From a virus (Duplodnaviria; Caudoviricetes), in the IMG/VR virus record IMGVR_UViG_3300027759_000001: a stretch of 64,000 nucleotides of DNA; one strand, given 5' to 3'. The notes beneath the pieces are model-generated. The model was not told where the DNA came from and ran no database searches. It was given only the letters and a program-made list of their open reading frames with translations. This document shows, one piece after another, positions 1-64,000 of this stretch. How positions within the stretch are numbered: the stretch's first letter is position 1; every line of letters starts with the position of its first letter. Both the position numbers and the translations under genes were made by a program.

Positions 1-1
1 T

Positions 2-1966
2 TTAGCACCTGGTAATTATGTAGGTACAGTAACTGATAGTACGGGTTGTTCACAAACTTTAAATATTTATATTAATAATTCTAATGGGGTATTATTTGAT
101 TTAATTGTAACTCAACCAACAAGTGGTAATAATGGTCAAATTGATACTATTATATATAACGGAACACCAACATTTACATATGATTGGAGTCCAAACGTTA
201 ATGGTCAAACAGGATCAACCGTTACATCATTAAGTGGTGGTACATATAGTTTGGAGTTAACAGATTCAAGTGGATGTACATATGTAAAAACGGTTACTTT
301 AACAGGAACTAATAAAAAATTAAGTTATCAAACATATAACATATGTAATGATAATTTCCAAAATACGGGAATACTTGGTAAACGAGGTATGCAACAAATG
401 TTATCCGAAGGTTTTGCAGATTTAACATATGATGATACTGGATGTGTTATTATTAGTGCTGATTTTATCGCGGATATTACCGTTGATGGTGTAAATACTC
501 AAGAGTCCTTTTATGTTTCATCAGGATTAACGGATTATCCATCTGATTATACTTGGGGTCAAACTCTTATTGGAATTTTAGAAAGTTATGATGGTATCAG
601 TAAAGTTGAAATAGATTATGCGACTAATGAAATAAAAATTTATAATAAATGTGTTGAAATTGATGAATGTCAACCTCAAACTATTTATTATTTATCTGAT
701 GCAAATATTGTGATCAATTTGAAATTGGAATATAACATTTCTTGTTATCAATGTATTGTAACACCAACACCAACACCAACACAAACTTTAACACAAACAG
801 TAACGCCAACACAAACTTTAACACCTACGCAAACATTAACGCAAACTTTAACACAAACGGTAACTCCAACACAAACTTTAACATCAACACCAGGGTTATC
901 ACCTACGTCTACACCTACGCAAACATTAACACAAACGGTAGTACCAACGACTACACCTACGTTAACGCAAACGGTAACTCAAACATTAGATCCAACTGCA
1001 ACTCCAACACCTACACCTACATTAACACAAACATTAGCACCAACTGCAACTCCAACACCTACATTAACACAAACGTTAACACAAACATTAGCACCAACTG
1101 CAACTCCAACACCTACATTAACACAAACGTTAACGCAAACATTAGCACCAACTGCAACTCCAACACCTACATTAACACAAACGTTAACACAAACATTAGC
1201 ACCAACTGAGACTCCTACACCTACATTAACACAAACATTAACGCAAACAGTTACAAGAACTTTAACTCCAACTCCAACTAATACTCAGACATTAACACAA
1301 ACATTAGCGCCAACTGAGACTCCTACACCTACATTAACACAAACGTTAACACAAACATTAGCGCCAACTGAGACTCCTACACCTACATTAACACAAACAG
1401 TTACGCAAACATTAGCACCAACTGAGACTCCTACACCTACATTAACACAAACACCTACGCCTACATTATCACCAACGTCTACACCTACGCCTACATTAAC
1501 ACAAACGGTAACACCAACTCCAACACCAGCAACATTTGCTGATTGTATTGAAGGGACTATACCAAAGTATACTAATTACGACTATTACCCATGTTGTTAT
1601 CCTTACTCAAAAATAATTGGAACAACTGGTGGTTCTCCGGAGACTGTATGTTATAATCCTTTTTCTGCTTCCACAAATGTTACTCCAGTTTCACCTCAAG
1701 TAATTTGTAATATACCCCTATTAACTAGTTGTTGTCAAATTCAATTGGGTTACGATTTATCTGACAGTGTTGTGGCTTGTGGGGCGGTACAATCAACATA
1801 CTATATAAGTACCCCTTGTAAGGCTACTAGTTGTGATTTGAATGGTGCGTTCGCAATCTATACAGATAACTCTTGTACTACATTAGCACCTGACGGATAT
1901 TATTCGGATGGTATTGACTATGGATCACAATCTGGTGGAGTTTTTGCTTTTGTTGGTCCATGTTAA
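2..1966 (+). CDS. 5'-truncated virion-type protein with SprB-like repeats, a long Thr/Pro mucin-like tract and a Cys-rich C-terminus
   Basis: The frame of the 251..1966 ORF is open back to base 2 (LAPGNYVGTVTDSTGC...GTYSLELTDSSGC, SprB-like); TQTLAPTATPTP repeats follow. Confidence 0.8.
   Translation, partial: LAPGNYVGTVTDSTGCSQTLNIYINNSNGVLFDLIVTQPTSGNNGQIDTIIYNGTPTFTYDWSPNVNGQTGSTVTSLSGGTYSLELTDSSGCTYVKTVTLTGTNKKLSYQTYNICNDNFQNTGILGKRGMQQMLSEGFADLTYDDTGCVIISADFIADITVDGVNTQESFYVSSGLTDYPSDYTWGQTLIGILESYDGISKVEIDYATNEIKIYNKCVEIDECQPQTIYYLSDANIVINLKLEYNISCYQCIVTPTPTPTQTLTQTVTPTQTLTPTQTLTQTLTQTVTPTQTLTSTPGLSPTSTPTQTLTQTVVPTTTPTLTQTVTQTLDPTATPTPTPTLTQTLAPTATPTPTLTQTLTQTLAPTATPTPTLTQTLTQTLAPTATPTPTLTQTLTQTLAPTETPTPTLTQTLTQTVTRTLTPTPTNTQTLTQTLAPTETPTPTLTQTLTQTLAPTETPTPTLTQTVTQTLAPTETPTPTLTQTPTPTLSPTSTPTPTLTQTVTPTPTPATFADCIEGTIPKYTNYDYYPCCYPYSKIIGTTGGSPETVCYNPFSASTNVTPVSPQVICNIPLLTSCCQIQLGYDLSDSVVACGAVQSTYYISTPCKATSCDLNGAFAIYTDNSCTTLAPDGYYSDGIDYGSQSGGVFAFVGPC
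760..1530 (+). repeat. Imperfect tandem coding repeats (TLTQTLAPT[A/E]TPTP)
   Basis: Recurring cctacattaacacaaac and ttagcaccaactg units. Confidence 0.9.
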
Positions 1967-2061
1967 AAATATAATTAAATATTTGTAATGTCGTAATTTC
2001 ATTATCAAAACCTTTTTGATATAAAATTCACTTTTATTTATTATATAATATCTTTTAATAT

Positions 2062-3036
2062 ATGGAAAATATTCTTTTTGTAACCGCACAACCTGACGTA
2101 CCTTATTTTCATTGGCAAGTAAAATTATATACTCATAATTTTATTGATAAAGGAATTAAACCTTGTCAGATCCATGTAATTTTTGGATTACAAAAAAAAC
2201 AACAACCATCAAAAGGAGCATTAGAATTATGTGATTATGGTTACAATGTTCATTTCTACGATGACGACAGAGATAATAAATCTTATATACCAAGTATTAA
2301 ACCATATTTAATTTACCAATGGTTAAAGGAGTATCCTGAAAATAGTAAATTGTTTTTTCTTCATGATTCTGATATTATATTCAATAGATTACCTGATTTT
2401 GATAAATTATTAAATGATAATATTTCTTATTTATCTGACACCATAGGGTATATTGGTTACAACTACATTAAAGATTGTTGTGATAGATATGAGAAACAAC
2501 ACCCATCATCAAACAAAGAACAATTATTTCAAGAAATGGCTGACATAATTGGAATTGATGTTGATCTAATTAAACAAAATCAAGAAAATTCAGGTGGAGG
2601 TCAATACCTAATCAAAAATACGGATCCACTATTATGGGCTAAGATTTATGATGATTGTACACCATTATATAACCAAATGTTAGATTATCAAAAAAGATTT
2701 CCAATCAACCCTGGTCAAATACAATTTTGGACTGCAGAAATGTGGTCATTATTATGGAATATGTGGAATTCGGGATATAAGACAAAAATCACAAATGAAT
2801 TTGATTTTTCTTGGGCAACTGACGATATTAATATTTATAATGAAAAACCAATATTACATATGGCAGGTGTGACTGACCAATTAAAAACTACAAAATTTTA
2901 TAAGGGAGATTTCATAAACAGGAATCCAATTGAGGATTTAAGGAATGATAGTAGTTACTTCAATTATGTGGATAAAAATAGTTCCACAATTAAATATATT
3001 GAAGTAATGGAGTCATTTTTAGAAAAAAATAAATAA
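2062..3036 (+). CDS. Putative peptide O-glycosyltransferase (HPAT/SGT1-like, GT-A fold)
   Basis: YFHWQ motif, DxD motif (LHDSDIIF) and WTAEMW motif, resembling plant SGT1 YFDWQ / DADMI / WISEMY. Confidence 0.55.
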   Translation: MENILFVTAQPDVPYFHWQVKLYTHNFIDKGIKPCQIHVIFGLQKKQQPSKGALELCDYGYNVHFYDDDRDNKSYIPSIKPYLIYQWLKEYPENSKLFFLHDSDIIFNRLPDFDKLLNDNISYLSDTIGYIGYNYIKDCCDRYEKQHPSSNKEQLFQEMADIIGIDVDLIKQNQENSGGGQYLIKNTDPLLWAKIYDDCTPLYNQMLDYQKRFPINPGQIQFWTAEMWSLLWNMWNSGYKTKITNEFDFSWATDDINIYNEKPILHMAGVTDQLKTTKFYKGDFINRNPIEDLRNDSSYFNYVDKNSSTIKYIEVMESFLEKNK

Positions 3037-3053
3037 CTGATTATTTATTAGTA

Positions 3054-4379
3054 ATGGGAACTCAACCGATAATAGTAAAACCTGTAAATGAATGTGCAAT
3101 AATAACGTTATTTCCAATGACGGCTATATGTAATAGTATTAATCCAAGTACACCACAATCTTACGATGGATCAGTTAGTGTTTTGGTTAGTGGTGGTACT
3201 CCACCATATAATATTACTTGGGAAGAAGGTGGATCTGGACCAACAAAGTCTAATATTGGTGTTGGTAATTATCACGCAACCATAGTTGATTTTTATGGTG
3301 ATTTTACTGCAAATACAATATGTAGTTTAACTGCGGAAACAACCACAACCACAACTTCCACTTCAACAACTACTTTACCTGTTTATAGTGGTTTATGTAT
3401 GTATTTTACAAATACACATGGACCTAACTCGGAGACACATCAATTTTTATTTAATGGGTATTTAAATGGACAACCTACTTGGAAATCTGATGATAATTTA
3501 TATGATATATATTGGAGTACAGGAACAACAAATCAATGGTTAGTTGATGGATGGAGTAATGGTATTATTTATAATTCAAATACATCCACACCTCCATTAA
3601 CAGGATGGCAATTCTTAGGTGGAAGTTATTCTGCGTCATATGTAATTACTGTATTGGAAGGGGTTTGTGTGAGTAATCCTATGATTAATATGTCAATAAG
3701 TAAACAAGCACCAACTTGTGTTAATAATGGTAGTATTATTATAACTGCAAATGGTGGAACACCGGCATACCAATATTCAATTAATGGAGGAACTACGTAT
3801 CAATCAAGTCCGGTATTTAGTAATTTAGGTAGTGGTATTTATAGTGTTATGGCTAAAGATTCAAATAATATAACCACAACACAAAGTGTTACATTAACAT
3901 CAGCATCTGTTATTAACACTTATCAAATTCAATTACTTTTAACTGGTCCTAATTCTTTTAATATTCTAGTAACACCTACATTACCTAGTGGTACGTTTAT
4001 TACTTTTAATTTAACACATAATAGTACATTTAAATTAGCTCCTTCACCAACTGTGGCAACATATAATAATTTAGTTACGGTTATTGTTAATGGGACTCCA
4101 ATAACAACACCATCACCTATCTTAACTACAAGTACAACGTTTAATCCTTGTGATTCAGGATCAATTTACACAAAGATTAATGTAACTAATTGGAATACAA
4201 TAACATTTAATTCGTCAACTACAATAAGTGGTACTTTTACAAATACTATAAACCCAATAACACCTTTAGTTAATTGTTATAATGTTAGTGGTCAAAGTAA
4301 AATATTAATTAATAATGCTAAGTTGAATAAATGTGAATGTTGTAATCTTATAGTTAAAAATCCATCATATAATAAATAA
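3054..4379 (+). CDS. Thr-rich structural or adhesin-like protein with SprB-like repeats
   Basis: VSGGTPPYNITW and ANGGTPAYQYSINGG SprB-type motifs; poly-Thr linker; TATTTAT upstream. Confidence 0.65.
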   Translation: MGTQPIIVKPVNECAIITLFPMTAICNSINPSTPQSYDGSVSVLVSGGTPPYNITWEEGGSGPTKSNIGVGNYHATIVDFYGDFTANTICSLTAETTTTTTSTSTTTLPVYSGLCMYFTNTHGPNSETHQFLFNGYLNGQPTWKSDDNLYDIYWSTGTTNQWLVDGWSNGIIYNSNTSTPPLTGWQFLGGSYSASYVITVLEGVCVSNPMINMSISKQAPTCVNNGSIIITANGGTPAYQYSINGGTTYQSSPVFSNLGSGIYSVMAKDSNNITTTQSVTLTSASVINTYQIQLLLTGPNSFNILVTPTLPSGTFITFNLTHNSTFKLAPSPTVATYNNLVTVIVNGTPITTPSPILTTSTTFNPCDSGSIYTKINVTNWNTITFNSSTTISGTFTNTINPITPLVNCYNVSGQSKILINNAKLNKCECCNLIVKNPSYNK

Positions 4380-4409
4380 AAATTAACTAATAAACTATTT
4401 ATTGATTAA

Positions 4410-6923
4410 ATGAGTTATATATTAAAAAATACATCAGGGTTAGTTAACACTAGGATTACTGATACCGGAAGGTTAAAATTATCACAAGGTAATTTTAACA
4501 TATCTTATTTCCAAATTGGAGATAGTGAAGTGTCATATAATGAATTACCAAACACTTATAATCAATCAAATAGTGTTGTTTTAGAACCAAGTTTTAATAG
4601 TCAAAATAATGCTGGATCTCCTGAATCAAACAAACAAAATATTAAATACCCATATTATGTTGATGACAATAATAGTAATACTTATGGTATACCATTTATG
4701 GATTCTGTTATTGAACCTGTTTATAATAGAGCCCCACTAAGAGGATTTTTTACAGGTAATACAACTGCATCAACAATTAATTATAGTGCATTTACAGGAT
4801 CAAAATATGTTGTCACATCCAATTATATTGTTGATATGTCAACATTAGATGGTTCAAATCAAATAACAATTATTCAAGATATATGCGACCCAACAAATAC
4901 CAGTAAACCTGGTGTTGGAGATTTTATTACAATATATTATGATGGTTTAGCAAAATACGATTGTTCTTGTGTTAATTTACCGACACCGACACCAACGGCA
5001 ACAATAGGTACTACACCAACATTAACTAATACTCCCACTGCGTCAAATACTAATCTTGACCCGTGTGCGTCACCAACACCAACACCAACTCCATCGGCAA
5101 CACCTTGTTTGACACCATCAAATAAACCCGTTTGTCCTATACCACCTGACCCTTCATGTGTTAAACCTGTTCATTCATGTTTTCCAATATTAACATATCG
5201 GATTATTGATATATGTGAGAATAATGTGACTTTGGATAGACCAACACCTAATTATATTGGGTTAAGTACATATTGTTTTGGTAGAGTATTGGTATATCCA
5301 CCAAATATGACAACAATATACGATAGTATCACACCTCGTCCACATTGGTCAGATGATGTTATTAATTTTGAGTCAATTTGTGATATTGATCAGTTTGATG
5401 TGAAAGTATGGAATATGAATATTCCTTGGACGGAAAGTCCTGCGGGGTTAAGATCTACTGAATATGAAGATTATACTTATTTTGGTTCTATTGATTATAT
5501 TGGTAGTAAAGAATATTTTGGATACAATTCTACATCAGGACAAACTGATACAAGTTATGTGTATTATTATAACTCATTTGATGAAATTGTTCAGGTTAAA
5601 CCTGAGGAACAGAAGGCAATTGCAATTATACATTATACAAATCAAACTATAGATTTCTTCTATGGTGAGAAATTTGCGTTAGAACCTTATAATAACTCAA
5701 ACCCTGAAGATACAACAGGACAAGCAAGAAACTTTAAATTACATATGCCTACATTAATGTGGCATAAAAATCCTGAGTGTTGTTATGGTCAAACATTTTG
5801 GGTTGATCCTCCGGGATTTGAAGAAAAAGGTTTATTCCAAGTTCAATATATTAAGTCAACTAAGAATACTGATATGAATCAACCTGGTATTCGTTATTAT
5901 CACTTGTGGGACACTAATGCAAATGCGGATGGATTACCAAGTAGAGTTGGTAAAGTATTCCCTGATAGTAAATTAATTATTATTGATGATGAGGAAATTA
6001 TTGCGGCGTTATCATACAAGTCAAATAGAAACTGGACATTACCGGCACCACAGGTGTCTTTAATAACTCCTAATACTTGTGGTTTAACTACCTCAACAAC
6101 TGAAGGTATTTTAACAGGTAGTAGTGAAACTATGTTTGTTACTTATAGATTAAGTAATCCTTATAATTTTACTAATTCATTACATTCTAATTATTATTCT
6201 AAAATAATGGGTAATAATAATGATTGTAATCCTGACACATCTAAAAATGTAGCAGTTAGATTTGGTGCTGAGTTTAAATGTTTAACACAACCTGGATATA
6301 ATCCTGTTACAACTACAACAACTTATTCTCCATTAACAACTACTACAACTTATTTACCATTAACGACTACTACGACAACACATTGTCCAACTACTTGTGA
6401 TACACCTAATGGATTCTTTGCGACTAACTTCCAAGTAATTGCACAAAAAGTGGTAACAGGACAAAGACCTGATCCATCTAAATGGAAAGTTATTGACTAC
6501 ACTAGTTCGTTATCGGCAACAACAATAAATGGGTATATAACTGAAGATGGTTTAACTGGAACAACATTTGTTATTACACCTGATCTTTATAATAATTCAC
6601 CATATTATAATCTTAATAATTTTATTCCATTAACACCACTTGGTACTACCACACCTAATCTTAATTTTGGTGATGAGTACTATTTCTATGGGTCTTTTGA
6701 AAGTGATATACAGGCAACAATTTATGAGATGAGGTATAAAGTAAATTTAAGTTTCGCTGAATTCCAAACCACAACAAATCCTACATGGAAAAAAGGATCT
6801 AATTCTTATGTCACTGAGATTGCGTTACTTGATAGTAATAAAGATGTTATGGTTGTTTCTAAGATGCAATCACCGGTATTAAGACAAGGTATACAACAGT
6901 TTGTGGTTAAGTTAGATTTGTAA
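4410..6923 (+). CDS. Tail/baseplate-type structural protein with inserted TPTP and poly-T linkers
   Basis: N-terminal NTRITDTGRLKL..YFQIGDSE and C-terminal YVTEIALLDSNKDVMVVSKM motifs resemble tail-collar/baseplate proteins. Confidence 0.55.
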   Translation: MSYILKNTSGLVNTRITDTGRLKLSQGNFNISYFQIGDSEVSYNELPNTYNQSNSVVLEPSFNSQNNAGSPESNKQNIKYPYYVDDNNSNTYGIPFMDSVIEPVYNRAPLRGFFTGNTTASTINYSAFTGSKYVVTSNYIVDMSTLDGSNQITIIQDICDPTNTSKPGVGDFITIYYDGLAKYDCSCVNLPTPTPTATIGTTPTLTNTPTASNTNLDPCASPTPTPTPSATPCLTPSNKPVCPIPPDPSCVKPVHSCFPILTYRIIDICENNVTLDRPTPNYIGLSTYCFGRVLVYPPNMTTIYDSITPRPHWSDDVINFESICDIDQFDVKVWNMNIPWTESPAGLRSTEYEDYTYFGSIDYIGSKEYFGYNSTSGQTDTSYVYYYNSFDEIVQVKPEEQKAIAIIHYTNQTIDFFYGEKFALEPYNNSNPEDTTGQARNFKLHMPTLMWHKNPECCYGQTFWVDPPGFEEKGLFQVQYIKSTKNTDMNQPGIRYYHLWDTNANADGLPSRVGKVFPDSKLIIIDDEEIIAALSYKSNRNWTLPAPQVSLITPNTCGLTTSTTEGILTGSSETMFVTYRLSNPYNFTNSLHSNYYSKIMGNNNDCNPDTSKNVAVRFGAEFKCLTQPGYNPVTTTTTYSPLTTTTTYLPLTTTTTTHCPTTCDTPNGFFATNFQVIAQKVVTGQRPDPSKWKVIDYTSSLSATTINGYITEDGLTGTTFVITPDLYNNSPYYNLNNFIPLTPLGTTTPNLNFGDEYYFYGSFESDIQATIYEMRYKVNLSFAEFQTTTNPTWKKGSNSYVTEIALLDSNKDVMVVSKMQSPVLRQGIQQFVVKLDL

Positions 6924-6974
6924 AAAACTTTAGTTTTAACATCTTACTATTATATTATAATAAAACAATCTTTT

Positions 6975-7583
6975 ATGAGGACACCAATGAAAAATTCACC
7001 TAAAGTATTGGGATTAGACATCTCAACTAAAACAATAGGGTGGGCACTCTTTGATATTAAAACACAAGATTTATTAGAATTAACTCACGTATCTCCAAGA
7101 CCTAAAAATAAAGATACTGAGGAAAATAAGATGTTAGAATTAATATTAAAATCTGAAGTATTCAAAACTAAATTAGAGGATTATAAAAAATTAGGGATTG
7201 TAAGTGTTATTATTGAAGAACCATTATTAAACTCTAATAATGTTTATACAATCCAAACTTTATTAAGATTTAATACGTTAATATGTAAAACAATTTATGA
7301 TGTGTTAGGTATTGTTCCTGAATTTATATCAACTTATAACTCAAGAAAATTTGCATTCCCCGAATTAGTTCAAGAAAATGATAAAAAGAAACACGTTTTA
7401 TTTGGAGGACTTCCTAAGGACATTGATAAGAAAATGATCATATGGGAGTTGGTTGCAAAAAAAGAACCTCAGATCCAATGGCAATATACAAGAAACAATA
7501 CTTTGAAGAAAGAAAACTTTGACCAAACAGATGCTTATGCTTGTGTGTTAGGTTATATGAGAAGTAAAGAAATTTGGAATTAA
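6975..7583 (+). CDS. ruvC: RuvC-like Holliday junction resolvase
   Basis: VLGLDISTKTIGWA, IIEEP and DQTDAYA catalytic acidic motifs. Confidence 0.8.
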   Translation: MRTPMKNSPKVLGLDISTKTIGWALFDIKTQDLLELTHVSPRPKNKDTEENKMLELILKSEVFKTKLEDYKKLGIVSVIIEEPLLNSNNVYTIQTLLRFNTLICKTIYDVLGIVPEFISTYNSRKFAFPELVQENDKKKHVLFGGLPKDIDKKMIIWELVAKKEPQIQWQYTRNNTLKKENFDQTDAYACVLGYMRSKEIWN

Positions 7584-7609
7584 TATCGTTTAATTTACCG
7601 ATAATTTAG

Positions 7610-7640
7610 AATATCGTCTTTTCGGACGATATTTTTTTTT
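7610..7640. terminator. Intrinsic terminator between convergent genes
   Basis: AATATCGTC-TTTTCG-GACGATATT followed by a T run. Confidence 0.85.
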
Positions 7641-7651
7641 ATTTATAAATT

Positions 7652-9934
7652 TTAATTAGTTGCACAATACCCACCAACTACTACAGTGATTATAACAAAA
7701 CTTGATGTTGATGTTGGTACGGAACTTGAACACGTTTTATTATACTTTTGAGAATTAATAGTTTGTATTATTGGTAAACCTGTGCCACAGTCGGTATATG
7801 TATATGTTAAAGGTTGAATAAAAGTGTTATTTATTAAGTATTGTATACAAGCAGGACGTGTTAATGTAGGTGTTGGTGTTGGCGTACCTGTTGGTGTTGG
7901 TGTTGGTGTTTGAGTGTTTACAATTAAACATTGTGAACAATACCCTTCAGATTCAGGACCTAAAATATTTGTTAAAACTATAGTACTAACACCACCAATA
8001 TCACTTACAAATCCATCATACACAACACAAGTAGATATACCATTAATAAATGATTCATATACATATCCTTTATCTGGTGTATTACCTAAAGGATCTAAAA
8101 CAACATCTGTTGTGTAATATAAGAACCCTGTATTACATTCTTTAAAACGTTTACTACCATTACATATAATATAATCGTCAAACGTGTTAAACACGACTGA
8201 CCCATCAAAATTACAATTATATTGTGGTGATGGGGTTGGAGTTGCAATCATTTTACCACTTGTTGCGGTAGGTGTCGGTGTTAATACATTTGCAGTTACC
8301 GATATTCCTTTACCACCACAAATTTCAGTTGCGGTAGGTGTTTGGGTTGGTGTAGGTGTTGGAGTTCCAGTTACGGTTGCCGTCGGGGTTAAAGGTAACT
8401 CACAATCAAACGCAGCTTCAAAAGATATTGGTTGACAATATTGTGTTGGTGTTGGAGTTGGAGTAGGACAAGATCCATTAGTGAAAAAATCATCACATAA
8501 ATCAGGACAATCAGTATTACAAGGTGATGGACCAAATAAATAACAATCACCATCTAATGAGTCTGACAAACACCAACGATTGCTATCTGATGAAAAATAA
8601 ATAACTAAACCATTTGTTTGACCAAGCCAAAAAAGTTGTTCATTCCATGTACCACCACTAATATATGTATCATCATAAGCAATGTCACCTGTTGAAATAC
8701 AATAAGATTCATAAGGACATATAATTGGTGGTTCGGGGCAAATATCGCAAAAATTATATTTAACACAGGTATTATCACAAGAATTATAAATATAACCTGA
8801 TGAGCAAGTGTAACCTGAAGTTGAATATACACCAGCATTAGATTGTACTAAAGTTGCTTGGGTTTTACCCGACGATGTAAATAAAATATTAAGATCCGAA
8901 TATAATGTTGCGGAATTTAATTCGGGTAATGTGTTATCATAAATTTCACAACCAAAACCACCATATGAATCATCATTTCGGCCATATAATTCAATAATGT
9001 GGTTACCTGAATTCAAAGTTAACGGGTAAATATTCCATCTTTTATATGTCTTACCCGCGGAGTCCCAATATGTTGATAAACTAGAGTCAACAATTGTGGT
9101 ACCATCAATTTTTAATTTAAAATCATTATCACCACCAATACCTATATAATATGTTTTTGTTTCTTCTATATCAATACATTGACTGAAACCAAGCCATACA
9201 TCATATGGAGGTGCGACAGTTGGATAACTAACAGTCCATACACCACATCTATTTAATGGGCCACCAGTGGTATTAAATAAGGGATTATCCCATAAAGTAT
9301 TTGAAGGTAATAGTACATAATCACCACCACCTGGGTTCGTAAAACCTAAAATACTATAACCTGGATTATAAACAAATGACCCATATACACTATATTGTGA
9401 ATACCCTATATCAACAAAAGATATTGGTGTTAAAGGAGCGGTTGCGGAAACAACCTCCAATGAATAACACTGAGTTTCACTATAAGCCGAATAACTTGGG
9501 CCGCATTCTATACAACTACCTGTACAAATTGTTGTTGGGGTAGGTGTTGGAGTAGGTGTTGATGTTAATACAGGTGTTGATATTGTTGCCGTTGGTGTTA
9601 GTGTTGGTGTTAGTGTTGGTGTCGGTGTTGGAGTACTTGTTTCTCTTGATGATGATGTTGTTGGTGTTGGTGTTGTTGTTAGTGTTGGGGTTGGGGTATT
9701 AGTTAAACAAGGATCAATATCGTCTATTCCTCCTTTAATATGATCAAGGTGGTAAAGATTAGTGCCGTTAGAATACCATGATAAATCAGTTGCCTGAGTT
9801 GAACAACCAGGGTTTGTATATAACATTTGTCCAATACTTAAACTATTACCATAAAGGGTAAGAGTAAATGGTCCTGAACACAACCCTGTTGGAGATGCGT
9901 TTCCAACTGTAAACGTTCCTAAATTAACACACAT
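7652..9934 (-). CDS. Cys/Thr/Pro-rich structural protein with a PA14-like domain
   Basis: GDNDFKLKIDG...LTLNSGNHIIELYG (PA14-like); several TPTPT tracts. Confidence 0.65.
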   Translation of the reverse strand: MCVNLGTFTVGNASPTGLCSGPFTLTLYGNSLSIGQMLYTNPGCSTQATDLSWYSNGTNLYHLDHIKGGIDDIDPCLTNTPTPTLTTTPTPTTSSSRETSTPTPTPTLTPTLTPTATISTPVLTSTPTPTPTPTTICTGSCIECGPSYSAYSETQCYSLEVVSATAPLTPISFVDIGYSQYSVYGSFVYNPGYSILGFTNPGGGDYVLLPSNTLWDNPLFNTTGGPLNRCGVWTVSYPTVAPPYDVWLGFSQCIDIEETKTYYIGIGGDNDFKLKIDGTTIVDSSLSTYWDSAGKTYKRWNIYPLTLNSGNHIIELYGRNDDSYGGFGCEIYDNTLPELNSATLYSDLNILFTSSGKTQATLVQSNAGVYSTSGYTCSSGYIYNSCDNTCVKYNFCDICPEPPIICPYESYCISTGDIAYDDTYISGGTWNEQLFWLGQTNGLVIYFSSDSNRWCLSDSLDGDCYLFGPSPCNTDCPDLCDDFFTNGSCPTPTPTPTQYCQPISFEAAFDCELPLTPTATVTGTPTPTPTQTPTATEICGGKGISVTANVLTPTPTATSGKMIATPTPSPQYNCNFDGSVVFNTFDDYIICNGSKRFKECNTGFLYYTTDVVLDPLGNTPDKGYVYESFINGISTCVVYDGFVSDIGGVSTIVLTNILGPESEGYCSQCLIVNTQTPTPTPTGTPTPTPTLTRPACIQYLINNTFIQPLTYTYTDCGTGLPIIQTINSQKYNKTCSSSVPTSTSSFVIITVVVGGYCATN

Positions 9935-10155
9935 TATAAATTAATATTTTCTATTATCACACAATCATTATCATCAATCACTTTAACCACAAAACTTGTA
10001 AATGAGGAAAAAATTGATGGAATCATAAAAGAATACGGTAAATTACCACTATTGATAGTTGATACATAAATACAAGTTGTGTATCCTGTATCACATACGT
10101 AAACATCATAAGGTGATATTCCGGTAATAGAAGTGATTGTAATGTTTGTATCCAT
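9934..10155 (-). CDS. Small beta-rich structural protein
   Basis: ORF coupled to the 7652..9934 gene; TATTTAT upstream on the minus strand (10174-10180). Confidence 0.65.
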   Translation of the reverse strand: MDTNITITSITGISPYDVYVCDTGYTTCIYVSTINSGNLPYSFMIPSIFSSFTSFVVKVIDDNDCVIIENINL

Positions 10156-10241
10156 ATATTTTTATTCTATTGTATAAATATAGTGGGAATGAAAAACTTG
10201 TGAAGTTGATTAACCGAATTAATTTACCTATATTACTAAAG

Positions 10242-11141
10242 ATGGAAGAAAATGATGCGATTGTTGAATTATTGGAGGACCTTTTAGGTGACCACGGACT
10301 GCACTACCCCAATAAGGGTCAGATATCTTTCAATTGCCCTGTCTGTGATGATGATAGAAATAAACATAATTTAGAAATAAATTACGTAAACAATGTTTAT
10401 AAATGTTGGTCTTGTGGTGATGTGGATGGTACTCACGGATCTTTGGGAAAACTTTTTGATAAGTACGGAAACAAGAAATTAAAGAAACTATATAATGTCT
10501 TAAAACCTGAGACGGTACAACCAAGACAAAAAAGAACAAAAAAATTAACACTTCCTGAAGGGTTCACGTTATTTACGGAGTCAAGTCCGGTATACCCAGT
10601 AAGAAGACAAGCATATAATTATTTAAAAAGTAGGGGAATAACAGATGAAATCATTAAGAAATATAATATTGGCTTTTGTGATCGTGGTAGTCATACAGGT
10701 CGCATTGTCGTCCCATCATATAATAGTGAAGGAGAATTAAATTATTATGTTGCTCGTAGTTGGGACACAAAAAGTAAATTTAAATATAAAAACCCTGAGG
10801 CAGAGAAAGATATAATAATCTTCAATGAAAGATTGATTGATTGGGATAAAGACATCTATTTGGTTGAAGGTGTATTTGACGGATTCTTCTTGGATAATTC
10901 AATTCCGATGTTAGGTAAACATATGTCGGAAATTCTATTTGAAAAAATATATATGAAATCTAAGGGAGACGTTATTATTGCTTTAGACGGTGATGCTTGG
11001 GATAATGCAATTAAACTATATCGTGAACTTAATGGTGGTGAGTTATATGAACGAATTAAGATTGTTCATTTACCTATGGACCAAGATGTATGTGATTTAA
11101 GAGGGAATATAAACGAATACTTCGTAAAATTAAAAGATTAA
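10242..11141 (+). CDS. dnaG: DNA primase (Zn finger plus TOPRIM)
   Basis: CPVC...CWSCG Zn-binding motif, YLVEGVFDG and ALDGD TOPRIM motifs; start moved to the ATG at 10242, downstream of the promoter. Confidence 0.85.
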   Translation: MEENDAIVELLEDLLGDHGLHYPNKGQISFNCPVCDDDRNKHNLEINYVNNVYKCWSCGDVDGTHGSLGKLFDKYGNKKLKKLYNVLKPETVQPRQKRTKKLTLPEGFTLFTESSPVYPVRRQAYNYLKSRGITDEIIKKYNIGFCDRGSHTGRIVVPSYNSEGELNYYVARSWDTKSKFKYKNPEAEKDIIIFNERLIDWDKDIYLVEGVFDGFFLDNSIPMLGKHMSEILFEKIYMKSKGDVIIALDGDAWDNAIKLYRELNGGELYERIKIVHLPMDQDVCDLRGNINEYFVKLKD

Positions 11142-11995
11142 TGGATTTAAAAAAAATATCTGAAGAGATCAGAGAAATCATATCAGAAAAACAAAAAGAG
11201 TTTCAATTAACATTTGAGGAAGATACTCACAAATATACTATGTTAGATATAACTGGTAAATTAAGAGATGATTTCCCGTCTGTTTCTAAATTGATGAAAT
11301 ATTTCTATACGGAATTTGATTCTGAAGGAATTTCATTTAGGAAAGCGAATGGTGATCCTTATGAACAACAACGATTATTGGAAGAATGGGCGGCTGCTGG
11401 AACATACTCAACAAACATGGGTTCTCGTGTTCACTTCTTATTAGAGAAACATACATTAGAAGAATTTGGTATTGGTAAAGAAGTGAGACAACCAATTTAT
11501 GAATGTGATGCAGAACAGATTGTAAAAGGTGATACTATGGTTGTTGCTGGCAAACAATACATTGATTTACTTAAAGAACGTAATTGTATATTACTTGATA
11601 CGGAGATGGTTTTAGGTCACCCTGAATTGGGATATACAGGACAACCAGATAAGGTATGGTTAATTATTGGTACAAATGGTGATCTTGGTATTTTGATTAC
11701 GGATTGGAAAACAAACAAACCTAAAAACTTTGAAAAGAATAAGTTTACAAAACCAATGAAGAAACCATTTGAAGATTTACCTGATAATGCTCTTGGTCAC
11801 TACAACACACAATTACCATTTTATGGTAAACTATTATTAAAGATGTTGGAAGGAACAAAATATGAGAATATCAAACTGATGGGTTGTATTGTTGTGTTAT
11901 TAACGGAAGAAAGAGAATTTGTTGAACATAGAGTCGCAAAAAAAACTATTAATACAATTCTTGAAATGGATATGAAAAAGTATTTGACAAAATAA
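11141..11995 (+). CDS. PD-(D/E)XK nuclease (Cas4-like exonuclease)
   Basis: GYTGQPD...ITDWKT...QLPFY. Confidence 0.75.
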   Translation: MDLKKISEEIREIISEKQKEFQLTFEEDTHKYTMLDITGKLRDDFPSVSKLMKYFYTEFDSEGISFRKANGDPYEQQRLLEEWAAAGTYSTNMGSRVHFLLEKHTLEEFGIGKEVRQPIYECDAEQIVKGDTMVVAGKQYIDLLKERNCILLDTEMVLGHPELGYTGQPDKVWLIIGTNGDLGILITDWKTNKPKNFEKNKFTKPMKKPFEDLPDNALGHYNTQLPFYGKLLLKMLEGTKYENIKLMGCIVVLLTEEREFVEHRVAKKTINTILEMDMKKYLTK

Positions 11996-12103
11996 ATAAA
12001 TTAAACTATATTATAGTATGGAAATGACAATTACACCAATTTGGTACACCAACACTAGTTGGGACACTGAAAAAATTAAAATAAACGTTAAATATATAAT
12101 AAA

Positions 12104-12322
12104 ATGAGTGATGATAACATCATAAGACCTAAGATTAATCTTAGGGAACAACCAACTATCGTTTGTGAGGAGTGTGGTTCAAGATTCTTCAAAGAAGTAA
12201 CTATGTTGAAGAAAGTGCCTAAATTGTTAACAGGAAGTCCGGAAGATACAATCGTACCTTTTCCAACTTATATGTGTAATAGTTGTGGATTCGTAAATGA
12301 AGAATTCTTAATTTTTGAATAG
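12104..12322 (+). CDS. Small Zn-ribbon protein
   Basis: CEECG...CNSCG. Confidence 0.7.
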   Translation: MSDDNIIRPKINLREQPTIVCEECGSRFFKEVTMLKKVPKLLTGSPEDTIVPFPTYMCNSCGFVNEEFLIFE

Positions 12323-12464
12323 TGGAAATCGGTAAAATGACATTAAATGAAGCTTATCCTCACCTTAAAAGTGTGGCATTGGCTTATGGTCTAAACTTAA
12401 ATAGAGTTAAAGAATTTAGGTTTGCAAGAATTATTTTAGTAAACCTATATAATAGAGAATTAGT

Positions 12465-12680
12465 ATGACACATAAAGAATTTTACATTTGGTTAGAAGGT
12501 TACTTGTATGGTAAACTTGAAAATAAACACATAGAAATTACTCCTATTGTAGAAAAAATGGGTCAAGTAAAAGATAATGAATTTAAAAGTAATATGTTAC
12601 CTTTTCAAAATATACCTATTCCAGTAAATCCATTTAAATCAGAAGATGATTTGGGATATCCACCAAAAATAGTAATGTAA
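12465..12680 (+). CDS. Hypothetical protein
   Basis: ORF within a tandem operon. Confidence 0.6.
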   Translation: MTHKEFYIWLEGYLYGKLENKHIEITPIVEKMGQVKDNEFKSNMLPFQNIPIPVNPFKSEDDLGYPPKIVM

Positions 12681-12682
12681 TT

Positions 12683-13015
12683 ATGATTGAAGATATTAAA
12701 GTTATACACCTTAAGAGTAACGCACAACAACTTGAAACATGGATTGCCATGTTAAATGGTGAAATTATAGGTCACATATATATGGAACGAGAAGAAAGTA
12801 ATAAAATAAAATTTTTAGATGCTTGGGTGCACGAAGAACATAGACTAAAAGGTGTTTTTAGAATGTTGTGGGATACTAGATGGGAATATGTTAAAACCCG
12901 TTATAGTGGATTTACTGTATATGCTTGGTGTAAACCAGGTTCATTACCATTATTAATTGAAAAAGGATTCACTGAAGGTGAGACATCAACTTATGTTGAA
13001 AAAACAATAACATAA
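12683..13015 (+). CDS. GNAT-family acetyltransferase
   Basis: AWVHEEHRLKGVFRML acetyl-CoA-binding motif; KGF near the C-terminus. Confidence 0.7.
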   Translation: MIEDIKVIHLKSNAQQLETWIAMLNGEIIGHIYMEREESNKIKFLDAWVHEEHRLKGVFRMLWDTRWEYVKTRYSGFTVYAWCKPGSLPLLIEKGFTEGETSTYVEKTIT

Positions 13016-13028
13016 ATAAATTAAAACT

Positions 13029-13364
13029 ATGAAAAACTTATTAACCATCATTGTTAGTACATCAATTCTTATTGGTATATTTGCGCCCATTATTAATAAT
13101 AGAGCGAATAACAAATTCAGTGGAGTAATAAAAGATAAAGAAAAAATAATTGACAGTCTTAAAAAAAATCCTCATGTAGATACTCTATGGTTATCATTAC
13201 CTGAAGATTCCATCAAGGTTGAAATAGGAAAACAATTAAAAAAAATACAATCCCAAAGGGATAAAAATAAAGCGTTGAAAGAATATATAATTTTCTTAGA
13301 AAATGAAAACCAATTTTTAGGTAGTGTTCTTGCAGAGAAAGAGTTAGAAGACGGTATTGAATAA
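13029..13364 (+). CDS. Hypothetical protein with N-terminal transmembrane or signal segment
   Basis: Hydrophobic N-terminus followed by coiled coil. Confidence 0.6.
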   Translation: MKNLLTIIVSTSILIGIFAPIINNRANNKFSGVIKDKEKIIDSLKKNPHVDTLWLSLPEDSIKVEIGKQLKKIQSQRDKNKALKEYIIFLENENQFLGSVLAEKELEDGIE

Positions 13365-13391
13365 CAAATAAAGTATTAAAAATTAAAACCT

Positions 13392-13766
13392 ATGAAATCA
13401 AGTATAATATTAGCCATCCTTCTGTTTTTTATTACATTCACATCTGTATCTCAGATAATAGGAACAACATATAAACTTAATAATATAGAAATTGCACAAT
13501 TTGATTTACCCACAGAGGTAACATGGTATAATGCTAAAAGAGAGTGTAACGAATTGGGTAAAGATTGGAGATTACCAACTAAAGAGGAATTAGACGAAAT
13601 GTATAACAATAAGGATCTTATAGGTAATTTTGTTAACACTAATTATTGGAGTTCTACAGAGTATAATTCTAATTATGTTTGGATGGAGGTGTTTACACAC
13701 AGGTCTATTGCGATAACATTAAAAGAAGGACATATTAATGCTAGAGCAGTTAAAACAATTAAATAA
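13392..13766 (+). CDS. Secreted DUF1566 (Lcl-like) domain protein
   Basis: Signal peptide; TWYNAK..C...WRLPTKEEL...YWSSTE. Confidence 0.75.
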   Translation: MKSSIILAILLFFITFTSVSQIIGTTYKLNNIEIAQFDLPTEVTWYNAKRECNELGKDWRLPTKEELDEMYNNKDLIGNFVNTNYWSSTEYNSNYVWMEVFTHRSIAITLKEGHINARAVKTIK

Positions 13767-13874
13767 TATGATATATAAATTAAGATACAAATTATTAAAA
13801 TATATTTTAAGAAAACTTAGATAACCAAAATTTTTTTTGTGTATTGAAGATATAAAAATAAAACAATATAAATA

Positions 13875-14090
13875 ATGAAAAGATACCCCGCATTATTCAT
13901 TAAATGGTTATCTAACCGTTTTGGATACAAAATAGGAATGATTAAAATTGATGGTAATAGGAAAAATGATAGAGGAAAATCTTTCATACCTCACACAATA
14001 ATTGAGGGTGATTTAGAGATATTGAGATATTTGGATATCTCAGGATACCTCTTTAAAAAAGAACCATTTAATAGAAGTAAAAATGATTAA
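13875..14090 (+). CDS. Hypothetical protein
   Basis: ORF overlapping the next start codon. Confidence 0.55.
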   Translation: MKRYPALFIKWLSNRFGYKIGMIKIDGNRKNDRGKSFIPHTIIEGDLEILRYLDISGYLFKKEPFNRSKND

Positions 14091-14862
14091 AACTTTAGTA
14101 CACTTTTCTGATTTACATATCAGATTATATAAAGATCACGACTTATACCGATCAATATTGGAAACGGCAATTGAACAATGGAAAGAATTGTCTCCTGACC
14201 GTATTATATTTACGGGTGATTTAGTTCATTCTAAAAACCAAATGACACCTGAACTTATTGAATTTGTTGCTTGGATTTTAACTGAATGTTCATCAATTGC
14301 TAAAACAATTATTATACCAGGTAACCACGACTTTTTGGTAAATAATACCGAAAGATTGGACGCACTTACACCTATCATTAACTCTTTAAATAATCATAAT
14401 ATTGTATACTACAGAGATAGAGGTGTGTATGAGGATGATAACATTAGTTGGTGTGTATATTCACAATACCAAGGAAATATTCCTCCTGATATTATTGAAG
14501 GTAAGGGTAGAAAAATTGGGTTATTTCACGGACCTATTTCAGGTTTAAAAACAGATCTTGGATTTGAGTTTGGTGAAGAGGCGTATGATATTGAAAAGTT
14601 TGATGGGTTGGAAACCGTATTATGTGGTGATATTCATAAACGAGCTGAGTTCCAAATTAAAGGAGGTAAAGGTTATATGATTGGATCAACCATTCAAAAC
14701 AACATTGGCGAAAGTATAGGTAGACATGGATATGGTATATATGATGTTGAAACAAAGGAGTATAATTATACTGATTTACCTAATCCAAAACCATTTTTAA
14801 AGTTCTCCATTAAATCATTTGAAGATATTGAGAATGGAACAGAAAGACTCCAAAATATTTAA
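14083..14862 (+). CDS. sbcD: SbcD/Mre11-like metallophosphoesterase nuclease (T4 gp47-like)
   Basis: DLH, GD, GNHD and GDIH motifs. Confidence 0.85.
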   Translation: MIKTLVHFSDLHIRLYKDHDLYRSILETAIEQWKELSPDRIIFTGDLVHSKNQMTPELIEFVAWILTECSSIAKTIIIPGNHDFLVNNTERLDALTPIINSLNNHNIVYYRDRGVYEDDNISWCVYSQYQGNIPPDIIEGKGRKIGLFHGPISGLKTDLGFEFGEEAYDIEKFDGLETVLCGDIHKRAEFQIKGGKGYMIGSTIQNNIGESIGRHGYGIYDVETKEYNYTDLPNPKPFLKFSIKSFEDIENGTERLQNI

Positions 14863-15490
14863 TAAAGAAACTCTCAGCAGCGTTGAGAGTTTTTGTGAAC
14901 TCAATAATATTGAGGATAAGGAAGATTTCATCTACCTTTGTTTCAAACAAGGTTTTGACATTAAGAAGTTTGGTCTTTTGGGAGAAACACTTAATGAAGG
15001 TGAAAAACACTTAAAAACGGGTGGGATTGAAGAAAAACGGGTGGAAATTGAGGTAATACGAGAAATACGGGTGGAAGTACCAGTTGAGAAGATAGTTGAA
15101 CGAATTGTTAATGTAACTGATGATACTAAAATAAATGAACTGTTGTTAAAAATACAACAGTTGGAAAATGTCACAGAAGATGTCACAGAAATAGAATGTA
15201 TTTGTGACAAAAATATTGAAAATGAACTTGGCGAAAAAATTGCCAAGTTGGAAGAGGAAATGTCTAAAAAGGATGAAGAATTAGACGAACTTAGACGTAA
15301 TTTAGACATTCCTGTAACAAATAATAAGTTAAATATGTTACAAGATACTTTACAGAATTTAAGAAATGACTTATCATTGAAGAACGATAAAATAAATGAA
15401 TTAGAAAAAATAAACCAGGAACTACAAAGAACGGCAAATTTACAAAACGCCATTTATATGAAAGGTTCCAATTTAAATAGTAGAATATGA
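14834..15490 (+). CDS. Coiled-coil protein
   Basis: E/K-rich heptads and VEKIVE motif; start moved to the ATG at 14834. Confidence 0.6.
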   Translation: MEQKDSKIFNKETLSSVESFCELNNIEDKEDFIYLCFKQGFDIKKFGLLGETLNEGEKHLKTGGIEEKRVEIEVIREIRVEVPVEKIVERIVNVTDDTKINELLLKIQQLENVTEDVTEIECICDKNIENELGEKIAKLEEEMSKKDEELDELRRNLDIPVTNNKLNMLQDTLQNLRNDLSLKNDKINELEKINQELQRTANLQNAIYMKGSNLNSRI

Positions 15491-15840
15491 TACAATTAGT
15501 AATGTTTATGATCGCGGCATATGGAATGACGACGATCTTAGTGTATGGATCCATTTTCAATGGATTAAGAGATAAAATTAAAATTGCAGGTGGAGATAAA
15601 GGTTATTTTTTAACTAGACCTACATTTAAATTCATATCAGATTTGATATCTTGTATATTATGTACGGGTACTTGGGTTGGATTTGTCTTATCCTTATTTT
15701 ATTTTTCACCGGCTCATGAATTTATTGGACTTAATAAGTTTTTATCCGTATTTTTTGATGGAATGTTGTCCGCAGGTGCGGTATGGGCAATCAATAGTAT
15801 AATTGAATGGTTTGAAGAAAATAGACCAAGTAATAAATAA
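15487..15840 (+). CDS. Membrane protein, DUF1360-like
   Basis: Transmembrane segments with LISCILCTGTW. Confidence 0.6.
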   Translation: MIQLVMFMIAAYGMTTILVYGSIFNGLRDKIKIAGGDKGYFLTRPTFKFISDLISCILCTGTWVGFVLSLFYFSPAHEFIGLNKFLSVFFDGMLSAGAVWAINSIIEWFEENRPSNK

Positions 15841-15855
15841 AAACAAATATAAAAA

Positions 15856-16194
15856 ATGGGAAAAAAGGACAAAGAACACAGAGCAAAAGTTGCAAAAAGA
15901 AACAAACGTATAAACCAAGAAAAATCAGGAATGCAAAAAGCTTTTGATAAATTAATGGAAGAACAAATTCAAAAATTAAAAACCGATGAAGGTTTAAATG
16001 TAGGTTTATCTGGTAGTACAATGCCATTTGAAATTTTTGATAAAGATCAATTAGATTCAATTGTGGACTTTAAATCAAAACACCCCGAATTAATCATGGG
16101 TAATGACGAGGAATTAACAGAAGAATTCCCACTTAACATTGAAGGAGATGATATTCCTTTAGGTGTTGATACAACAGAAGAAGAACAAAAATAA
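15856..16194 (+). CDS. Hypothetical protein (basic N-terminus, acidic C-terminus)
   Basis: ORF within operon. Confidence 0.6.
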   Translation: MGKKDKEHRAKVAKRNKRINQEKSGMQKAFDKLMEEQIQKLKTDEGLNVGLSGSTMPFEIFDKDQLDSIVDFKSKHPELIMGNDEELTEEFPLNIEGDDIPLGVDTTEEEQK

Positions 16195-16197
16195 TGA

Positions 16198-18570
16198 ATG
16201 GACTTGTTCAACCCACCAAGATTATTTAATTACAATATAATGATAAAAGATTTAGACTTTTCAAAGTACGAAAATCCTACAATACAAGTTGTATGGGAAG
16301 ACCTACAAGAAAATTTCACACAAGATAAGATTAAGAGTGTTAAACATTATTTCCAAAAGAAATATAACACTACCAATGTGAATGTATTAACCAAGGTTAA
16401 AAACGTTGAGACAGATACAATGCAAAGTATTGATGTGTCTGTTAATGTAACTGATGTTAATTATCAACTTGATCTATTAAAGAAATTTTTAGAGTCTAAA
16501 GGGTATACTGACTATACTGAAGATATTTTAGGTATCAACAGAATGGTTGAGAACCGAATGAAAGAGGATGAAACTGAAACAACACAATTCAAAAAGTGGT
16601 ATATCAGAAACATTGAGTTTTCAAACTTCTTATCATATGGTGAGAATCAAAGAATGGATTTTGATAAATGCAACGGGGTTGTCGTTGTTGAATCAGATCC
16701 ACCTAACTTTGGTGGGAAGACCGTTCTTTCTGTGGATTTGTTGTTGTTCTTATTCTTTAATGAGACAACAAAGACTACAAAGGCTGAAGAAATCTTTAAC
16801 CGATTTACCGATAAAGACTCGGTAGTTGTTAAAGGTGAAGTTACAATTGATGGGGAAGATTATATTATCCTTAGAAAGATTGAAAGAAAACTTTCTAAAA
16901 AAGGAGAATGGAATGTGAAAACAGAATTGGACTTCTTCAAAAAAATGACCGATGGTAGTTTATTAAATTTCACGGGGGAACAAAGAAGGGAAACTGAGGC
17001 GTTCATTAAAAATTCCATTGGAACCAAAGAAGATTTCTTAATGACCATACTTACAACCGCAACCAATCTTGAGGAGTTATTGGAGTCAAAACCAACCGCA
17101 AGAGGACAGGTGTTGTCAAGATTTATGGGACTTGAGTTTTTAAAACGGAAAGAGGAAGTTGGTAAAGAGATTTATTCTGAATTTAATAAATCAAAGATGT
17201 CTAACATTTATAATTCGGAAGAATTAAAAGGTGATAACGGATCTTTAACAACAAAAATCGGTGAATTAAATGATCAAATTGATTTAATCAAATTGGAACT
17301 TAACGATATTGATGATAAAATCGTTAAGGGAAAAGAATATCGTGATGATATGTTGAAGAAGAAACACGGAGACATTGATAAGGAAATCAGTTTGATGAAC
17401 CCGGTTAAGACTCAAGAAGAAATCAATGGTTTTGAAATAGAAAAGACAACGTTCCAACAAAATTTAGGTGAACTTAAAGTTGTTGAACCAAAAGAATTTT
17501 ATCATGAGGATGATCACGATAAAATTAAAGAGGAATACAATGACGTGTTCAAATCTAAAATTGAACTTGAGACACAGATAAGAGAAATTGAGAAATTGAA
17601 GAGTTCTGTGAGTGATGGTATTAAATGTGAACATTGTGGAATTGAGTTAATGAATGCATCAATAACCCAACAAAAAATTGCCGAACTTGATGGTTATATC
17701 GTGCATAAAGACCAAAAAGATGGGTTAATGCAGGTTTTAACAGGCAAAGAACAAGCTTTTGTTCAGTTAAAGAAAGACTTTGATGAGTATGAGAAAAACA
17801 AACTTATCAAAGAGAAATACGAATTAAGTATTGAAAGTTGTGATTTAAAGATTGGAGTTTTAAAAGGTAAGTTGGATCGTTGGGGTGATGTTCAGGATAA
17901 GATTAAAGAGAACACACAGATTGATTCAATGTTGATTAAGGCGGATTTAAGGTTGGATGAACTTGATCATCTTAAAAGACAAAAAAACACAAACATTACA
18001 AACAATGAATACCAAATCAAAACTTGTAATGAAAATATTGAAAACAATGAAAAGTTAATTGTTAAGATCAAAGAGGAAGAGGAGAAGGAAAGAATATACA
18101 AAATCTATATGGAAGCCTTTGGTAAAAATGGATTATCAAAAATCATTATGAAAACAATGATGCCTTTGATTAACTCTGAATTACAAAGATTGATGGAAGA
18201 TAGTTGTTACTTTAAATTATTGATTAATATAAATGACAAAAATGATGTTGAATTCTTAATGATTGATAATAGTACTGGTATTGAAAAATTAATGGTTTCA
18301 GGATCAGGATATGAAAGAACAATTGCATCATTAGCATTACGATCGGTACTTAGTAAGGTATGTACTTTACCTAAACCAAACATCGTAGTTTTTGATGAGG
18401 TATTTGGGAAAATATCAAATGATAACCTTGAAATGGTATCTGAGTTTTTCCAAAAAATTAAAGAATATTTTGATAAAGTTTTCCTTATTAGTCATAACCC
18501 AATGATTAGTCAATGGTCGGATACTATCGTTAAAATCAAAAAAGAAAATAATATATCAAAAGTTTTGTAG
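16198..18570 (+). CDS. sbcC: SbcC/Rad50-like ATPase (T4 gp46-like)
   Basis: NFLSYG, GGKT Walker A, CEHC zinc hook, SGYE signature, FDEVFG Walker B, ISH. Confidence 0.9.
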   Translation: MDLFNPPRLFNYNIMIKDLDFSKYENPTIQVVWEDLQENFTQDKIKSVKHYFQKKYNTTNVNVLTKVKNVETDTMQSIDVSVNVTDVNYQLDLLKKFLESKGYTDYTEDILGINRMVENRMKEDETETTQFKKWYIRNIEFSNFLSYGENQRMDFDKCNGVVVVESDPPNFGGKTVLSVDLLLFLFFNETTKTTKAEEIFNRFTDKDSVVVKGEVTIDGEDYIILRKIERKLSKKGEWNVKTELDFFKKMTDGSLLNFTGEQRRETEAFIKNSIGTKEDFLMTILTTATNLEELLESKPTARGQVLSRFMGLEFLKRKEEVGKEIYSEFNKSKMSNIYNSEELKGDNGSLTTKIGELNDQIDLIKLELNDIDDKIVKGKEYRDDMLKKKHGDIDKEISLMNPVKTQEEINGFEIEKTTFQQNLGELKVVEPKEFYHEDDHDKIKEEYNDVFKSKIELETQIREIEKLKSSVSDGIKCEHCGIELMNASITQQKIAELDGYIVHKDQKDGLMQVLTGKEQAFVQLKKDFDEYEKNKLIKEKYELSIESCDLKIGVLKGKLDRWGDVQDKIKENTQIDSMLIKADLRLDELDHLKRQKNTNITNNEYQIKTCNENIENNEKLIVKIKEEEEKERIYKIYMEAFGKNGLSKIIMKTMMPLINSELQRLMEDSCYFKLLININDKNDVEFLMIDNSTGIEKLMVSGSGYERTIASLALRSVLSKVCTLPKPNIVVFDEVFGKISNDNLEMVSEFFQKIKEYFDKVFLISHNPMISQWSDTIVKIKKENNISKVL

Positions 18571-18596
18571 TTAATTAGATTTTATTTGTATATTTG
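18564..18596 (+). promoter_or_regulatory. Bacteroidota-type promoter
   Basis: TTTG(18564)-N21-TATATTTG(18589). Confidence 0.65.
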
Positions 18597-18618
18597 TAAA
18601 ACAATTTAAAACACACAT

Positions 18619-19146
18619 ATGAATTACTTACTTTTTGTATACCACAATGAAGATATGAAAAACCCCGATGAGACAACTGCAAACATTGGGGCTGAGTTAT
18701 CAAAGATTATGTCATCAAACCAAGTTAAGTTTATGTTTGGTGATAAACATTCAATTTTCCACTTTGCAAGTGATTTCTCCGTTGATGAGATTGATGACTT
18801 CTTATGTTTAGTGTCTGTAGAATTTGAAAACTTTAATTATTTTCTAACACAAAAGACTAAAAATGTAGCATCTAACTTTGATGAAGACAACTTATTACAT
18901 TTACTTACGTTAAGAAATACCAATAAGAAAAAACAAACTCCACCTAAAAGTTTTGAATTTAAAATGGATTTTGGTAGTAATGAGGAGTTTGCTCGTATGT
19001 CAGAAACCATTATGGGTTTTGCACCTAAAAAAGTATGTACATTAACAATTGACGAACTTTTAGATAAGATAAACGATCAGGGGATCAATTCATTGACTGA
19101 AGAAGAAAAAAACAAATTAGACGAATATTCAAAAACAATTAATTAA
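18619..19146 (+). CDS. Hypothetical protein ending in a TIDELLDKINDQGINSLTEEEK motif
   Basis: ORF; the C-terminal IDxLLDKI..G..SLT..EK helix pair recalls the tail of Bacteroidota rhomboid proteins. Confidence 0.6.
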   Translation: MNYLLFVYHNEDMKNPDETTANIGAELSKIMSSNQVKFMFGDKHSIFHFASDFSVDEIDDFLCLVSVEFENFNYFLTQKTKNVASNFDEDNLLHLLTLRNTNKKKQTPPKSFEFKMDFGSNEEFARMSETIMGFAPKKVCTLTIDELLDKINDQGINSLTEEEKNKLDEYSKTIN

Positions 19147-19150
19147 ACAT

Positions 19151-19951
19151 ATGAAAGACAAAAATTTAGGGATTCCGATTAACCAAGAAGAGATTCAACA
19201 TTATCTAAAAGATATTCGTAGAATTAAAGTAATGACACCTGACAGAGAAAAAGAACTGGCGGTTAAGATGAAGGCTGATGATACTCCTAAACGTGAAAGG
19301 GAAAAAATTGAATCCGAGTTATTAGTTGGTAATTTACGTTTTGTAATTACGGTGGCCAAACAATATCAGAATCAAGGTTTGGATTTATCTGATCTAATTG
19401 CTGAAGGTAATTTGGGTTTGATGAAAGCGATTAAAAACTTTGATTGGCATAAAGATCTACGTTTTATATCATACGCAGTTTGGTGGGTTAAACAATCTAT
19501 CATCCAGTCGTTGAATGATAACGCAAGAACGATCAGACTTCCAGTTAATGTTGTTCAGGACCTACATAAGGCTAAGAAAGAAATTGCGATTACAGGTAAA
19601 GAATTAGAATTAAAGTTTTCATCATTACCGTCTATGATTGATTTGGATATGACAATCAATGATGAAGGTGACACATTGGTTGATATGATTGCTAATCCTA
19701 ACGCACTTGCTCCTGATGCGGGATTCAACACTAAAGATATGTTAAAGAACAAATTAATATCTTTATTAAATGTGTTAGATGAAAGAGAAAAAGTGATAAT
19801 TGAGGATTATTTTGGATTAAGTGGAACACCAAGAACACTTGAAGACATTGGTGGAGATTTTGGTTTAACTAAAGAACGAGTTAGACAGATTAAGGAAAGA
19901 GCCCTTAGAAGATTGAGAAATGAAAGTTCAGAACTATTTGATTACTTATAA
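19151..19951 (+). CDS. rpoD: Phage-encoded sigma70-family factor (Bacteroidota RpoD-like, lacking region 1.1)
   Basis: NLRFVITVAKQY, DLIAEGNLGLMKA, FISYAVWWVKQ, RTLEDIG..FGLTKERVRQI. Confidence 0.92.
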   Translation: MKDKNLGIPINQEEIQHYLKDIRRIKVMTPDREKELAVKMKADDTPKREREKIESELLVGNLRFVITVAKQYQNQGLDLSDLIAEGNLGLMKAIKNFDWHKDLRFISYAVWWVKQSIIQSLNDNARTIRLPVNVVQDLHKAKKEIAITGKELELKFSSLPSMIDLDMTINDEGDTLVDMIANPNALAPDAGFNTKDMLKNKLISLLNVLDEREKVIIEDYFGLSGTPRTLEDIGGDFGLTKERVRQIKERALRRLRNESSELFDYL

Positions 19952-19966
19952 AAAAAATAAAAAAAC

Positions 19967-20413
19967 ATGGGAAGTGTAATTGATTATATTGAATGTCCAA
20001 ATTGTAAACAAGAAGCGTTTAGCGATTTCTATTACAAAACAGGTGAAGATTATATAAATTGTGGTAGTTGTGGGTACCATTATGCTCAAACATTAAAAAG
20101 AGATGAGGATGGAAAATTTGTAACCGAAGATGGTACTGATAATTATAACTTTGATAATCTTATTATGGAAGTTTCGGAACTTAAAAATCCATTTGGTTCG
20201 TATCGTTTAAAAGTTTATCAGTCACCGGCAACTCAAGTTGGGTCATTTGAAACTGAGGAACAATATAATGAGTTTAAGTTACAAATTGAAGGGGATGTTG
20301 AAATTGAATTCTGTTCTGTGTCAAGATTTGTTGATGGTGAAATCAAAGTTGAAATGATAATTGATAATGGACCTAAGGTTGATTCTGCTGGATTTACAAT
20401 TGAGGATCGTTAA
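19967..20413 (+). CDS. Zn-ribbon protein
   Basis: CPNC...CGSCG. Confidence 0.65.
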   Translation: MGSVIDYIECPNCKQEAFSDFYYKTGEDYINCGSCGYHYAQTLKRDEDGKFVTEDGTDNYNFDNLIMEVSELKNPFGSYRLKVYQSPATQVGSFETEEQYNEFKLQIEGDVEIEFCSVSRFVDGEIKVEMIIDNGPKVDSAGFTIEDR

Positions 20414-20424
20414 TTTAAAAAAGA

Positions 20425-20456
20425 TTTGGCAGATTGAAATAAAATACTTATATTTG
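20425..20456 (+). promoter_or_regulatory. Bacteroidota-type promoter driving a short transcript
   Basis: TTTG(20425)-N20-TATATTTG(20449). Confidence 0.7.
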
Positions 20457-20457
20457 T

Positions 20458-20602
20458 AAGACAAACGAAAAGGGTTGAACCGAGATTACCCTTACAACTC
20501 GGCGGAATGAGACACGATGTTCTCTGGGTGAAAATCCTCAATCTTACTCGTGATGTAAGATGAAATTACACTCCCCCATTGGTACCAGTGGGGGTTTATT
20601 TT
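20458..20602 (+). ncRNA. Candidate structured small RNA (H-type pseudoknot plus hairpins)
   Basis: AAGGGT/ACCCTT and CCGAG/CTCGG crossing stems; GGGT-GAAA-ATCC; ATCTTAC/GTAAGAT; ends in a terminator. Confidence 0.45.
20573..20602. terminator. Intrinsic terminator, probably bidirectional
   Basis: CCCCCATTGG-TA-CCAGTGGGGG then TTTATTTT. Confidence 0.8.
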
Positions 20603-21015
20603 GCGGTAATAACTAGTTGACCTCTACCGACATAAAAATCAGACTTCCGCATAACGGTTTTAATAATAAGATTAAATTCGTAAGGATTAACTTCTTGTAT
20701 TAGAATTGGAATATTAAGAAGGTTTGATTCATCTTTAATTACAAACTCAACACCATCATATAATTCACCAATGACAATATATTGTACGATATCATCCTTT
20801 ACCTTATCTACTGATTTTAAGATATCATAATCTCTAATTGCATCACCACCTTCTGAAAAATGTCTTGTTTTTCTCGTTTCCGCATGGGACTTCATTCCAG
20901 GTACATTTCCACGTTGGTATCTTAAATTCATGGTAACAGTAAGGTTTGCTTTGATCTCAGCAATCTTCTTTTCTAAGATTAAAATTTTACGTATTGATTC
21001 TCTAAGTAATGACAT
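20596..21015 (-). CDS. Hypothetical late protein with LRES leader; possible BECR/RelE-like RNase
   Basis: MSLLRESIRKIL leader; SHAETRK..R and IIKTVMRK motifs. Confidence 0.55.
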   Translation of the reverse strand: MSLLRESIRKILILEKKIAEIKANLTVTMNLRYQRGNVPGMKSHAETRKTRHFSEGGDAIRDYDILKSVDKVKDDIVQYIVIGELYDGVEFVIKDESNLLNIPILIQEVNPYEFNLIIKTVMRKSDFYVGRGQLVITAK

Positions 21016-21064
21016 AATTATATAAATACCTTATATTGATATTTATAAATACAAAACAATTACT

Positions 21065-22288
21065 ATGAAAGAAAAATTTTTACCTTGGTTTTTATTATTT
21101 TGTGCTCTTGGTCTATCAGGAACTGCCGCTTATTATAGTGTGGTAGGATTATCAGTGGTATTTGTTGGTGTTGCGTTACCTGTAATCATTATGGGATCTT
21201 TTCTTGAGGTATCTAAGATTGCAATTGCCACATACTTACACGACAAGTGGAAAGAAACATACGGAGTCTTAAAGATATACCTTACAATCGCTCTAATAAC
21301 TTTATCTCTTATTACTTCACTTGGTATCTATGGTTTATTGAGTACTGGGTTTCAGGGGAATATTGCAAAACTTGAGATTAATCAAAAAAAGATTGCAAAT
21401 GTTGAAGTAAAGAAAACAAGATTTATTGAAATAAAAAACGAACAACAGAAAGAGAAAGATGTATTAGATAAGGACATTTCAAAGTTAAGAGATGGATTAT
21501 CTACCAATACCACAACACAATCTGTAGATAGAAAAACAGGTCAACTTATTACAAAGGCAAATAATGCTAACCGTAAATCATTTGAGGATCAATTAAAACT
21601 TACCACAGAAAATAGAGATAAGGTATCCACTCGTATTGATGGTATGAATGATAGTATAACTAAATTAGATATTGAAATACTTAATATGGAATCTGCTGAG
21701 TTGGAAGGTAGTGAGTTAGGATCTATTAAATACATTAGTGAGATTTCAGGTTGGGATATTAAACAAGTTGCAAACCTTTTCATTTTACTTTTAATTTTTG
21801 TATTTGATCCATTAGCAATTACATTAGTTATTGCGACTAACCAAGCATTTAAAAAAAATAAAAAAGAAAGTAGTACCATACATGATACCATACATGATAC
21901 CATACATGATGAGGTTGAAGTTCCTGAAAGTTACTTTCATAATTATACCCCCCAAGTCACCCCCCAAGTCACCCCCCAAGTCACCCCCCAAGTTACCCCC
22001 CAAGTTGAACCAATTGTAGTTGAAAAAATTGTTGAAGTTATTAAGGAAGTGGAGAAGATTGTTGAGGTCATTAAGGAAGTAGAAAAAATTGTTGAAGTAC
22101 CTGTAATAGTACATAGAGATCCATTAAATATTATTGAGGTAAATACTTGGGAACCAACATTTGCTGATAATATGTCTGAGGAAACTGAATATGATATGAT
22201 TAGTAATGGAACGGGTGGTGAGTCAACAACTACCACAACAACTGATGATGGTATTAAAAGATTAGTTTATAAAAAGAACGATGAATGA
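21065..22288 (+). CDS. Multi-pass membrane protein with coiled coil and short repeats
   Basis: Three N-terminal and one central transmembrane segment; TIHD x3, PQVT x4-5 and VEKIVEVIKE repeats. Confidence 0.75.
   Translation: MKEKFLPWFLLFCALGLSGTAAYYSVVGLSVVFVGVALPVIIMGSFLEVSKIAIATYLHDKWKETYGVLKIYLTIALITLSLITSLGIYGLLSTGFQGNIAKLEINQKKIANVEVKKTRFIEIKNEQQKEKDVLDKDISKLRDGLSTNTTTQSVDRKTGQLITKANNANRKSFEDQLKLTTENRDKVSTRIDGMNDSITKLDIEILNMESAELEGSELGSIKYISEISGWDIKQVANLFILLLIFVFDPLAITLVIATNQAFKKNKKESSTIHDTIHDTIHDEVEVPESYFHNYTPQVTPQVTPQVTPQVTPQVEPIVVEKIVEVIKEVEKIVEVIKEVEKIVEVPVIVHRDPLNIIEVNTWEPTFADNMSEETEYDMISNGTGGESTTTTTTDDGIKRLVYKKNDE
21874..21995 (+). repeat. 12-nt tandem coding repeats (accatacatgat x3; ccccaagtcacc-like x5)
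   Basis: Read directly from the sequence. Confidence 0.85.
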
Positions 22289-22883
22289 TGAAAACGTTAT
22301 AAAATTCGGAGACTTCAATTATGAAGGTGAGGAAAAAAATAAAAGTCAAATTATTTTATCACACACTTCAAGGGTTGCAACAGATTATATAAATGCGTTA
22401 AAATATAGGTACGGTAAGAAATACAATAAAGTTCCTAATTATATAATCACTCGTGATGGTAAGATAATAGAACTATTGGAACCAAAAAAATACTCCAAAT
22501 ATATAAATGATGAGAACATATCCAAGAAATCAATAACGGTTTCTTTGGAAAATTTAGGTTGGTTAGAAAAAGAACCATTAAAAAATAGATACATTAACTG
22601 GATTGGTAATATTTATAATGGAAAGGCTTTTGAACGTAAGTGGAGAGATTATTTTTTATGGCAACCTTATACTGAAGTTCAAATTGATAGTACCATACTA
22701 ATATGTAAAAAACTAATGGAAGATTTTAACATTAGTAAAAAATGTGTAGGTCACAACACCAAAGTAAATGGTGTGAATCAATTTGATGGTATTGTTACCA
22801 GAAGCAATTACACCACAGATGTTACGGATCTAAGTCCGGCATTTGATTTTGATTATTTTAAAAAAAATATAGAAGATGAATAG
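22281..22883 (+). CDS. N-acetylmuramoyl-L-alanine amidase (Amidase_2-like), probable endolysin
   Basis: IILSHT, NYIITRDGKI, SITVSLEN, YTEVQI, VGH, DLSPAF. Confidence 0.75.
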   Translation: MNDENVIKFGDFNYEGEEKNKSQIILSHTSRVATDYINALKYRYGKKYNKVPNYIITRDGKIIELLEPKKYSKYINDENISKKSITVSLENLGWLEKEPLKNRYINWIGNIYNGKAFERKWRDYFLWQPYTEVQIDSTILICKKLMEDFNISKKCVGHNTKVNGVNQFDGIVTRSNYTTDVTDLSPAFDFDYFKKNIEDE

Positions 22884-23475
22884 ACACGATGAAATAAAAA
22901 ATTTAATAGAGGCATCTAAAAAATTATTAAATAAAAATTTAATTACTGAGGATATTAACCGTATCAGAAAAAATCACGGATTAATATTGGAACAAGGTGA
23001 GCAAGGACCAACCGAAGATCAACCTAAAAACTATGAGACCGCAGAAGATGGGATGGGAGATAAAGAAGAAAATACGGATGTTGTAAAAACTGACAAGTCA
23101 AAGGGTTATAGAATATCTGGTGGTATTATTGTTATTCATGGTAAAGATAAATCTGACTTACAATTAACTACTGACGATAAGAAGGCGTTCCAAGAAACTA
23201 TGGATGATTTTGTTACTGAGGTATCTGAAATTGTAGACTTTAATAAATTAAATCTATACTCAAACAATGTTGAGTGGTCAGGTAAGATTACTGAATTGGA
23301 TGTTGAGTTTTTCTATTCAATCGGGGAAACAAATGGTATATACATAAACGGTACAATGACTAAGATTGATGACGATTATTTAGAATTCTTAAATAAGTTG
23401 AAACAATACTATGAGAAATTCAAATCTAAGTGGTCTAAAGTAATTGCATCAAGAAAGAAAACTCCTGAGTCATGA
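22876..23475 (+). CDS. Hypothetical protein with LITE/ILEQ leader
   Basis: ORF; leader motifs. Confidence 0.65.
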   Translation: MNRHDEIKNLIEASKKLLNKNLITEDINRIRKNHGLILEQGEQGPTEDQPKNYETAEDGMGDKEENTDVVKTDKSKGYRISGGIIVIHGKDKSDLQLTTDDKKAFQETMDDFVTEVSEIVDFNKLNLYSNNVEWSGKITELDVEFFYSIGETNGIYINGTMTKIDDDYLEFLNKLKQYYEKFKSKWSKVIASRKKTPES

Positions 23476-23825
23476 AAAAGTTTTTAAATGATAATTTCAA
23501 GTACATTTTAATTGTTGTTGGTGCGGTGGTATTATACGTATTACTATTGGATCTAATGAAACCATCAAATGGTATGACTAAAGAAGATCTAAAGAAAATA
23601 GAACAAATAGATAAAGACATTAATTTGTTGATTGAAAGTCAAAAGAAATTAGACGAATCAATTAATGAGTATAAAAAACAAATTGAGAAAATTGATTCAA
23701 CAATATCTAACATCAAAGTTAAAAAGGAAGTAGTAAATAATTACTACGAACAAAAAGGGAAAGAGATTAAAGATGCTAATGTTAAACAAGTTGATAGTTT
23801 ATTAAGATCAAGATATAAATTTTAA
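23472..23825 (+). CDS. Transmembrane plus coiled-coil protein (possible spanin-like)
   Basis: N-terminal transmembrane helix, heptad repeats, near the amidase. Confidence 0.55.
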   Translation: MKKFLNDNFKYILIVVGAVVLYVLLLDLMKPSNGMTKEDLKKIEQIDKDINLLIESQKKLDESINEYKKQIEKIDSTISNIKVKKEVVNNYYEQKGKEIKDANVKQVDSLLRSRYKF

Positions 23826-23827
23826 GT

Positions 23828-24238
23828 ATGAAAAATATAATATCAGTATTATTTCTTTTGGTGTCGTTGACATCATTTAGTCAAATCAAAAAAGTTGACA
23901 CAACTGAAATATGTTTACCTTATAGTGTTGGTAAACAAATTATGTTGGATCTAAATAGATTAGATTCCACAACGGCAATCCTTAAATTAACTGAGACTGA
24001 AGTTATTGAATTAAATAAAAAAATAGATGCTCAACAAGGAATTATTGGGAATTTAGAAGATAAAGTTAAGATAGGTGATACAATAGTTCAAAAAACTAAT
24101 GAGAAATTTGATATCGTTGATAAAATAAATAAAGATTTAGTTACCGATAACAAAAAATTAAGAAGAAAGAATGTAATTATAGAAATAGTCTCAGGTATTT
24201 TAATTGGGGCATTAACCTATCAAGTAGTAACACAATAA
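23828..24238 (+). CDS. Signal peptide, coiled coil and C-terminal transmembrane helix (possible lysis accessory)
   Basis: MKNIISVLFLLVSLTSFSQ; C-terminal IVSGILIGALTY. Confidence 0.55.
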   Translation: MKNIISVLFLLVSLTSFSQIKKVDTTEICLPYSVGKQIMLDLNRLDSTTAILKLTETEVIELNKKIDAQQGIIGNLEDKVKIGDTIVQKTNEKFDIVDKINKDLVTDNKKLRRKNVIIEIVSGILIGALTYQVVTQ

Positions 24239-24483
24239 TGGCATTAACACAAACAGATAAAAAAGAAATTGAAACTTTAATTAGAAAAGAAATGAAAGAT
24301 TTCTTGGGATCTACTACTGCCAAACAATTTGAAGATAAATTAATTGAAAAAGTCTCTAAAGACATGAAAAGAGGTAAACTAGAAGGTGATATTAAAGATA
24401 TCGTTGTGAAATCATTCAGAGAATTTTTTACAATGATGTTCCATCAAAGAAGTTTCTGGGAATCTAAATTTAGAAGTTCATAA
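24238..24483 (+). CDS. Hypothetical protein
   Basis: Translationally coupled ORF. Confidence 0.6.
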   Translation: MALTQTDKKEIETLIRKEMKDFLGSTTAKQFEDKLIEKVSKDMKRGKLEGDIKDIVVKSFREFFTMMFHQRSFWESKFRSS

Positions 24484-25259
24484 TGGATGAGATAACTGCA
24501 AAAATTAGAGATATGATATCTAGTCAGACTTCGGGTAATCCTGAAGCGAGAACAAATGCTTTAAAAGGTCTTAAAAATGTTAAAGAAAATGATGAGGGGG
24601 AAAAAAGAAATGCTCCACAAGATTATTTAAAAGATCCAAATGGGTTAAAGTTAGTTTTTGAATTAGCAAAACAAAAAAAAACTAATAAGGCAACAATAAG
24701 AAGAGAGATAAAGAAATTGTTAAAAAATCCTGAAGAGATTAATGATTTTTTAAATTCAATACTTTCATTCGTTAAATCTAAAAAAAGTAACGATAAAGAA
24801 GAAACAAAAGAAATGACAGGGTCAGGTAGTGCGGGTGGTTATTCGGCTCCATTATTTGGTCGTGAAATGAAAGAAAGTGTTTGTAAGATTTGTGGTATGA
24901 AAAACTGCAAATGTCAGGACAAAAAACATGGTAATACACCAAGAAGAGAAACAAAAGAGGCCACAGGATCGGCATCATCGGGTCAATACTCAGGACCCTC
25001 GGTATGGGCAAAATCAACCAACAAAAAAGATTGGGGAACAAAACGTAAAACACAAATACCTGGAGGTAAGTTTGTTCAAGTTAAGAAAAAGTGTAAAAAG
25101 TTTCCTTATTGTAATCAGGGGGATATTAACGCACTTAGAATCTTTGAAAACGAGACTCTTTCAAAAGTAATAAACGATTTATCAGATAGATACCAAATTC
25201 ATGAAGATTTCATAAAAGAAATAATCTTCAATGAGATGTCAAAAAGGAATTTAATGTGA
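24483..25259 (+). CDS. Hypothetical protein with two KE(M/A)TGS repeats and Cys motifs
   Basis: ETKEMTGSGSAGGYS and ETKEATGSASSGQYS; CKICG..CKC. Confidence 0.65.
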   Translation: MDEITAKIRDMISSQTSGNPEARTNALKGLKNVKENDEGEKRNAPQDYLKDPNGLKLVFELAKQKKTNKATIRREIKKLLKNPEEINDFLNSILSFVKSKKSNDKEETKEMTGSGSAGGYSAPLFGREMKESVCKICGMKNCKCQDKKHGNTPRRETKEATGSASSGQYSGPSVWAKSTNKKDWGTKRKTQIPGGKFVQVKKKCKKFPYCNQGDINALRIFENETLSKVINDLSDRYQIHEDFIKEIIFNEMSKRNLM

Positions 25260-25281
25260 TATTTATTAAATAAAAATAACT

Positions 25282-26589
25282 ATGAACAATTATTTAAAAA
25301 ATAAAATTCAAAAACTTATCAACGAAACTTTAGAAGATAAGGCAAATGAAGTTATGGAAAAATTAAAATTTAACAAACCTGGTAGCTCTTTTGACTACGT
25401 TGAAGAAGCTGAATGCTCAGAATGTGGTGGAATGGTTAGAGAAGGTGAATGTTCAGAATGTGGATATATGTCCGAAGGTGACTCACAAGAATGTAATGAA
25501 TGTGGTGGTGAAATGAGAGAAGGTGAATGTTCTGAATGTGGATCCAAAGGTGGTGAAATGATGGAAGATGACGAAATGGATTTTAAAACTCCTATGAGAG
25601 ATGCTATTAGATCACATAAAGGTAAATTTAGAACTCCTATGAGAGATGCTATTAGATCTAATAAAGGTAGATTTAAAACTCCTATGAGAGATGCTATGGC
25701 TATGAGATCTCGTAAAGACAGACATAATGATGTTGAAGATGACATGAACGAAGTTGAGTTGGATGAAAAATTATACGGAAACCAAAAAAGAATTGATAAA
25801 AACCATAATGGAAGATTAGATTCGCAGGACTTCAAAATGTTAAGAAAAGACAAAAAAGAAGATGTAAATGAAAATGTGTTTTATGAATTAACAACTGCAG
25901 TAAATGGTAAAAGAGAAAAACTTTTATTTAATGAAAGTCAGTTTGAAGAAATGATTGAAAATATTGTTTTAAAAGAAGAAGGAAAATTCAATAAAGGTAA
26001 GACACCGGCTGGGTATGCTGAATATGAAAGATCTATTAAAACGTCAAAAAAAAATGAAGAAGGTTATATGAAAGATTTAACCAAAAAAATGAAAGATTAT
26101 TTGAAAGACGGATCTAAAGGCAAATATGAAATGTCACCAAAACATTTTCCAAAAGGAAATGGTGAATTAGAAGAAATGTCTAAAAAAGCTTATGTTGCTT
26201 CAGGTGCAATTGAAGATTATATTGATAACTTCACTGCCGCTGGTTTGGAAAACTTAGATTATGATGAAATCCATCCTGATGAAGATTGGGTAACTGACAA
26301 CGTTGTTGGGTCTTCAAGAACGGGTAATAATCCTGAATGGGCAAACGCAGTTGAGACACCAAATAACGAGAAGAGAAATAAGATTAGAAAAGATAATATG
26401 TTGGCTAAACTTAAGCGTAAGGCTTACAATAAAGCGCCTCAACCAGTTGTAACTGATAAGTCAAGTGGCGGTAAGGCTGATAGTATTATGACTAAGTTAG
26501 AATCTATTGATGAAAAGAAAAAACAAAAAATCAATGAGGATTTTACACGTATTATGGATTTAATGTCTTATAAGAAAAACACCCAATAA
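25282..26589 (+). CDS. Putative head core or internal protein with CxxC repeats and an EF-hand-like loop
   Basis: ECSECG repeats, DKNHNGRLDSQDF, LINE/FNES/KINE motifs, TATTTAT upstream. Confidence 0.6.
   Translation: MNNYLKNKIQKLINETLEDKANEVMEKLKFNKPGSSFDYVEEAECSECGGMVREGECSECGYMSEGDSQECNECGGEMREGECSECGSKGGEMMEDDEMDFKTPMRDAIRSHKGKFRTPMRDAIRSNKGRFKTPMRDAMAMRSRKDRHNDVEDDMNEVELDEKLYGNQKRIDKNHNGRLDSQDFKMLRKDKKEDVNENVFYELTTAVNGKREKLLFNESQFEEMIENIVLKEEGKFNKGKTPAGYAEYERSIKTSKKNEEGYMKDLTKKMKDYLKDGSKGKYEMSPKHFPKGNGELEEMSKKAYVASGAIEDYIDNFTAAGLENLDYDEIHPDEDWVTDNVVGSSRTGNNPEWANAVETPNNEKRNKIRKDNMLAKLKRKAYNKAPQPVVTDKSSGGKADSIMTKLESIDEKKKQKINEDFTRIMDLMSYKKNTQ
25582..25698 (+). repeat. 45-nt coding tandem repeat, about 2.6 copies (F[K/R]TPMRDAIRS[H/N]KG)
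   Basis: actcctatgagagatgctat recurs at 45-nt spacing. Confidence 0.85.
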
Positions 26590-26639
26590 TTTACAATTAC
26601 ATAGTTAGGTATTATCATTGTCCATAGGTATTATAATCT

Positions 26640-27107
26640 ATGGACAATTTTTTTAACTACATATCAAAACAATTAAAACAGGAAGATATTGAGATTTGGT
26701 TTAGCATCAACAATATCATTCCTGAGAAGATGGAATTATATTATGATTTCTCTATATCTATACATAAATTAATTTTAGAGACTTATCTTGGTGATGACGA
26801 TGGTTTTAATGAAACCAAAGTATTGATGACCGAAGAGGATAAGAATAAACACTTTGATTGGTGTTGGGATAAAACAATAGATAGTTTTAATTTAGAAAAC
26901 ATAACATTCAACAAAAAGGGTGAACATTATGATCACTTCCAATCATTTTTTTCTGAAATATATTATAACCAAGTTGATAAAAAAATTAAAGATTCTATTA
27001 ATGTTTTCTTTAGAGATGTGTTTGATTTAGAAAAACCATTTACCCAATCTGATTTAGATATGATACTTAATATTTACAGGAGTTTGGATAAAAATTTGGT
27101 ACTATAG
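26640..27107 (+). CDS. Hypothetical protein
   Basis: ORF with TTTACA-N17-TATCAT upstream. Confidence 0.65.
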   Translation: MDNFFNYISKQLKQEDIEIWFSINNIIPEKMELYYDFSISIHKLILETYLGDDDGFNETKVLMTEEDKNKHFDWCWDKTIDSFNLENITFNKKGEHYDHFQSFFSEIYYNQVDKKIKDSINVFFRDVFDLEKPFTQSDLDMILNIYRSLDKNLVL

Positions 27108-27109
27108 TA

Positions 27110-27138
27110 TTTACTAAGGTAAGTTAGTTAGGTATAAT
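27110..27138 (+). promoter_or_regulatory. Canonical sigma70-like promoter
   Basis: TTTACT(27110)-N17-TATAAT(27133). Confidence 0.55.
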
Positions 27139-27171
27139 TAAATTACATAAACAATAAAATACATTTAAAAA

Positions 27172-27345
27172 ATGGAAACGTTAGAACAAATTAAAACACT
27201 AGTTGAACTATTAAGTGCTGACACGACTAAGTTTTTTGCAGGAAATAAAAGTGCAGGAACAAGAGCAAGAAAAACATCTCAAGAATTAAAAGCATTATTG
27301 CAAACATTAAGAGGTGAAATCTTAGATTCTAAGAAAAATGACTAA
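27172..27345 (+). CDS. Hc1/histone H1-like small basic protein (Bacteroidota type); not in the ORF track
   Basis: 57 aa METLEQIK...GNKSAGTRARKTSQELKALLQTLR; the GNKxAGTRARK motif is typical of the family. Confidence 0.75.
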   Translation: METLEQIKTLVELLSADTTKFFAGNKSAGTRARKTSQELKALLQTLRGEILDSKKND

Positions 27346-27532
27346 TATTGATACTTTATATCTTTTTATATTCATTTTTTCAGCTCTGTCAGTTTTTAGA
27401 GTTGTTGTAAAATTTATATTTTCCCTATTACAAACTTTACCTGAAAGATTGGTGATGAGTAATAGGGAAATATTATTCCAAGGTATTTCATTGTCTTATG
27501 TTATAACTTACACAATACAAAATTTTTTATGA
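27338..27532 (+). CDS. Small membrane protein
   Basis: Two hydrophobic segments. Confidence 0.6.
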   Translation: MTNIDTLYLFIFIFSALSVFRVVVKFIFSLLQTLPERLVMSNREILFQGISLSYVITYTIQNFL

Positions 27533-27957
27533 GTTTTTTTACTGAATTTAATACTTTATCACCATACTTACAATCCGTAAGAAAGTTGAAAACATATCTT
27601 TCATTTGACATACATTTTCCTAACACATGGAAAATACCAAAAAAGTTTGTTGATGAAGAAACGTTATTAGAAAATGAATCTACTGAAACAGGTAAAAGAT
27701 TCTTTTCATTTGTTAGTACCTTTAATGAAGAAGAGGTTGAAAAGATTTTTAACAATCTCAGAAACATTATTAAATATAATAAAGAAAGAGAGGAAAAGGA
27801 TAAACTGTTCCAAACCAAAGTTAATGAGTTAAAATCTATTTTTGAAAAACAAAATTTAGATAATCTACAAGCATTAAAATTTGAAATTTCCGATGATCAA
27901 AAAATTGAATTAGAAGATGGAGAAGAAAATACAAACCCAGTTAGAAACTCAAATTGA
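27529..27957 (+). CDS. Hypothetical protein
   Basis: Coupled ORF. Confidence 0.65.
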   Translation: MSFFTEFNTLSPYLQSVRKLKTYLSFDIHFPNTWKIPKKFVDEETLLENESTETGKRFFSFVSTFNEEEVEKIFNNLRNIIKYNKEREEKDKLFQTKVNELKSIFEKQNLDNLQALKFEISDDQKIELEDGEENTNPVRNSN

Positions 27958-28117
27958 GTGGTTAAATAATGAATTGGAAAAAGATAAGATTGAAGTTGAA
28001 AGAAATAAAAGTAAATTTATCAATCAAATCAAACAATTAAAGAAAGAAGACATTGTAAAAGTCAATGTTGAGAAAATGACATTATGGAAGAGAATAAAGA
28101 AAGTATTGTTGGGATAA
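27917..28117 (+). CDS. Hypothetical coiled-coil protein
   Basis: Overlapping ORF in operon. Confidence 0.55.
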   Translation: MEKKIQTQLETQIEWLNNELEKDKIEVERNKSKFINQIKQLKKEDIVKVNVEKMTLWKRIKKVLLG

Positions 28118-28395
28118 TGGAAAAATTGGCAATGATTACAGATGCCACCCAATCTTTATTTCCCGATGGTAAAACGGCAATAGTGTTTGAATTACCGGAA
28201 GTTGATTTTAAAGAAGTCCAAAAAAACTTTAGAGAAATTGATAGTAACTATACTAAATTTAAAATTGATCTTTCTGGTGTTGAGGTAATATTCATCTTAG
28301 AAAATTCATATGAAGAAGAAAAACCTATTGAAGAACCTGTTGTGGTTAAAAAAGAAAGTTGGATTAAAAGAGCAATAAAAAGTTATTTAAAATAA
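28084..28395 (+). CDS. Hypothetical protein
   Basis: ORF. Confidence 0.55.
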   Translation: MEENKESIVGIMEKLAMITDATQSLFPDGKTAIVFELPEVDFKEVQKNFREIDSNYTKFKIDLSGVEVIFILENSYEEEKPIEEPVVVKKESWIKRAIKSYLK

Positions 28396-29043
28396 CTACC
28401 TTTTGTATGTTGTATATGTTCTATACAACTTTGATTTAGGGATTCCCCCTTTTTCTAAAATATCATAAATGTATTTCTTTTGTGACTTACTTGAGTCAGG
28501 AACCAATATACAATCCATTCTATTTTTATCCTGTAGAAATTTACCTAATACGTCAAGGAACCTACCAGATTCATTAACAGACTTCAAAGAGAAACAATTA
28601 AACTTATCGTCATTTTGAACCACAATCTTATTGTTAATTTTAGATACAAGTTTCAACCCATCTTTAGGTAGATAGGTTTTAACAAACTTATCAAATGAAA
28701 TTTTAGATGAGGTTTGTATATCGTAAATTAATTCCTCCATTAATAATTCAGAAACAGAAAGTATTGTATAATCACTATTATCCAAGTCCACTTTTATTTG
28801 GCGACCTAGTTCATCCTTAATGAAGTATGAATCAAAATTCTTAGAGTTCTTTTCAAGTAAACCAATTTCAAATGAACAGGATTTCCCGTTTTCAAATAAG
28901 GTGTTGAATCTAATGTCTTTATTACCTACTATTTTACCATCGTAGAACTTTTTAGCGTTCTCGTAAGTCTTAAACGACTTTATTATTTTTTTTCTTTCTT
29001 TATTTTTGAATAGTACGATTAAATAGTTCATAATATTGATCAC
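28396..29043 (-). CDS. Hypothetical protein
   Basis: 215-aa ORF, convergent with the previous gene. Confidence 0.65.
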   Translation of the reverse strand: MINIMNYLIVLFKNKERKKIIKSFKTYENAKKFYDGKIVGNKDIRFNTLFENGKSCSFEIGLLEKNSKNFDSYFIKDELGRQIKVDLDNSDYTILSVSELLMEELIYDIQTSSKISFDKFVKTYLPKDGLKLVSKINNKIVVQNDDKFNCFSLKSVNESGRFLDVLGKFLQDKNRMDCILVPDSSKSQKKYIYDILEKGGIPKSKLYRTYTTYKR

Positions 29044-29076
29044 TCTTTAATTAAGTATATTAATTTTTTTTTATAA

Positions 29077-29985
29077 ATGAATAATGAAAACTATTACGGG
29101 GTTTTAGGTGTTGATGAAAAGGCAACACAAGAAGACATCAAGAAGGCATATAGAAACCTAGCAAAAGAAAATCATCCTGACAAAGGTGGGGATGAAGAAA
29201 AGTTTAAGAAGATCACTGAGGCGTATGATACGATTGGAGACGCAAATAAACGAAGTCAATACGATAATCAACGGAGTAACCCATTTGGTGGTAATTTTGC
29301 TGATATGTTTCATTCATTCAATCAACAACGACAAAGACAAGATACTCACACTAGTGTGATTACGGTGAACATAGGGGTGTTGGATTCATATTTAGGTAGG
29401 AATAAACAAATTACATATAAGAGAAAGACTAGTTGTAATGTTTGTAGTGGATCAGGAGGGGAGAAGAAGGTATGTACTACCTGTAATGGTATTGGTAGTG
29501 TTATGAAACAAATGGGTACGGGTATGTTCGTACAAGTTGTTAATATGATGTGTGATACTTGTTCAGGTACTGGTAAAATTACTATAAATGCTTGTTATTC
29601 GTGTAATGGATCGGAGACTAAAGATGAAATGAAAACATTGGATGTTAAAATACCTCATGGGTTAGAGGATGGTCAGTTCATAAGAATGTCAAATGTTGGT
29701 GATTTTAGAAATGGTAGATTTGGGGATTTGGTTATAAGGGTTAATTTAATGGAAGAAAATGGTTTCTTTAAGAACGGACCACATTTAATATATAACTCTT
29801 ATTTAAACTATGAAGATCTTATAAAGGAGGATATAAACATACCTCATCCTGATGGTGAGTTAAATATTAAATTACCTAAGTTATTTGATTCCTCAAAACC
29901 TTTGAGAGTTAAAGGTAAAGGATTTAAGGTAGATCAAATTGGGGATCTATTAATTAATCGGATTGTTAGGTTTGAAAGACCTTAA
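29077..29985 (+). CDS. dnaJ: DnaJ chaperone
   Basis: J-domain HPD, four CxxCxGxG-type repeats, DnaJ C-terminal domain. Confidence 0.92.
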
Positions 29986-30158
29986 AATAAGGACATGATA
30001 TCTTTATATAGAGCTATTGCACCATATATTGATAGGGCAAACATAATACCACCAGTGATAAAAACAAATTTTTGCGTTTTACCTGTTGTTTGATTACACT
30101 TTTTGCATCCCGTTACTTGAGTTGCTTCTGTTTTGTTGTTGTATGTTTCTTCTTCCAT
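29982..30158 (-). CDS. Small CxxC plus transmembrane protein; not in the ORF track
   Basis: 58 aa [36 protein letters not shown]. Confidence 0.55.
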
Positions 30159-30218
30159 AATTTTTTGTTATAATAATAATTATACATTAAAACAATTTAT
30201 AAGTGAATAATTTTTGAA

Positions 30219-30247
30219 TTGACATATCATCATAGAATTCGTATATT
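30219..30247 (+). promoter_or_regulatory. Canonical sigma70-like promoter
   Basis: TTGACA(30219)-N17-TATATT(30242). Confidence 0.65.
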
Positions 30248-30262
30248 TCTAATAAAAAAACT

Positions 30263-31102
30263 ATGTTATCATATATTGGAGGAAAAAGTAAGATAGGAAA
30301 GTGGATAGTCCCTTTCTATGATAAAGATATGGAAACATATGTTGAAACATTCGGTGGGATGTTTTGGTGTTTCTTTAATATGGATCTAAGTCAGTTCCCT
30401 AATCTTAAGAAAGTTATATATAATGACTTCAACCCACTTAACCATAATCTATTTGAATGTATTAAGAATCCTGAAAGATTATTGGAATCAATCAACGCAA
30501 TCCCATGTCAACAATTTGGTGTGGAAATTACACCATCAATATATAAAGAACAATTTATCAGCTTTCAGGCTGAAATATTTGATGAAAATTTCAGGGTAGA
30601 ACCTGGTAATTATGATGTTGCAGCTAAATATGCGTATGTTTTAACACAAGTGTTCTCAGGATCTAAACCTGAAAAAAGTTCTTTCATTGACTTAAAAGGT
30701 AAGTACAAATCTAAATACTTAACATTCCGAGATAAATTAATAAAACCTGATTGGGTTGAACATTTCTTAAGAATAAGTGATGTGGAGAATATGGATTTTG
30801 CTGAGGTGATTGAAAAGTATGATTCACCAACAACTTACTTCTATGTTGATCCACCTTATTGGAAGACTGAAAACTATTATTCTAATCACGATTTTGATAG
30901 GGAAGACCACGAGAGACTTTCAAAGTCATTAATAAATATGGAAGGTAAATTCAGTTTATCGTACTATGATTTTGAATTATTACACGAATGGTTTCCTGAA
31001 GATCAGTACAAATGGGAGAAAAAAGAGTTTGCTAAAGCGGCAGCGGCAAAAAAGGGAACAAAACAAAATATGGGTGAGGAATTATTAATAATGAATTACT
31101 AA
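30263..31102 (+). CDS. dam: DNA adenine methyltransferase (Dam/D12 class)
   Basis: YIGGK, YVETFGG, YNDFN, FYVDPPY. Confidence 0.85.
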   Translation: MLSYIGGKSKIGKWIVPFYDKDMETYVETFGGMFWCFFNMDLSQFPNLKKVIYNDFNPLNHNLFECIKNPERLLESINAIPCQQFGVEITPSIYKEQFISFQAEIFDENFRVEPGNYDVAAKYAYVLTQVFSGSKPEKSSFIDLKGKYKSKYLTFRDKLIKPDWVEHFLRISDVENMDFAEVIEKYDSPTTYFYVDPPYWKTENYYSNHDFDREDHERLSKSLINMEGKFSLSYYDFELLHEWFPEDQYKWEKKEFAKAAAAKKGTKQNMGEELLIMNY

Positions 31103-31145
31103 TCATTTTTTTATACTATTGGAATATTTATATTAAAAACTTATT

Positions 31146-33035
31146 ATGGAATTAATTAAGGTATTAACATCTGTCATAAAAGAAAATACAAACGGTAAAC
31201 GTATTGTAAGTGAGGCAATGTCTGAAAAAGTCATTAAATTTTTAATTGACAAATTTAAACCTACAACTAGAGATACTGAAGAACAAATTACGGCAGTTAT
31301 TAACGCATTTGAGAAATATAAAAATGGGTTACCTCAAGATCAAAGAGATATCACCAAATTAACTTATACTATTGTTAAGAACATTGTTTTATCAAAAGAG
31401 ATTAAAAAACAAGAAAAAAGTATATTCAAAAAATATATGGAAGCCAATAAAGGTGCCGACAAAAATGCGGTTAAATTGGCATTACGTAAGTTTTACGAAT
31501 TGTTTCCAATCCTACCTATAAATCAAAGAGACGTTCTTAAAATGCCTTATTTGAAATTGGTTGAGTTTTTACAGAGTAAGTTTAATACTATGTTAACATC
31601 AGCGGCACTTAAGAAATTTAAAGATGATAAGGTTAATGTAACACCTGAACAATTAATTTATTATGTTTCAACATATTTGGATCTATATCATAGGTTACCT
31701 GCAAATTTACCACCATTGTTGTTTATGAGTTTTGATGAACTTGAACATACATTAGATGGTATGGGAGATTTAACTGATGACATTAAAGATACAAAAGATG
31801 ATTATTCTGACATTGAAACAATATATGATGATGATAACTTATTAATCTTCAAACCAAGTGGTAAGGAACAATGTATTAAATTGGCTAACGGAAGAAGTTG
31901 GTGTATATCTAAATCAGGTGGTGGTAATATGTATTACAATTATCGTTTGGGTAATAACTTAACAATTTATTATGTTATTGATAAAGATAAACCATTTGGT
32001 GACCTTAACTATTCAGTTGTCATCTTAGTTGAGCCTTATGGTGGAAAACGAATTGCGGATGGTCAAAATATGTCAGGAGGTTATTCAGGTCATAGGAGAG
32101 AAGAATGGAGTACAATTGTAGGTAAAGTTCCAAAATTAAAAGGTAAAGAACATTTGTTTGTTGCGGATCCATTGAGTACTGCTGAACAAAAAGTACTGAA
32201 TGACTACAAAAATACTACCATCAATAAAGATGCGATTAAAGAACTTGGTAGTGAACAAGCAGCTGAAATGTGGCTTGAGCTTTCAAGTCCTGATTTAACA
32301 TATAGAAGTAATGGTGATGAAATTTATCGTAACTTTACCGAAAATCTTAAAAACAAATACTTAGGGTTGGGAATGGACTTGACCGCTGAAATGATTAATA
32401 ATTCTGAACCTAGTGTGTTGAAATATTATGCAGCAAGAAAACTTCAAGGTTTGATGTCAAAAAGTTTAGGTCAATTGAGTGATTCCGATATTGCATTCAT
32501 CAATAGTCCTATAATGAGAGATAATAAGAAAAAATTAAGAGAAAAATTCTCAGGTCAATTAGCCGGAGTTAGTAGTAGTGGTTATGTTGGTCTTGAATAT
32601 CCAAAAGATGATAACTCTAAGTATGTTGCATTATTTGGGTTTGATGATTTCTTTCAACATATTCCAACTAATACAACTATGATCCAAATGGAAAATACAA
32701 GTAAAACTCCAATTGCTTTGGATTTACCGGAAAGTATTGGTAAATTAACCGAATTAAAAACATTGATTATTGATAATATGGTTAAGTCAATCCCTGAAAG
32801 TATTGGAAATTGTACCAAATTGAAATTTATAAACTTACCTAATAACCCACAATTGGAAAGTATTCCTGAGGCGTTTGGTGAATTGTATTGTTTGAACTTC
32901 TTCTCAACGGAGAATTCAAATCCTGGTATGAGAATACCTAAAAAATTAGAAGAATATATGACAGAGGATGAAGGATTTTGGTTTATCAATTTCCCTCCTG
33001 AATTGAAGAAACATTGTGGACCTATAAGATCTTAA
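31146..33035 (+). CDS. Late protein with a WCIS domain and C-terminal leucine-rich repeats
   Basis: CIKLANGRSWCIS; LPESIGKLTELKTL, IPESIGNCTKLKFINL, IPEAFGELYCL. Confidence 0.75.
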   Translation: MELIKVLTSVIKENTNGKRIVSEAMSEKVIKFLIDKFKPTTRDTEEQITAVINAFEKYKNGLPQDQRDITKLTYTIVKNIVLSKEIKKQEKSIFKKYMEANKGADKNAVKLALRKFYELFPILPINQRDVLKMPYLKLVEFLQSKFNTMLTSAALKKFKDDKVNVTPEQLIYYVSTYLDLYHRLPANLPPLLFMSFDELEHTLDGMGDLTDDIKDTKDDYSDIETIYDDDNLLIFKPSGKEQCIKLANGRSWCISKSGGGNMYYNYRLGNNLTIYYVIDKDKPFGDLNYSVVILVEPYGGKRIADGQNMSGGYSGHRREEWSTIVGKVPKLKGKEHLFVADPLSTAEQKVLNDYKNTTINKDAIKELGSEQAAEMWLELSSPDLTYRSNGDEIYRNFTENLKNKYLGLGMDLTAEMINNSEPSVLKYYAARKLQGLMSKSLGQLSDSDIAFINSPIMRDNKKKLREKFSGQLAGVSSSGYVGLEYPKDDNSKYVALFGFDDFFQHIPTNTTMIQMENTSKTPIALDLPESIGKLTELKTLIIDNMVKSIPESIGNCTKLKFINLPNNPQLESIPEAFGELYCLNFFSTENSNPGMRIPKKLEEYMTEDEGFWFINFPPELKKHCGPIRS

Positions 33036-33331
33036 TGATGAACGTAGACATAGAAATTTATATTAGTCAACTAATAACCTTTTTTGAAAAAAACCCAGGT
33101 GATTTTATGGATCTTGTTGGTGAGGTACAAAAAGAAGAATTCTTTCAAAAGATGAAAGAAAAATCTATTGAGAACTATGAGAAAGGTGAAGACTTTGTAT
33201 TAACCAAACAACAAATTATTGATGTTGTGGTTGATCTTAAATCACCTGAATTAAACCAAAAGTTAAGTTATACAAACAAAGTTAAAGGATTTATTCAAAA
33301 GACTAAGTTTGGGGATATCATACTTAATTGA
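33035..33331 (+). CDS. Hypothetical protein
   Basis: ORF; start moved to the ATG at 33035. Confidence 0.6.
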   Translation: MMNVDIEIYISQLITFFEKNPGDFMDLVGEVQKEEFFQKMKEKSIENYEKGEDFVLTKQQIIDVVVDLKSPELNQKLSYTNKVKGFIQKTKFGDIILN

Positions 33332-33348
33332 TTTTTTTTATGTAAAGG

Positions 33349-33379
33349 CTTGTAGAATCCAAAAAATTGACTATCTTTG
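33349..33379 (+). promoter_or_regulatory. Bacteroidota-type promoter
   Basis: CTTG-N19-TATCTTTG(33372). Confidence 0.6.
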
Positions 33380-33404
33380 TAAGGTAATCTAAAAAACTAA
33401 TTAT

Positions 33405-34160
33405 ATGATCTATACTCCAGAATTAATCAAGTCAACCGCACCATCAATCTTCGCAACATCTCCATCGTCAAAAATGACAAACAAGTATGAATTTGTCCCT
33501 ACAGACAAGATCATGGAGTTCTTTGATAGAGAAGGGTGGGAAATTTCATCTGTTAAACAAAATGGTAGTGGTATCCACGCCTTACACGAAGTAAAGTTCC
33601 GTAATGGACAACTTCCATCTGTTGGTGATACTTTGGTTGAAGCAATCATCAAAAACTCTCACAATGGTATGTCGGCATTCTCAATGAGTGCAGGTCTTCA
33701 CAGATTGGTGTGTAGTAACGGATTAACGGTTCCTACGTCAGTAGCAGACCAATTCCGAATCCGACACAAAGATTTCCAACTTGACGATGTTAAAATGTTA
33801 ACGGAAAGTTTCGCAAAGAAATTACCAATGATTCAACACTCTGTTGGAAGAATGATGGAACGTCAACTTACTATGGATGAAAAAGTTGAGTTCGTTCAAA
33901 AAGCATCTAAACTTAGATGGGCAACAGGTTCAGTTCCTTCAACACTTGATTTAGTGGACTTGTTAACACCTAACCGTAACGAAGATGAAGGAGATGACCT
34001 TTGGAAAGTCTTTAACGTAGTACAAGAGAAATTTGTACGAGGTGGGGTTGAGTACAGATCACAAAGTGGTCGTAAGACAGGGTTAAGAGGTTTGAAAAAT
34101 ATTATGGCGGTAAACGCAATAAATACAAAACTTTGGGAGACTGCTGAGTCAATGATCTAA
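33405..34160 (+). CDS. DUF932-family phage/plasmid protein
   Basis: NSHNGMSAF...AGLHRLVCSNG; DLWKVFNVVQE. Confidence 0.85.
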   Translation: MIYTPELIKSTAPSIFATSPSSKMTNKYEFVPTDKIMEFFDREGWEISSVKQNGSGIHALHEVKFRNGQLPSVGDTLVEAIIKNSHNGMSAFSMSAGLHRLVCSNGLTVPTSVADQFRIRHKDFQLDDVKMLTESFAKKLPMIQHSVGRMMERQLTMDEKVEFVQKASKLRWATGSVPSTLDLVDLLTPNRNEDEGDDLWKVFNVVQEKFVRGGVEYRSQSGRKTGLRGLKNIMAVNAINTKLWETAESMI

Positions 34161-34167
34161 AATAAAC

Positions 34168-34192
34168 GTGGGGTGAACAACCCCACTTTTTT
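34168..34192 (+). terminator. Intrinsic terminator
   Basis: GTGGGG-N7-CCCCAC followed by a T run. Confidence 0.8.
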
Positions 34193-34206
34193 AATTTATA
34201 GTCAAT

Positions 34207-34530
34207 ATGTTTAAACGTGAGAATGATTTTTTGGACATCTTAAAAGAAAGACATGATAAATTATATGGTATCATTAAAGTTAATAGTACTATAGGACTAA
34301 CACCTAAGACATTAATAGAAAAGAAATTTGAAATTGAATACTTGGATAGTGTTGAGTTTGAATTTGAACTTAATCATTTAGAATCAATACTTAAACATAA
34401 ATCTGGGTTTTACTTATATTTATCTAAAATGGAGGTCGCAGATATGTCGTATCAGATGAAAATTTATTACGATATGGACCAATTAAACGAAGTATCATTC
34501 TTCATTAAAAACTTATCAAAAATTAAATAA
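34207..34530 (+). CDS. Hypothetical protein
   Basis: ORF. Confidence 0.6.
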   Translation: MFKRENDFLDILKERHDKLYGIIKVNSTIGLTPKTLIEKKFEIEYLDSVEFEFELNHLESILKHKSGFYLYLSKMEVADMSYQMKIYYDMDQLNEVSFFIKNLSKIK

Positions 34531-34532
34531 AA

Positions 34533-34847
34533 ATGGAAATTACAAGTGTTGAGTTACAAGAAAAAATTAACTCAGGTAAAAAAGTTATCGTAGAATTTTG
34601 GGCAGAATGGTGTGGTCCGTGCAAAATGATGAAACCTTTATTTGAAAGAGTTGCATCTCAAAACACATCAAACGTTGAAATGTATACAATGAATGTAGAT
34701 TTAAATAAAGAAATTGGAGCATCATTGGGTATAAGAAGTATCCCAACAATTAAAGTTTTCCAAAATAGTAACATCATTGATACTAGAGTTGGTATGATGA
34801 ATGAGGGTCAAATAAACGGGATCCTAACAGAATTGATCAATGGATAA
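34533..34847 (+). CDS. trxA: Thioredoxin
   Basis: WCGPC active site; IRSIPT. Confidence 0.92.
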   Translation: MEITSVELQEKINSGKKVIVEFWAEWCGPCKMMKPLFERVASQNTSNVEMYTMNVDLNKEIGASLGIRSIPTIKVFQNSNIIDTRVGMMNEGQINGILTELING

Positions 34848-35127
34848 GTTAGCAATCATATTTTCAATGAAATCATGTGGTCATTGTAAAACACTTAAGG
34901 AAATGTTGGATAAAGAAGACATACCTTATATTGATAGAGATATTGACGAACATAGCGATGAATACGATATGTTTGTTTCAATTACTAAGAATGAATATGT
35001 TCCGGCATTTATGTTAATTGAATCACCGGGGCAAGAAAATTCTAAGACTGAACTTTACGCACCTGAAAGAGATTATAATGAACTTGATGAAGGTGTAAAA
35101 ATCATTAAAGAGTTTTACGAAAGATAA
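34840..35127 (+). CDS. Glutaredoxin-like protein
   Basis: CGHC; YVPAF. Confidence 0.8.
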   Translation: MDKLAIIFSMKSCGHCKTLKEMLDKEDIPYIDRDIDEHSDEYDMFVSITKNEYVPAFMLIESPGQENSKTELYAPERDYNELDEGVKIIKEFYER

Positions 35128-35130
35128 TAA

Positions 35131-35166
35131 AAAACCCCATTTCTTAATAAGAGTGGGGTTTCTTTT
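35131..35166. terminator. Bidirectional terminator
   Basis: AACCCCAT...GTGGGGTT flanked by A and T runs between convergent genes. Confidence 0.8.
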
Positions 35167-35855
35167 TAGAATATAATTACATCCTCTAATCTGTCCTGAA
35201 CCAAGTATGGTTTTTCTCCCTCAGGATCCAATATATCTTGGGTAAGGTCATAAGACTCCATTCTATTGGAGAAGTCCTCTAAATCAAAGTCAAATACGTC
35301 TAAAATTAGTGATCTGATTGTTTGTGGATTATACATTGACGTAGTCACAACTTTAATATCAACCTCATCATCTACTTTAGGTAAGAAATGAATATACATA
35401 CTTTCTGATCCGATTGTTGATGAAATTTGGTTAAGTATATAATGTGAGTAGTAAACCATAGATCTACCTGTACGTAAACTATAACCATATGGAAACTCAG
35501 AACTAATTGAAATTTCATCAAATGATTTATTCTCCTCAACAAATACATTTTTATTTGTATCAACCCAACCTGTTTCAATTGGGAATATCTCAACTCCGTA
35601 TTTGATTATATTAATGATATTAAAATGTTCTAAACCTAATGATTTAAGAATATCTTTATAGGTCTCATTGAATTCATTTTTTAATTCGTCAATGTTAAGT
35701 TCTGTTTCGCTTGTGGTCTGACCATTAACAACCATGAATACATCACAATCTGTGATTTGTATAATTGATCTTTCTTTTGGGTCAATTTTAGAAACGATGA
35801 AATCGGCAAATAAATTTACTATGCCTCGTCTTGAATTTTTATTGATTAATCTCAT
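35166..35855 (-). CDS. Hypothetical protein, possibly a degenerate MetK (SAM synthetase) fold
   Basis: LFADFIVSKIDPKERSIIQ..FMVVNGQTTS resembles the MetK N-domain; catalytic GHPDK is absent. Confidence 0.45.
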   Translation of the reverse strand: MRLINKNSRRGIVNLFADFIVSKIDPKERSIIQITDCDVFMVVNGQTTSETELNIDELKNEFNETYKDILKSLGLEHFNIINIIKYGVEIFPIETGWVDTNKNVFVEENKSFDEISISSEFPYGYSLRTGRSMVYYSHYILNQISSTIGSESMYIHFLPKVDDEVDIKVVTTSMYNPQTIRSLILDVFDFDLEDFSNRMESYDLTQDILDPEGEKPYLVQDRLEDVIIF

Positions 35856-35906
35856 ATCTTTTTTTGTAATTAATATGAGTTTTAAATGAATATATAAATA
35901 GTTTAG

Positions 35907-37001
35907 TTAAATATAGTCTCCGAATATATCATTTATATCTTTGGTAACTAAACCGTAATCTGGGTAATCAGGTATTCTAAAGTCTAACCAATCATATTCA
36001 CCATCATCCATTAGTCGTTTCATCATAGTTGTATAACTACCCTCGTAATCTAATTTATCTTCACTATATTCACTACCCACACGACTGGAAAGAAATTTTT
36101 CCACATTACCTTGTAAGTCACGTATTTTAACATATTGTAACCATTTAGTTGTTTCACCTATTTTGGTTTGTTCTTCAAGTACTCTACCAACAAAGTGTAT
36201 ATCCAACTCTGACCAAATTAAACCATATATTTCACTTTGGTATGCCCCATTATATGCATTATTATGAATATTACTTAGTTCACTTTCTAATTCAGATAAA
36301 TCATCATCTAAAAGTTGTTTCATCGCTTCTTCATTCTTAATCAATTCATCTAAATTTTCTTCTTTGATTATGAAATAACCTTCAGTTCCTTGTTCTTCAG
36401 ATAAACCTTCAAAAAACTCTGAGTCATATTTTTCTAATGAAAACTCAACATTACCAATTTCTCTGAATATATAATTTCTTAATTTTATAACATTTTCAAC
36501 ATCTAATTCTTCAATTACATCTTCATAAACATTATTGGTTGAATCATAAAAATCTTCATAGTAATCTTCACCTAATACGTGTTCTGCAACATCTTTTGCC
36601 GTAGTATCGCGACCACGATCATCAAATAGTTCGGCAAGTTCTGTACGGTCTCTTAAGAATAGGTAATAACCATCTGATCTTCTTTCAACATCCCTTAGAA
36701 TGTTTCCGGATAACCATTCTAACCAAACTTCAGGATCCTGTTGTATTTTATGTAAGAGAAAATCATTCTCAAGAACTTCTGGTATAGATTTATATTCAAA
36801 GTTATCTAAAATTTTTGTTTTAACTAAAAAATCAAATGAGGGTACGTTATTATAAGGTATGTTGGATAAGTCTAACTCATTAATTAAACCTGTTCTAAGT
36901 ATAAAACTTAAAAATACCTCAATCCTATTATTGAATATTTTGGATATACCATTCCAATTACCTTCATTAAATTCTTCAATTAGTTCTTCAATATCATTCA
37001 T
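35907..37001 (-). CDS. Acidic hypothetical late protein
   Basis: 364-aa D/E-rich ORF; TATTTAT upstream on the minus strand. Confidence 0.7.
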   Translation of the reverse strand: MNDIEELIEEFNEGNWNGISKIFNNRIEVFLSFILRTGLINELDLSNIPYNNVPSFDFLVKTKILDNFEYKSIPEVLENDFLLHKIQQDPEVWLEWLSGNILRDVERRSDGYYLFLRDRTELAELFDDRGRDTTAKDVAEHVLGEDYYEDFYDSTNNVYEDVIEELDVENVIKLRNYIFREIGNVEFSLEKYDSEFFEGLSEEQGTEGYFIIKEENLDELIKNEEAMKQLLDDDLSELESELSNIHNNAYNGAYQSEIYGLIWSELDIHFVGRVLEEQTKIGETTKWLQYVKIRDLQGNVEKFLSSRVGSEYSEDKLDYEGSYTTMMKRLMDDGEYDWLDFRIPDYPDYGLVTKDINDIFGDYI

Positions 37002-37067
37002 AACTTATAAATATAAAAAAAGGTGGAAAATACTTCCCACCTCAACTTTTTAACCAATAACCACAGA

Positions 37068-37208
37068 TTACTTTTTGTTGTAATACTTCTCAACAATTTT
37101 CTTTACCGACTCTTGAACCGAAGATTGGCTCGCCGCTGGTTGTTGTGGAGCTTGTTGAGGTGCCTGAACAGGTTGTTGATTTGCTTTATTTTTACATCCG
37201 CATCCCAT
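37068..37208 (-). CDS. 46-aa MGCGCK microprotein; not in the ORF track
   Basis: MGCGCKNKANQQPVQAPQQAPQQPAASQSSVQESVKKIVEKYYNKK; late motif upstream, terminator-like hairpin at 37021-37042 downstream. Confidence 0.6.
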   Translation of the reverse strand: MGCGCKNKANQQPVQAPQQAPQQPAASQSSVQESVKKIVEKYYNKK

Positions 37209-37290
37209 AATATTTGTTTTAATAGGTTTATTTAATTATAAATATCAGAGAAGTATCATATTTTGTAAACCATTAAATATTTATTGTAAT

Positions 37291-38826
37291 ATGAAAAAAG
37301 TTGTAAGGATTAACGAGAGTGATTTAATTGGATTAATAAAGAATATTATTATTGAACAAGATGATAGTGTTGAGTATGAAGATTTCACTCCACAAGAATA
37401 TATGGATTTATTAAAGTCTGTTAATTATAAAGCACAAGCGATTCCTAAGTTTCCTGATTTCAAAGGTAAAAAAATAAGAGTAAATGGTAACTTACCCTTA
37501 ATGGGTTTAAAACAAATAACTAATTTGGGTGAGTTAATTGTGACTGGTGATTTAAATCTTCGTTCCTCAGGTATTGTAAGTCTTGAAGGTGTTACAGTTG
37601 GTGGTAGTTTAAGTTATTGGGACACACCATATAGTAAAGAAATTGATAGAAGAAAAGAAATGGCTTTAAGGGCTGAAGCCAGACAAAGAAGAGAAGATGG
37701 TGAATGGGATTTAAATAATTCTAATATTGATGACGAAGGTTTAATGGCAAACGCAGTTTTTGATTATATGGTTCAAGAAGGTGATATTGGATATTTAGAT
37801 GGACCAGAACGTGAAGAATTAGAAGATTTGGAAAGAAGAATGGAAGAACTTGAGGAAAGAATAGATAACGAGGAAGATTCTGAAATTGTTGATGAATTGG
37901 AGATTGAACAAAATGATTTGCAATCCGAGATTGATGAACTTAAGGATAAAGATAATGATGTGTATGATTTAATACCTGAGGGTTCCCATTATGACTTATA
38001 TACATTTAGGTCAATACATAATGATGCTAGTGGTTATATTTATGCGGTTGGAACTGAAAATGAAGCGGATAGTTCCCTTAAAGAGTATTATGATGAAATG
38101 GTAAATGATTTAAGTAATTTTGATAAAAATACTTTATCTTACCATATTGATGGTGACGAAGTTGCGGAATATTATGAAGACATGATTCGTGAATGGGTTA
38201 TGGACGATCCTGAAAATTATGATGTTAGTAGGGAAACTAGTGTTAAACAAGATAAAGAAATTGAAAAATTACAAAACCAAAAAAGGTCACTTGAAATAGA
38301 AACATATTTAATTTCAAGTGGAGCTAGATCTCCTCTTATAGAGGAAGATGTTGAATCTGTAAAATACTTCAAATTTAATGATTATATGGATAATATTTTA
38401 ATTGTTGAATGGTCTGAAAATAAATGGCAAATTTACCAAAACGGTAAAAAAGTTGAGTCAGTAACTTATGAAGATGAAGATGAGGATGGTGAACATGAGT
38501 CGGATAATGAATCAAGGGTTGAAGAAATTGAAAGTGAAATAGAAGGTATAGACGAAGAAATACAAGATATAAAAGATGATCCAGATGGTGATTTAAATGA
38601 TGATGAGGTTGAAGAAGCCGTTGAGGATAGGTTATTTCAAATTAAAGATGACCCAATGAGTTGGTTAGATGAAATGGGTGATGACTATAATAATTTTATA
38701 GATAGACAAAGTTTATTAAATGATTTAATAGATGAGAATGATTATGGTGTAATAAGTAGTTACAACAATGAATATGACACCGTTTCAGTTAATGATTCAA
38801 CTTTTGTTGTAATGAGAATTGACTAA
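37291..38826 (+). CDS. Highly acidic putative head-packaged protein with short LRR-like repeats
   Basis: MKKVVRINESDLIGLIKNIIIEQ leader; VTGDLNLRSSGIVSL..VTVGGSL. Confidence 0.7.
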   Translation: MKKVVRINESDLIGLIKNIIIEQDDSVEYEDFTPQEYMDLLKSVNYKAQAIPKFPDFKGKKIRVNGNLPLMGLKQITNLGELIVTGDLNLRSSGIVSLEGVTVGGSLSYWDTPYSKEIDRRKEMALRAEARQRREDGEWDLNNSNIDDEGLMANAVFDYMVQEGDIGYLDGPEREELEDLERRMEELEERIDNEEDSEIVDELEIEQNDLQSEIDELKDKDNDVYDLIPEGSHYDLYTFRSIHNDASGYIYAVGTENEADSSLKEYYDEMVNDLSNFDKNTLSYHIDGDEVAEYYEDMIREWVMDDPENYDVSRETSVKQDKEIEKLQNQKRSLEIETYLISSGARSPLIEEDVESVKYFKFNDYMDNILIVEWSENKWQIYQNGKKVESVTYEDEDEDGEHESDNESRVEEIESEIEGIDEEIQDIKDDPDGDLNDDEVEEAVEDRLFQIKDDPMSWLDEMGDDYNNFIDRQSLLNDLIDENDYGVISSYNNEYDTVSVNDSTFVVMRID

Positions 38827-38867
38827 TACCTTTACAGAATACAATTATATTATTATGTTTGTGGGTA

Positions 38868-39656
38868 ATGGCAAGAAATAAAAAAATAGAATTTGTAATG
38901 GACACCGATTGGATGTTTGAAAAGCCAATTGATAGTGAACATAAGGAATATAAATTACTATCATATTTCCAACGTATGGGTGAAAAGTTAGATAACATGG
39001 AACTTTATCCTGGGTTTATAGAATTATCATTACATTTAGCAAACATACAAACACTTATCAGGGATAAGAAAATCATATATACAAACAAAAAATTTAATTC
39101 AGTTGATGACGAACTTTTAGTGAAAGATCTTAAAATTAAAAGTGTTCCTGAAATGTCAACTGATGAATATGAAGAATTCACAAAAATTTTACAATACACT
39201 GCACCAAGGATGTCGGAATATTTTAATATTGCAAAATCTGTATGGACATTAGTTTATGATAGTATTGAGGCAAAATACAGGAAGAATAAAAAAGAAATTT
39301 TATCTAACAAAGGTTTCTTCTTCCATTTGGATAAGAGAGACAACAAGTATTATGTTTGGGAGTATGAAGTATCTCCGGCAGCAAAAAAATCACCAGAAAA
39401 TAAGACAAATGTTAAATTAATTTATTGTGATGATAAAAACAAATTGACAATACCAAAGATAATAACTACATTTTCTGAGACCGAAAACAAAACAAAGTTA
39501 CCGGTGTTAGAAATGATTAGTAAAGGTGATTTCCCAATTGAAGAAACATTATTACCATTATTTAAAAGAAAAACAATAATGTTAATTAATCAAACGAGAA
39601 ATTACAATATTGAACAAGAGGACAAGAAAAAAGAAAAAGAATTTTTAGAAGATTAA
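38868..39656 (+). CDS. Hypothetical protein
   Basis: ORF; start moved to the ATG at 38868. Confidence 0.65.
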   Translation: MARNKKIEFVMDTDWMFEKPIDSEHKEYKLLSYFQRMGEKLDNMELYPGFIELSLHLANIQTLIRDKKIIYTNKKFNSVDDELLVKDLKIKSVPEMSTDEYEEFTKILQYTAPRMSEYFNIAKSVWTLVYDSIEAKYRKNKKEILSNKGFFFHLDKRDNKYYVWEYEVSPAAKKSPENKTNVKLIYCDDKNKLTIPKIITTFSETENKTKLPVLEMISKGDFPIEETLLPLFKRKTIMLINQTRNYNIEQEDKKKEKEFLED

Positions 39657-39658
39657 AA

Positions 39659-39841
39659 ATGGGTTTTAACAAAAGATTTTTAAAGAAAGAGAACATCCTT
39701 AATCACCTTACAGATATTATGAATTATTTAGATGCCGACGCAGTGTTGTGTACGGATGAATTTTCACGCAATGTCTACAGGATGTTTAATGAGGGAAAAA
39801 ATGAGGAAGAAATAATAAAATACATAAATAAAAATAAATGA
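39659..39841 (+). CDS. Hypothetical protein
   Basis: Coupled ORF. Confidence 0.55.
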   Translation: MGFNKRFLKKENILNHLTDIMNYLDADAVLCTDEFSRNVYRMFNEGKNEEEIIKYINKNK

Positions 39842-40956
39842 AAGTTAAGTTAGAATATGTGTGGATTGACGGATATACACCGGAGCCAAACCTTAGAAGT
39901 AAGATTAAAATTGTGGACTATGAGCAAATTAAAAATTGTTTAGTTCTAAATAATTTCCCTGAATGGAACTTTGATGGGTCATCAACATTACAAGCGGAAG
40001 GTAATAGTTCTGATTGTATTTTAATACCTGTTAGACATTATTTTTGTGATAATACAAACACAATTTACGTGTTGTGTGAAGTAATGAATTCTGATGGTAC
40101 ACCACACGAAACTAATACAAGATCAAAACTAATTGGAGATCAAGAAGATTTGTGGTTTGGGTTTGAACAAGAATATTTTATCTACGATAGAAATAACAAA
40201 TGTATTTTAGGACACAATGAAAACAACTTGGAACCACAAGGTAAATATTATTGTGGTGTTGGTGAATATGTTGCAGGAAGAGATTTTGTTGAGGAACATA
40301 TGGATATGTGTTTAAAATACGGAATTGATATTACAGGGATCAACGCTGAGGTTGCATTAGGTCAATGGGAATACCAAGTATTTTCAAAAGGTAAATTAAA
40401 GGCAGGTGATGATTTGTGGATGACCAGATACTTTTTATATAAAATCTCTGAAAAATATAATTATGGGATTGATCTACATCCAAAACCAATTCAAAAAGGG
40501 GAATGGAACGGGTCAGGACTTCATACAAATTTCTCCACAGATAAAATGAGAAATGATGGTAACGAAAAATATTTTATATCATTGTTTAATGCGTTTGAGG
40601 TAAGACATGAAGCCCATATTAAATCTTACGGGTCAGATAACAATCTTCGTTTAACTGGTAAATTTGAAACACAATCAATTGATAAATTTAGTTGGGGGGT
40701 TTCAGATCGTGGGGCATCAATTAGAGTTCCAAGAGATACTGCAAAAAATTGGAAAGGTTATGTTGAGGATAGAAGACCTGGATCAAATGCTGACCCATAC
40801 AAAATTATTAAAGAAATTGACATATCTTTAAATACTACCGATCAAATCTACGATGTTAAAATAATGATGAGTAAGGATTTTGATATGGAAGGTCTTAATG
40901 AAAAATACGGAACAATTTCAAATGATGAATTATTAAAAGAATATAGAGAAGAATAA
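39838..40956 (+). CDS. glnA: Glutamine synthetase, type II-like (auxiliary metabolic gene)
   Basis: LEYVWIDG, WNFDGSST, GFEQEY, NAEVALGQWEYQ, WNGSGLHTN, RLTGKFET, EDRRPGSN. Confidence 0.92.
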   Translation: MKVKLEYVWIDGYTPEPNLRSKIKIVDYEQIKNCLVLNNFPEWNFDGSSTLQAEGNSSDCILIPVRHYFCDNTNTIYVLCEVMNSDGTPHETNTRSKLIGDQEDLWFGFEQEYFIYDRNNKCILGHNENNLEPQGKYYCGVGEYVAGRDFVEEHMDMCLKYGIDITGINAEVALGQWEYQVFSKGKLKAGDDLWMTRYFLYKISEKYNYGIDLHPKPIQKGEWNGSGLHTNFSTDKMRNDGNEKYFISLFNAFEVRHEAHIKSYGSDNNLRLTGKFETQSIDKFSWGVSDRGASIRVPRDTAKNWKGYVEDRRPGSNADPYKIIKEIDISLNTTDQIYDVKIMMSKDFDMEGLNEKYGTISNDELLKEYREE

Positions 40957-41222
40957 TGGAAAAAGAATGTGTATGTGGAGCTAACGTATTTTGTGAGTGC
41001 CCTCCAATAAAAGTAGAACAAGTTAATCATCCTAACCATTACGGAGGAGAGGATAATCCTTATGAAGCAATAAAAGTTATTGATGCTTGGGATTTAGGAT
41101 TTAGTTTAGGAAATACTGTAAAGTATATTTCAAGAGCTGGAAAAAAAGATAAAGAGTTACAGGACCTTAAGAAAGCATTATGGTACTTGCAACATCATAT
41201 AGAAACATTAGAGAAAAAATGA
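40956..41222 (+). CDS. DUF3310-family protein
   Basis: VNHPNHY...GNTVKYISRAGKK...DLKKALWYL. Confidence 0.85.
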   Translation: MEKECVCGANVFCECPPIKVEQVNHPNHYGGEDNPYEAIKVIDAWDLGFSLGNTVKYISRAGKKDKELQDLKKALWYLQHHIETLEKK

Positions 41223-42154
41223 AAATAGTAGTAACAGGAGGAGCGGGGTTTATAGGATCCGCATTTATAAATCACCTATTAGATAACTTTGAATGTGATG
41301 TTCTTTGTGTTGATAAACTAACATACGCTGGTCGTAGAATGAATATTAAACACAATGTTTCTTTTTTACAAAAAGACATTTGTGATGTAACGGAAGATGA
41401 ACTTGGTGATTTTGATTACATGGTTCACTTTGCTGCTGAGTCTCACGTTGATAATTCAATTAAGAATGGGTTACCATTTGTTAGAACTAATGTTGAAGGA
41501 ACATTTAATTTATTGGAGATATCAAGAAAAAATAAGAACCTTAAAAAATTCATACACATTTCAACTGATGAGGTATATGGTGATATGGATGAACACATTG
41601 CAATTAATCATACTGCAACTGAAGATGATAGTTTAAAATCTAGTTCCTATTATTCTGCAACTAAAGCGGCATCTGATATGTTAGTGTTATCTGCTAATAG
41701 AACTTATGGTTTACCATATATCATCACAAGAACTTGTAATAATTTTGGTGAACATCAGTTTGAGGAAAAATTCTTACCAACAATTGCAAGATCTATCGGT
41801 GAAGGTAAACCAATTCCAGTTTATGGTGACGGATTACAAGTTAGAGAATGGATGTATGTTTATGATAATGTAAAAGTCATTTGTGATTTAATGTTTGACG
41901 ATGAGATTGTAAATACCACTTATAATATTGGAACAACTTTCAGAGTGACAAATTTGGACATTATTAAAAATATTTCTTATATTTTAAACAAAGAGGTTGA
42001 TGTTAAATACGTTGAAGACAGATTAGGTCATGATAGGAAATATGGTCTTAATTGTACAAAATTAAGAGAATATTATATAACTAAAAATGGGGAGGTTCCT
42101 AAGTTTTTAAATTTGTTTGATTACTTAGATAGACAATATGGTGGTGAAAAATAA
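41219..42154 (+). CDS. rfbB: dTDP-glucose 4,6-dehydratase
   Basis: VTGGAGFIGS, DKLTYAG, HFAAESHVD, STDEVYG, YSATK; ATGA overlap fixes the start at 41219. Confidence 0.92.
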   Translation: MKIVVTGGAGFIGSAFINHLLDNFECDVLCVDKLTYAGRRMNIKHNVSFLQKDICDVTEDELGDFDYMVHFAAESHVDNSIKNGLPFVRTNVEGTFNLLEISRKNKNLKKFIHISTDEVYGDMDEHIAINHTATEDDSLKSSSYYSATKAASDMLVLSANRTYGLPYIITRTCNNFGEHQFEEKFLPTIARSIGEGKPIPVYGDGLQVREWMYVYDNVKVICDLMFDDEIVNTTYNIGTTFRVTNLDIIKNISYILNKEVDVKYVEDRLGHDRKYGLNCTKLREYYITKNGEVPKFLNLFDYLDRQYGGEK

Positions 42155-42458
42155 AAAAGGTTTATCAAAAGAGATAAATGTGTTGGGAGCAATAACAACT
42201 CCCGGTGAACTTATTCGTGAAACCCTTATTAATTTTATGTGGGGATTTCTTGGAAATTCAATTGTAGTTTTTGTGTCAAAAGAACTGGACTTTTTGGTTT
42301 TAATCAACTACATTGCTTATTACATATTAATTTCTTATATTGTTAATAGGAAGAAATATGAAACTATGTTGGGTAAGTTTATTGTTTTACCGGGTTCGGC
42401 CGCAATAGGTGCCTTCACAGGATATAAACTAGCTCAAGCAATAACAAGTATAATTTAA
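42138..42458 (+). CDS. Membrane protein
   Basis: Two to three hydrophobic helices. Confidence 0.6.
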   Translation: MVVKNKKGLSKEINVLGAITTPGELIRETLINFMWGFLGNSIVVFVSKELDFLVLINYIAYYILISYIVNRKKYETMLGKFIVLPGSAAIGAFTGYKLAQAITSII

Positions 42459-42464
42459 ATAAAA

Positions 42465-42671
42465 ATGAAACTAACAGAAGAACAAAAAAATCATATTCAG
42501 GATCAATATGATGCCTTAAAACAAACTGATAAAGAGTTTGAGGAAATACACGATATGATTGTTGAACATTGTGTGGATGAATACATTGTTGACTTATCAG
42601 ATGATGAGGATGGAGACCTTTACGAAGAGTTTTCAAATGAAGTATGGGATTATTTAGAAAGTATTAAATAA
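42465..42671 (+). CDS. Small acidic protein
   Basis: ORF. Confidence 0.55.
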   Translation: MKLTEEQKNHIQDQYDALKQTDKEFEEIHDMIVEHCVDEYIVDLSDDEDGDLYEEFSNEVWDYLESIK

Positions 42672-42677
42672 AAAAAA

Positions 42678-43526
42678 ATGATAGAAACAGGAAAAATTAT
42701 AAGTGGAGATTGTATTGAAGTAATGAAAACATTACCTGAAGGATCTGTGGACTTAATTTGTACATCGCCTCCATATGGAGTCGGTATTGCTTATGATGTA
42801 CACGACGACGATGTTGAATTTGATGAGTATTTAGTATTTGCTAAGAACTGGTTAACTGAAGCGTATAACGTATTAAAAGATGATGGTCGTATTGCACTTA
42901 ACATTCCTTATGAGATTAACAGACAAAAAAAAGGTGGGAGAATTTTCTTTGTTTCTGAGATGTATCAGTTAATGAAACAAATTGGATTTGGATTCTTTGG
43001 TATCGTTGATCTTGAAGAACAATCACCACATAGATCTAAGACAACGGCATGGGGTTCTTGGATGAGTCCATCAAGTCCGTATATTTATAATCCAAAGGAG
43101 TGTGTAATATTAGCATACAAAAAACACCACATTAAAAAGGTTAAAGGAGAACCTCAGTGGAAAGGGACACCTACTGACATTGAACAGGAAGATGGGTCAT
43201 TAAAGAAAAAAATTGTATATGAGGAGAAGGATAAGAAAGAGTTTATGGAACTTGTGTTTGGTCAGTGGAATTACTTTGCAGATACTAAATCACTCACCAA
43301 GGCGACTTTCTCAATGGACATACCGACCAAGGCAATTAAGATACTATCCTACAAGAACGATGTAATATTAGATCCATTTGCTGGTTCAGGTACAACATTA
43401 GTAGCGGCTCAGATATTAGAACGTAGATGGTTAGGTATTGAGTTAAGTGAAAATTACAAACAAATTGCCGAAACAAGAATTAATTATTTCAAAGCTTTAG
43501 AACAAATAAAAGAACTCCCACTATAA
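42678..43526 (+). CDS. DNA methyltransferase (N4-C/N6-A, beta class)
   Basis: TSPPY motif IV precedes ILDPFAGSGTT motif I. Confidence 0.88.
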   Translation: MIETGKIISGDCIEVMKTLPEGSVDLICTSPPYGVGIAYDVHDDDVEFDEYLVFAKNWLTEAYNVLKDDGRIALNIPYEINRQKKGGRIFFVSEMYQLMKQIGFGFFGIVDLEEQSPHRSKTTAWGSWMSPSSPYIYNPKECVILAYKKHHIKKVKGEPQWKGTPTDIEQEDGSLKKKIVYEEKDKKEFMELVFGQWNYFADTKSLTKATFSMDIPTKAIKILSYKNDVILDPFAGSGTTLVAAQILERRWLGIELSENYKQIAETRINYFKALEQIKELPL

Positions 43527-43545
43527 TCAATGGGAGTTTTCCTTT
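43513..43545. terminator. Intrinsic terminator
   Basis: AACTCCCA-N10-TGGGAGTT followed by T-rich sequence. Confidence 0.65.
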
Positions 43546-43625
43546 TTACGTAGTATTTATAACAAATTGTTTAATATGGAAGATGAATATGACAACGTAT
43601 GGGGTGATCACGTTATATGTCAATT

Positions 43626-44177
43626 TTAATTTATTGAAATCCATTTATTTTTAAAGTTATGATTACTTGAGCAATATCTTGCGTAATCATTAACCAATGG
43701 TCTTCCTGTGTTATAACATCCACATACGATAGTCCAGTCTTTGTATAACGTATATAATCTATTAAGTAATTTCATACTTGTTTCAACATTCAACTCAATA
43801 TCGTTGGTTAATCTTTTTTTGGTGTAATTAACTTTATTAATGTAGTCAGATGTTGCTGGCATAATTTGCATTGGGCCAACCGCTCCGGCAAATGATTCTT
43901 GATACGGGTTATAATTCCAATGGAAAGGACCTAAGTATCTTGTCTCCATATAGGCCACATTGTACGCAATATACTTTGGTATATGATATTGATCACTATA
44001 CTTTTCAATCAGTTCGTACATTCTTATTGATGTTGGTGATTGAACATTTGAATGATAGTTTGATTCTGTGAAGATAGAATCATTTGAGGTTTTCACATTT
44101 GACATTATTCCAAAAAATATGAATACCCCAAGACATAAACCAAGATAAGTTATTTTTGTTAATTTAAGGATATTCAT
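43626..44177 (-). CDS. Lytic transglycosylase (SLT-like) with N-terminal transmembrane helix
   Basis: AYMETR catalytic Glu, GAVGPMQIMPAT, YNTG. Confidence 0.85.
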   Translation of the reverse strand: MNILKLTKITYLGLCLGVFIFFGIMSNVKTSNDSIFTESNYHSNVQSPTSIRMYELIEKYSDQYHIPKYIAYNVAYMETRYLGPFHWNYNPYQESFAGAVGPMQIMPATSDYINKVNYTKKRLTNDIELNVETSMKLLNRLYTLYKDWTIVCGCYNTGRPLVNDYARYCSSNHNFKNKWISIN

Positions 44178-44183
44178 GGTTTT

Positions 44184-44501
44184 TTATTTTGATTTGTTAA
44201 TATAAATGTTATTAGCGTAAAGTTTAAAGATTGATACGCCAATTGAATCTTGGTAAACGGTATAATCACCTGTGGTTTTATCAATCACAATTAGATGATT
44301 ATTTTCATCTATTGCTAAATTAACTTGAGACCTATTAACTTTAATCATTTGAATGGTTGGTTTCTTAGGACCGTATTGTTGGTTATATAAATAACCTACC
44401 GAGAATCCTCCCAGTAAGGATGCCACTACAAAAATTACAACACCCATAGATTTAAATGTTGATTTCTTTGTTTCTAAAAAATTTGCGATTTTTTCTTTCA
44501 T
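44184..44501 (-). CDS. Single-pass membrane protein
   Basis: VVIFVVASLLGGFSVGYLY. Confidence 0.6.
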   Translation of the reverse strand: MKEKIANFLETKKSTFKSMGVVIFVVASLLGGFSVGYLYNQQYGPKKPTIQMIKVNRSQVNLAIDENNHLIVIDKTTGDYTVYQDSIGVSIFKLYANNIYINKSK

Positions 44502-44586
44502 AATATATATTTTTAATTGGTTTAAGCTAATTTACATAAAAACATTGGATTTGCAAACTTTTTTTTGTTGAAAACTATTTATAACT

Positions 44587-46143
44587 ATGAAGAAAAAGTT
44601 AATAACGGAATCGGGAATAAGAAACATCAGGGAATTATCTAAAAGATACCCTGAGGCTAAGATATATTTTCACCAAGATTTAGATGGTGTAACCACTGCT
44701 TTAGGTATGAAAAATTACTTAGAACAAAATGGAATCAAAGTTGTTGACTCTGAGATTATTCAATATGGTGATAAGGAATTCGCAATTAAGAAGTTGGATG
44801 CTGAGGGTGATGTTATGCCGGTGTTAGTTGACTTTGCTCATGGTAAACCAATGTTTATTATACACACTGACCACCACGATACACAAGCGGGAGTTGAACA
44901 AGGTACCTCAACTAATTTTAAATCTTCAAGATCTAACGTTGAGACAATATCCCAAACCGTATCTCCAAGAGATATTTTCCCATCTGACGATATCACTTTG
45001 ATATCTACGGTTGACTCAGCAAATTATGCTCAATATGATATTAGTCCTGAACAAGTAATGAACTATTTGTTTAAGGTAGATAAAGATCAATCACTACAAA
45101 AAAACAAAATGATAATGGGTATGGTTGCTAATAAATTATTATTGGCATTTAAAAACAAACCAGGGTTCTTGGAAAATATTGTAATGAATGCAAATCCATC
45201 GTTATTAAGTATATTGTTAAACATCAGATCTCAGATCAAAGAAAAAAGTTATGCTGATGTTGGAGATTTAGAAAAAAACAAAGAGAGTTATGTTCAAACA
45301 ATGAAAACTCACAAAAATGTTAAAGTTGATGATAAAATTATAGTTCAGTATGGTGGGGGTAGTATGATGAAACCAGGATCATATGATAGATACACACCAT
45401 TCAGAAATAATCCTGATGCAGACTTCTTGGTGATTGCTTGGCCGTTAGGGTTGGTACAAGCGTCTTGTAATCCATTTAAGAAAGAAAGAGCACTTAAAGG
45501 TGTAAACTTAGGTGAGATCAAAGATGATGTCTTAAACAAGTGGAAATCACAATTACAAGATAAGGACATTTCATTATCTACAATAAAATGGATATCAGAA
45601 TCAGGAAAAGGTTTTGGTGAACAATCAGTTGGTTTTACATTCAGAGATTTTAACGCCTTATATGGTAAAGAATTTAAACAAATGGCCGATGGGGAAGATA
45701 TCCTTGGTGATGTTGAAGTGGCAATGAAAAAACCATTCAGTGATTTAACAGATAAAGAAATGAGAATGTTAGATTCTATTAGTGTAAACGCTTGGGATCT
45801 AATTCAATCCAATAGTGGTGGACACAAATGTATTACAAATATTTCTGGGTTGTCATACTTAGGTAGATCTAAAAGACCACCTAAGGGTAAATACAAATAT
45901 AATGAAGAGTCAGAGGATTCTCCTTATATTAAATTTACTAAGATGGTACAGAATGAATTTGTTAGAGTTTTAAAAGCAAAAATTGATGAAGACGGTGGTG
46001 ATAGATATGAGCCGAATTTTGAGGTTGAAATGACGGAACACTCAAGGTCATTAAGTAACGCTAGAAAACAAGGACAAGGATTAAGATTTCCAAAGTCGGC
46101 AGTAAAATCAAATCAAATGAGATTTAGACCAAATAATAGATAA
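44587..46143 (+). CDS. DHH-family phosphoesterase with LITES leader
   Basis: HQDLDG, LVDF, DHHD and C-terminal GGH motifs. Confidence 0.7.
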   Translation: MKKKLITESGIRNIRELSKRYPEAKIYFHQDLDGVTTALGMKNYLEQNGIKVVDSEIIQYGDKEFAIKKLDAEGDVMPVLVDFAHGKPMFIIHTDHHDTQAGVEQGTSTNFKSSRSNVETISQTVSPRDIFPSDDITLISTVDSANYAQYDISPEQVMNYLFKVDKDQSLQKNKMIMGMVANKLLLAFKNKPGFLENIVMNANPSLLSILLNIRSQIKEKSYADVGDLEKNKESYVQTMKTHKNVKVDDKIIVQYGGGSMMKPGSYDRYTPFRNNPDADFLVIAWPLGLVQASCNPFKKERALKGVNLGEIKDDVLNKWKSQLQDKDISLSTIKWISESGKGFGEQSVGFTFRDFNALYGKEFKQMADGEDILGDVEVAMKKPFSDLTDKEMRMLDSISVNAWDLIQSNSGGHKCITNISGLSYLGRSKRPPKGKYKYNEESEDSPYIKFTKMVQNEFVRVLKAKIDEDGGDRYEPNFEVEMTEHSRSLSNARKQGQGLRFPKSAVKSNQMRFRPNNR

Positions 46144-46145
46144 TA

Positions 46146-46493
46146 TTAATCTTGTAATAATATAGTATCACCTTCGGCAATATCATATTTTGTACAAGAA
46201 CCACCTTTGAGTTCTAATATCATATCACCATTACCAGTATAACGATCACACTCAGGTGTTTTACATGGTTTACAATTATTATGTATTTTGGTAATTTTAT
46301 TCCCATTAATGAAAATTATATCCAAAGAGATAATACAATTCTTCATCCAAAAGGAATGGTCACCTTCCTTCATTATGAATAACATACCATCAAACGTTTT
46401 GTCAAATTTTTTACCCATCATACCTTTTTGTATGTCTTTAGTGGTCATCACACATTTGACATTGAATAAATTATTATTTACTATTAACTCCAT
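46146..46493 (-). CDS. DUF192-family protein
   Basis: GMMG...GMLF...FWMKN...LDIIFI...ILEL. Confidence 0.85.
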   Translation of the reverse strand: MELIVNNNLFNVKCVMTTKDIQKGMMGKKFDKTFDGMLFIMKEGDHSFWMKNCIISLDIIFINGNKITKIHNNCKPCKTPECDRYTGNGDMILELKGGSCTKYDIAEGDTILLQD

Positions 46494-46516
46494 ATAGTTA
46501 TAAATATATTCTTATT

Positions 46517-46927
46517 ATGAAATCAAATAGAAGTTCAGGTGTAATATTAAAATTTGGTGATAAAGTTTTATTATGTAAACGTGCTGACCACGAAACTTAT
46601 GCCGGAGAATGGTTTATTCCAACAGGACATTTAGAAAAAAATGAAACACCAAAAGATTGTGCTTATCGTGAATTTTATGAGGAAACAAACATTAAGATTG
46701 ATCAGGATATAAGTTTGGTTGGATTCATAACAAAGAAAAATAAAAAAGGAGAACCAAAGGGTTTAATTTATGTGTATTTATATGAATCTGATAAAAAAAA
46801 GATGCCAAACTTGGATAAGGCAGAAGATGGTCACGAACATTCAGATTGTGGGTTTTTTACGTTAGAAGACCTTCCTGTAGAAAAAAATGAGGAGTTATAT
46901 AAGATTTTAACAAAAATTTTATCTTAA
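46517..46927 (+). CDS. NUDIX hydrolase
   Basis: PTGHLEKNETPKDCAYREFYEETNI Nudix box. Confidence 0.88.
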   Translation: MKSNRSSGVILKFGDKVLLCKRADHETYAGEWFIPTGHLEKNETPKDCAYREFYEETNIKIDQDISLVGFITKKNKKGEPKGLIYVYLYESDKKKMPNLDKAEDGHEHSDCGFFTLEDLPVEKNEELYKILTKILS

Positions 46928-46940
46928 AAGTAAAAATTCA

Positions 46941-47066
46941 TTGACTTTTACTAAATTAAACTATATTTATATTACACAAAAACAGCCAATACCCTTCCTT
47001 TCTACGAATTAATTGGTTTATCAATATTAATCCCATATTTTTTGAGAAAAAACTATGGGATTTTTT
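46941..47066 (+). ncRNA. Candidate small RNA bounded by a promoter and a terminator
   Basis: TTGACT..TATATTTAT upstream; CCAAT/ATTGG stem with a pyrimidine-rich loop; TCCCATA/TATGGGA terminator; no ORF inside. Confidence 0.35.
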
Positions 47067-47111
47067 ATGCCGTGTCAATTTTATTTGTATATTTGTAGAA
47101 ATAAAAAACAT

Positions 47112-47303
47112 ATGAGCTCAATTCCTTTATACATTGTTGTTAATAGTCACTTAAGTGATTCACTTATTGAAATTGGTTTTAACCCTGAATTAGCGAGTAA
47201 AAGAATTCGTTTTGTGAAGGTGTTAACGAATATGTTCTCTGATCTTAGTCAGAGAATTGAAGAGGATGAATTAAATCGTATTTGGAAAGAAAAAATTATA
47301 TAA
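47112..47303 (+). CDS. Hypothetical early protein
   Basis: ATG at 47112 after TATATTTG (47088). Confidence 0.55.
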   Translation: MSSIPLYIVVNSHLSDSLIEIGFNPELASKRIRFVKVLTNMFSDLSQRIEEDELNRIWKEKII

Positions 47304-47305
47304 CT

Positions 47306-47638
47306 ATGGGAACTTACATACACACATTCAAGAAAAAATTTAACAAGAAAGTAACAATTGATGGTAATCCTGTTGTTGTTGGACAAGCAACATTTTTATG
47401 TCGTCAAGATTGGTCAGGTAATTACTCACCATCTGAAAGTAGAGAAATGACAAGAGCTTACGCTTTGACTGAAAATGATCAACCTGAATACATTACATTT
47501 GATGGTGAGATGGTTTATAAAAATAATAAAAAAGGTGTATGGTCAGACGGATCTGGTTTTTGGGGTGGTATTGACCACAAAAATGATTTTGTTGGTACAC
47601 TAAAAAAAGTGGGTAGAAAATTTGTTATTGTCAAATAA
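47306..47638 (+). CDS. Hypothetical protein
   Basis: ORF; start moved to 47306. Confidence 0.6.
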   Translation: MGTYIHTFKKKFNKKVTIDGNPVVVGQATFLCRQDWSGNYSPSESREMTRAYALTENDQPEYITFDGEMVYKNNKKGVWSDGSGFWGGIDHKNDFVGTLKKVGRKFVIVK

Positions 47639-47655
47639 TTTAGTATCTTTGTTAT

Positions 47656-47931
47656 ATGAATAAAATGGGTTTCAACATAAAAGTAGTTAGTGATAAGTTC
47701 GGTGATTTAATCAACGAGACATTCATGGATCAGACACAATTCAAAATCTTTTTGAAGATGGTGCACGGAGCATTGGTATTAGAAGAAGACTTAAGTTTCT
47801 TCAATGGAGATACATTCTTGGTTCACATCCCAAGTAAAGTATTGAAAGACTCTGTTATTTTTACAAACGTTAGACAAGTTTCTTTAACTGAACAAGTTAA
47901 AAGTAAAATTGAGGCGTTGGTAACAATATAA
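47656..47931 (+). CDS. Hypothetical early protein
   Basis: TATCTTTG at 47644 upstream. Confidence 0.6.
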   Translation: MNKMGFNIKVVSDKFGDLINETFMDQTQFKIFLKMVHGALVLEEDLSFFNGDTFLVHIPSKVLKDSVIFTNVRQVSLTEQVKSKIEALVTI

Positions 47932-47996
47932 TTGTTTCCTTGTTTAGAAAAATAAGGTGGTGGAGTCAGACAAATATTCAATGTCGGGCCTAAAAT

Positions 47997-48019
47997 GGGA
48001 ACTTAGGTTCCCTTTTTTT
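47997..48019 (+). terminator. Intrinsic terminator
   Basis: GGGAAC-TTAG-GTTCCC followed by T7. Confidence 0.85.
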
Positions 48020-48078
48020 ATTTATTTTTTATTATATGGTTATATTTATATAATAAATAAATTTAATAAGCAATATTT

Positions 48079-48291
48079 ATGTTACCTAAAATAAAATTAA
48101 CGGAAAGTGAAATCAGAGACATTTTGAGTAAACATGGTGTAAAGACTAATGTGTTGGTTGAACAAACTCAAAATTATACTACTGCGGATATTCAAAATTG
48201 GTTAAATTCTAATAAAAACGCAGGATTAGATGTTGACGGTAAATTGGGAATTTTAACGGTTAAGGCCATAAAAAATGCGTTAATGGGATAA
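48079..48291 (+). CDS. Small protein with LTES leader and a peptidoglycan-binding-like motif
   Basis: IKLTESEIRDIL; IQNWLN..LDVDGKLGILTVKAI. Confidence 0.7.
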   Translation: MLPKIKLTESEIRDILSKHGVKTNVLVEQTQNYTTADIQNWLNSNKNAGLDVDGKLGILTVKAIKNALMG

Positions 48292-48294
48292 GAT

Positions 48295-50448
<2,154 letters not shown>

Positions 50449-50468
50449 TAAAAAAACAATAAATTTAT

Positions 50469-50494
50469 TAAGGGAGACAAATCTCCCTTTTTTT
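50469..50494 (+). terminator. Intrinsic terminator
   Basis: AAGGGAGA-CAAA-TCTCCCTT followed by a T run. Confidence 0.85.
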
Positions 50495-50521
50495 ATGCCG
50501 TTTTTTTTGTATATTTGTACT

Positions 50522-50941
50522 ATGGAAAAAATGTTATACATTGTTAGAGGAATACCGGGAAGTGGTAAGTCTACATTTGCAAAAAAATTAGTTGGTGATG
50601 ACTTTTTAGTTTGTGAGGCAGACAAATATTTTATTGATAAAGAAACTGGTGAATATAAATTTGATCTTTCTAAAATTAAAGATGCTCATAAATTCTGTCA
50701 AGATATGGTGGAAACTTATATGAAGGATTCGTTATTAAATGACCATTTTTATACGGAAATTGCGGTATCTAATACGTTCACACAAGAGTGGGAAATGGAA
50801 CGTTATTATGAATTGGCAAAACAATATGGATATAAAGTGTTTTCAATAATTGTGGAAAATAGACATGGTGGTCTAAATGAACACGGTGTCCCTGAAGATA
50901 AAATAGAATTAATGCGTAATCGTTTTGAAATAAAATTATGA
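50522..50941 (+). CDS. P-loop kinase (AAA_33 / polynucleotide kinase-like)
   Basis: RGIPGSGKST, EADKYF, VSNTF; start moved to 50522 after TATATTTG (50510). Confidence 0.8.
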   Translation: MEKMLYIVRGIPGSGKSTFAKKLVGDDFLVCEADKYFIDKETGEYKFDLSKIKDAHKFCQDMVETYMKDSLLNDHFYTEIAVSNTFTQEWEMERYYELAKQYGYKVFSIIVENRHGGLNEHGVPEDKIELMRNRFEIKL

Positions 50942-51594
50942 TGAAATTTGATAAAATATTAACAACAGGTAAAGTGTGGGTTACATCGGACACACACTAC
51001 AACCATAAAAACATTTGTAGAGGAGTTACCGATTGGAGAACACTTGATGGAAAAGTACCGGAATATAATACAAGAGATTTCCAAACGTTAGAACTAATGA
51101 ATAACACATTAGTTAACAATATCAACTCAAAAGTTGGTCAGGACGATACTTTAATTATGTTGGGTGACGTTGCGTTTGGTGGTTTTGAGTTTATTAAAAT
51201 TTTCTTGGATCGATTGGTATGTAAAAACATACACTTGGTTCTTGGAAACCACGATCACCATATCAGAAACAATAGGGATAACATTAAAGATATGTTCTTA
51301 TCTGTTAGTGACTACTTACAGGTTAATATTGACGGACAGAATTTTGTAATGTCTCACTATCCATTTGAAAGTTGGAATGGACTTGGTAAAGGTGTTGTTC
51401 ACCTTCATGGTCACGTTCACTTACCGATAGGTAGAAAGTGGGGTAAAGGTAAAAGATTGGACGTTGGTGTGGATGGTAACAACTTACACCCATATCGTAT
51501 AACTGAAGTTGTACATATGATGGATAAACGAGACATTGTTCCTGAAATGGATGGTGATCATCACTTAGATGATATAGTTGGGGTTGTGGGTTAA
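50938..51594 (+). CDS. Calcineurin-like metallophosphoesterase
   Basis: SDTH, LGDV, GNHD, HLHGHVH. Confidence 0.88.
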   Translation: MMKFDKILTTGKVWVTSDTHYNHKNICRGVTDWRTLDGKVPEYNTRDFQTLELMNNTLVNNINSKVGQDDTLIMLGDVAFGGFEFIKIFLDRLVCKNIHLVLGNHDHHIRNNRDNIKDMFLSVSDYLQVNIDGQNFVMSHYPFESWNGLGKGVVHLHGHVHLPIGRKWGKGKRLDVGVDGNNLHPYRITEVVHMMDKRDIVPEMDGDHHLDDIVGVVG

Positions 51595-51620
51595 ATCATA
51601 ACTCCAATATATTTATTACT

Positions 51621-52139
51621 ATGGATGATATGTTTGCATACAACTCACAATTTTTACCTGGAACACAAATTACCGTTGTGTTTAAGGAAAATCCAAATTA
51701 TAGTCAATTAAATGAATTTTTTAATGAGTATGGTTATGGATTTTATGCGCCTGAATTTAAAACAATTTTTATAGACGGTGAGATTTTTTTAGGTGAGGAT
51801 GGATTAACTATGGATGATTTACGTTTTATTGAAGCTCACGAAATATCACATTTAATATTAAAACATGATGGTCCAAGATCTGAAAATGATGAATTAGAGG
51901 CGGATCTAGGTGCATATATTCTTTTAAAGAATAAAAATTTATCAACTGATCGTCTTATTGACGAGTTTGAATATAGACACGGAATAGAATTCTCTGAAGA
52001 TCTTATAAATAAGATTGGAGATAAATTCCCACATACATTGAGAGAGAATAGTATAATCAATTGGGAACTACATCAACAACTGATGGAAAAAAAATACGGT
52101 AAAAGAAAAATAGAAACCGAATTTAAATTCAAAAAATAG
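51621..52139 (+). CDS. Zincin metallopeptidase-like protein
   Basis: AHEISH plus downstream ELEAD; TATTTAT upstream. Confidence 0.65.
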   Translation: MDDMFAYNSQFLPGTQITVVFKENPNYSQLNEFFNEYGYGFYAPEFKTIFIDGEIFLGEDGLTMDDLRFIEAHEISHLILKHDGPRSENDELEADLGAYILLKNKNLSTDRLIDEFEYRHGIEFSEDLINKIGDKFPHTLRENSIINWELHQQLMEKKYGKRKIETEFKFKK

Positions 52140-52178
52140 TTTGTAAAATCTAAAATAATTTACTATCTTTGTTCTTAT

Positions 52179-52370
52179 ATGAAAACCCCATGTAAGGAAT
52201 GTCCTCACGTTATTAAAAATCGTCATAATGATATGATTGTGGAGTTCGGTAAAAGAACAGGAAAGAAACATAATTGTCATATGACCGAAGGGGTGAAAGA
52301 TTTGTGGAATATTAAAAACAAAAAATTAGAATGTTATGGATCAAAGAGAGATGATTTACGGAGTGTGTGA
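52179..52370 (+). CDS. Small Cys/His-rich protein
   Basis: CKECP...CHM...C; TTTG-N20-TATCTTTG promoter upstream. Confidence 0.6.
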   Translation: MKTPCKECPHVIKNRHNDMIVEFGKRTGKKHNCHMTEGVKDLWNIKNKKLECYGSKRDDLRSV

Positions 52371-52557
52371 TAAGACAGGGAAATGTGATTCCTATTTTGG
52401 GTTCTTCAAAAATGAGAAAGATGCGGAACACGAAGTTGAAATCCAATCCAACAGACTTAAGGAAGACTTGGGTATGATGGATATTGACATTCAAACAGAC
52501 CGAGCATTATTCAATGGTAAATTAGTAATAGTAATTCATAGATACGTATTAAGATGA
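52336..52557 (+). CDS. Hypothetical protein
   Basis: ORF in operon. Confidence 0.55.
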   Translation: MDQREMIYGVCDKTGKCDSYFGFFKNEKDAEHEVEIQSNRLKEDLGMMDIDIQTDRALFNGKLVIVIHRYVLR

Positions 52558-52916
52558 ATACAAGAGAAACTAAATTTGGAACATATATAGAAATGGAAAC
52601 AGAAACAAGCACAAAATTAACTGGTGATAAAATCACAGTATTTGTAGAAAGATTGAAAAAAATTGGAATTGAAGTTAAACTCGTTGGTAACTTTCCTTGG
52701 GTTTATATTGATGAAATCTGTGGTATCAGAGTGAAAGAGAAATTTGCGGGTAATCACGGGTTTACTTTAATATTTTTACCAGGTAGAAACGATAGTCCAC
52801 CATCTGATTTTACAGATATTGGAGAGACATTCAAACTAATACGAAAGTATAGTAGAGAGGCTCTTTTGATAAAAATGATGAAGGATGATCAAGAACTTGG
52901 TTTATATGACATTTAA
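52554..52916 (+). CDS. Hypothetical protein
   Basis: ORF in operon. Confidence 0.6.
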   Translation: MNTRETKFGTYIEMETETSTKLTGDKITVFVERLKKIGIEVKLVGNFPWVYIDEICGIRVKEKFAGNHGFTLIFLPGRNDSPPSDFTDIGETFKLIRKYSREALLIKMMKDDQELGLYDI

Positions 52917-52930
52917 AAAATTTATAAAAA

Positions 52931-54049
52931 ATGGAAAATAATAATAGTGTATGTTATGTTGGTTTGATCGGTGAGATTATACCAATAGAAGGTGCGGATA
53001 ACATTGAACTTGCATTGGTTGGTGGTTGGCAAGCCATCACCAAGAAAGGTGAATACCAAGTTGGTGATATGGTTGTCGTTGCAACCACTGATGCGGTTAT
53101 ACCACAAAAACTTTCTGATGACTTAGGTGTTACAAGTTATCTTCGTAAAGGTCAGAGAGTAAGAACTATAAAACTTCGTAAGGTTTATTCTGAATGTTTA
53201 ATAATACCAATAGGGTTTGTTCCGGAAAAATATAGATATGATGGTTCTGACTGCATGGAGTTACTTGAAGTGTTTAAATACGAACCACCAGTTAAGATGG
53301 TTCAGTTAAGTGGAGGTAGAAAATTTAAATACCACCAAAACCCTAACTTTCATGTTTACTACAAGTTTCCTAACTTAAAGAACGCACCTGAAATGTTTAA
53401 CGAGGAAGACATAGTTACTGTTACTCGTAAACTTCACGGAACAAATGCTCGTTATGGAATTGTTAGAAAGAAAAGATTTTCAATATTTGATAGAGTTAAA
53501 AAATTGTTTGGGGTTCAATGGGTAGGATATGAATACGTTTACGGATCTCATAATGTAGAAAAAGGTTCTGACTCTCAAGGGTTTTATGAAACTGATGTAT
53601 GGAGAGACACTTCTGAAAATTATCAAATCAAAGAAAAACTTTGGAAGTTTGTAAAAACATTTGGGTCTGAGGAATTTTTGGGTGATGGGTTAATCATCTA
53701 TGGTGAGATATATGGTCATGGGATCCAAAAAAATTACAATTACGGACTTGAAGATATAAAGTTTGCTGGTTTTGATATTGAATTAAATGGTAAATACTTA
53801 CCACACCACGATGAAAAAAACATCTTTGAAGGTTTGGACTTACCAAGAGTTGAAGTTCTTTATATGGGTCCATGGTCTAAAGATGAGCAAGACAAACACG
53901 TATTTAACAACATGATTAAAGGAACCAAAGTTCCACACGAAGGTGTTGTTGTTAAATCTGTTACTGGTGATAGACATAAAGTTGGTAAAGTTATCAATCC
54001 TGACTACTTGATCTATGGTGAAAAAAATAACGTAGGTGACTCCCATTAA
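52931..54049 (+). CDS. RNA ligase (DRB0094/Rnl2-like, with N-terminal OB/tRNA-binding domain)
   Basis: IEGADNIELA..GWQAI OB domain; RKLHGTN motif I, YGEIYG, FDI, EGVVVK, K..NPDYL. Confidence 0.85.
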   Translation: MENNNSVCYVGLIGEIIPIEGADNIELALVGGWQAITKKGEYQVGDMVVVATTDAVIPQKLSDDLGVTSYLRKGQRVRTIKLRKVYSECLIIPIGFVPEKYRYDGSDCMELLEVFKYEPPVKMVQLSGGRKFKYHQNPNFHVYYKFPNLKNAPEMFNEEDIVTVTRKLHGTNARYGIVRKKRFSIFDRVKKLFGVQWVGYEYVYGSHNVEKGSDSQGFYETDVWRDTSENYQIKEKLWKFVKTFGSEEFLGDGLIIYGEIYGHGIQKNYNYGLEDIKFAGFDIELNGKYLPHHDEKNIFEGLDLPRVEVLYMGPWSKDEQDKHVFNNMIKGTKVPHEGVVVKSVTGDRHKVGKVINPDYLIYGEKNNVGDSH

Positions 54050-54070
54050 CTTGATGGGGTCACTTTTTTT
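54036..54070 (+). terminator. Intrinsic terminator
   Basis: GTGACTCCCAT...ATGGGGTCAC followed by T7. Confidence 0.8.
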
Positions 54071-54087
54071 TATTATTATTAAATAAC

Positions 54088-54297
54088 ATGGAACAAAAAT
54101 TAAATGTATTTTCATTTCTATCAAAGAATATTTTATTTTACGCAATTATTTTATTGATAGAGAATGATTACAATCCACTTAATTGGTGGATATTAAGTGG
54201 GTTCTTTCAGATTGTAATAACAATAGTTTTTGAGTTATATATACTTGGAACATCATTAGAAGAAAAAAATATAGAAAATGGGTATAAAGAAAATTAA
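54088..54297 (+). CDS. Small membrane protein
   Basis: Two hydrophobic helices. Confidence 0.55.
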   Translation: MEQKLNVFSFLSKNILFYAIILLIENDYNPLNWWILSGFFQIVITIVFELYILGTSLEEKNIENGYKEN

Positions 54298-55246
54298 AAA
54301 AGAAAACAATTCAATTAACATTAGTTTAGTTGATTTAATGGGTAAATTAGATAATAGTGAGACTAAAAAGTATACACAATTTTTAGTTAAAATACTTAAA
54401 AAAAACTTTGATAATGAACAGGATTTCTTGGTAAGAGATTCTTCACATAGGGAAAGAAAGATTGATCAAGTTTTAAATACTAGTACGTTTGATGGTTGGA
54501 TTACAAGAAAAATACTTACTAATTTATATGGTTGGGATGAAGTTGATTCATTTATTAATTTTTGTGAATTTATGGAAAGAGGATTAATTAATGAAAAAGA
54601 CATTAGTAAATACGATAGTTGGGAAATGGTTACAAGTGAAGTATTCCAAGCTAAAAATCGTAATTTATTTAAAATGGCTAAAAAAGAAGTTAAAGTTGTT
54701 TACGAAGATGATCAATATATGTGTATTAAACCATTAACTTATGCGGCATCTGTTTCATATGGTTATCAAACTAGATGGTGTACTGCTTCAGTTCAGGAAC
54801 CTAGTTATTTCTACAATCACTCAAAAGACGGCGTACTTGTATATTTAATTGATAAAATCAATAATGTGAAATTTGGGTTTTACCATAATAGTTATCAAAT
54901 TCAAATATACAATCAAAAAGACGATAGAGTAGATTCAATGGAGACAGGTATTCCGGTAGAATTATTACATAAGTTGATTGGTGAAATGAAATCTGAAGCT
55001 AAAGATAAAAATTTTAATTATAAGTTATTTGGTGAAAGTGAATTGGAAAACATGAAAAAATATAGAGGTAATGATACTATGGTGGAACCAGTTCCAATGG
55101 ATGAAATGTTAATGGAGGAAGAACCAATACGTTATGAAAATGAAATAATGGAGCAAAGTGTGTCGGAAATGTTAAATAATTTACAAGAAAGAGTTCGCAG
55201 ATTAAGACCTACAAATCCACTTGAGATTGGTGATGACTTACCATAA
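54278..55246 (+). CDS. Hypothetical protein with a YGYQTRWCTA domain (PcfJ-like)
   Basis: IKPLTYAASVSYGYQTRWCTAS. Confidence 0.65.
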   Translation: MGIKKIKKENNSINISLVDLMGKLDNSETKKYTQFLVKILKKNFDNEQDFLVRDSSHRERKIDQVLNTSTFDGWITRKILTNLYGWDEVDSFINFCEFMERGLINEKDISKYDSWEMVTSEVFQAKNRNLFKMAKKEVKVVYEDDQYMCIKPLTYAASVSYGYQTRWCTASVQEPSYFYNHSKDGVLVYLIDKINNVKFGFYHNSYQIQIYNQKDDRVDSMETGIPVELLHKLIGEMKSEAKDKNFNYKLFGESELENMKKYRGNDTMVEPVPMDEMLMEEEPIRYENEIMEQSVSEMLNNLQERVRRLRPTNPLEIGDDLP

Positions 55247-55263
55247 TTTTAAAAAATTATAAT

Positions 55264-55548
55264 ATGGATGATTTAAGTAAAAACATTAAAAAAATGTATT
55301 TGAGAATAAATGGTGAAATAACTGACCATGAAATGTCACCTCCTCCATCAAAAAAAGTTAAAACTTTTACTCTTGATGAGGATCAGGTTAAAAAATTGGA
55401 GGAGTGGCAATCACACATAAAAGCGATATATGGTCAATATGGTGATTATGAGTATAGATTCTCAAGTAATGGAATTGGTCAAATTGTTACGGTATATAGT
55501 GAATTGGCTGACATTGAATTAGATCTAACTGATGTTAGTAGTTGGTAA
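55264..55548 (+). CDS. Hypothetical protein
   Basis: ORF; terminator hairpin at about 55567-55596. Confidence 0.6.
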   Translation: MDDLSKNIKKMYLRINGEITDHEMSPPPSKKVKTFTLDEDQVKKLEEWQSHIKAIYGQYGDYEYRFSSNGIGQIVTVYSELADIELDLTDVSSW

Positions 55549-55628
55549 AAACAAATTATACGGAAGAACCCTCAGTAGAAATATTGGGGGTTTTTTACTT
55601 TATGAAGTATTTATATTAAAAACCATTC

Positions 55629-56768
55629 ATGGAAGATAAAAAAATTATTATTGAAGAATTAAGTAGGATTAAAAATCTTATGGTTTATGATAGATCTAAA
55701 ACATTAAATGAAAATATTAATGAAGGTTTGTTTGACACTTCGGATGGTAAGATAGCGAGATGGTTATTACCTTCAGGTGATATCATTACCGGAGATAAAA
55801 TAAAAGGGATGATACCTACAGGGGCGGAACAGTTAAATGCTAAAAATGCGGAAAAAGCGATTGATATTGCTAGTGGGTTGAAAACCGCTTCCTCTCTTTT
55901 TGGTGGTGGAGGAGCAACTGCTGCGGCAACAGGTGCTGCTGAGGTTGGAGCTGGTGCCCTTGAGGTTGGAGGCATTACGTATAGTGCTGGTGCGGTTGGT
56001 GCTGGTGCGGTTGGTGCTGGTGCGGTTGGTGCTGAGGGTGCTGCAGCGGCTACTTTTTTAGGTTTAGGACCTGTTGGTTGGATAGTAATCGGTGTTGCAG
56101 GTCTTGCGGCTTTAGGTTATTGGGCGGCAACAAAGGATGATAAAATGGGTATGATTGAAAATTTATTTGGAATTTGTAAATCAAGTAAAGAAAAGGATAA
56201 GTGGAAAAGATATATGAGTGATGAGGAGGTTAGAAAAAATTCAGGTATATTATACCATGCTATGGAAGGTTGGGGTACAGATGAGGATGCAATTTATAAT
56301 GTATTTAAATTGTTTAAAAGTCCTGGTGATTTTTGTGCGGTAAGTGAAAAATATGAAAGTACATTTGACGAATCATTATTAGATGCTTTAGATGGTGACT
56401 TTGATTATGGTTGGGAACCAATTGCAAAATCTTTAGTTGATATGACTAAAAACTATGCTCAAACTGAGGCTGAAGATTATTGTAAAAATAACGTTAAAGA
56501 ATGTGCGGACAAATTAAAATTGTATTGTGAAAAAACGCCTGACGATCCTAAATGTAAAGTTTTGAAAACTAATGTTGTTGACTTTAAAAATTGTAATGGT
56601 GAATACTATAAAGGATGTAAGGGACCAAAAATAGTACAAATACAAAAATGTTTAGGTTTAACTGCCGATGGTAAATTTGGTGAAGAAACAGAAAAAGCGT
56701 TGGAGGAGAAAACAAAAAGTAAAACATTCAAAGACGTAGATGTTAAAACAATATGTGATAAAAAATAA
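55629..56768 (+). CDS. Late protein with a Gly/Ala hydrophobic segment, an annexin-like repeat and a peptidoglycan-binding motif
   Basis: LYHAMEGWGTDEDAIYNVF...KYESTFDESLLDALDGDF; IVQIQKCLGLTADGKFGEETEKAL. Confidence 0.7.
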   Translation: MEDKKIIIEELSRIKNLMVYDRSKTLNENINEGLFDTSDGKIARWLLPSGDIITGDKIKGMIPTGAEQLNAKNAEKAIDIASGLKTASSLFGGGGATAAATGAAEVGAGALEVGGITYSAGAVGAGAVGAGAVGAEGAAAATFLGLGPVGWIVIGVAGLAALGYWAATKDDKMGMIENLFGICKSSKEKDKWKRYMSDEEVRKNSGILYHAMEGWGTDEDAIYNVFKLFKSPGDFCAVSEKYESTFDESLLDALDGDFDYGWEPIAKSLVDMTKNYAQTEAEDYCKNNVKECADKLKLYCEKTPDDPKCKVLKTNVVDFKNCNGEYYKGCKGPKIVQIQKCLGLTADGKFGEETEKALEEKTKSKTFKDVDVKTICDKK

Positions 56769-56785
56769 AATATTAATACATTTTT

Positions 56786-56815
56786 AAACCCCATTTCTAA
56801 AGAGTGGGGTTTTTT
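56786..56815 (+). terminator. Intrinsic terminator
   Basis: AAACCCCAT..GTGGGGTTT followed by a T run. Confidence 0.8.
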
Positions 56816-56941
56816 ATTTAAAAAAAATTTACTATCTTTGTACTATGGTAGGTTTTATACTTTTTTTAGTGATAATAATGGTATCGTTTTTTATTAGGAA
56901 AGTCAATAAAGATAAGGATCATCCATTCAATAAATTCTTTA

Positions 56942-57217
56942 ATGATAGGTAAAAATAAAATATTAGTTATTTTAAATTTTTTGGACACACATTATGGTGA
57001 CTTAGTGTGTAGCCCAAAAAATCTTTGTTACCATAAAGAAGGTGAGATTTATTTTAGATTTAATTTAAAAGATGAGGTTATCTTTTTAGAGTATAAAAAT
57101 TTTATCCAACCAATATGTAAAGCGTTAAACATAAAAGAGGATATGTTAAATGATCTTTATGAGGTAATTAAAGAATGGATTGAATATGTTTTTAAAATTA
57201 AAGGAACAATAATGTAA
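56942..57217 (+). CDS. Hypothetical protein, possible paralogue of the 60613 N-terminal domain
   Basis: Ends in IKEWIEYVFKIK, compare VTEWFESRF. Confidence 0.55.
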   Translation: MIGKNKILVILNFLDTHYGDLVCSPKNLCYHKEGEIYFRFNLKDEVIFLEYKNFIQPICKALNIKEDMLNDLYEVIKEWIEYVFKIKGTIM

Positions 57218-57219
57218 TT

Positions 57220-57804
57220 ATGAAAGTAATATTTTTAGATAACGATGGTGTAATTTGTCTATCCAATAATTGGGGTGGACGAACAAAGAAATGGTCAAAA
57301 TACCGAAGTGCAAATCCTGATTTAAGTGGTGAAAAAAAAGATGCTCCGGTATCTGTACGATTTGATGACTTTGATAAAAAGGCAATTAAAATCCTTAATG
57401 AGATACTTGAAGAAACGGGATGTGAAATTGTTGTAAGTTCTGATTGGAAATTACATGCAACTCTTGAAGAACTTGGTGACTATTACGAGAGTCAGGGGAT
57501 CATCAAACGACCAATTGCTTTGACGCCAAACATACAAAATTGTACGGTTCATGGTAATGTTTTTATATGGTCACGACAATGGGATTTAGAACAAGTCCGA
57601 ACTATTGAAATTAGACAATATCTACACGATCATCCTGAGGTTACACATTGGGTTTCTGTTGATGATTTGAATATGGGTAAAATTGGTGAACCTTGGAAAG
57701 ATGTTTGGGCAATTGACAATTTTGTTTTAACTCCAAAATCAAATGAGGGGATTAAACAATTAAGTATTAAAGAAAAGATATTAAATTTTTTAAAAGATGA
57801 CTAA
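57220..57804 (+). CDS. HAD phosphatase (RNA-repair 'Swiss army knife' type)
   Basis: VIFLDNDGVI, IVVSSDWK, WVSVDD. Confidence 0.8.
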   Translation: MKVIFLDNDGVICLSNNWGGRTKKWSKYRSANPDLSGEKKDAPVSVRFDDFDKKAIKILNEILEETGCEIVVSSDWKLHATLEELGDYYESQGIIKRPIALTPNIQNCTVHGNVFIWSRQWDLEQVRTIEIRQYLHDHPEVTHWVSVDDLNMGKIGEPWKDVWAIDNFVLTPKSNEGIKQLSIKEKILNFLKDD

Positions 57805-58180
57805 AGAAGAAATGAATGGGTTTTTGGAATCCATTGGGGGATTAGAAAATGGATTTTACACGGATAGGGACCCTATTAAGGACTCTGGATTCTTTGAATG
57901 TGGGAATGGTTGGTTTCCATTAATTAAGGATCTAATAACCGATCTAATAGAGTTAGGTTGGGACAAACAAACTTGCCAGGTCAAAGAAAAGTTTGGTGCG
58001 TTAAGATTTTACATCAATACTGGATCTGATGAAATTTTTAAAAAAATACACTCATATGAAAATAAAAGTTATGAGATTTGTGAGACCTGTGGAGAAAAAG
58101 GGGAGTTAAGACTTGTAGGTTGGTATAAAACATTATGTAATAAACACCATGAAGAACATAAATCAAATATTCAAGAATAA
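57797..58180 (+). CDS. Conserved phage protein with a Zn finger
   Basis: GWFPLI, QVKEKFGALRFY, CETCG..LC..H. Confidence 0.7.
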   Translation: MTKEEMNGFLESIGGLENGFYTDRDPIKDSGFFECGNGWFPLIKDLITDLIELGWDKQTCQVKEKFGALRFYINTGSDEIFKKIHSYENKSYEICETCGEKGELRLVGWYKTLCNKHHEEHKSNIQE

Positions 58181-58463
58181 TAAACATTTAATGGATGAAC
58201 CTGAAGTTATTGAACTTGTTGAATATACAAGAGAACTTGAGGAAATTGTACTCCAAAGAAAGATTGAGGATTCATATGATAAGGAACATATGTTAAGATC
58301 TATGTTATTAGATATATTAACAAGTTGTCGTGATATGGAAGACACAAATCAATTGTCCGAAAGATATCCTGATATGTATGAAAAATGTGATGCCGAATCT
58401 TTAGTTAAAAATTTAAAGATTTATATTATGGATATGAACTATAAAAATGATTTAAGAATATGA
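58149..58463 (+). CDS. Hypothetical protein
   Basis: ORF in operon. Confidence 0.55.
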   Translation: MKNINQIFKNNKHLMDEPEVIELVEYTRELEEIVLQRKIEDSYDKEHMLRSMLLDILTSCRDMEDTNQLSERYPDMYEKCDAESLVKNLKIYIMDMNYKNDLRI

Positions 58464-58771
58464 ACAAGATTAGTTTAAGTGAGAATTGTTTTGGTGTTGA
58501 TGTGGAGATAGATGACGAATCACTATTTATTCATGAGTATGATAATAGGAGTCCTGAGGTAATTAATGATTTACAGGATGAATTGATTGATAAGTTAAGA
58601 TTAATAAAAAATAAATTAAGTATGAATGAGTGGACTGAAATCCTTCAGTTAATTATTAGTCACGGGGATGAGTTTGAGTATGATGTTGAAAATTCAATGG
58701 ATTATGAATCTTGTGATCAGTGTGGTAATTGGAATCATAATCATATATATAACAAAAAGAAAAATGACTAG
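58460..58771 (+). CDS. Hypothetical protein
   Basis: ORF; CDQCG near the C-terminus. Confidence 0.55.
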   Translation: MNKISLSENCFGVDVEIDDESLFIHEYDNRSPEVINDLQDELIDKLRLIKNKLSMNEWTEILQLIISHGDEFEYDVENSMDYESCDQCGNWNHNHIYNKKKND

Positions 58772-59066
58772 AGTAAAATTATTTGTAATTGATGATAAAC
58801 CATATCTTGGATCTACCGAAGAGATATTTATTGGCGATGATGCTATTGTAACCGTAAATGGACAATACCCAATGATCGTTAAATGTGAAAATGAAATCGT
58901 ATTAAATTTGATAAAGGAGCCTAAATTAAGTTTAACACGAAGTTTTAAGATTCATGCTAAACCTGAAAAATTAAATTTAACTCCTGAAGACATTGATAGA
59001 ATATTATCTGTAGATGAAGGATTATGTGAGGTTGAAAATTTTGAAGGTAAGATTAGGTTTATTTAA
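58764..59066 (+). CDS. Hypothetical protein
   Basis: Start moved to the overlapping ATG at 58764. Confidence 0.55.
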   Translation: MTRVKLFVIDDKPYLGSTEEIFIGDDAIVTVNGQYPMIVKCENEIVLNLIKEPKLSLTRSFKIHAKPEKLNLTPEDIDRILSVDEGLCEVENFEGKIRFI

Positions 59067-59097
59067 AAATAATACATATCTTTGATAAAAATAAGAT

Positions 59098-59331
59098 ATG
59101 GTTAAAAAAGCTGAAATATTAAGTCAAGAGTTCAAGGTTACGTTTGCACAAGATGCTGACTGTCAAACAACTGAAGATCAGTTCTTAACAATCAAAACTG
59201 ATGATGGTGGTGGTGGTGACTTTTTTGTTATTGAAACAGAAAGATGGGCATTTGATTCCGTTGATGAGTTGATTGAGATATTCAATAAGTTCAAAGAGAA
59301 ACACGAAAAAATCAAAGAAGAAAAATTATGA
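59098..59331 (+). CDS. Hypothetical early protein
   Basis: TATCTTTG at 59077 upstream. Confidence 0.6.
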   Translation: MVKKAEILSQEFKVTFAQDADCQTTEDQFLTIKTDDGGGGDFFVIETERWAFDSVDELIEIFNKFKEKHEKIKEEKL

Positions 59332-59573
59332 AAAAATTAATGTTTATTGTCTTACTGGGATTAACTTCCTGTAATATAAAAGAATATAGGTATGAGATTC
59401 GGGGTAAGGTTTACGTACCTACTTCAGGTATAAACCCAATGCACGATGCTATATGGTACACAGATACTATTAGTTTTGATGGTGATACGGCATATTACTT
59501 TAATAGTGATGGGTCTGAAGTAAGAATTTACCCACCATATGTTTTAAAAGATAATTCATTAAATAAGAAATAA
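59328..59573 (+). CDS. Putative lipoprotein
   Basis: MKKLMFIVLLGLTSC lipobox. Confidence 0.65.
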   Translation: MKKLMFIVLLGLTSCNIKEYRYEIRGKVYVPTSGINPMHDAIWYTDTISFDGDTAYYFNSDGSEVRIYPPYVLKDNSLNKK

Positions 59574-59800
59574 TGGAAAAGAGAAGTACACATTACGGAG
59601 ACGTAGAGAAATGGGTGAGAAAGGTAATTGATTCCTGTGAGACCTATCAACAAATTTTTGGAGCAAAAAATTTAATTAAGAATTTTGAGGATCAAATGAG
59701 TCGTAATAAAGTTAACCCTAGTTTAATTTGGTCTGTTAGTTCTTCTTTAGGTTTTGAATTAACTTTAAAAAGAAATGAATTGTTAAAAAAACAAATGTAA
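59573..59800 (+). CDS. Hypothetical protein
   Basis: Coupled ORF. Confidence 0.55.
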   Translation: MEKRSTHYGDVEKWVRKVIDSCETYQQIFGAKNLIKNFEDQMSRNKVNPSLIWSVSSSLGFELTLKRNELLKKQM

Positions 59801-59802
59801 AA

Positions 59803-59973
59803 ATGGAAAGTAAAAGTAGTAAAATTGCTGCAATAATTGGGATTATTATTGGTTGTATTATTGGATCTATGATTTCATATTCAATGTTAAAAGAACATAA
59901 AAAATGTGAGATTTTGGTTGAGGAAAATAAAATGTTAAGAGATATGTTATATGAGGAACAAAATCCTCAATAA
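59803..59973 (+). CDS. Small transmembrane plus coiled-coil protein; not in the ORF track
   Basis: 56 aa MESKSSKIAAIIGIIIGCIIGSMISY... Confidence 0.55.
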   Translation: MESKSSKIAAIIGIIIGCIIGSMISYSMLKEHKKCEILVEENKMLRDMLYEEQNPQ

Positions 59974-60014
59974 TATTTGTATATTTGTAAAATATTATAT
60001 AAATAAACACAACA

Positions 60015-60623
60015 ATGATTGATAACATAGAAATTATAAAAACTTTATTGAATTTTTCTGAACAAGGAGATTTCTATATGTTGTATGTATTCAAACGTAA
60101 GAAAGATCAACCTGAAGGTGAGAGAGACAATCACCAATCTGTAAGGACTATTAAAACTTATTGTATTGAATCTATTGACCATTTGGAACGTAGATATGAT
60201 GAGATCAAACAACTATGTGAGATGTTTAAGGCGAGGGCGTATATTCACGTACAAAAACAAAATCATAAGGATGTTTCGTTAAATATGTTATCGTCACTTG
60301 CTGAACGTATCAGGGATGGTGTATCCAACCAGAAAGGGTTGTTTGATTCTGTTGTTGGGCAAATTAAAACTCAAGAGAAGATATGGATTGTTGACATTGA
60401 CACTAAGGATATTCAAGAATTAAGAAATGTTCAAGTGACTATTAATGGATGTAAACCTGAAGGACCTAAAACTAAATACGTTATTCCAACTAAAAATGGA
60501 TTCCATTTAATAACCGATAAGTTTGATGTTTTAGAATTTAAGAAACAATATCCTGAGATTGATATTCAAAAGAAGAACCCAACATTATTATATTTACCAA
60601 ACAGTTTAGAAGATGGATTATAA
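60015..60623 (+). CDS. Hypothetical protein with AEP/primase-polymerase-like motifs
   Basis: WIVDID and PTKNGFHLI resemble AEP motifs I and II; TATATTTG promoter at 59980. Confidence 0.5.
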   Translation: MIDNIEIIKTLLNFSEQGDFYMLYVFKRKKDQPEGERDNHQSVRTIKTYCIESIDHLERRYDEIKQLCEMFKARAYIHVQKQNHKDVSLNMLSSLAERIRDGVSNQKGLFDSVVGQIKTQEKIWIVDIDTKDIQELRNVQVTINGCKPEGPKTKYVIPTKNGFHLITDKFDVLEFKKQYPEIDIQKKNPTLLYLPNSLEDGL

Positions 60624-61683
60624 GGAATTAAAACGAAAAGAATTTTTATTTGAGATTATTAATGATACCATTGATGGTATGGATATATATAATCATAATG
60701 AATCTCTTTGGTTAATTAAAACTGAAGAATCAAAATGGGCAATTGAATTTACCAAAGATAAAACATTGTGGTATAACTACAATTTATTTAAAAATTTATT
60801 TAAGGCAATTTCTTTAGATATTTCGGAAAATCAAAAATATGTAACTGAATGGTTTGAGTCAAGATTTTTGAATATGTCAAAGGTTAAAGATTGTTGTGAT
60901 CCATTTTTTGATCAAGATAAATATGTTGAAGAAACAATTCAAAGTGGGGTGAAGATTAGCGTATTTGATGATTTTGAAGAGATCCAATCTGTTAAAGACA
61001 CCATTCAAAATGGGGTTAAACAAACCGATTTTTCCATCCGATTGAATAATACTAGTATTGAAGATACCATTCAAAATGGTGTGAGACACACCGGATATGC
61101 GGGCGTTCGTATTCCATCAAAAGTTGAAGATGCTATTCAAAATGGGGTGAAACACACCCATGCGCAACGGTTCCATGAGTTCGTTGGAGTTGAAGATACC
61201 ATTCAAAATGGGGTGAAACACACCAAAGCCGATCTTGGTATTCAATCAATTATGCTTGAAGACACAATTCAAAATGGGGTGAAAGAAACCAAATTAAAAA
61301 GTGGTAAACAAACTGGTAAAGTTGAGGACACAATTCAAAATGGTGTTAAACATACCGAAGATGGTGATTGGTTAGATGGTGATGAAAGAATAGGAGATAT
61401 TATTCAAGAAGGTGTAAAGGAGACTATTCCCACACTACGACGTACTCTTCTTGGGGTTGATGATATTGTTCAAAATGGTGTTAAAGAAACCCATGAAGAT
61501 ACGTATCACCATAAAGGTAGAATCGGTGGTGTGATTAAAAAATTTATAACGATGATTAATAAAATGTTTTATCGGTTTAACAAATGGTTTGAAATAAACT
61601 TAGGTTGGTTCTTTGTTAATGGTAGGAAACAAGAAGTTTGGCATAAATACTTAAAAAAAAAATATAAAAATGGAGATAGATAA
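60613..61683 (+). CDS. Protein with nine 22-aa repeats (12 conserved plus 10 hypervariable residues)
   Basis: VEDTIQNGVKHT repeated with unrelated intervening decapeptides. Confidence 0.8.
   Translation: MDYKELKRKEFLFEIINDTIDGMDIYNHNESLWLIKTEESKWAIEFTKDKTLWYNYNLFKNLFKAISLDISENQKYVTEWFESRFLNMSKVKDCCDPFFDQDKYVEETIQSGVKISVFDDFEEIQSVKDTIQNGVKQTDFSIRLNNTSIEDTIQNGVRHTGYAGVRIPSKVEDAIQNGVKHTHAQRFHEFVGVEDTIQNGVKHTKADLGIQSIMLEDTIQNGVKETKLKSGKQTGKVEDTIQNGVKHTEDGDWLDGDERIGDIIQEGVKETIPTLRRTLLGVDDIVQNGVKETHEDTYHHKGRIGGVIKKFITMINKMFYRFNKWFEINLGWFFVNGRKQEVWHKYLKKKYKNGDR
60925..61521. repeat. CRISPR-like array of nine 36-nt repeats and 30-nt unique spacers, in frame inside a CDS
   Basis: Repeats start at 60925, 60991, 61057, 61123, 61189, 61255, 61321, 61390 and 61456; consensus GTTGAAGATACCATTCAAAATGGGGTGAAACACACC; spacers are 30 nt (one is 33 nt). 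Confidence 0.9.
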
Positions 61684-61930
61684 ATTTGAACAGGCAAAAA
61701 AAGTTAAAGAAGATATTGATAGATTGGAAAGACAGAAGTATAAATTAGAATCTGTACTTAAATCCTGTAGTTTAGGTGTTACAATTGGGTTTACTCATTC
61801 AGGAGCATTTAATAGAAAAGATGAGGTAAGTGTTTATAATGGAATCCTTATCAAAGAAATGGTAACTAAAGAACTTGAAAGATTGGAAGAAGAAATTAAG
61901 TTAGTCAAAAAAGAATTTGAATTAATATAA
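61670..61930 (+). CDS. Hypothetical protein
   Basis: ORF in operon. Confidence 0.6.
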   Translation: MEIDKFEQAKKVKEDIDRLERQKYKLESVLKSCSLGVTIGFTHSGAFNRKDEVSVYNGILIKEMVTKELERLEEEIKLVKKEFELI

Positions 61931-62238
61931 TGGAAATAGATAAACTACATCAATTATGTAAGTATGTTTACGATTCTTCTGTTATGAGTTATAATGGTAA
62001 AACTAATCCTACCAAACAGATCAATAAAATTAAAGAAATGATCAGAACTTACATTAGGAATGAAGTAACACCTTGTGAACTAACGGATCAGGAAAAAATG
62101 TCATATATATTGGATAATGAAATGATTATTACTTCTGCGGTTATGAAAGGACATCAAGCTAGTGATGGTGATGAATTTCAGGATACAAGAGTTAAAATAA
62201 AACAATACAGAATAGAATTAGGTATAATAAAAAAATAA
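61930..62238 (+). CDS. Hypothetical protein
   Basis: ORF in operon. Confidence 0.6.
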   Translation: MEIDKLHQLCKYVYDSSVMSYNGKTNPTKQINKIKEMIRTYIRNEVTPCELTDQEKMSYILDNEMIITSAVMKGHQASDGDEFQDTRVKIKQYRIELGIIKK

Positions 62239-62253
62239 TACTATATTTGCAAT

Positions 62254-62664
62254 ATGACAAAAGTTAGAATTTATTTAGATGATGTTCGTACACCAGTAGA
62301 CCCAAGTTGGGTTGTTGTTCGTTCTTACGATGAGTTTGTTCAAAAGATAAACTCAATTGGGATGGAGAACATTGAATTGATATCGTTAGATCACGACTTA
62401 GGTGATACTGCAATGAGAGAATGGCATTATGGTGTTGTAAAAAACTATACAATCAATTACGATAACATCACAGAAAAAACTGGTATGGATTGTACCAAAT
62501 GGTTGGTTAACCAATGGTTGGATGGTAAACCTGTTGTGGAAGTTGTGGTTCACTCTGCAAATGCCGTTGGTAGTGGTAATATGATGGGATATATCAACAA
62601 TTACAGACACTTAAGTAGATTGCCTCAGAATTGTGTAAGAGTACAAATAGAACATACAGTATAA
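62254..62664 (+). CDS. Cyclic-phosphate-processing receiver-domain protein
   Basis: IYLDDVR.P, WVVVRSYDEF, ISLDHDLG, TGMDC, VHSAN; TATATTTG at 62242. Confidence 0.75.
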   Translation: MTKVRIYLDDVRTPVDPSWVVVRSYDEFVQKINSIGMENIELISLDHDLGDTAMREWHYGVVKNYTINYDNITEKTGMDCTKWLVNQWLDGKPVVEVVVHSANAVGSGNMMGYINNYRHLSRLPQNCVRVQIEHTV

Positions 62665-62813
62665 TGATGACGGACGAAGAAAAGGATAATAGAATAAAAG
62701 AACTTGAGGAATTTCTTGAAGATGTTATTGAACATCCTTATATGTGTGGGTCCTCAATATGGGAAGAAGGTCGTAAATTACTAAACAAAGAAGAAGGTGA
62801 ACAAATTAGATAA
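62664..62813 (+). CDS. Small hypothetical protein
   Basis: Probable start MMTDEEK at 62664 within the 62631..62813 ORF. Confidence 0.45.
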   Translation: MMTDEEKDNRIKELEEFLEDVIEHPYMCGSSIWEEGRKLLNKEEGEQIR

Positions 62814-63933
62814 ACAATACCAAGATTTACTCCAAACTATTTTAGATTACGGAGTTGAAAAACAGGATAGAACAGGTACAGGAACCAAAAGTATTTTTGG
62901 TTATACTATTCGTCATAATATGCAAGATGGGTTTCCAGTTCTTACAACTAAGAAAATGGCTTGGAAAACTATGGTGACCGAGTTGTTATGGTTCTTGAGT
63001 GGTGATACAAACATCAAGTTCCTTGTTGATAACAATTGTCATATTTGGGATGGTGATGCTTATAAGAACTATTGTAAAATTGTAGGGTCTATTGAAGAAC
63101 CTGATTATAGTGTTCATGTTGATGACCCTAACCAAAATTGTACTAGGTTAATGACTATGGAAGAGTTCATCGACAAAATCAAGACAGATGATGAGTTTGC
63201 TAAGAAGTGGGGTGACCTCGGACCTGTGTATGGCAAGCAATGGAGAGATTGGGGAAGTAAAAAAAGATATGGTGACTATGAACCTCCAATGTATGGTGGT
63301 ATAGACCAAATCCAAAATCTAATCAATGACCTTAAGAACAATCCAGACTCAAGACGATTAATGGTTAATGCTTGGAATGTCGGAGAATTAGACCAAATGG
63401 TTCTTCCACCTTGTCATTATGGATTTCAAGTTTATACAAGAGAGTTGAGTGCTAGTGAAAGAATCACGTATAAAAACACTAAACAAATTAATTTATTGGA
63501 TTCAAATGAACTGTTTGATTTTATAAAAAGTAATGTTAGTATAGATTTAGATAATGAGGTTCATAAAGAATGTGACAAATTTAATATTCCAACCAGAGCA
63601 ATCTCTTTAATGTGGAATCAACGTTCAGTAGATACATTCTTAGGTTTACCATTTAATATCGCATCTTATGGGTTATTACTCACAATTTTGGCAAAAGAAG
63701 TTGACATGATTCCTGACCAATTGATTGGAAATTTAGGTGATACTCACTTATACTTAAATCATATTGAACAAGCGAAAGAACAGATCGGTAGAGAACCATT
63801 TCAATTACCAACACTAAATCAGTTCCCAACCTATGAAGGTTCAAGACCAAGTATTGAATCTTATGTGGTAGGTGATTTTACCCTTAAAGATTATCAATCA
63901 CACGAAACAATTAAAGCACTTTTATCAAATTAA
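62797..63933 (+). CDS. thyA: Thymidylate synthase with insertions
   Basis: DRTGTGT, ELLWF, LGPVYGKQWR, PDSRR, LPPCH, QRSVDTFLGLPFNIASY, GDTHLYLNH. Confidence 0.95.
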   Translation: MNKLDKQYQDLLQTILDYGVEKQDRTGTGTKSIFGYTIRHNMQDGFPVLTTKKMAWKTMVTELLWFLSGDTNIKFLVDNNCHIWDGDAYKNYCKIVGSIEEPDYSVHVDDPNQNCTRLMTMEEFIDKIKTDDEFAKKWGDLGPVYGKQWRDWGSKKRYGDYEPPMYGGIDQIQNLINDLKNNPDSRRLMVNAWNVGELDQMVLPPCHYGFQVYTRELSASERITYKNTKQINLLDSNELFDFIKSNVSIDLDNEVHKECDKFNIPTRAISLMWNQRSVDTFLGLPFNIASYGLLLTILAKEVDMIPDQLIGNLGDTHLYLNHIEQAKEQIGREPFQLPTLNQFPTYEGSRPSIESYVVGDFTLKDYQSHETIKALLSN

Positions 63934-64000
63934 AATTATGAACGAACAAAACAATTGGAATGATCCACAATTATCTGATGGAGATTTCCCACAATTAAAC

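Follow-up and report, generated by a model that had tools for sequence, protein, structure and literature searches.

A GT-A-type enzyme of phage family phrog_4417 as a probable threonine O-glycosyltransferase of virion proteins

What does a glycosyltransferase do among genes whose products carry long Thr/Pro tracts? In the 64-kb stretch of phage DNA analysed here (the window), the plus-strand gene 2062..3036 is open and intact, encodes 324 aa and lies among four large ORFs at the distal end of a jumbo myophage tail module. An earlier note on this DNA took the product for a relative of the plant peptide O-glycosyltransferases HPAT and SGT1 and proposed that the phage uses it to glycosylate its own tail or fibre linkers. 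Comparative and structural arguments, on which this reading rests, indicate that the enzyme is probably a cytoplasmic Thr O-glycosyltransferase decorating phage virion proteins.

The proposal had started from three motifs on the plus strand of this ORF, YFHWQ (aa 15-19, nt 2104-2118), DSD (aa 102-104, nt 2365-2373) and WTAEMW (aa 223-228, nt 2728-2745), and all three are indeed present, on invariant or near-invariant family columns. In an alignment of 50 members, W18, D102, D104, W223 and M227 are invariant, as is H266, while Y15, Q19 and W228 are conserved at 90% or more; the motifs are therefore true hallmarks of the family, not strings that arose by chance. The family is phrog_4417, a large phage PHROG without function assignment, whose profile matches the protein with an E-value of 2.2e-70 (residues 6-317 on profile positions 3-289 of 293). 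It comprises at least 837 clusters at 50% identity, and the enzyme has full-length tblastn matches in 77 phage records. Some longer members bear a second glycosyltransferase domain (PF11397 GlcNAc, Glyco_transf_7C/GT2 or O-FucT). A Pfam scan of the protein gave no match at E-values up to 1, and neither the single protein nor the family profile matched NCBIfam or PDB sequences significantly. No near-identical DNA to the window was found in the phage collection, and targeted literature searches returned no paper on a phrog_4417-type enzyme or on poly-Thr tags in phages.

The predicted model of the enzyme (pLDDT 97.5, pTM 0.94) is a single Rossmann-like α/β/α domain that superposes on solved GT-A enzymes, with D102-S-D104 placed right after strand 97-100, at the DxD position expected of GT-A. 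The chain opens straight into the first β-strand of the model, and no membrane segment was detected (maximum 19-residue Kyte-Doolittle hydropathy of 0.44). On this predicted structure, the product of 2062..3036 is a soluble GT-A glycosyltransferase of phage family phrog_4417. Foldseek returned 352 PDB matches at E ≤ 1e-3, and 107 PDB chains matched at Z ≥ 8, the top-ranked rows being glycosyltransferases. The best solved structures are retaining enzymes of GT8/GT24 type, namely glycogenin (Z 14.9), LgtC (14.2), the Skp1 α-galactosyltransferase (14.2), the catalytic domain of UGGT (14.0) and GlyE (13.6), an enzyme that takes part in glycosylating serine-rich-repeat adhesins, with 213-243 residues aligned at an rmsd of 3.4-4.0; WbbM and XXYLT1 are also among the structural matches. 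Several of the GT8/GT24-type matches act on cytoplasmic proteins, and the DxD and a later invariant His are common to these enzymes and the phage family at family level only. By sequence, Pfam Glyco_transf_8 (PF01501) matched none of the 50 family members at E-values up to 10, and the structural agreement (TM) is lower than for HPAT/SGT1 models.

Among reviewed UniProt (Swiss-Prot) entries, the fold search placed Arabidopsis SGT1 (GT96) and the HPAT1-3/RDN/PLENTY/NOD3 proteins (GT95) on top, with TM by query of 0.56-0.64, E-values down to 8e-11 and coverage of enzyme residues 4-323, in a comparison of predicted structures on both sides. GT8 galactinol synthases ranked below them (TM by query 0.42-0.47), and the AFDB cluster library gave the same ranking, HPAT-like domain proteins coming after the phage's own family. 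As the fold resembles both GT8 and SGT1, the chemistry is predicted to be retaining. The plant likeness claimed in the note is thus borne out by fold, where SGT1 and the HPATs lead the named matches, but does not extend to sequence membership in GT95 or GT96: identity is 13-16%, and the Pfam HPAT family (PF23452) hit only one of the 50 members, at a non-significant E-value of 0.38. In the ESM Atlas, the same Pfam family is found on 10% of the members of a sibling phage cluster.

GT95 and GT96 are mutually related, and their plant members are anchored in the Golgi as type II membrane proteins (PMC8012813). The plant and algal SGT1 and HPATs initiate O-glycosylation of structural proteins at their repetitive Pro-rich tracts, whereas the candidate tracts of the phage are Thr-rich; the likely acceptor would be Thr in poly-Thr or TP tracts rather than Ser or Hyp in Ser-Hyp4. 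The phage enzyme is also devoid of the type II anchor, and its reaction would take place in the cytoplasm of a bacterial host and not in the Golgi lumen.

The Thr/Pro or poly-Thr tracts that the note had pointed out are present in all four flanking ORFs (2..1966, 3054..4379, 4410..6923 and 7652..9934). When ORFs of at least 80 aa were screened over the whole window for 12-aa windows with at least 75% T+P, these four neighbours of the enzyme were the only tract-bearing ORFs. The candidate acceptor gene 2..1966 (plus strand) is the 3' part of an upstream gene whose product measures 893 aa in the nearest relative; it encodes about 268 aa of TPTPTLTQT-type repeats (aa 249-516, nt 746-1549) between Cys-rich globular parts, and the tract DNA is a 54-bp tandem array of 10.6 copies with 83% match. 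Gene 3054..4379 (plus strand) encodes a second candidate acceptor of 441 aa, with a Pfam SprB repeat (E 3.5e-10) and the poly-Thr tract ETTTTTTSTSTTT at about nt 3336-3380, and its product is likely fibre- or adhesin-like. Homologs of the two products occur in 73 and 77 of 80 related loci, respectively.

The third candidate acceptor, the conserved 837-aa product of 4410..6923 (plus strand), was found in 72 of the 80 related loci and has two T-rich tracts (aa 187-250, nt 4968-5159; aa 624-663, nt 6279-6398), each bracketed by invariant cysteines. In 17 of 18 orthologs the tracts occupy the same positions, though their length and sequence vary; one ortholog has poly-Thr in place of the TP of the others, and another (L067) is missing both tracts, yet the enzyme is present. 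An AlphaFold model of this protein (18 orthologs) was of low confidence (pLDDT 41.4), and Pfam, PHROGs and the Atlas yielded no family assignment. The fourth candidate, the 760-aa Cys-rich product of the minus-strand gene 7652..9934, has homologs in 59 of the 80 loci and four TP tract regions (among them nt 9497-9727, 8222-8410 and 7835-7936), together with a weak PA14-like stretch (E 0.042) that is a hint only. For the four proteins, Pfam and PHROGs gave no structural-protein family beyond the SprB repeat and low-complexity matches to phrog_15511, so that it is their position in the tail module and the SprB repeat that suggest a place in the virion. The ESM Atlas search with the flanking proteins returned unnamed viral clusters only.

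A strong hairpin terminator at 7608..7635, whose 12-bp stem precedes a run of T, separates the plus-strand block from the convergent gene 7652..9934. It is the sole convincing terminator of the first 10 kb, with none comparable between 1 and 7600, and the enzyme is therefore probably co-transcribed with its neighbours. A sigma-70 promoter scan gave site counts equal to those of shuffled sequences.

In other phages, the gene keeps similar company. Homologs lie directly 3' of the major tail protein gene in phiFL1A, phiCTP1 and PMBT8 and directly 3' of the major capsid protein gene in R3.3, R9.1 and 4995_1, while in iLp84 one small poly-Thr ORF separates the two, giving seven siphophage lineages with this order of capsid or tail-tube gene and enzyme gene. 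In complete relatives of the present phage, the order runs from sheath to Baseplate_J, then about 20 kb of large genes and the enzyme; in Chryseobacterium phage MA9V-3, the homolog is flanked by Baseplate_J and a Gp10_C baseplate protein, and phmmer detected no match between the enzyme neighbours of MA9V-3 and those of the present phage.

The note had asked whether the enzyme co-occurs with TP-rich genes in related phages, and here the pairing holds widely. Poly-Thr or TP tracts are present in adjoining capsid, tail-tube or fibre-like genes of 11 of 12 enzyme-bearing phage lineages (raw counts, uncorrected for relatedness), against none of seven related records that are devoid of the enzyme and whose capsid and tail genes are nonetheless orthologous; for these seven, absence was established by searching whole records with positive controls. 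The tracts of the Bacillota siphophages are C-terminal poly-Thr tails, borne by the major capsid and tail-tube proteins. R3.3 has the enzyme and the tails, both of which are missing from its congeners phiJL-1, ATCC8014 and phiLpTT2; likewise, phiFL1A and Javan47 have the capsid core ...EIPEGVVEATI in common, and the poly-Thr extension occurs in phiFL1A only. Among gene-centred IMG/VR loci related to that of the window, 76 of 80 contain a T6+ run or a (TP)4+ repeat, versus 4 of 80 control viral loci chosen by an acidic-repeat pattern. In the reverse direction, 80 IMG/VR loci selected solely for an (ACN)9 repeat included five with the enzyme directly downstream of the poly-Thr ORF, versus none of the 80 acidic-repeat controls, a difference of modest significance (p 0.029). 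One metagenomic enzyme locus (L341) has no Thr-rich tract in its available flanks; its enzyme is fused to a second glycosyltransferase domain and adjoined by radical SAM and LanC-like genes. Since the tracts track the enzyme across unrelated phages, the comparison argues strongly for the virion glycosylation that the note had envisaged.

We infer that the Thr-rich tracts are the acceptors of the enzyme and that Thr is the modified residue. The tracts of the Bacillota phages are pure poly-Thr without Pro, which favours Thr and makes it more likely than Ser or Hyp. The soluble, metal-dependent GT-A enzyme would bind a nucleotide sugar via its DxD (D102, D104), probably with H266, and would transfer the sugar to the Thr hydroxyl of unstructured poly-Thr or Thr-Pro tracts in the phage's own structural proteins, before or during virion assembly. 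In this jumbo myophage, the sugar would be received by the linkers between domains of the four large, Cys-rich, fibre-like flanking proteins; in the small Bacillota siphophages, it would go to the C-terminal tails of the major capsid and tail-tube proteins. The resulting particle would bear a mucin-like glycan brush, which may stiffen and hydrate linkers, shield against proteases or antibodies, or serve adhesion.

The sugar donor would be a common host UDP-sugar. The note had suggested that a phage RmlB could feed the donor pathway, an idea that the relatives do not support, given that one complete relative has the enzyme without an RmlB-like gene and that an RmlA-type nucleotidyltransferase was found in none of four relatives. 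In the window, the RmlB-like gene (41180..42154) lies 38 kb away from the enzyme gene and matches TIGR01181 with an E-value of 8e-92 and 307.7 bits, under the cut-off of 365. We rejected the link as unsupported on grounds of this distance, the sub-cut-off score and the missing RmlA. The regions read in the small enzyme-bearing phages hold no annotated sugar genes.

Thr/Pro linkers are frequent inter-domain spacers that need not be glycosylated, and the enzyme could instead modify a target outside the phage, such as host teichoic acid, LPS or capsule, to block superinfection or change a receptor, the tracts being plain linkers. Envelope glycans are the product of many GT-A/GT8-like enzymes, the fold matches include LgtC and WbbM, the complete relatives invest in glycan synthesis through 7-8 additional GT2 genes, and the genes of Semele and of L341 lie outside any annotated structural block. 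We nevertheless consider this alternative unlikely: the enzyme has no membrane segment; in temperate phages its gene belongs to the late head-tail operon, after a capsid or tail-tube gene and away from the lysogeny genes; and a role in the envelope leaves unexplained why orthologous capsid and tail proteins carry poly-Thr tails only where the enzyme is present.

An alternative that we find similarly improbable accepts that the tracts are glycosylated and has the enzyme extend or branch a sugar begun by a host enzyme or by another phage enzyme. XXYLT1, the Skp1 α-galactosyltransferase, UGGT and GlyE, all close fold matches, use an already attached sugar; the members fused to a second glycosyltransferase domain show that some phages make multi-step glycans, and the extra GT2 genes of the relatives fit the same picture. 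Initiation by the enzyme itself is favoured by its nearest named folds, SGT1 and HPAT, which are initiating peptide transferases, and by the structural regions of phiFL1A, R3.3, iLp84 and 4995_1, where no other glycosyltransferase is annotated and the enzyme is thus the sole phage-encoded candidate for starting a glycan. Glycosylation of modified phage DNA bases for restriction evasion is very improbable, for although phage glycosyltransferases are classically DNA-modifying and of diverse folds (PMC12619734), and the window holds DNA-metabolism genes and a CcrM-like methyltransferase, the gene resides in head/tail operons and not in nucleotide-metabolism modules, occurs in temperate phages of 36-40 kb and tracks poly-Thr protein tails for no reason that such a role would explain, and no DNA glycosyltransferase is among the top structural matches.

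Glycosylation of virion proteins by this enzyme would have a precedent. In the literature searched, natural glycosylation of bacteriophage particles is documented for mycobacteriophages only, whose own glycosyltransferases are considered to modify capsid and tail-tube proteins at their C-termini and to lower antibody recognition (Freeman et al. 2023, Cell Host Microbe 31:1216, as relayed in PMC12619734 and PMC12691614). The sites given in these accounts agree with the poly-Thr placement on the capsid and tail-tube proteins of enzyme-bearing Bacillota phages; the tracts of the window differ from such C-terminal sites in being internal linkers of large fibre-like proteins. A further mycobacteriophage-type feature found in the phrog_4417 family is that the glycosyltransferase gene lies within or next to the structural operon, whereas the hosts differ, being Actinomycetota there and Bacillota or Bacteroidota-type bacteria here. 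A more distant parallel comes from the chlorovirus PBCV-1, which encodes its own soluble GT-A enzyme, A64R, for cytoplasmic glycosylation of the major capsid protein. A64R belongs to another family and to a eukaryotic virus, and its fold match to the enzyme model (Z 11.4, 190 residues) is far weaker than those of GT8 or HPAT/SGT1; PBCV-1 capsid glycans are N-linked at atypical sites. Proteins of Lactobacillus phage ATCC 8014-B2 are reportedly glycosylated, an unconfirmed statement that we did not use as evidence.

More tentatively, the soluble glycosyltransferase and its poly-Thr/Thr-Pro tag may together form a portable two-part module that O-glycosylates chosen virion proteins in very different phages, the enzyme being a prokaryotic-virus relative of GT95/GT96. 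If true, virion O-glycosylation would be common in phages instead of being peculiar to those of mycobacteria, with cases expected among phages that infect enterococci, staphylococci, lactobacilli, clostridia and environmental Bacteroidota-type hosts. It would bear on phage therapy through immune clearance and stability, on dairy and gut phage ecology and on the reading of fuzzy density on capsids and tails, and it would give a function to phrog_4417. A fold-prediction study treated GT95 and GT96 as families of unknown fold, GT96 having no crystal structure (PMC8476585), and the phage protein would be the first tractable soluble relative of these plant enzymes. With its tag, it would also make a minimal pair for bacterial O-glycoprotein production and glyco-engineering. 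The phages over which a module of this kind would extend range from 36-kb temperate Bacillota siphophages to 300-kb jumbo myophages with probable Bacteroidota hosts, and the proteins coated would comprise capsid, tail-tube and decoration proteins as well as fibres.

The ORF at 2062..3036 (+) is intact and encodes a 324-aa enzyme carrying the three motifs singled out in an earlier note, YFHWQ (residues 15-19), DSD (102-104) and WTAEMW (223-228), all on conserved columns of an alignment of 50 relatives that are 31-73% identical to the enzyme. In this alignment, W18, D102, D104, W223, M227 and H266 never vary, and conservation reaches at least 90% at Y15, Q19 and W228, which marks the motifs as family signatures. 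The enzyme is a full-length member of phrog_4417 (E 2e-70), a family with no assigned function, and had no match in Pfam, NCBIfam or PDB sequences. An exhaustive search retrieved 837 cluster representatives at E ≤ 1e-3 and a word-indexed search more than 1,300 proteins, the best 120 of which are mostly metagenomic and 67-96% identical to it. Longer relatives carry, by fusion, a second glycosyltransferase domain (PF11397 GlcNAc, Glyco_transf_7C/GT2 or O-FucT), which independently points to glycan synthesis.

An AlphaFold model built from the family alignment (pLDDT 97.5, pTM 0.94) was identified as a GT-A glycosyltransferase by comparison with solved structures, retaining GT8/GT24-type enzymes being closest: glycogenin (Z 14.9), LgtC (Z 14.2), Skp1 alpha-galactosyltransferase (Z 14.2), UGGT (Z 14.0) and GlyE (Z 13.6). 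The resemblance to plant HPAT and SGT1 proposed earlier was borne out at the level of the predicted fold by structure searches of predicted models. Among predicted structures of reviewed proteins, the top matches were Arabidopsis SGT1 and the HPAT/RDN/PLENTY/NOD3 hydroxyproline arabinosyltransferases (TM by query 0.56-0.64), with GT8 galactinol synthases clearly below (0.42-0.47). The AFDB cluster library gave the same order, with three members of the enzyme's own family and one unspecific nucleotide-diphospho-sugar transferase followed by protist HPAT-like domain proteins. Membership of GT95/GT96 was not recovered by sequence, as the Pfam HPAT family was touched by a single one of 50 family members (E 0.38); 10% of the members of a sibling phage cluster in the ESM Atlas carry the HPAT family. 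The models suggest a remote relative of plant GT95/GT96. SGT1 and HPAT enzymes of plants are type II membrane proteins of the Golgi (PMC8012813); the phage enzyme is soluble, having no hydrophobic segment, and would act in the cytoplasm.

In the nearest relative record, an 86-kb fragment estimated by CheckV to be 29% complete, the enzyme is 95% identical and Baseplate_J lies 16 kb upstream on the same strand. Other relatives, whose enzymes are 66-69% identical, are represented by contigs of 274-318 kb with 93-100% completeness; in one of 290,887 bp, the tail sheath (34 kb), Baseplate_J (61 kb), the enzyme (81.5 kb) and then replication genes follow one another on one strand. The window's phage is accordingly a jumbo contractile-tailed phage, and its enzyme lies where the tail module ends distally. 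Within the first 10 kb of the window, a terminator is convincing only at 7608-7635, and the enzyme is therefore probably co-transcribed with its neighbours. A Bacteroidota host is suggested by the low GC content (~30%), by the SprB repeats and by the enzyme's best match among cultured phages (Chryseobacterium phage MA9V-3, 39%).

The Thr/Pro or poly-Thr tracts noted earlier are present in all four flanking ORFs, at 2..1966 (+), 3054..4379 (+; 441 aa), 4410..6923 (+; 837 aa) and 7652..9934 (-), and, under a fixed criterion, in no other ORF of the 64-kb window. No family could be assigned to the large flanking proteins except for a SprB repeat in 3054..4379; their position, size, Cys-rich modules and adhesin-type repeat suggest fibre or baseplate-peripheral proteins. 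The conserved 837-aa protein has two tracts, each between invariant cysteines, whose positions are kept in 17 of 18 orthologs while length and sequence drift, one ortholog having poly-Thr in place of a TP tract. What is conserved is hence threonine content, not proline or exact sequence, which fits a role of the tracts as acceptors or as a brush, with Thr as the likely modified residue. In another ortholog of this protein (locus L067, 12413-14704), both Thr-rich tracts are absent, leaving short Cys-to-Cys spacers, and the enzyme gene is found in the same locus. Behind the longest tract (2..1966) is a 54-bp tandem array that is probably still expanding; the 155-aa NTNTN... ORF at 742..1209 (+, frame 1) is this TP-repeat DNA in another frame, a repeat artefact and no gene.

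Homologs of the enzyme were found in 77 deposited phage genomes, from Enterococcus, Lactobacillus, Staphylococcus, Lactococcus, Clostridium and Chryseobacterium phages. The homolog directly follows the major tail protein gene in phiFL1A, phiCTP1 and PMBT8 and the major capsid protein gene in R3.3, R9.1 and 4995_1; it is separated from the latter gene by a 129-aa poly-Thr ORF in iLp84, and lies between the Baseplate_J and Gp10_C baseplate protein genes in MA9V-3. Poly-Thr beside the homolog occurs on the tail protein (...NGTTTTTSTTTTTTSSTTTTTTTQASSK) and capsid (...GETTTTTKPTTTTTKPTTTTTTTQG) of phiFL1A, on phiCTP1 gp18 (...EETTTTTNAPITTTTTTV), on the VPE25 tail protein (...TTTDTTTTTTTTTTAGK), in PMBT8 (...ASTTTTTTTTTTTTTTTTQSHIL), on both capsid and tail protein in iLp84 and R9.1, on the 4995_1 capsid, in the gene upstream in MA9V-3, and, in the Lactobacillus phage Semele, on two small proteins encoded immediately before the enzyme. 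A metagenomic representative picked regardless of tracts (P0151) also shows a long poly-Thr tract, encoded by the ORF immediately preceding the enzyme gene. Both small Semele proteins (5988..6990) are built of a short globular domain and, after it, long poly-Thr/TTTVKP repeats, and look like dedicated glycan-carrier decoration proteins.

Enzyme-less controls were taken from the SPP1-type tail-protein family (Javan47, Javan505, Javan377, SPP1, phiJL-1, ATCC8014 and phiLpTT2). The homolog is absent from the whole sequence of these seven records, positive controls being detected in the same searches, and in none of them does a poly-Thr run lie within 5 kb of the tail gene. The tally for co-occurrence is tracts in 11 of 12 enzyme-bearing lineages versus 0/7 enzyme-less records (Fisher p 1.6e-4, relatedness ignored). 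Two contrasts come close to natural experiments: R3.3, of the same genus as phiJL-1, ATCC8014 and phiLpTT2, alone has the enzyme and poly-Thr tails, and the C-terminal capsid core ...EIPEGVVEATI common to phiFL1A and Javan47 extends into poly-Thr in the former, whereas Javan47 ends ...EADKEVPGAVPGG. The exception among the 12 lineages, L341, has no Thr tract in the available flanks. On this 72.5-kb Logan contig (SRR29775265_20, 401..7931), a Glyco_transf_7C/GT2-fused family member sits between radical SAM and LanC-like genes; this enzyme may have a different use, e.g. on a modified peptide.

Within the jumbo-phage clade, T6+ or (TP)4+ was found in 76 of 80 enzyme-centred loci, the other four being truncated, versus 4/80 control loci. 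A blind IMG/VR scan for (ACN)9 gave 80 loci, 58 with an in-frame run of at least eight Thr; five of these 58 have an enzyme-family member (32-35% identity to the window's) directly downstream of the poly-Thr ORF, as opposed to 0/80 loci of a matched acidic-repeat scan, (GAN)9 (p 0.029). Poly-Thr is clearly not exclusive to the enzyme, many (ACN)9 loci being giant-virus or other contigs, and the enrichment runs in the predicted direction.

The GT-A fold with invariant DxD and His, the soluble protein, the structural-module position and the co-occurrence with Thr tracts form the observed basis of a mechanism in which, as the earlier note proposed and the comparisons with controls support, the phage would glycosylate its own virion proteins. 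The enzyme would bind a nucleotide sugar together with a divalent metal and, in the cytoplasm, transfer the sugar to Thr hydroxyls within the disordered tracts of freshly synthesised structural proteins, probably with retaining chemistry by analogy with GT8 and SGT1. Several structural neighbours act on an attached sugar, and it is possible that the enzyme elongates an existing glycan rather than initiating one, although in small phages it is the only candidate. Modification of the host envelope instead of phage proteins would agree with the GT8-like fold but seems quite improbable given the soluble enzyme, its late-operon position and its tracking of poly-Thr tails. DNA glycosylation is unlikely in view of gene position and the association with protein tails.

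For virion glycosylation, a common host UDP-sugar is the economical guess as donor, because the regions examined of small temperate enzyme-bearing phages contain no annotated sugar-synthesis genes. The suggestion that RmlB feeds the donor pathway fared poorly: the RmlB-like dTDP-glucose 4,6-dehydratase gene (41180..42154, +; TIGR01181 307.7 bits, under the 365 equivalog cut-off) lies 38 kb from the enzyme and, although conserved in the related jumbo-phage records G001, G002 and G004, is absent from the complete enzyme-bearing relative G003; none of the four has an RmlA partner. Each complete 274-318 kb relative has 7-8 GT2-family glycosyltransferase genes clustered well away from the tail module (in G002, at ~219-220 kb and 271-280 kb, likewise in G003 and G004), which could extend glycans or serve another purpose and suggest a large glycan-building capacity.

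In the literature searched, mycobacteriophages are the only natural case of bacteriophage virion glycosylation (Freeman et al. 2023, as cited in PMC12619734 and PMC12691614). No paper in that literature treated the present family or poly-Thr tagging in phages. The proposal would extend virion O-glycosylation to another enzyme family, one as yet uncharacterised, that relies on a simple Thr-rich tag and spans a wide range of hosts.

Elsewhere, the window encodes a protein of 629 aa that has leucine-rich repeats close to its C-terminus (31146..33035, +; LRR_14, E 6e-6), LRR proteins being, to our knowledge, uncommon in phages. Other genes encode a full-length DnaJ-type co-chaperone (29077..29985, +; TIGR02349, E 1e-66), a CcrM-like adenine DNA methyltransferase (42678..43526, +) and an RNA ligase with a PHA02142 OB-fold domain (52931..54049, +). 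A further gene, for a GlnII-type glutamine synthetase (39838..40956, +; NF041605, E 1e-100; Pfam Gln-synt_N and Gln-synt_C), is unusual in a phage as auxiliary metabolic genes go.

Follow-up and report, generated by a model that had tools for sequence, protein, structure and literature searches.

Unrelated, putatively late proteins of an uncultured jumbo phage from freshwater carry candidate T4-style capsid-targeting leaders

Nine genes in a 64,000-nucleotide stretch of DNA (IMG/VR record IMGVR_UViG_3300027759_000001; hereafter the window) from an uncultured freshwater jumbo T4-like phage with a 30% G+C genome encode proteins with a hydrophobic-x-Glu (hxE) motif within residues 6-39. Comparison with related phages suggests, with a probability that we put at roughly 0.6, that such N-terminal segments are T4-style capsid-targeting propeptides in a greatly expanded form. 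The motif that ends the tags is also the one after which the capsid protein is probably cut by the head protease, so the nine proteins are probably loaded into the head and trimmed. In the proposed mechanism the leader, an amphipathic and mostly basic helix of 8-28 residues, would draw a protein produced late into the prohead's scaffolding core as this core assembles, presumably by binding to the scaffold. A gp21-type (S77) prohead protease would cleave off the leader behind the Glu that closes a hydrophobic-hydrophobic-x-Glu sequence, the same kind of site as the one at which the major capsid protein appears to be trimmed (LINE|A; a vertical bar is placed after each hxE Glu). Once freed, the cargo would remain inside the head alongside the DNA, and both would probably enter the host together.

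The preliminary description of the window had proposed one common (I/L)xE leader on the nine genes, which are named here by their lower coordinate. Its nine N-terminal strings were all found as written, that of the minus-strand gene 20596-21015 lying at 21015. The plain motif was at the level expected by chance: [IL]xE occurred within the first 15 residues in 22 of the 96 genes compared to 18.6±3.0 for shuffled N-termini, and within the first 30 residues in 34 of 96 compared to 31.0±3.8, which is no enrichment in either case. A tighter pattern, [ILV][ILV]xE[ESNQTAGD] within the first 30 residues, was present in 14 of the 96 genes compared to 4.8±2.1 after shuffling (0 of 500 shuffles as high), and [IL][TNR]ES within the first 15 residues in 4 of 96 genes compared to 1 of 1194 internal windows, both of these patterns having been picked post hoc with the data already seen. 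All nine candidates are among the 14 matches to the first of these patterns, and the five further ORFs that match it have no other sign of a leader. In place of a single leader, the nine proteins have several leader types that differ in strength, and as a signal (I/L)xE alone is insufficient to support the proposal. Comparison with relatives is in keeping with the core idea, that unrelated late proteins bear leaders which target them to the capsid and are cut by the protease.

At least four conserved leader classes (c1-c4, Table 1) and a further leader type, RIK.LM, are carried by the lineage. Each of the four classes ends in [ILV][ILV]xE, with the Glu conserved at 90-100%. Leaders are present on 51 of the 386 ORFs (13%) of a complete 304-kb relative, G019, and on 32 of 121 ORFs within 80 kb of another relative, G006; the strict c1 pattern was found in at least 120 IMG/VR stretches, many of them on contigs of 250-410 kb. 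With the first 26 residues removed, the 51 leader proteins of G019 fall into 44 unrelated cargo clusters. Leaders are exchanged between related cargos, which in G019 bear different leader classes. The cargo proteins have no recognisable families in searches that included Pfam, so an injected-effector role is a guess. For most leaders the helical hydrophobic moment is 0.54-0.94 (background 0.29±0.15) and the net charge lies between 0 and +3; class c4 and the N-terminus of 44587 are too short for an amphipathic helix. A Sec, Tat or lipoprotein signal peptide was rejected by inspection, as K/R/E/D recur every 2-3 residues in the leaders, which are charged amphipathic helices and have no uninterrupted hydrophobic core following a basic N-region.

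The 15 copies of the c1 leader in G019 share invariant E9 and E22, and their pairwise amino-acid identity is ≤0.18 from residue 23 onward. At L7 an amino-acid identity of 1.00 is accompanied by a first-base identity of 0.47, and at T8 an amino-acid identity of 0.87 by a third-base identity of 0.30. Synonymous codons vary within the leader (TTA/CTA for Leu, AGA/CGT/CGA for Arg, variable third bases), which therefore points to selection on the peptide. It is extremely improbable that conservation acts instead at the nucleic-acid level, with a functionless peptide encoded by a 5' coding sequence that serves initiation on bS21-modified ribosomes or cassette-shuffling recombination. Such a role would suit the presence of bS21 in the clade (PMC9723584), the very short 5' leaders implied by a promoter motif 4-29 nt from the ATG, and the recombination implied by related cargos with different leaders. 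The c1 amino acids are nevertheless kept through synonymous changes while the DNA upstream of the copies is not conserved, which speaks against a constraint on the nucleic acid alone. Recombination could still be a by-product.

The protease and the capsid cleavage site were read in relatives, mainly G019. G019 encodes a T4-type head module comprising Terminase_6N, Portal_T4 (254 bits), Peptidase_S77 (79.8 bits; cut-off 27) and gp23 (214 bits). In a closer relative, G018, the contig ends inside the gp23-type gene and only its C-terminal end is present. The G019 capsid protein reads ..ASFLINE|ATSEG with the Glu at residue 60, and LINE|A shows no variation across 80 related capsid proteins. T4 gp23 loses 65 N-terminal residues through a cut after L/I-X-E (PMC9958956, PMC9026906), a site with which that of G019 was equated by distance and context, not by alignment. 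Small genes inside the G019 head module bear c3-like leaders such as KIIKE|A and KILRE|ATSDSSG, and the portal, terminase and tail genes are without such leaders. The G019 scaffold has a pI of 4.25. No cultured relative was found, the nearest capsid proteins of sequenced phages being ≤40% identical.

These observations bear on two other roles for the leaders. They could be amphipathic tags for localisation or assembly that serve oligomerisation or another destination, such as a membrane or a compartment for replication or assembly; the head protease would then leave them uncut, and the terminal Glu would lie within the helix. We consider this unlikely. It would account for the amphipathic helices, for the many small cargos without a known family and for the residue after the leader Glu (P1'), which is mostly N, E, S or Q compared to A at the capsid site. 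Against it, four otherwise different classes lose conservation exactly at an invariant Glu after two hydrophobic residues, the leader motif is that of the invariant capsid-protein propeptide site, c3-like leaders occur on head-module genes, and the junction between leader and cargo is predicted to be flexible. The leaders are very unlikely to be degradation or unfolding tags for a phage Clp-type AAA+ ATPase, or RiPP-like recognition sequences for modifying enzymes, that would time or modify late proteins. A ClpB/ClpA-like ATPase and an Hsp20 do adjoin the G019 head module, but a Clp tag has no need of a sharp Glu boundary, an unsystematic look around the leader arrays revealed no maturase nearby, and the identity with the capsid maturation site would be left unexplained.

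In the window itself, the evidence for a leader is strong for 37291, 48295 and 55629. Profile HMMs built from relatives strongly recognised only 37291 (c1, E 1.6e-13); 44587 (E 0.016) and 48079 (E 0.031) were borderline and the remaining six of the nine candidates were unrecognised, matching none of these profiles at E below 0.01. Full-length homologues of 37291 (40-97% identity) all keep the leader, with E22 invariant. Its AlphaFold model has a helix at residues 9-23, pLDDT <50 at residues 19-25 and a body of ~90 from residue 30, suggesting a detached N-terminal helix and a low-confidence junction around E22 that is predicted to be flexible. The genes 48295 and 55629 have leaders of their own, with a sharp conservation boundary at the Glu. 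Among 16 distinct orthologues of 48295, the product of which has a PG_binding_1 domain at residues 474-511 (Pfam), mean pairwise identity is 0.84 over residues 1-26, 0.39 over residues 27-60 and 0.29 over residues 61-200. One orthologue of 55629 (G012_19817) begins MKDKKLILEELNRIKNLMGYDRSKTLNE and then diverges, homology coming back only at residue 142, and a second (G006_71390) reads ..EILRIRLLSNYDMKSTLTE|.

Table 1. Leader classes of the lineage, and candidate leaders and TATTTAT motifs of the window
Feature	N-terminal sequence	Position	Strand	Basis
Class c1	MKKVIRLTE|SDLTRIVKRVINE|			
Class c2	MNLQE|.IRRILREE			
Class c3	MK.LIR.ILKE|E			
Class c4	MKIIITE|.Q			
c2-like N-terminus of 139-aa protein 20596-21015	MSLLRE|SIRKILILE|	20971..21015	-	by-eye likeness to MNLQE|SIRRILREE, one-residue indel
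TATTTAT of 20596 (ATAAATA on + strand)		21022-21028		
N-terminal 39 residues of 199-aa protein 22876-23475	LITE| (residue 25), LILE| (residue 39)	22876..22992	+	G019 orthologue
TATTTAT upstream of 25282		25260-25266		
N-terminus of 435-aa zinc-ribbon protein 25282-26589	MNNYLKNKIQKLINE|T	25282..25326	+	G019 orthologue
TATTTAT upstream of 31146		31125-31131		
c3-like N-terminus of 629-aa LRR-containing protein 31146-33035	MELIKVLTSVIKE|N	31146..31184	+	G019 orthologue
TATTTAT late-promoter-like motif, 6 nt before 37291 ATG		37278..37284	+	
22-residue c1 leader of 511-aa protein 37291-38826	MKKVVRINE|SDLIGLIKNIIIE|	37291..37356	+	c1 profile, E 1.6e-13
TATTTAT upstream of 44587		44576-44582		
Short c4/c1-like N-terminus of DHH-like 518-aa protein 44587-46143	MKKKLITE|SG	44587..44610	+	borderline c1, E 0.016
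TATTTAT upstream of 48079		48043-48049		
Leader-like N-terminus of 70-aa protein 48079-48291	MLPKIKLTE|SEIRDILSKHGVKTNVLVE|	48079..48162	+	c1 first half, borderline E 0.031
26-residue leader of 717-aa hypervariable protein 48295-50448	MKKITDSLLKKIVRQSLNE|SYGLLNE|	48295..48372	+	orthologue identity
TATTTAT upstream of 55629		55608-55614		
28-residue leader of 379-aa protein 55629-56768	MEDKKIIIEELSRIKNLMVYDRSKTLNE|	55629..55712	+	orthologues

The evidence is moderate for 48079, 20596, 31146, 25282 and 22876, and ambiguous for 44587. Orthologues of the window genes keep the hxE positions and have diverged flanks. Those of 48079 keep both hxE motifs, and the G019 orthologue of 22876 (62% identical) does so in the form of LLNE| and MITE|. 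That of 31146, a gene with weak LRR matches in Pfam, is 51% identical and begins MKLVKILSSVIVE|N, and that of 25282 reads ..NLFRKVLTE|TLEGKADEIMEKLKF, its sequence before the Glu being different and that after the Glu conserved. The c2-like N-terminus of 20596 had a weak profile score (E 2.5), and no orthologue was found among the relatives compared. The DHH-like protein of 44587 has an 89% identical orthologue in G006, with gene order unchanged. Some of its orthologues have a separate c3 leader, MKDLVIQILTE|ES, ahead of KKLI.ESGIRDI, so LI.E may be a second site or a part of the mature protein. The SGIRDI after LI.E is as conserved as the remaining protein, and the Glu may therefore be structural.

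For 22876, 25282, 31146, 20596 and 44587, the hxE motif could be a chance occurrence in the K/I/L/E/N-rich N-termini of a genome of such low G+C content, the proteins being ordinary and unpackaged. Composition alone predicts [IL]xE in about one-fifth of N-termini, these five genes fail the leader profiles (44587 being borderline), and the tighter pattern also picks out the five ORFs without other leader signs. This explanation appears quite unlikely, given that in the G019 orthologues (46-62% identity) the hydrophobic residues and the Glu stay in place as neighbouring residues change and that TATTTAT lies directly upstream in four of the five.

TATTTAT had also been reported shortly upstream of most of the nine genes, and this was confirmed for seven, in which it lies 4-29 nt before the ATG (45 nt upstream scanned). 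The two without it, 22876 and 48295, are each directly behind another gene, 22876 overlapping the end of the preceding one. Just 9 of the 87 other ORFs in the window are preceded by the motif. In G019 it was found before 23 of 51 leader genes compared to 73 of 335 others (odds ratio 2.9, p 8e-4), and it is also upstream of the protease gene, the gene that separates protease from portal, and two genes of the tail region; the terminase gene is preceded by TATTTAT and then T. RNA-library contigs cover parts of genes and carry no timing information. TATTTAT is a late-promoter-like motif, and a putative promoter, associated with leader genes.

A precedent for such leaders is the T4 capsid targeting sequence (CTS), reportedly the subject of work by Mullaney & Black in 1996. 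[quoted passage not shown] The phage described here resembles T4 in having an N-terminal tag on otherwise unrelated, putatively late proteins, in the hydrophobic-x-Glu protease motif that ends the tag and would also serve in trimming a gp23-type capsid protein, and, in its relatives, in a head module with T4-type portal, S77 protease and gp23. Unlike T4, which has a handful of such genes, there are ~50 leader genes per genome (13% of G019 ORFs) and several unrelated leader classes, at least four or five. The leaders span 7-28 residues, the longest having 22-28, and often contain two hxE motifs, compared to 10 residues in the T4 IPIII CTS (compared by features), P4 is also hydrophobic, and the system is known here from sequence.

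In phiKZ, 201phi2-1 and SPN3US, propeptides of head and ejection proteins are cut by gp175/gp245-type proteases (PMC9026906, PMC7411985, PMC10052503). The phiKZ-like motif S/A-X-E, with a small P3 (PMC9026906), does not describe the present sites, as I/L/V occupies P3 both in every leader class and at the capsid site. A point of likeness is that in these jumbo phages a gp21 homologue processes many internal head proteins by cutting after Glu, and phiKZ-type propeptides with several redundant sites occur, as in the leaders here. They differ in that their propeptides are long and not one common short leader, in lacking a clear gp23-type sequence match, and in P3 and P4, which are both I/L/V in the present lineage. 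Encapsulin cargo-loading peptides and bacterial microcompartment encapsulation peptides are likewise short, transferable and often amphipathic helical tags that send unrelated cargo into a protein shell. Such tags bind the shell protein itself and stay uncleaved, whereas the leaders described here end in a protease site and their presumed partner is the scaffolding core.

Relatives of the phage carry a bS21 gene arranged as in published bS21 phages, for which Bacteroidetes are the predicted hosts (PMC9723584). Since T4 already provides the principle of capsid targeting, what is gained is scale, diversity and a new range of hosts, not a new mechanism; reuse of the T4 CTS for protein delivery is likewise already established (PMC9026906). 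It is possible, though doubtful, that the leader classes form a combinatorial address code that sorts the ~50 cargos (~13% of genes) by head position, copy number or ejection order. The code would draw on c1-c4, the RIK.LM type and two-part leaders such as c1, which resembles a c4-like piece followed by a c3-like piece. Recombination at the level of leaders would let cargos swap addresses, giving the phage a plug-in arsenal for injection far beyond any described for T4-like phages. If capsid targeting is correct, the longer tags and the defined hydrophobic-hydrophobic-x-Glu protease site would be new means for loading phage capsids, and the leader would be a simple label by which injected proteins, probably factors for anti-defence or host takeover, could be recognised in metagenomic sequence with no need of a culture. 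Should the leaders work as in T4, a widespread freshwater clade would pack dozens of fast-evolving proteins into its heads.

Each of the nine N-terminal strings named in the preliminary description was found in the window as written. Its wider proposal, an (I/L)xE leader shared by many proteins, did not stand in its loose form: in the shuffle comparison that the description itself gave as a refuting check, [IL]xE occurred within the first 15 residues of 22 of the 96 window proteins compared to 18.6 ± 3.0 in shuffled N-termini. The window proteome is rich in K, I, L and E. A tighter pattern, in which [ILV][ILV]xE has a small or polar residue directly after it, was present in the N-terminal 30 residues of 14 of the 96 proteins against 4.8 ± 2.1 expected, a count reached by none of 500 shuffles, and these 14 proteins included all nine candidates. 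Similarly, 4/96 proteins had [IL][TNR]ES among their first 15 residues, compared to 1/1194 internal windows. Since both tighter patterns were picked after the data were seen, comparison with relatives is the stronger test.

The window (64 kb, 30% G+C) is densely coding, mostly on the plus strand, and no tRNA genes were detected in it. Among sequenced phages, its only matches were weak ones to uncultured huge phages. In IMG/VR, hundreds of contigs from freshwater matched window genes at 70-97% identity, and CheckV estimates for these related contigs suggest a genome of ~300 kb. Head genes were absent from the nearest records (G001-G006), one of which, G006, has the same gene order and an orthologue 89% identical to the window's DHH-like protein. 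The relative G019 (304 kb, 386 ORFs, rated complete) retains the gene order of four candidates. G007 (249 kb), from the LR745206-like clade, was dropped as a model for the window's lineage because it had none of the four leader classes described below. The LR745206-like huge phages (L090-L168, 150-640 kb) form a sister clade with a different gp23-type capsid protein, whose site ..YAEFHSINE/NAY.. (slash, predicted cut) was invariant in all 78 copies read (HSINE/N in G007).

Downstream of the window-equivalent stretch, G006 is crowded with genes starting in one of four leader classes: c1, MKKVIRLTESDLTRIVKRVINE; c2, MNLQE.IRRILREE or MNLQEQISRI.SMMG.I.E; c3, MK.LIR.ILKEE; and c4, MKIIITE.Q. Profile searches detected 32 leader genes in 80 kb of G006 and 51 in G019 (386 ORFs), with strong matches nearly all at the N-terminus. 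In the 15 c1 copies of G019, residues 1-22 were conserved, E9 and E22 were invariant, and pairwise amino-acid identity was at background (at most 0.18) from residue 23 onward. Clustering of the 51 leader proteins without their first 26 residues gave 44 unrelated groups. Different leader classes were found on several related cargos (the protein parts behind the leaders), so that leaders and cargos are exchangeable modules. Codons varied synonymously within the c1 leaders and the DNA upstream was not conserved, which places the constraint on the peptide rather than on DNA or RNA; the synonymous variation contradicts a purely nucleic-acid constraint, which is scarcely credible. The strict c1 DNA pattern recurred in IMG/VR, in at least 120 stretches, and many of these belong to contigs of 250-410 kb. 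A tblastn search of sequenced phages with a 23-residue c1 leader gave no match, a result of little weight given so short a query, and a literature search found no paper containing the leader strings. In two G019 proteins, one adjoining the capsid gene, a whole leader including its Met lies internally (table); possible explanations are cassette fusion or a polyprotein that is cut internally.

Coordinates of the candidate leader genes and associated features (single numbers are gene labels)
Feature	Record	Coordinates	G019 counterpart	Product; leader position
Candidate	window	20596		
Candidate	window	22876	284150	
Candidate	window	25282	286495	
Candidate	window	31146	293063	
Candidate	window	37291-38826	299123	511 aa
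Candidate, DHH-like protein	window	44587-46143		518 aa
Candidate	window	48079		
Candidate	window	48295-50448		717 aa
Candidate	window	55629		
Leaderless protein	window	51621-52139		172 aa
TATTTAT site	window	37278-37284		
TATTTAT site	window	44576-44582		
TATTTAT site	window	51610-51616 region		
Longer DHH-like form	L039/G006	29120-31936		
bS21 gene	G019	L285:15003-15188 (-)		61 aa
Internal c1 leader	G019	L286:1671-2969		432 aa; residues 295-316
Internal c2 leader	G019	L281:13511-14218		235 aa; at residue 114

The head module of G019 is of T4 type, with TerL, a gp20 portal (254 bits), a gp23-like capsid protein (214 bits), a Peptidase_S77 prohead protease (gene at 135771-136499; 79.8 bits; cut-off 27) and a long acidic scaffold (pI 4.25), probably disordered. 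T4 gp21 has L/I-X-E as its cleavage motif, cutting behind the Glu, and shortens gp23 by 65 N-terminal residues (PMC9026906, PMC9958956). The G019 capsid protein reads ..ASFLINE/ATSEG, with the Glu at residue 60, and LINE/A was invariant in 80 related capsid proteins (73-100% identity). Sites of this kind also close the c1-c4 leaders (VINE, ILKE, IITE, ILRE); in the c1 consensus, P4 is V where the capsid protein has L, and this is the sole difference between the two sites. Within the head module, c3-like leaders were observed on small genes of unknown function (e.g. ..KIIKE/A and ..KILRE/ATSDSSG) and were absent from the portal, terminase and tail genes. The start of G019_141671, ..KILRE/ATSDSSG, resembles the mature capsid N-terminus, ATSEGSNG; its candidacy as a gp24-like paralogue of the capsid protein was dropped, as BLASTP similarity was not significant. 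Between portal and protease, the opposite strand encodes the ribosomal protein bS21 (Pfam, 28.1 bits), with a ClpB-like ATPase and Hsp20 nearby. Published freshwater bS21 phages, with predicted Bacteroidetes hosts, have the same bS21 arrangement, and leaders are not discussed in that paper (PMC9723584). The ClpB-like ATPase adjoining the head module would fit a role of the leaders as Clp-type degrons; nothing specific supports this or a modification leader, and we consider both very unlikely.

The helical hydrophobic moment of most leaders was 0.54-0.94 (background 0.29 ± 0.15), and their net charge ranged from 0 to +3. IPIII of T4 needs no more than its first ten residues to enter the scaffolding core; gp21 removes these residues, and their fusion to foreign proteins leads to packaging and delivery of those proteins (PMC9026906). 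The T-even internal proteins have been described as a highly diverse defence-countering set with only the capsid targeting sequence in common (PMC3012670). By analogy, the leaders probably act in capsid targeting as in T4 (probability roughly 0.6): the leader would bind the scaffold and be cleaved after its terminal Glu, and the cargo would be packaged and then ejected. A tag for localisation other than to the capsid would leave both the sharp Glu boundary and the identity with the capsid site unexplained, and is unlikely. The principle of capsid targeting is already known from T4. What is new is the clade and, compared to T4, the larger scale (~13% of ORFs in the complete relative G019), the several unrelated and longer leader classes, and the exchange of leaders between related cargos.

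The window itself is the edge of the leader-rich region, with one clear member and a weaker fringe. The clear member, 37291, belongs to c1 (profile E 1.6e-13), and its leader and E22 were kept in all full-length homologues (40-97% identity). In its AlphaFold model (mean pLDDT 88.6), the body is confident from residue 30, a separate helix spans residues 9-23, and the stretch around the predicted cut, residues 19-25, has pLDDT below 50. Its fold had no match in the PDB (best E 0.14) or AFDB clusters (best E 0.04). Candidate 48295, which contains a PG_binding_1 domain (residues 474-511), has its own 26-residue leader ending in LLNE; across 16 orthologues, identity was 0.84 within the leader compared to 0.29-0.39 directly behind it. 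This protein is only 32-66% identical between phages whose adjoining DHH-like gene is 97% identical; the strictly conserved leader is therefore attached to a hypervariable protein that is probably host-facing. The 28-residue leader of 55629 (EEL.RIKNLM.YDRSKTLNE) is common to two other proteins, and the sequences diverge directly after it.

For candidates 48079 and 44587, the match to c1 was of borderline significance and confined to its first half. In 44587, the sequence behind LI.E is as conserved as the remainder of the protein and some orthologues have a separate c3 leader in front, so LITE could represent a further site or just belong to the fold. The longer DHH-like forms of relatives (781-938 aa), which carry a long extra C-terminal part, bear the added c3 leader MKDLVIQILTEES. 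By eye, 20596 resembles c2, but it scored weakly against the profile, and no orthologue turned up in the relatives compared. Candidates 31146, 25282 and 22876 did not match the leader profiles; their hydrophobic and Glu positions were kept in the G019 orthologues (46-62% identity), with neighbouring residues changed. That the weakest window members are hydrophobic-x-Glu strings by chance is improbable. The nine window cargos and ten G019 cargos gave weak or no matches in Pfam and PHROGs. At the locus of the leaderless protein 51621, relatives encode a 409-416-aa c4-leader protein (MKIILTE.QY..). Simple leader loss was dropped in favour of replacement, as only the C-terminal 30-90 residues are common to the two proteins; by sequence, the locus looks like a swapped cassette.

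The preliminary description also placed TATTTAT, a late-promoter-like motif, shortly upstream of most candidates. This held for seven of the nine, 4-29 nt before the start codon, the other two lying directly behind another gene, compared to 9 of the 87 remaining ORFs. Across the window, 16/96 ORFs had the motif 4-38 nt ahead of their ATG, in every case on the coding strand. It was likewise enriched in G019 (23/51 leader genes compared to 73/335 others; odds ratio 2.9, p 8e-4), where it stands, too, ahead of the protease gene, two tail-region genes and the gene located between portal and protease; upstream of the terminase gene, TATTTAT occurs with a T directly after it. Metatranscriptome contigs from four studies overlap parts of 37291, 44587, 48079 and 48295; transcript start, strand and timing are unreadable from them, and the libraries possibly contained DNA, so they were left out of the evidence. 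If TATTTAT is a late -10 element, late mRNAs would be nearly without a 5' leader, which is notable as the clade encodes its own bS21.

Follow-up and report, generated by a model that had tools for sequence, protein, structure and literature searches.

The annexin repeat is a calcium-dependent lipid-binding unit that is best known from animal cells. To our knowledge, the prokaryotic annexins are few in number, and no role is known for them. A systematic survey of the annexins detected none in viruses (Kodavali et al. 2014, PMC3894181). In this survey, GxGTD is given as the type II Ca2+ motif, and a variant of the loop with a Trp residue is discussed as membrane-contacting (Kodavali et al. 2014, PMC3894181). 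This Trp form was noted in plant annexin domains and in nine bacterial annexin domains (PMC3894181). Some bacterial annexins carry transmembrane regions and extra domains, and Cys residues are almost entirely absent from them (PMC3894181). A search of the literature found no paper on phage annexins.

The internal proteins of phage T4 are loaded by means of an N-terminal capsid-targeting sequence, which gp21 removes after (L/I)-x-E. Mullaney and Black reportedly described, in 1996, the removal of the capsid-targeting sequence of T4 IPI-III and Alt by this head protease. Pb2 of T5 and gpH of lambda are tape-measure proteins that combine hydrophobic segments with domains that degrade the wall, and gp16 of T7 is an ejected protein that inserts into the membrane.

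The protein described here, P0001, belongs to an uncultured freshwater jumbo phage and is probably a device that ties the bacterial membrane to the cell wall. It resembles the bacterial annexins (single-domain, membrane-anchored forms of the Bacteroidota; PMC3894181) in its five-helix repeat, its GxGTD/E AB loop, which takes the Trp form (GWGTDE), and its acidic D/E-turn cap. It differs from them in being phage-encoded and Cys-rich, and in having the capping Asp one residue further from the loop. Unlike canonical annexins, it has one repeat and not the four-repeat core. The fusion of an annexin repeat with a peptidoglycan (PG)-binding module is not among the architectures of Kodavali et al. 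2014 (PMC3894181). The PG-binding module shares a three-helix fold and the motif Q.CLG...DG.FG..T. with the PG_binding_1 domains of endolysins and SleB, but P0001 has no catalytic domain, its sequence scores below the family cut-off, and it carries two Cys pairs.

The N-terminus has its closest parallel in T4 IPI-III and Alt. In both cases, a short amphipathic N-terminal leader is found on unrelated proteins of one phage and is followed by (I/L)-x-E, although here the likeness is one of sequence. The tag of P0001 is about 30 residues long and mostly family-specific, and its cargo would bind membrane and wall, whereas the T4 cargo is small and basic. P0001 also shares weakly hydrophobic Gly/Ala-rich segments and a wall-directed module with T5 Pb2, lambda gpH and T7 gp16, but it is much too short for a ruler, its length varies too much, and it has no hydrolase domain. 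A possible N-in/C-out topology, a disulfide-bearing periplasmic domain and late expression would recall the T4 holin T, the antiholin RI and the i-spanin Rz. However, no sequence or fold similarity to these proteins was found, and no lysis genes are adjacent. The domains themselves are known; judged by the literature and the databases, what is new is their combination, their restriction to phages and the conservation of the tag.

Genomic Setting and Transcription Signals

The window, which is the whole 64-kb stretch of DNA that was analysed, has a G+C content of 30%. Its phage genes include an SbcC-like nuclease, members of PHROG families, an RNA ligase, a HAD_SAK_2 phosphatase and a metallophosphoesterase. 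The nearest record is G001, an 86-kb IMG/VR fragment. A protein identical to P0001 was found on metagenome contigs from freshwater lakes, the longest of which is 291,788 bases. The host of the jumbo phage is probably Gram-negative, and probably a member of the Bacteroidota.

The gene occupies one open frame on the plus strand (55629–56768, stop codon counted), starts at the first ATG of that frame and codes for 379 aa. It is surrounded by RNA-repair and nucleotide genes (RNA ligase, HAD) and lies outside the structural modules. On its 5′ side, a terminator-like hairpin with a T-run (55563–55596, + strand; −19 kcal/mol, z −5.3 against shuffled sequences, followed by TTTTTT) would close the upstream unit. 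The promoter-like motif TATTTATA is located at 55608–55615 (+ strand), 21 nt 5′ of the ATG. Similar motifs lie 11–36 nt upstream of the starts at 21065, 31146, 44587 and 48079, and the leader ATATTTATATTAAAAAC..ATT.ATG has a near-identical copy upstream of 31146. On the 3′ side of the gene there is an intrinsic-terminator-like hairpin with a T-run (56786–56818, + strand; −13.8 kcal/mol, z −2.9). The motif and the hairpins on either side indicate that the gene is a transcription unit of its own. The initial annotation had referred to a late motif at this position. The motif is indeed present and recurs before other genes, but its status as a late promoter is a candidate assignment made by motif match.

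General Features of the Protein

In the Pfam search with P0001, Annexin was the sole family above its cut-off, and the NCBIfam search gave no match. The AlphaFold2 model has block-mean pLDDT values of 66–91 from residue 170 onwards, except around residues 312–317. All 10 Cys residues of P0001 sit C-terminal to the hydrophobic helix, and a Cys N-terminal to the hydrophobic region occurs in 0 of 98 tagged relatives. A homo-oligomer prediction for four copies of residues 168–320 gave a score of 0.04 against a mark of 0.42, which speaks neither for nor against such an oligomer. The ESM Atlas neighbours of the protein are clusters of viral proteins assigned to PG_binding or Annexin families, at scores below 0.8 that make them leads only. 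Those in BFVD are one uncharacterised phage protein and the PG-binding domains of endolysins, all of them weak matches.

The Annexin Repeat

The Pfam Annexin family (PF00191) matches residues 207–258 of P0001 at 25.9 bits (E 1e-5), which exceeds the cut-off of 25 by a narrow margin. The cut-off is clearly passed by the relative P0060 (32.8 bits) and by the G001 orthologue (30.8 bits), and among 33 diverse homologues, 30 are matched at E ≤ 0.01, with a best E of 7.7e-8. When a profile built from the part of the family's sequence that follows the membrane segment (A2) was searched against solved structures, annexins were found throughout the list, with the best single repeats at 24–26 bits (i-E 5e-5 to 2.5e-4). 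The whole-sequence E of 8e-31 obtained for annexin VI is inflated, because the single profile matches several of its repeats.

The predicted fold was compared by structural superposition, an all-against-all search that is independent of Foldseek. Residues 193–273 of the model superpose on annexin repeats with Z-scores of 8.8–7.3 and an rmsd of 1.5–2.8 Å over 60–77 residues, and all 73 residues of the isolated domain (repeat) 1 of annexin I are covered by the model at 1.9 Å. The top Foldseek matches are annexins only; their E-values of 0.02–0.1 are weak because the domain is short.

The repeat itself comprises residues 196–262 (56214–56414, + strand). It is preceded by helices at residues 168–195 (56130–56213, + strand) in the model, in which the alignment shows C183 and W192 to be invariant. 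The AB loop, M-E-G-W-G-T-D-E (212–219), contains an intact type II Ca2+ loop of the form G-x-G-T-(D/E), namely G214-W-G216-T217-D218-E219. In the profile alignment, D257 falls on the capping Asp of the annexin VI repeats (SSD/GD), at a spacing that is one residue longer than the canonical one. Across 33 sequences with identities down to 44%, G214, G216, T217, E219 and D257 are invariant. As P0001 has one repeat, and the curved disc core of four (or eight) repeats is absent, it is therefore an annexin-repeat protein like the single-domain bacterial forms and not a canonical annexin.

The initial annotation had proposed an annexin repeat pattern with a GxGT Ca2+ loop, to be checked with the Pfam Annexin HMM and with AlphaFold/Foldseek. 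Pfam, profile and fold agree on this pattern at residues 208–258 (nt about 56250–56402), GWGTDE is present with its site residues invariant, and both checks led to an annexin repeat, the first by a narrow pass and the second through a predicted annexin-repeat fold with annexins at the top of the list. Judged by its profiles and predicted fold, the repeat of P0001 is a true annexin repeat, and it would bind anionic lipid in a Ca2+-dependent manner. It is very improbable that the likeness arose by chance or is purely structural, without a Ca2+ or lipid function, which would leave P0001 as merely a membrane-anchored wall binder. Such a reading could point to a Pfam score barely above the cut-off, to the weak Foldseek values and to the fact that helical models often reach a Z-score of about 8 by chance. 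It is opposed by the recurrence of the Pfam family in nearly all of the homologues searched (30/33), by a profile search list filled with annexins, and by structural matches of which the best are all annexins and cover the whole repeat. Moreover, the invariant residues are exactly those of the Ca2+ site.

One further candidate was considered in the window. The segment NTDEDVVKKTILKL of a 717-aa protein (48295–50448) is annexin-like by eye; with the family HMM it was not significant, and only the PG-binding part of the protein was weakly matched.

The Wall-Binding End

A Cys-rich helical spacer follows the repeat (residues 263–321; 56415–56591, + strand). Its Cys residues (C285, C292, C300 and C309) are conserved, and the model places helices at 262–287, 289–302 and 307–315. 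The remainder of the protein, residues 322–379 (56592–56765, + strand; C322, C330, C341 and C376), is predicted to be a domain of PG_binding_1 fold. The model of this part is a three-helix bundle that superposes on seven PG-binding domains with Z-scores of 8.0–6.7 and an rmsd of 2.1–2.6 Å over 56–58 residues; the domains matched include 4xxt, the spore-cortex lytic enzyme SleB (6tci), the endolysin of Burkholderia phage AP3 (5nm7) and phiKZ gp144 (3bkh), the last three with Z-scores of 6.9–7.7. The PG_binding_1 family (PF01471) scores 13.6 bits on P0001, under its cut-off of 23. The peptidoglycan-binding motif noted in the initial annotation thus stands as a predicted fold, and as a 44-bit match in P0060, while the Pfam score of P0001 itself is sub-threshold.

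The identity of the C-terminal module changes among the relatives: it is PG_binding_1 in P0060 (44.2 bits), LysM in P0074 (41.9 bits) and PG_binding_3 in P0062. The wall module is therefore swapped for functional equivalents, and this replacement is good evidence for wall binding as a selected property of the family. By the same token, P0001 would be expected to bind to the wall.

The Membrane Segment

The region between the tag and the annexin part begins with a conserved linker (residues 33–85, RWLLPSGDII.G.KIKG.IP.G; 55725–55883, + strand) with pLDDT values of 41–57, which is missing in short relatives (P0131 and P0097 are examples). This is followed by a semi-hydrophobic stretch rich in Gly, Ala, Val and Glu (residues 86–142; 55884–56054, + strand), the length of which differs among the homologues. 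Within it, a perfect 15-nt tandem repeat of 3.4 copies (55984–56034, + strand; TRF score 102, 100% matches) codes for (AGAVG)n; three copies had been counted in the initial annotation. The adjoining hydrophobic helix, as defined by Kyte–Doolittle hydropathy and the alignment, spans residues 143–166 (56055–56126, + strand) with the invariant sequence TFLGLGPVGW ... LG.W, after which comes an invariant TKD. Its core, LGLGPVGWIVIGVAGLAAL (residues 144–162), is 19 residues long with a Kyte–Doolittle value of 1.98 and forms the sole strongly hydrophobic helix of P0001. Across the family, the Gly/Ala-rich hydrophobic region, including the membrane helix, ranges from 27 to 127 aa, and its flanking charges give no positive-inside signal. 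Profiles and predicted fold thus bear out the overall arrangement first suggested for the protein, that of an annexin repeat combined with a membrane segment and a PG-binding domain.

The PHROG matches of P0001 are to tape-measure families (phrog_28). They are weak (best E 1.8e-5) and confined to the Gly/Ala segment, and are read as a compositional or segment-level likeness, not as membership. A tape-measure role was rejected because the length of the protein is variable, with close homologues of 345–511 aa that differ through their Gly/Ala repeats, and because the neighbours are unfitting, being an RNA ligase and a HAD gene and not a tail module. A signal-arrest-release (SAR) segment was likewise rejected, the helix being 140 residues away from the N-terminus.

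The N-Terminal Tag

Residues 1–32 (IIIEELsRIKNLMxYDrSKTLNEN-INE; 55629–55724, + strand) form the tag, an amphipathic helix followed by LNE and then INE. The columns I7, E9, E10, L11, Y20, T25, E28 and N29 are invariant in the alignment. In distant relatives the consensus is ..RIK.LM.YD.SKTL.EN, and conservation ceases directly after E28-N29, a pair that is nearly invariant. The (I/L)-x-E sequence occurs at the tag end as L26-N-E28 and I30-N-E32, in agreement with the LNE/INE leader of the initial annotation (residues 26–28 and 30–32). Some distant relatives have S, N or R at the P3 position of the putative cleavage site (TSKEN, TNKEN, TRIEN).

The first 18 residues of the tag (IIIEEL.RIK.LMG) also begin an unrelated 381-aa protein in two relatives (G003 and G004), where they are followed by I-K-E; this first half has been seen on two cargo types only. 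The full 32-residue tag is family-specific, as a region search with residues 1–40 in a set of 5.8 billion proteins, restricted to those of 208–663 aa, returned family members only. A tag HMM run against all open reading frames of the window found no second copy; the one trace is a weak resemblance at the C-terminal end of P0218. The T4-type head protease (PF03420, Peptidase_S77) had no match in four partial relatives that are 18–29% complete, in which the head region falls outside the searched sequence. From its sequence features, the tag would behave like an address.

Family Distribution and Architectures

There are 70 homologues of P0001 at E ≤ 1e-13, all of which come from metagenomes, and the family is carried by 21 IMG/VR contigs. 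An exhaustive profile search added about 40 further clusters at 50% identity with the same layout, together with hundreds of ordinary multi-repeat annexins. No match was obtained when P0001 and a distant relative, P0083, were compared with 50,697 phage records by tblastn, and blastn likewise gave none. No cultured phage was found with a member of the family. A scan for the conserved peptide patterns of the family profile in 185,579 species genomes found no relative, although a scan by patterns only could let distant cellular homologues escape. The family was found in phage contigs alone. Outside it, the nearest annexin matches are a mix of proteins from bacterial metagenome-assembled genomes and from protists. 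The neighbourhoods of the distant homologues contain no conserved partner gene.

The order tag, hydrophobic region, annexin repeat and PG-binding module is found in 91 of 108 tag-bearing proteins. No signal peptide was seen among the family members inspected, all of which begin with the tag. Short relatives, with a hydrophobic region of 27–37 aa, have the appearance of simple bitopic membrane proteins. P0175, P0204 and P0185 consist of tag, annexin-like, Cys and PG modules and have neither a hydrophobic segment nor a signal peptide. In P0124, a PG-binding module and an annexin-like repeat flank the hydrophobic segment on both sides, and the two halves are 44% identical. P0098 has a PG-binding module on both sides of its hydrophobic segment; in this case the alignment is confined to the wall-binding parts, which are 38% identical.

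Proposed Role and Alternatives

The conserved Ca2+ and lipid residues, the membrane segment and the interchangeable wall modules point to a job at the bacterial envelope. The reading ranked first is that P0001 is a virion-delivered entry protein, to which a probability of about 0.42 is assigned. Under this proposal, the protein would be made late and loaded into the virion through its N-terminal tag, which might be cut after LNE or INE, in the way that T4-type head proteases cut after I/L-x-E. Upon infection, it would be released into the periplasm, where it would attach the site or channel of entry to both inner membrane and wall. The Gly/Ala-rich segment and the hydrophobic helix (residues 86–166) would insert into the membrane. 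Residues 168–379 would be the working end, in which the annexin repeat grips anionic phospholipid head groups when Ca2+ is present, and the three-helix bundle after the Cys-rich spacer holds peptidoglycan. A single molecule could thereby join membrane and murein. The initial annotation had likewise inferred an ejected protein that holds on to peptidoglycan and membrane for genome entry, and the indirect evidence places this reading first; as its other option it had raised a pore-forming effector, for which no finding here speaks specifically.

Virion delivery accounts for the tag, for the members without a transmembrane segment or with wall modules on both sides, and for the tape-measure-like segments; the first half of the tag is also common to an unrelated protein. 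The self-contained transcription unit and the end of conservation directly after E28-N29 are counted in its favour too. Wall modules that have no Sec signal, or that flank the membrane segment on both sides, are difficult to square with ordinary co-translational insertion, and they fit the delivery of whole proteins to the periplasm from outside. Against this, the gene lies outside the structural module, the P3 residue is not always I or L in distant relatives, the full tag was found on this family only (among proteins of 208–663 aa in the search of 5.8 billion), and PF03420 had no match in the four partial relatives (18–29% complete). The short relatives resemble plain bitopic proteins, and Cys residues are found only after the helix, as in an N-in/C-out protein with an oxidised periplasmic domain. 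These last features suit the main rival, which is serious though somewhat unlikely, namely that P0001 is a late-made type II inner-membrane protein (N-in, C-out) with the tag and linker in the cytoplasm and helix 143–166 as a signal anchor. Its annexin, Cys and PG-binding ectodomain, which is small at about 210 aa, would fold in the periplasm with disulfides and tie the inner membrane to the wall. Possible roles for such a protein are the timing or control of lysis, superinfection exclusion, or stabilisation of the envelope until lysis.

A type II protein is in keeping with one sufficiently hydrophobic helix (Kyte–Doolittle 1.98), with 10/10 Cys on its C-terminal side and 0/98 relatives with a Cys before the hydrophobic region, with a PG-binding fold that has to work outside the cytoplasm and with a gene that is not in structural modules. 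The commonest architecture (91/108) is compatible with it too, and the short members fit one span only. It cannot work, however, for P0175, P0204 and P0185, which lack both hydrophobic segment and signal peptide, or for P0124 and P0098, with wall modules on either side. In addition, the flanking charges have no positive-inside signal, and part of the tag is also found on an unrelated soluble protein. A third reading, that of a lysis accessory, is quite unlikely. Here P0001 would enter the periplasm through holin lesions, in the way of endolysins, bind the wall and, by means of its annexin repeat and Gly/Ala segment, attack or fuse the outer membrane in the manner of a spanin or disruptin, as a final step of lysis based on Ca2+-dependent aggregation of membranes. 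The family has no signal peptide and includes soluble members without a transmembrane segment, endolysins typically contain PG-binding folds, the gene is preceded by a late-type motif and annexins aggregate and fuse membranes with Ca2+. Yet genes for endolysin, holin or spanin adjoin the gene in none of the examined loci, the catalytic domain is absent, a genuine hydrophobic helix would take the members that have one into the inner membrane before lysis, and the conserved N-terminal tag is left without a role. The virion, type II and lysis readings have a well-supported core in common, namely a single chain that combines a membrane anchor with a Ca2+-dependent hold on lipid and with binding to the wall.

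If the virion route is true, P0001 would be a rare case of a protein delivered from head or tail that grips both membrane and wall. A wider and doubtful proposal is that phage annexin repeats in general are Ca2+-switched periplasmic grips. The P0001 family would then be a staple between membrane and wall, either injected or made late, whose hold on lipid is set off by a Ca2+ level that is higher outside the cytoplasm, and the cassette of hydrophobic segment and annexin repeat would be mobile between proteins. Were such a grip to exist, prokaryotic annexin repeats would for the first time have a defined role in the cell, and the grip would represent a new kind of phage part for entry or envelope remodelling. 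A cassette of this composition is found in a second protein of the related fragment G001. Over its C-terminal 352 residues, the 435-aa protein of the window (25282–26589) matches a G001 protein of 613 aa at 92% identity, and the 613-aa protein carries a hydrophobic segment and an annexin repeat as an extra cassette.

Leader sequences and the annexin-like cassette

The pairing of a hydrophobic segment with an annexin-like repeat behaves as a cassette whose presence or absence differs among close relatives. The 435-aa protein of the window (25282-26589, +), which bears CxxC Zn-ribbon-like repeats, has an orthologue (L002:1210-3051) in G001, the nearest record to the window, and the C-terminal 352 aa of the two are 92% identical. 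The G001 protein carries an additional cassette of ~165 aa, made up of a Gly/Ala hydrophobic segment and an annexin-like repeat. The window protein ends in RIMDLMSYKKNTQ directly before its stop codon, a C-terminal echo of the N-terminal tag of the annexin protein.

The first half of this tag, MGKNIIIEELDRIKTLMG, also opens a 381-aa protein of unknown family in the relatives G003 and G004 (L039:1492-2637), where it is followed by IKE. In relatives, this gene is found ~24 kb downstream of the one for the annexin protein. The start MKII(L/I)TE.Q...LNE or INE is a second widespread leader class, found on unrelated proteins of relatives and of one distant phage (L020:1803-3032, L024:1423-2658, L013:9520-10284). 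At the nucleotide level, almost the same 5′ leader, ATATTTATATTAAAAAC..ATT.ATG, stands at 31125-31146, ahead of the 629-aa LRR protein, and at 55608-55629, ahead of the annexin protein. An exact palindrome, TATTTATAAATA, preceded by TATAAATA (21021-21051), sits just 5′ of the gene for a 407-aa multi-span membrane protein (21065-22288, +) with no family match.

Neighboring and additional genes

In some relatives, an insertion of two or three genes, coding for proteins of 520, 853 and 331 aa, immediately follows the annexin gene on its 3′ side (L021:2265-7468; L032 and L034:8843-12972). These proteins carry Bacteroidota-style signal peptides, which hints at a Bacteroidota host.

A further wall-binding protein, of 717 aa (48295-50448, +), matches PG_binding_1 at 28.4 bits and also has a second repeat of PG-binding-like type. 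It lacks a catalytic domain and a signal peptide, and its export route is not obvious. Its N-terminus contains LNES/LNED, and the protein has a 17-Asn run.

A Pro/Ala-rich ORF of 96 aa, antisense to the annexin gene (55685-55975, −), is most likely not a gene. It mirrors the Gly/Ala-coding stretch of the annexin gene.

Follow-up and report, generated by a model that had tools for sequence, protein, structure and literature searches.

The window, the whole stretch of 64,000 nucleotides that was analysed, derives from an uncultured phage with freshwater Bacteroidota as hosts; phage genes carrying a T9SS sorting domain and an SprB repeat are the basis for this host phylum. Exploring its region 60613-61683, we found a single open reading frame, P0001, in which a conserved N-terminal domain is followed by repeats (scaffolds) that alternate with variable segments (cassettes) (Table 1). 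The start and stop of this gene overlap the adjoining genes, its start codon lying across the stop of the upstream gene, and the gene order is kept in loci L001-L005. The upstream gene, which gives a weak lead to AEP-like primase-polymerases, precedes the array gene in 48 of 85 loci and is missing in L009.

Table 1. Features of the array gene and its upstream neighbour.
Feature	Position	Strand	Evidence or comparison
Upstream gene, 202 aa, phrog_14949	60015-60623	+	stop overlaps the start of the array gene
Array protein P0001 ORF, 356 aa: N-terminal domain, nine-unit array and fused tail	60613-61683	+	>2,320 homologues
Conserved N-terminal domain (aa 1-87) and linker	60613-60924	+	AF2, profile search
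Nine 36-nt scaffolds (VEDTIQNGVKxT) alternating with eight cassettes	60925-61491	+	antisense resembles type VI-B repeat
Middle cassettes GYAGVRIPSK, HAQRFHEFVG, KADLGIQSIM, KLKSGKQTGK with scaffolds	61093-61320	+	swapped in L001
C-proximal cassettes EDGDWLDGDER, IPTLRRTLLG, HEDTYHHKGR, conserved	61357-61521	+	in 99, 83 and 73 of 175 proteins
Degenerate tenth scaffold and junction of ~127-bp deletion	61522-61552	+	comparison of related loci
43-aa ORF (MINKMFYRFNKWFEINLGWFF...), formerly separate, fused in frame to the array protein	61553-61683	+	separate in L001, L002, L003

The 36-nt copies begin at 60925, 60991, 61057, 61123, 61189, 61255, 61321, 61390 and 61456, giving a period of 66 nt (seven times) or 69 nt (once) and intervening segments of 30 nt (seven) or 33 nt (one); a trailing 30-nt segment (61492-61521) leads into the degenerate tenth copy (IGGVIK...). 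The nine repeats, eight spacers, trailing segment and degenerate tenth copy of the first-pass annotation were all reproduced. The array runs in frame without a stop codon, all of it within the ORF 60613-61683, and recomputing the G+C content of the three segments described as GC-rich gave 14/30, 16/30 and 15/30. Pairwise DNA identity among the nine copies is 56-94% (mean 77%); the edge copies are the most degenerate, as had been noted, with 62-64% identity to the best copy. The differences between copies concentrate at the third codon position, with 175 there, 75 at the first and 54 at the second. A hairpin proposed within the repeat (CCATT-CAA-AATGG) is complete in five of the nine copies when G-U pairs are counted, but not in the others. 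Pfam scans of 26 ORFs of the 64-kb window (20 of the largest, the array protein and its neighbours) detected no Cas or reverse-transcriptase domain, in agreement with the earlier statement that neither a cas nor an RT gene is present.

Towards its 3' end the P0001 gene carries a deletion of ~127 bp that takes out the usual last module (QPLPAQDGN...). The deletion junction was also found in an independent Logan contig (run X1; 61365-61706, 0 mismatches), and a related contig from an RNA library has 143 nt at the junction site. The in-frame fusion of the 43-aa ORF to the array protein occurs in one of 175 family proteins, P0001 alone.

P0001 is a real gene and its array is the body of a phage protein. 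More than 2,300 metagenomic homologues, forming 411 clusters at 50% identity and found only in uncultured freshwater phages, carry, behind the conserved N-terminal domain, 3-29 units that each combine VEDTIQNGVKxT with a cassette of ~10 aa, and the ORF stays open in >2,320 homologues despite this range of unit numbers. RNA-library contigs, which are unstranded, cover the gene (X16, 0 mismatches; cover judged from contigs only). The cassettes are shown to be selected as peptides: G+C at their codon positions 1, 2 and 3 falls from 0.47 to 0.38 and 0.28, a background-like coding pattern, and pN/pS within cassette clusters is 0-0.57. Pfam, NCBIfam and PHROGs contain no significant match to the family, deposited phages searched by tblastn with P0001 and with its N-domain returned nothing, and a feature search of the ESM Atlas gave no usable match. 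Pfam flags for 'Dodecin' and 'HU-CCDC81' on homologues were rejected as 16-28-residue motif matches to EDAIQNGVK.

AF2 predicts that the N-domain folds as one alpha element, four beta strands and two further alpha elements (pLDDT about 90). This domain has 16 invariant residues and is acidic (median pI 4.9), and its profile matches the 411 cluster representatives, N-terminal in every case. It resembles small uncharacterised phage proteins only, with no paralogue in the window, no PDB sequence match and no significant Foldseek match in the PDB. Two ideas about the protein were discarded. A DNA mimic does not suit family proteins that are merely mildly acidic (median pI 5.3), nor does a multi-core peptide precursor suit conserved neighbours lacking a protease or modifying enzyme and cassettes lacking enrichment in Cys, Ser or Thr. 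A scan for sigma-70 promoters found fewer sites than in shuffled sequences and is uninformative, because Bacteroidota promoters differ from the sigma-70 model.

For the repeat region, a stacked beta-solenoid with one coil per 22-aa unit is predicted. AF2 modelling of ten regular units gave pLDDT 78.8 and pTM 0.68, two of the five models reaching a pLDDT of 75 or more and two falling below 50; in the whole-protein model pLDDT is 55-65 across the repeats. The top 50 VIA matches were all beta-solenoid-type folds, almost all parallel beta-helices, with Z scores of 15.5 for SmsB/SufD, 14.2 for CsgA and about 13 for tailspikes (beta-helix range 12-15.5). In the predicted coil, the 12-aa scaffold V-E-D-T-I-Q-N-G-V-K-x-T would form two strands and the ~10-aa cassette an exposed loop.

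The 1,575 cassettes of the 175 proteins group into 478 clusters, and 1,034 of them are exactly 10 codons long. The decapeptides had been thought to share no pattern; instead, seven of the eight inter-scaffold cassettes and the trailing HEDTYHHKGR recur in homologues. Cassette maps of the family show blocks in common, indels and order inversions, and multiple array variants occur together in one sample. Comparing the window with L001 and L009, we found flanks that are 92-99% identical and middle cassettes that differ, while cassettes in common are 100% identical in DNA. In L001, a near-identical phage, the four-cassette block at 61093-61320 is replaced by two different cassettes; GYAGVRIPSK and HAQRFHEFVG are present in L009 in another context (30/30 identical), and the DNA of EDGDWLDGDER, IPTLRRTLLG and HEDTYHHKGR is identical in both L001 and L009. 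Scaffold positions 10-12 are linked to the following cassette and positions 1-4 to the preceding one, the centre being unlinked. Crossovers within the invariant I-Q-N-G-V-K core move modules composed of the last scaffold residues, a cassette and the first scaffold residues. Together, the data show that core crossovers within and between related phages give gains, losses and reorderings of modules faster than the flanks diverge. Diversification now proceeds by recombination, at least largely within the conserved repeat core, and not by CRISPR adaptation. Of the earlier proposal of a new scaffold-plus-loop family diversified by an unknown mechanism, the family itself stands, being large, Pfam-less and predicted to be a beta-solenoid, but the mechanism is not unknown, core recombination accounting for it at least largely. 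Two other origins of the cassettes were rejected: decayed scaffold copies, as similarity equals the shuffled null, and recently captured DNA, as third-codon-position G+C and coding periodicity are native.

The first-pass annotation had noted a likeness of the antisense repeat to Cas13b repeats, which was borne out. The antisense scaffold consensus agrees at 23 of 36 positions with the type VI-B repeat of F. columnare and at 22 of 36 with that of F. branchiophilum (PMC5395568 Table 4; PMC8092290), against 11-14 of 36 for three other Flavobacterium repeats used as non-VI-B controls; 100,000 shuffles gave a maximum of 22 and a mean of 9.2 +/- 2.6. A genuine metagenomic CRISPR array, L103, has ~20 near-identical repeats and 29-30-nt spacers rich in stops. 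Its repeat matches the antisense consensus at 29/36 and copy 61189-61224 at 30/36 (overall 29-31/36), where the metagenome search pattern had pre-fixed 22 of the 36 L103 positions and 9 of the 14 left free also match. The likeness spans only some 25-27 nt of the 36-nt unit and is absent from the final 10-11 nt of the scaffold; in copy 61189, the first 27 nt agree with the L103 reverse complement at 25 positions. L103 is assigned to type VI-B through its resemblance to the Flavobacterium VI-B repeats, because its contig has no cas gene. On the reverse strand the L103 repeat is an open frame, VVDTFQNGV, and such repeats read VVDT(F/L)QNGV.

Codon choice in the scaffold follows the same repeat. 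Nine third-codon positions are biased, strongly at 3, 6, 12, 15, 18 and 21 and moderately at 24, 27 and 36, and at all nine the base is that of the L103 repeat. Rare codons are kept, with ACC at 86% and 67% (background 15%), GGG at 67% (14%) and GTG at 60% (14%), and the pattern persists in subfamilies in which the synonymous sites of the N-domain are randomised. The retained CRISPR-repeat bases suggest continuing selection on RNA or DNA, or concerted evolution. Given matches of 22-23/36 to published and 29-31/36 to metagenomic repeats against those of the controls, we concluded that descent of the phage repeat from a type VI-B array, or mimicry of one, is well supported; convergent mimicry and descent predict identical data. 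No non-coding array of this repeat type turned up on a phage contig when viral contigs were searched with the repeat pattern, no family member holds a full-length repeat variant, and a stricter metagenome pattern (AATGG form) had no match. Across 401 Bacteroidota genomes, a 21-nt repeat half with <=2 mismatches gave only scattered single matches, about as frequent as for the control, without any array, and a two-scaffold DNA pattern gave one unrelated chance match, in Mucilaginibacter, among 185,579 species genomes. In Rfam, no family reached its gathering score in the window, nor did any CRISPR-DR family come up at E<=10 over the array.

It could be argued that P0001 is an ordinary solenoid tandem-repeat protein, and that its CRISPR likeness and 36+30 geometry are coincidental. 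A solenoid requires a constant coil length, and a coil of 22 residues would by itself set the 66-nt period; moreover, the cassettes are conserved peptides of native codon usage, no cas gene, spacer match or Rfam CRISPR family match was found, and part of the scaffold (GTT GAA ... ATT CAA AAT) is expected from common codons. This reading is already strained, however, by matches of 29-31/36 and 22-23/36 in the same register and length where shuffles give 9.2 +/- 2.6, by rare ACC, GGG and GTG codons placed exactly at the C, G and G of the repeat, and by hosts that belong to a VI-B-bearing phylum, and we consider it improbable.

The array is not a working CRISPR array. The handle of a VI-B crRNA is closed by a GUUG/CAAC stem, and the L103 repeat folds with a closing stem of 7 bp (-7.7 kcal/mol); the antisense scaffolds lack it and fold no better than shuffles. 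Antisense crRNA-like decoys, as suggested earlier, are unlikely in that form because a crRNA handle made from the antisense repeat could not be closed by such a stem. In a BLASTN search of the array, a check proposed for the spacers, 50,697 phage records and 72,556 plasmids gave only chance-level matches of 25-33 nt, and the L103 spacers had no match to the window or to 84 phage loci. Nor did the polarity expected of spacer turnover emerge, as the arrays vary at their N-terminal end whereas the CRISPR leader side would be C-terminal. A working phage-borne array, or a repeat decoy, with an antisense transcript that host Cas13b binds and processes would agree with the geometry and the repeat likeness, and arrays and solitary repeats are known in phages (PMC10651486). 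But the 7-bp closing stem of the genuine repeat is impossible in the antisense scaffolds, the repeats are non-identical, the 'spacers' are protein-coding and evolve under purifying selection, and the resulting crRNAs would hit the phage's own mRNA, so that we give this reading very little credence.

Sequences that serve as DNA sites may also lie inside genes; the lambda origin sits within gene O. The repeats could in this way be candidate protein-binding sites, such as replication-origin iterons or a centromere, with two overlapping dyad symmetries preserved through codon choice and, on the weak AEP-like lead of the upstream gene, a possible primase-polymerase adjoining them. Such a role would leave the CRISPR-repeat identity unexplained and accords poorly with a copy number of 3 to 29, the loss of the upstream gene in L009, an acidic N-domain (median pI 4.9) and the strong constraint on scaffold and cassettes at the protein level; it seems highly improbable.

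The protein-coding transcript might also act on the host Cas13b system. Under such dual use, the sense mRNA would present 9-29 candidate 'anti-repeats', complementary to host crRNA repeats over their 3'-terminal 25-27 nt, which could sequester pre-crRNA or crRNA, or anti-tag each cassette, blocking Cas13b activation. The CRISPR-repeat base is kept at synonymous sites against the A+T pressure of the genome in all subfamilies, copy 61189 shows the 25-of-27-nt agreement with the L103 reverse complement, and two 5-bp palindromes occur in 47% and 66% of 426 scaffolds compared with 15-16% in a codon-resampled null; RNA repeat mimics are, besides, an established phage strategy (PMC10651486). However, identity between copies is no more than 56-94%, the array folds with ordinary energy on both strands (z -1.7 and -1.3), the scaffold is, on the 4-fold-site average, only slightly more conserved than the N-domain (0.43 vs 0.51), and concerted evolution through core recombination could also slow synonymous decay. 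We regard dual use as a minority possibility and, judging from sequence, hold slightly less likely still its specific form, a coding RNA anti-CRISPR in which up to 29 mRNA anti-repeats would pair with host Cas13b crRNAs or act as anti-tags. In a bolder extension, phage array and host arrays may still exchange units.

The best explanation, to which we assign a probability of about 0.6, is that the array gene is an exapted type VI-B array, now a coding repeat protein diversified by core recombination and possibly keeping a role at the RNA level. Most likely, an ancestral Bacteroidota phage would have taken up a host VI-B array behind the N-domain gene, and read-through translation of the captured array would then have been exapted into a repeat protein. 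Read antisense, a VI-B unit of a 36-nt repeat and a 30-nt spacer would make 66 nt, or 22 codons; since this unit is frame-neutral and the reverse strand open, it would offer a ready-made modular protein recombining at the conserved repeat. As a multi-specific binder or a decoy, the protein may serve host takeover or counter-defence, as the array gene sits in an early or accessory gene block. The earlier suggestion of a captured and exapted array thus holds with respect to the VI-B repeat likeness, but not with respect to patternless cassettes, antisense decoys or spacer matches to phages and plasmids.

In the literature searched, no CRISPR array turned protein body is described, and if descent holds, the family would represent a new route of gene birth. 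A 2023 survey of repeat mimics, run with ORFs masked, lists no type VI example (PMC10651486); the present family escapes searches of this design. It raises the question of an RNA-level counter to Cas13b by Bacteroidota phages; if the RNA anti-CRISPR were true, type VI-B immunity would be disarmed through a host array that the phage had copied and exapted.

Type VI-B arrays (F. columnare locus C2, PMC8092290, PMC5395568; L103) resemble the phage array in the 36-nt repeat with a modal spacer of 30 nt, in repeat family and in hosts of the same phylum, Bacteroidota. The near-identical repeats, the crRNA handle, the non-coding setting with leader and cas genes and the mobile-element spacers added at the leader end that mark such arrays were not found for the phage array, Cas domains having been sought in 26 ORFs of the 64-kb window. 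In contrast, the phage unit lies within a translated ORF, its copies are 56-94% alike, and its cassettes are conserved coding modules of native codon usage, without protospacer matches, that turn over by recombination with reversed polarity. Racrs and solitary repeat units (PMC10651486) are likewise phage-borne mimics of a host CRISPR repeat; Racrs are small non-coding RNAs in crRNA orientation and usually of a single unit (PMC10651486), whereas the phage array has 3-29 coding units and its mRNA carries the complement of the repeat.

Beta-solenoid proteins (the SufD/SmsB beta-helix, CsgA, tailspikes, adhesins) show no sequence relationship to the array protein, whose fold is predicted only; the likeness lies in the predicted coil per ~22-residue repeat and in stacked identical residues (N and T, with E/K ladders possible). 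Unlike in these proteins, the loops of the phage array are a shuffled repertoire of conserved peptides, and unlike tail beta-helices, the array gene belongs to an early or accessory block and not to the tail module. Tape-measure repeats of Bacillus phages (T[IV]WNG[IL]K) have a weak likeness to TIQNGVK (tblastn E 1e-4, 21-26% identity) but a period of 11, not 22, and are helical, encoded by a tail gene and without variable cassettes. Shufflons, pilE/pilS and DGR targets similarly combine a constant frame with exchangeable segments at a locus that varies faster than the genome. The phage repeats are direct and not inverted as in shufflons, with no sfx sites and no recombinase adjoining the array gene; the window has no silent donor locus of the pilE/pilS kind; and, as against a DGR, the scanned ORFs hold no RT domain, there is no template repeat, and the cassettes differ wholesale and not at adenines. 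In contrast to all these cassette systems, the phage array exchanges its segments via direct repeats inside the gene itself.

The array geometry described in the first-pass annotation, 36-nt repeats alternating with 30-nt segments, was exactly reproduced in the window. The 356-aa array protein (P0001) consists of a conserved N-terminal domain (N-domain, aa 1-87) followed by units of a 36-nt scaffold, encoding V-E-D-T-I-Q-N-G-V-K-x-T, and a cassette of about ten residues. Homologues of 207-603 aa numbered more than 2,320 in a word-indexed search, every one metagenomic, and an exhaustive search with an N-domain profile returned 411 cluster representatives, the domain being N-terminal in all and nearly all full-length representatives running on into the same repeats. 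Across 175 distinct proteins we counted 3-29 scaffolds per protein, with a dominant period of 22 residues. Given that repeat copies in the window differ mostly at codon position 3, that cassette G+C is ordered over codon positions 1, 2 and 3 as in the surrounding genes, and that pN/pS inside cassette clusters is 0-0.57, translation is supported, and we concluded that the array is a protein. Cassette G+C at codon position 3 was background-like (0.28); the raised G+C of cassettes reflects the amino acids that they encode (His, Arg, Gln, Pro, Ser) rather than a foreign DNA source. Two RNA libraries gave contigs, strandless and possibly including DNA carry-over, that covered the array gene, one with 0 mismatches and the other, from a relative ~95% identical, spanning the upstream gene-array and array-downstream gene junctions.

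The window is a piece of a phage genome of ~30% G+C with nearly all genes on the + strand, among them thymidylate synthase, a cREC receiver domain, RNA ligase, DnaJ and many small ORFs; the runs containing it are lake and freshwater metagenomes. The host probably belongs to the Bacteroidota, because a relative's protein has a T9SS sorting tail, the window has a SprB-repeat ORF and the closest thyA DNA is that of Flavobacterium phages. Thymidylate synthase ranges from 277 to 460 aa among near relatives (L002, L003, L001, L059), suggesting a variable insertion in thyA. Pfam and PDB sequence searches with the gene upstream of the array gave no match. At 20 of 85 loci a GIY-YIG-like ORF immediately precedes the array gene, and double-strand breaks there could stimulate array recombination. 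In the window copy a deletion of ~127 bp removed the usual last module and thereby fused the array protein to the 43-aa ORF that always lies 3' of the array gene with overlapping start and stop; this fusion, seen again in an independent assembly, was found only in the window copy among the 175 proteins. What the array protein does in the cell we infer from its setting among early or accessory genes.

Coordinates of features in the window and in related loci
Feature	Location	Remarks
SprB repeat and T9SS Por_Secre_tail domain	window 3054-4379; L001:1-866	host-like Bacteroidota surface/secretion signals in phage ORFs
DnaJ and glutamine-synthetase-like protein	window 29077-29985 and 39838-40956	DnaJ full-length (J, CXXCXGXG, C-terminal domains)
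Upstream gene	window 60015-60623	202 aa, phrog_14949; language-model lead to AEP-like primase-polymerases, score 0.94
Array ORF (P0001)	window 60613-61683	356 aa; start overlaps upstream gene's stop
43-aa small ORF	window 61553-61683; L001:6944-7075	basic, aromatic-rich, conserved (MINKMFYRFNKWFEINLGWFFVNGRKQ...)
Thymidylate synthase	window 62797-63933	378 aa; Pfam match in two pieces
GIY-YIG-like homing-endonuclease ORF	L013:2200-2940 and 19 other loci	247 aa; repeated KKMS/NUMOD-like motifs
Degenerate repeat copies	L103:1289-1536	three, at array's 5' end (crRNA orientation)
Bacillus phage PBC1 tape measure	L086, 12802-13314	11-residue repeat T[IV]WNG[IL]K

Clustering of 1,575 cassettes from the 175 proteins at ≥60% identity yielded 478 clusters, 300 of them confined to a single protein, while EDGDWLDGDER (99/175 proteins), I(P/G)TLRRT... 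(83/175) and (H/Y)ED(T/V)YHHKGR (73/175) were near-universal. Like CRISPR spacer maps, cassette maps show blocks in a common order, insertions and deletions, and also genuine changes of order, 34 of 166 co-occurring pairs being seen both ways round. C-proximal positions were conserved and N-proximal ones variable; common clusters supplied 74% of cassettes at the last position vs 25% at the first. The related loci L001 and L009 have flanks 92-99% identical to the window and different middle cassettes, and such cassettes as they do share are 100% identical in DNA. One sample held several coexisting array variants. A linkage test located the crossovers: each end of the scaffold co-varied with the cassette next to it, residues 1-4 with the one before and residues 10-12 with the one after, and the centre (I-Q-N-G-V-K) was unlinked. 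Some phages carry two tandem array genes, each with its own N-domain and differing cassette sets (L054-L058, L062, L064-L067, L069, L084).

The N-domain was modelled at pLDDT ~90 and resembled only small uncharacterised phage proteins; the repeats reached pLDDT 55-65 in the whole-protein model. Ten regular units of the homologue P0028 modelled alone gave pLDDT 78.8 and pTM 0.68 (three of five models were lower), each unit comprising a strand, N-G turn, strand and loop. All 50 best structural matches were beta-solenoid-type, nearly all parallel beta-helices (Z 15.5 for SmsB/SufD-type, 14.2 for curli CsgA, ~13 for tailspikes), and by this model the repeats likely form a solenoid. The likeness of the PBC1 tape-measure repeat to the scaffold core TIQNGVK is probably convergence.

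The CRISPR idea was at first judged refuted, because there was no Rfam CRISPR family at the array, no protospacer by BLASTN against phages and plasmids and no cas gene in Pfam scans of 26 window ORFs, and because the array repeats diverge from one another. It was taken up again because of the scaffold's synonymous codon usage. Over 426 distinct scaffold DNAs, usage against background was 86% vs 15% for ACC at Thr4, 67% vs 15% for ACC at Thr12, 67% vs 14% for GGG at Gly8, 60% vs 14% for GTG at Val9, 98% vs 53% for GTT at Val1, 98% vs 70% for AAT at Asn7 and 100% vs 81% for CAA at Gln6, choice being free at Asp3, Lys10 and residue 11. The same pattern appeared in subfamilies with N-domains <55% identical to the window's, with invariant-residue codons randomised.

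Read antisense, the scaffold consensus agreed in register with published type VI-B repeats of F. columnare (23/36) and F. branchiophilum (22/36), the sequences being those of PMC5395568 Table 4 and their locus identity and orientation those given in PMC8092290. Three non-VI-B Flavobacterium repeats gave 11-14/36, and 100,000 shuffles a mean of 9.2 and a maximum of 22. A metagenome scan revealed a genuine array on contig L103, with ~20 near-identical repeats GTTGTAGTACACCCCATTTTGAAAGGTATCTACAAC and spacers of 29-30 nt full of stops. Its reverse complement, VVDTFQNGVYYN, is identical to the scaffold consensus at 29/36, to window copy 61189 at 30/36 and to individual scaffolds at up to 31/36, the search pattern having left 14 repeat positions unfixed, 9 of which also match the scaffold; all three subfamily consensuses were 29-30/36 identical to it. 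The likeness to Cas13b repeats noted in the first reading was borne out. Nine third-codon positions showed single-base bias, strong at 3, 6, 12, 15, 18 and 21 and moderate at 24, 27 and 36, and the L103 base was present at 9/9; free positions (9, 30, 33) were variable or unlike it.

We rejected a working CRISPR array: the 7-bp stem that closes the true repeat cannot form in antisense scaffolds, the scaffold's final 10-11 nt (encoding V-K-x-T) are unlike the repeat, and turnover has a polarity opposite to that expected from the leader side. The family contained no full-repeat variants, and a search of viral contigs turned up no similar non-coding array. The simplest account of the array gene is that a VI-B array was captured in reverse orientation behind an N-domain gene and then exapted into a repeat protein. 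A unit of 66 nt is frame-neutral, and the reverse strand of the repeat is open; recombination at the conserved core would have driven later diversification.

At positions 12, 24, 27 and 36, G and C persist despite A+T pressure, and two small palindromes are preserved by codon choice (complete in 47% and 66% of scaffolds vs ~15% expected); both observations point to selection on the nucleic acid. Alternatively, concerted evolution may keep the repeat bases at synonymous sites. Mean conservation at the scaffold's 4-fold sites exceeds that in the N-domain only a little (0.43 vs 0.51). A candidate reason for selection on the nucleic acid is that anti-repeats in the mRNA pair with host crRNA repeats. 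If so, the array mRNA would act as an RNA anti-CRISPR. A coding one would have escaped the published survey of repeat mimics, since that survey masked ORFs; it reported none for type VI (PMC10651486).
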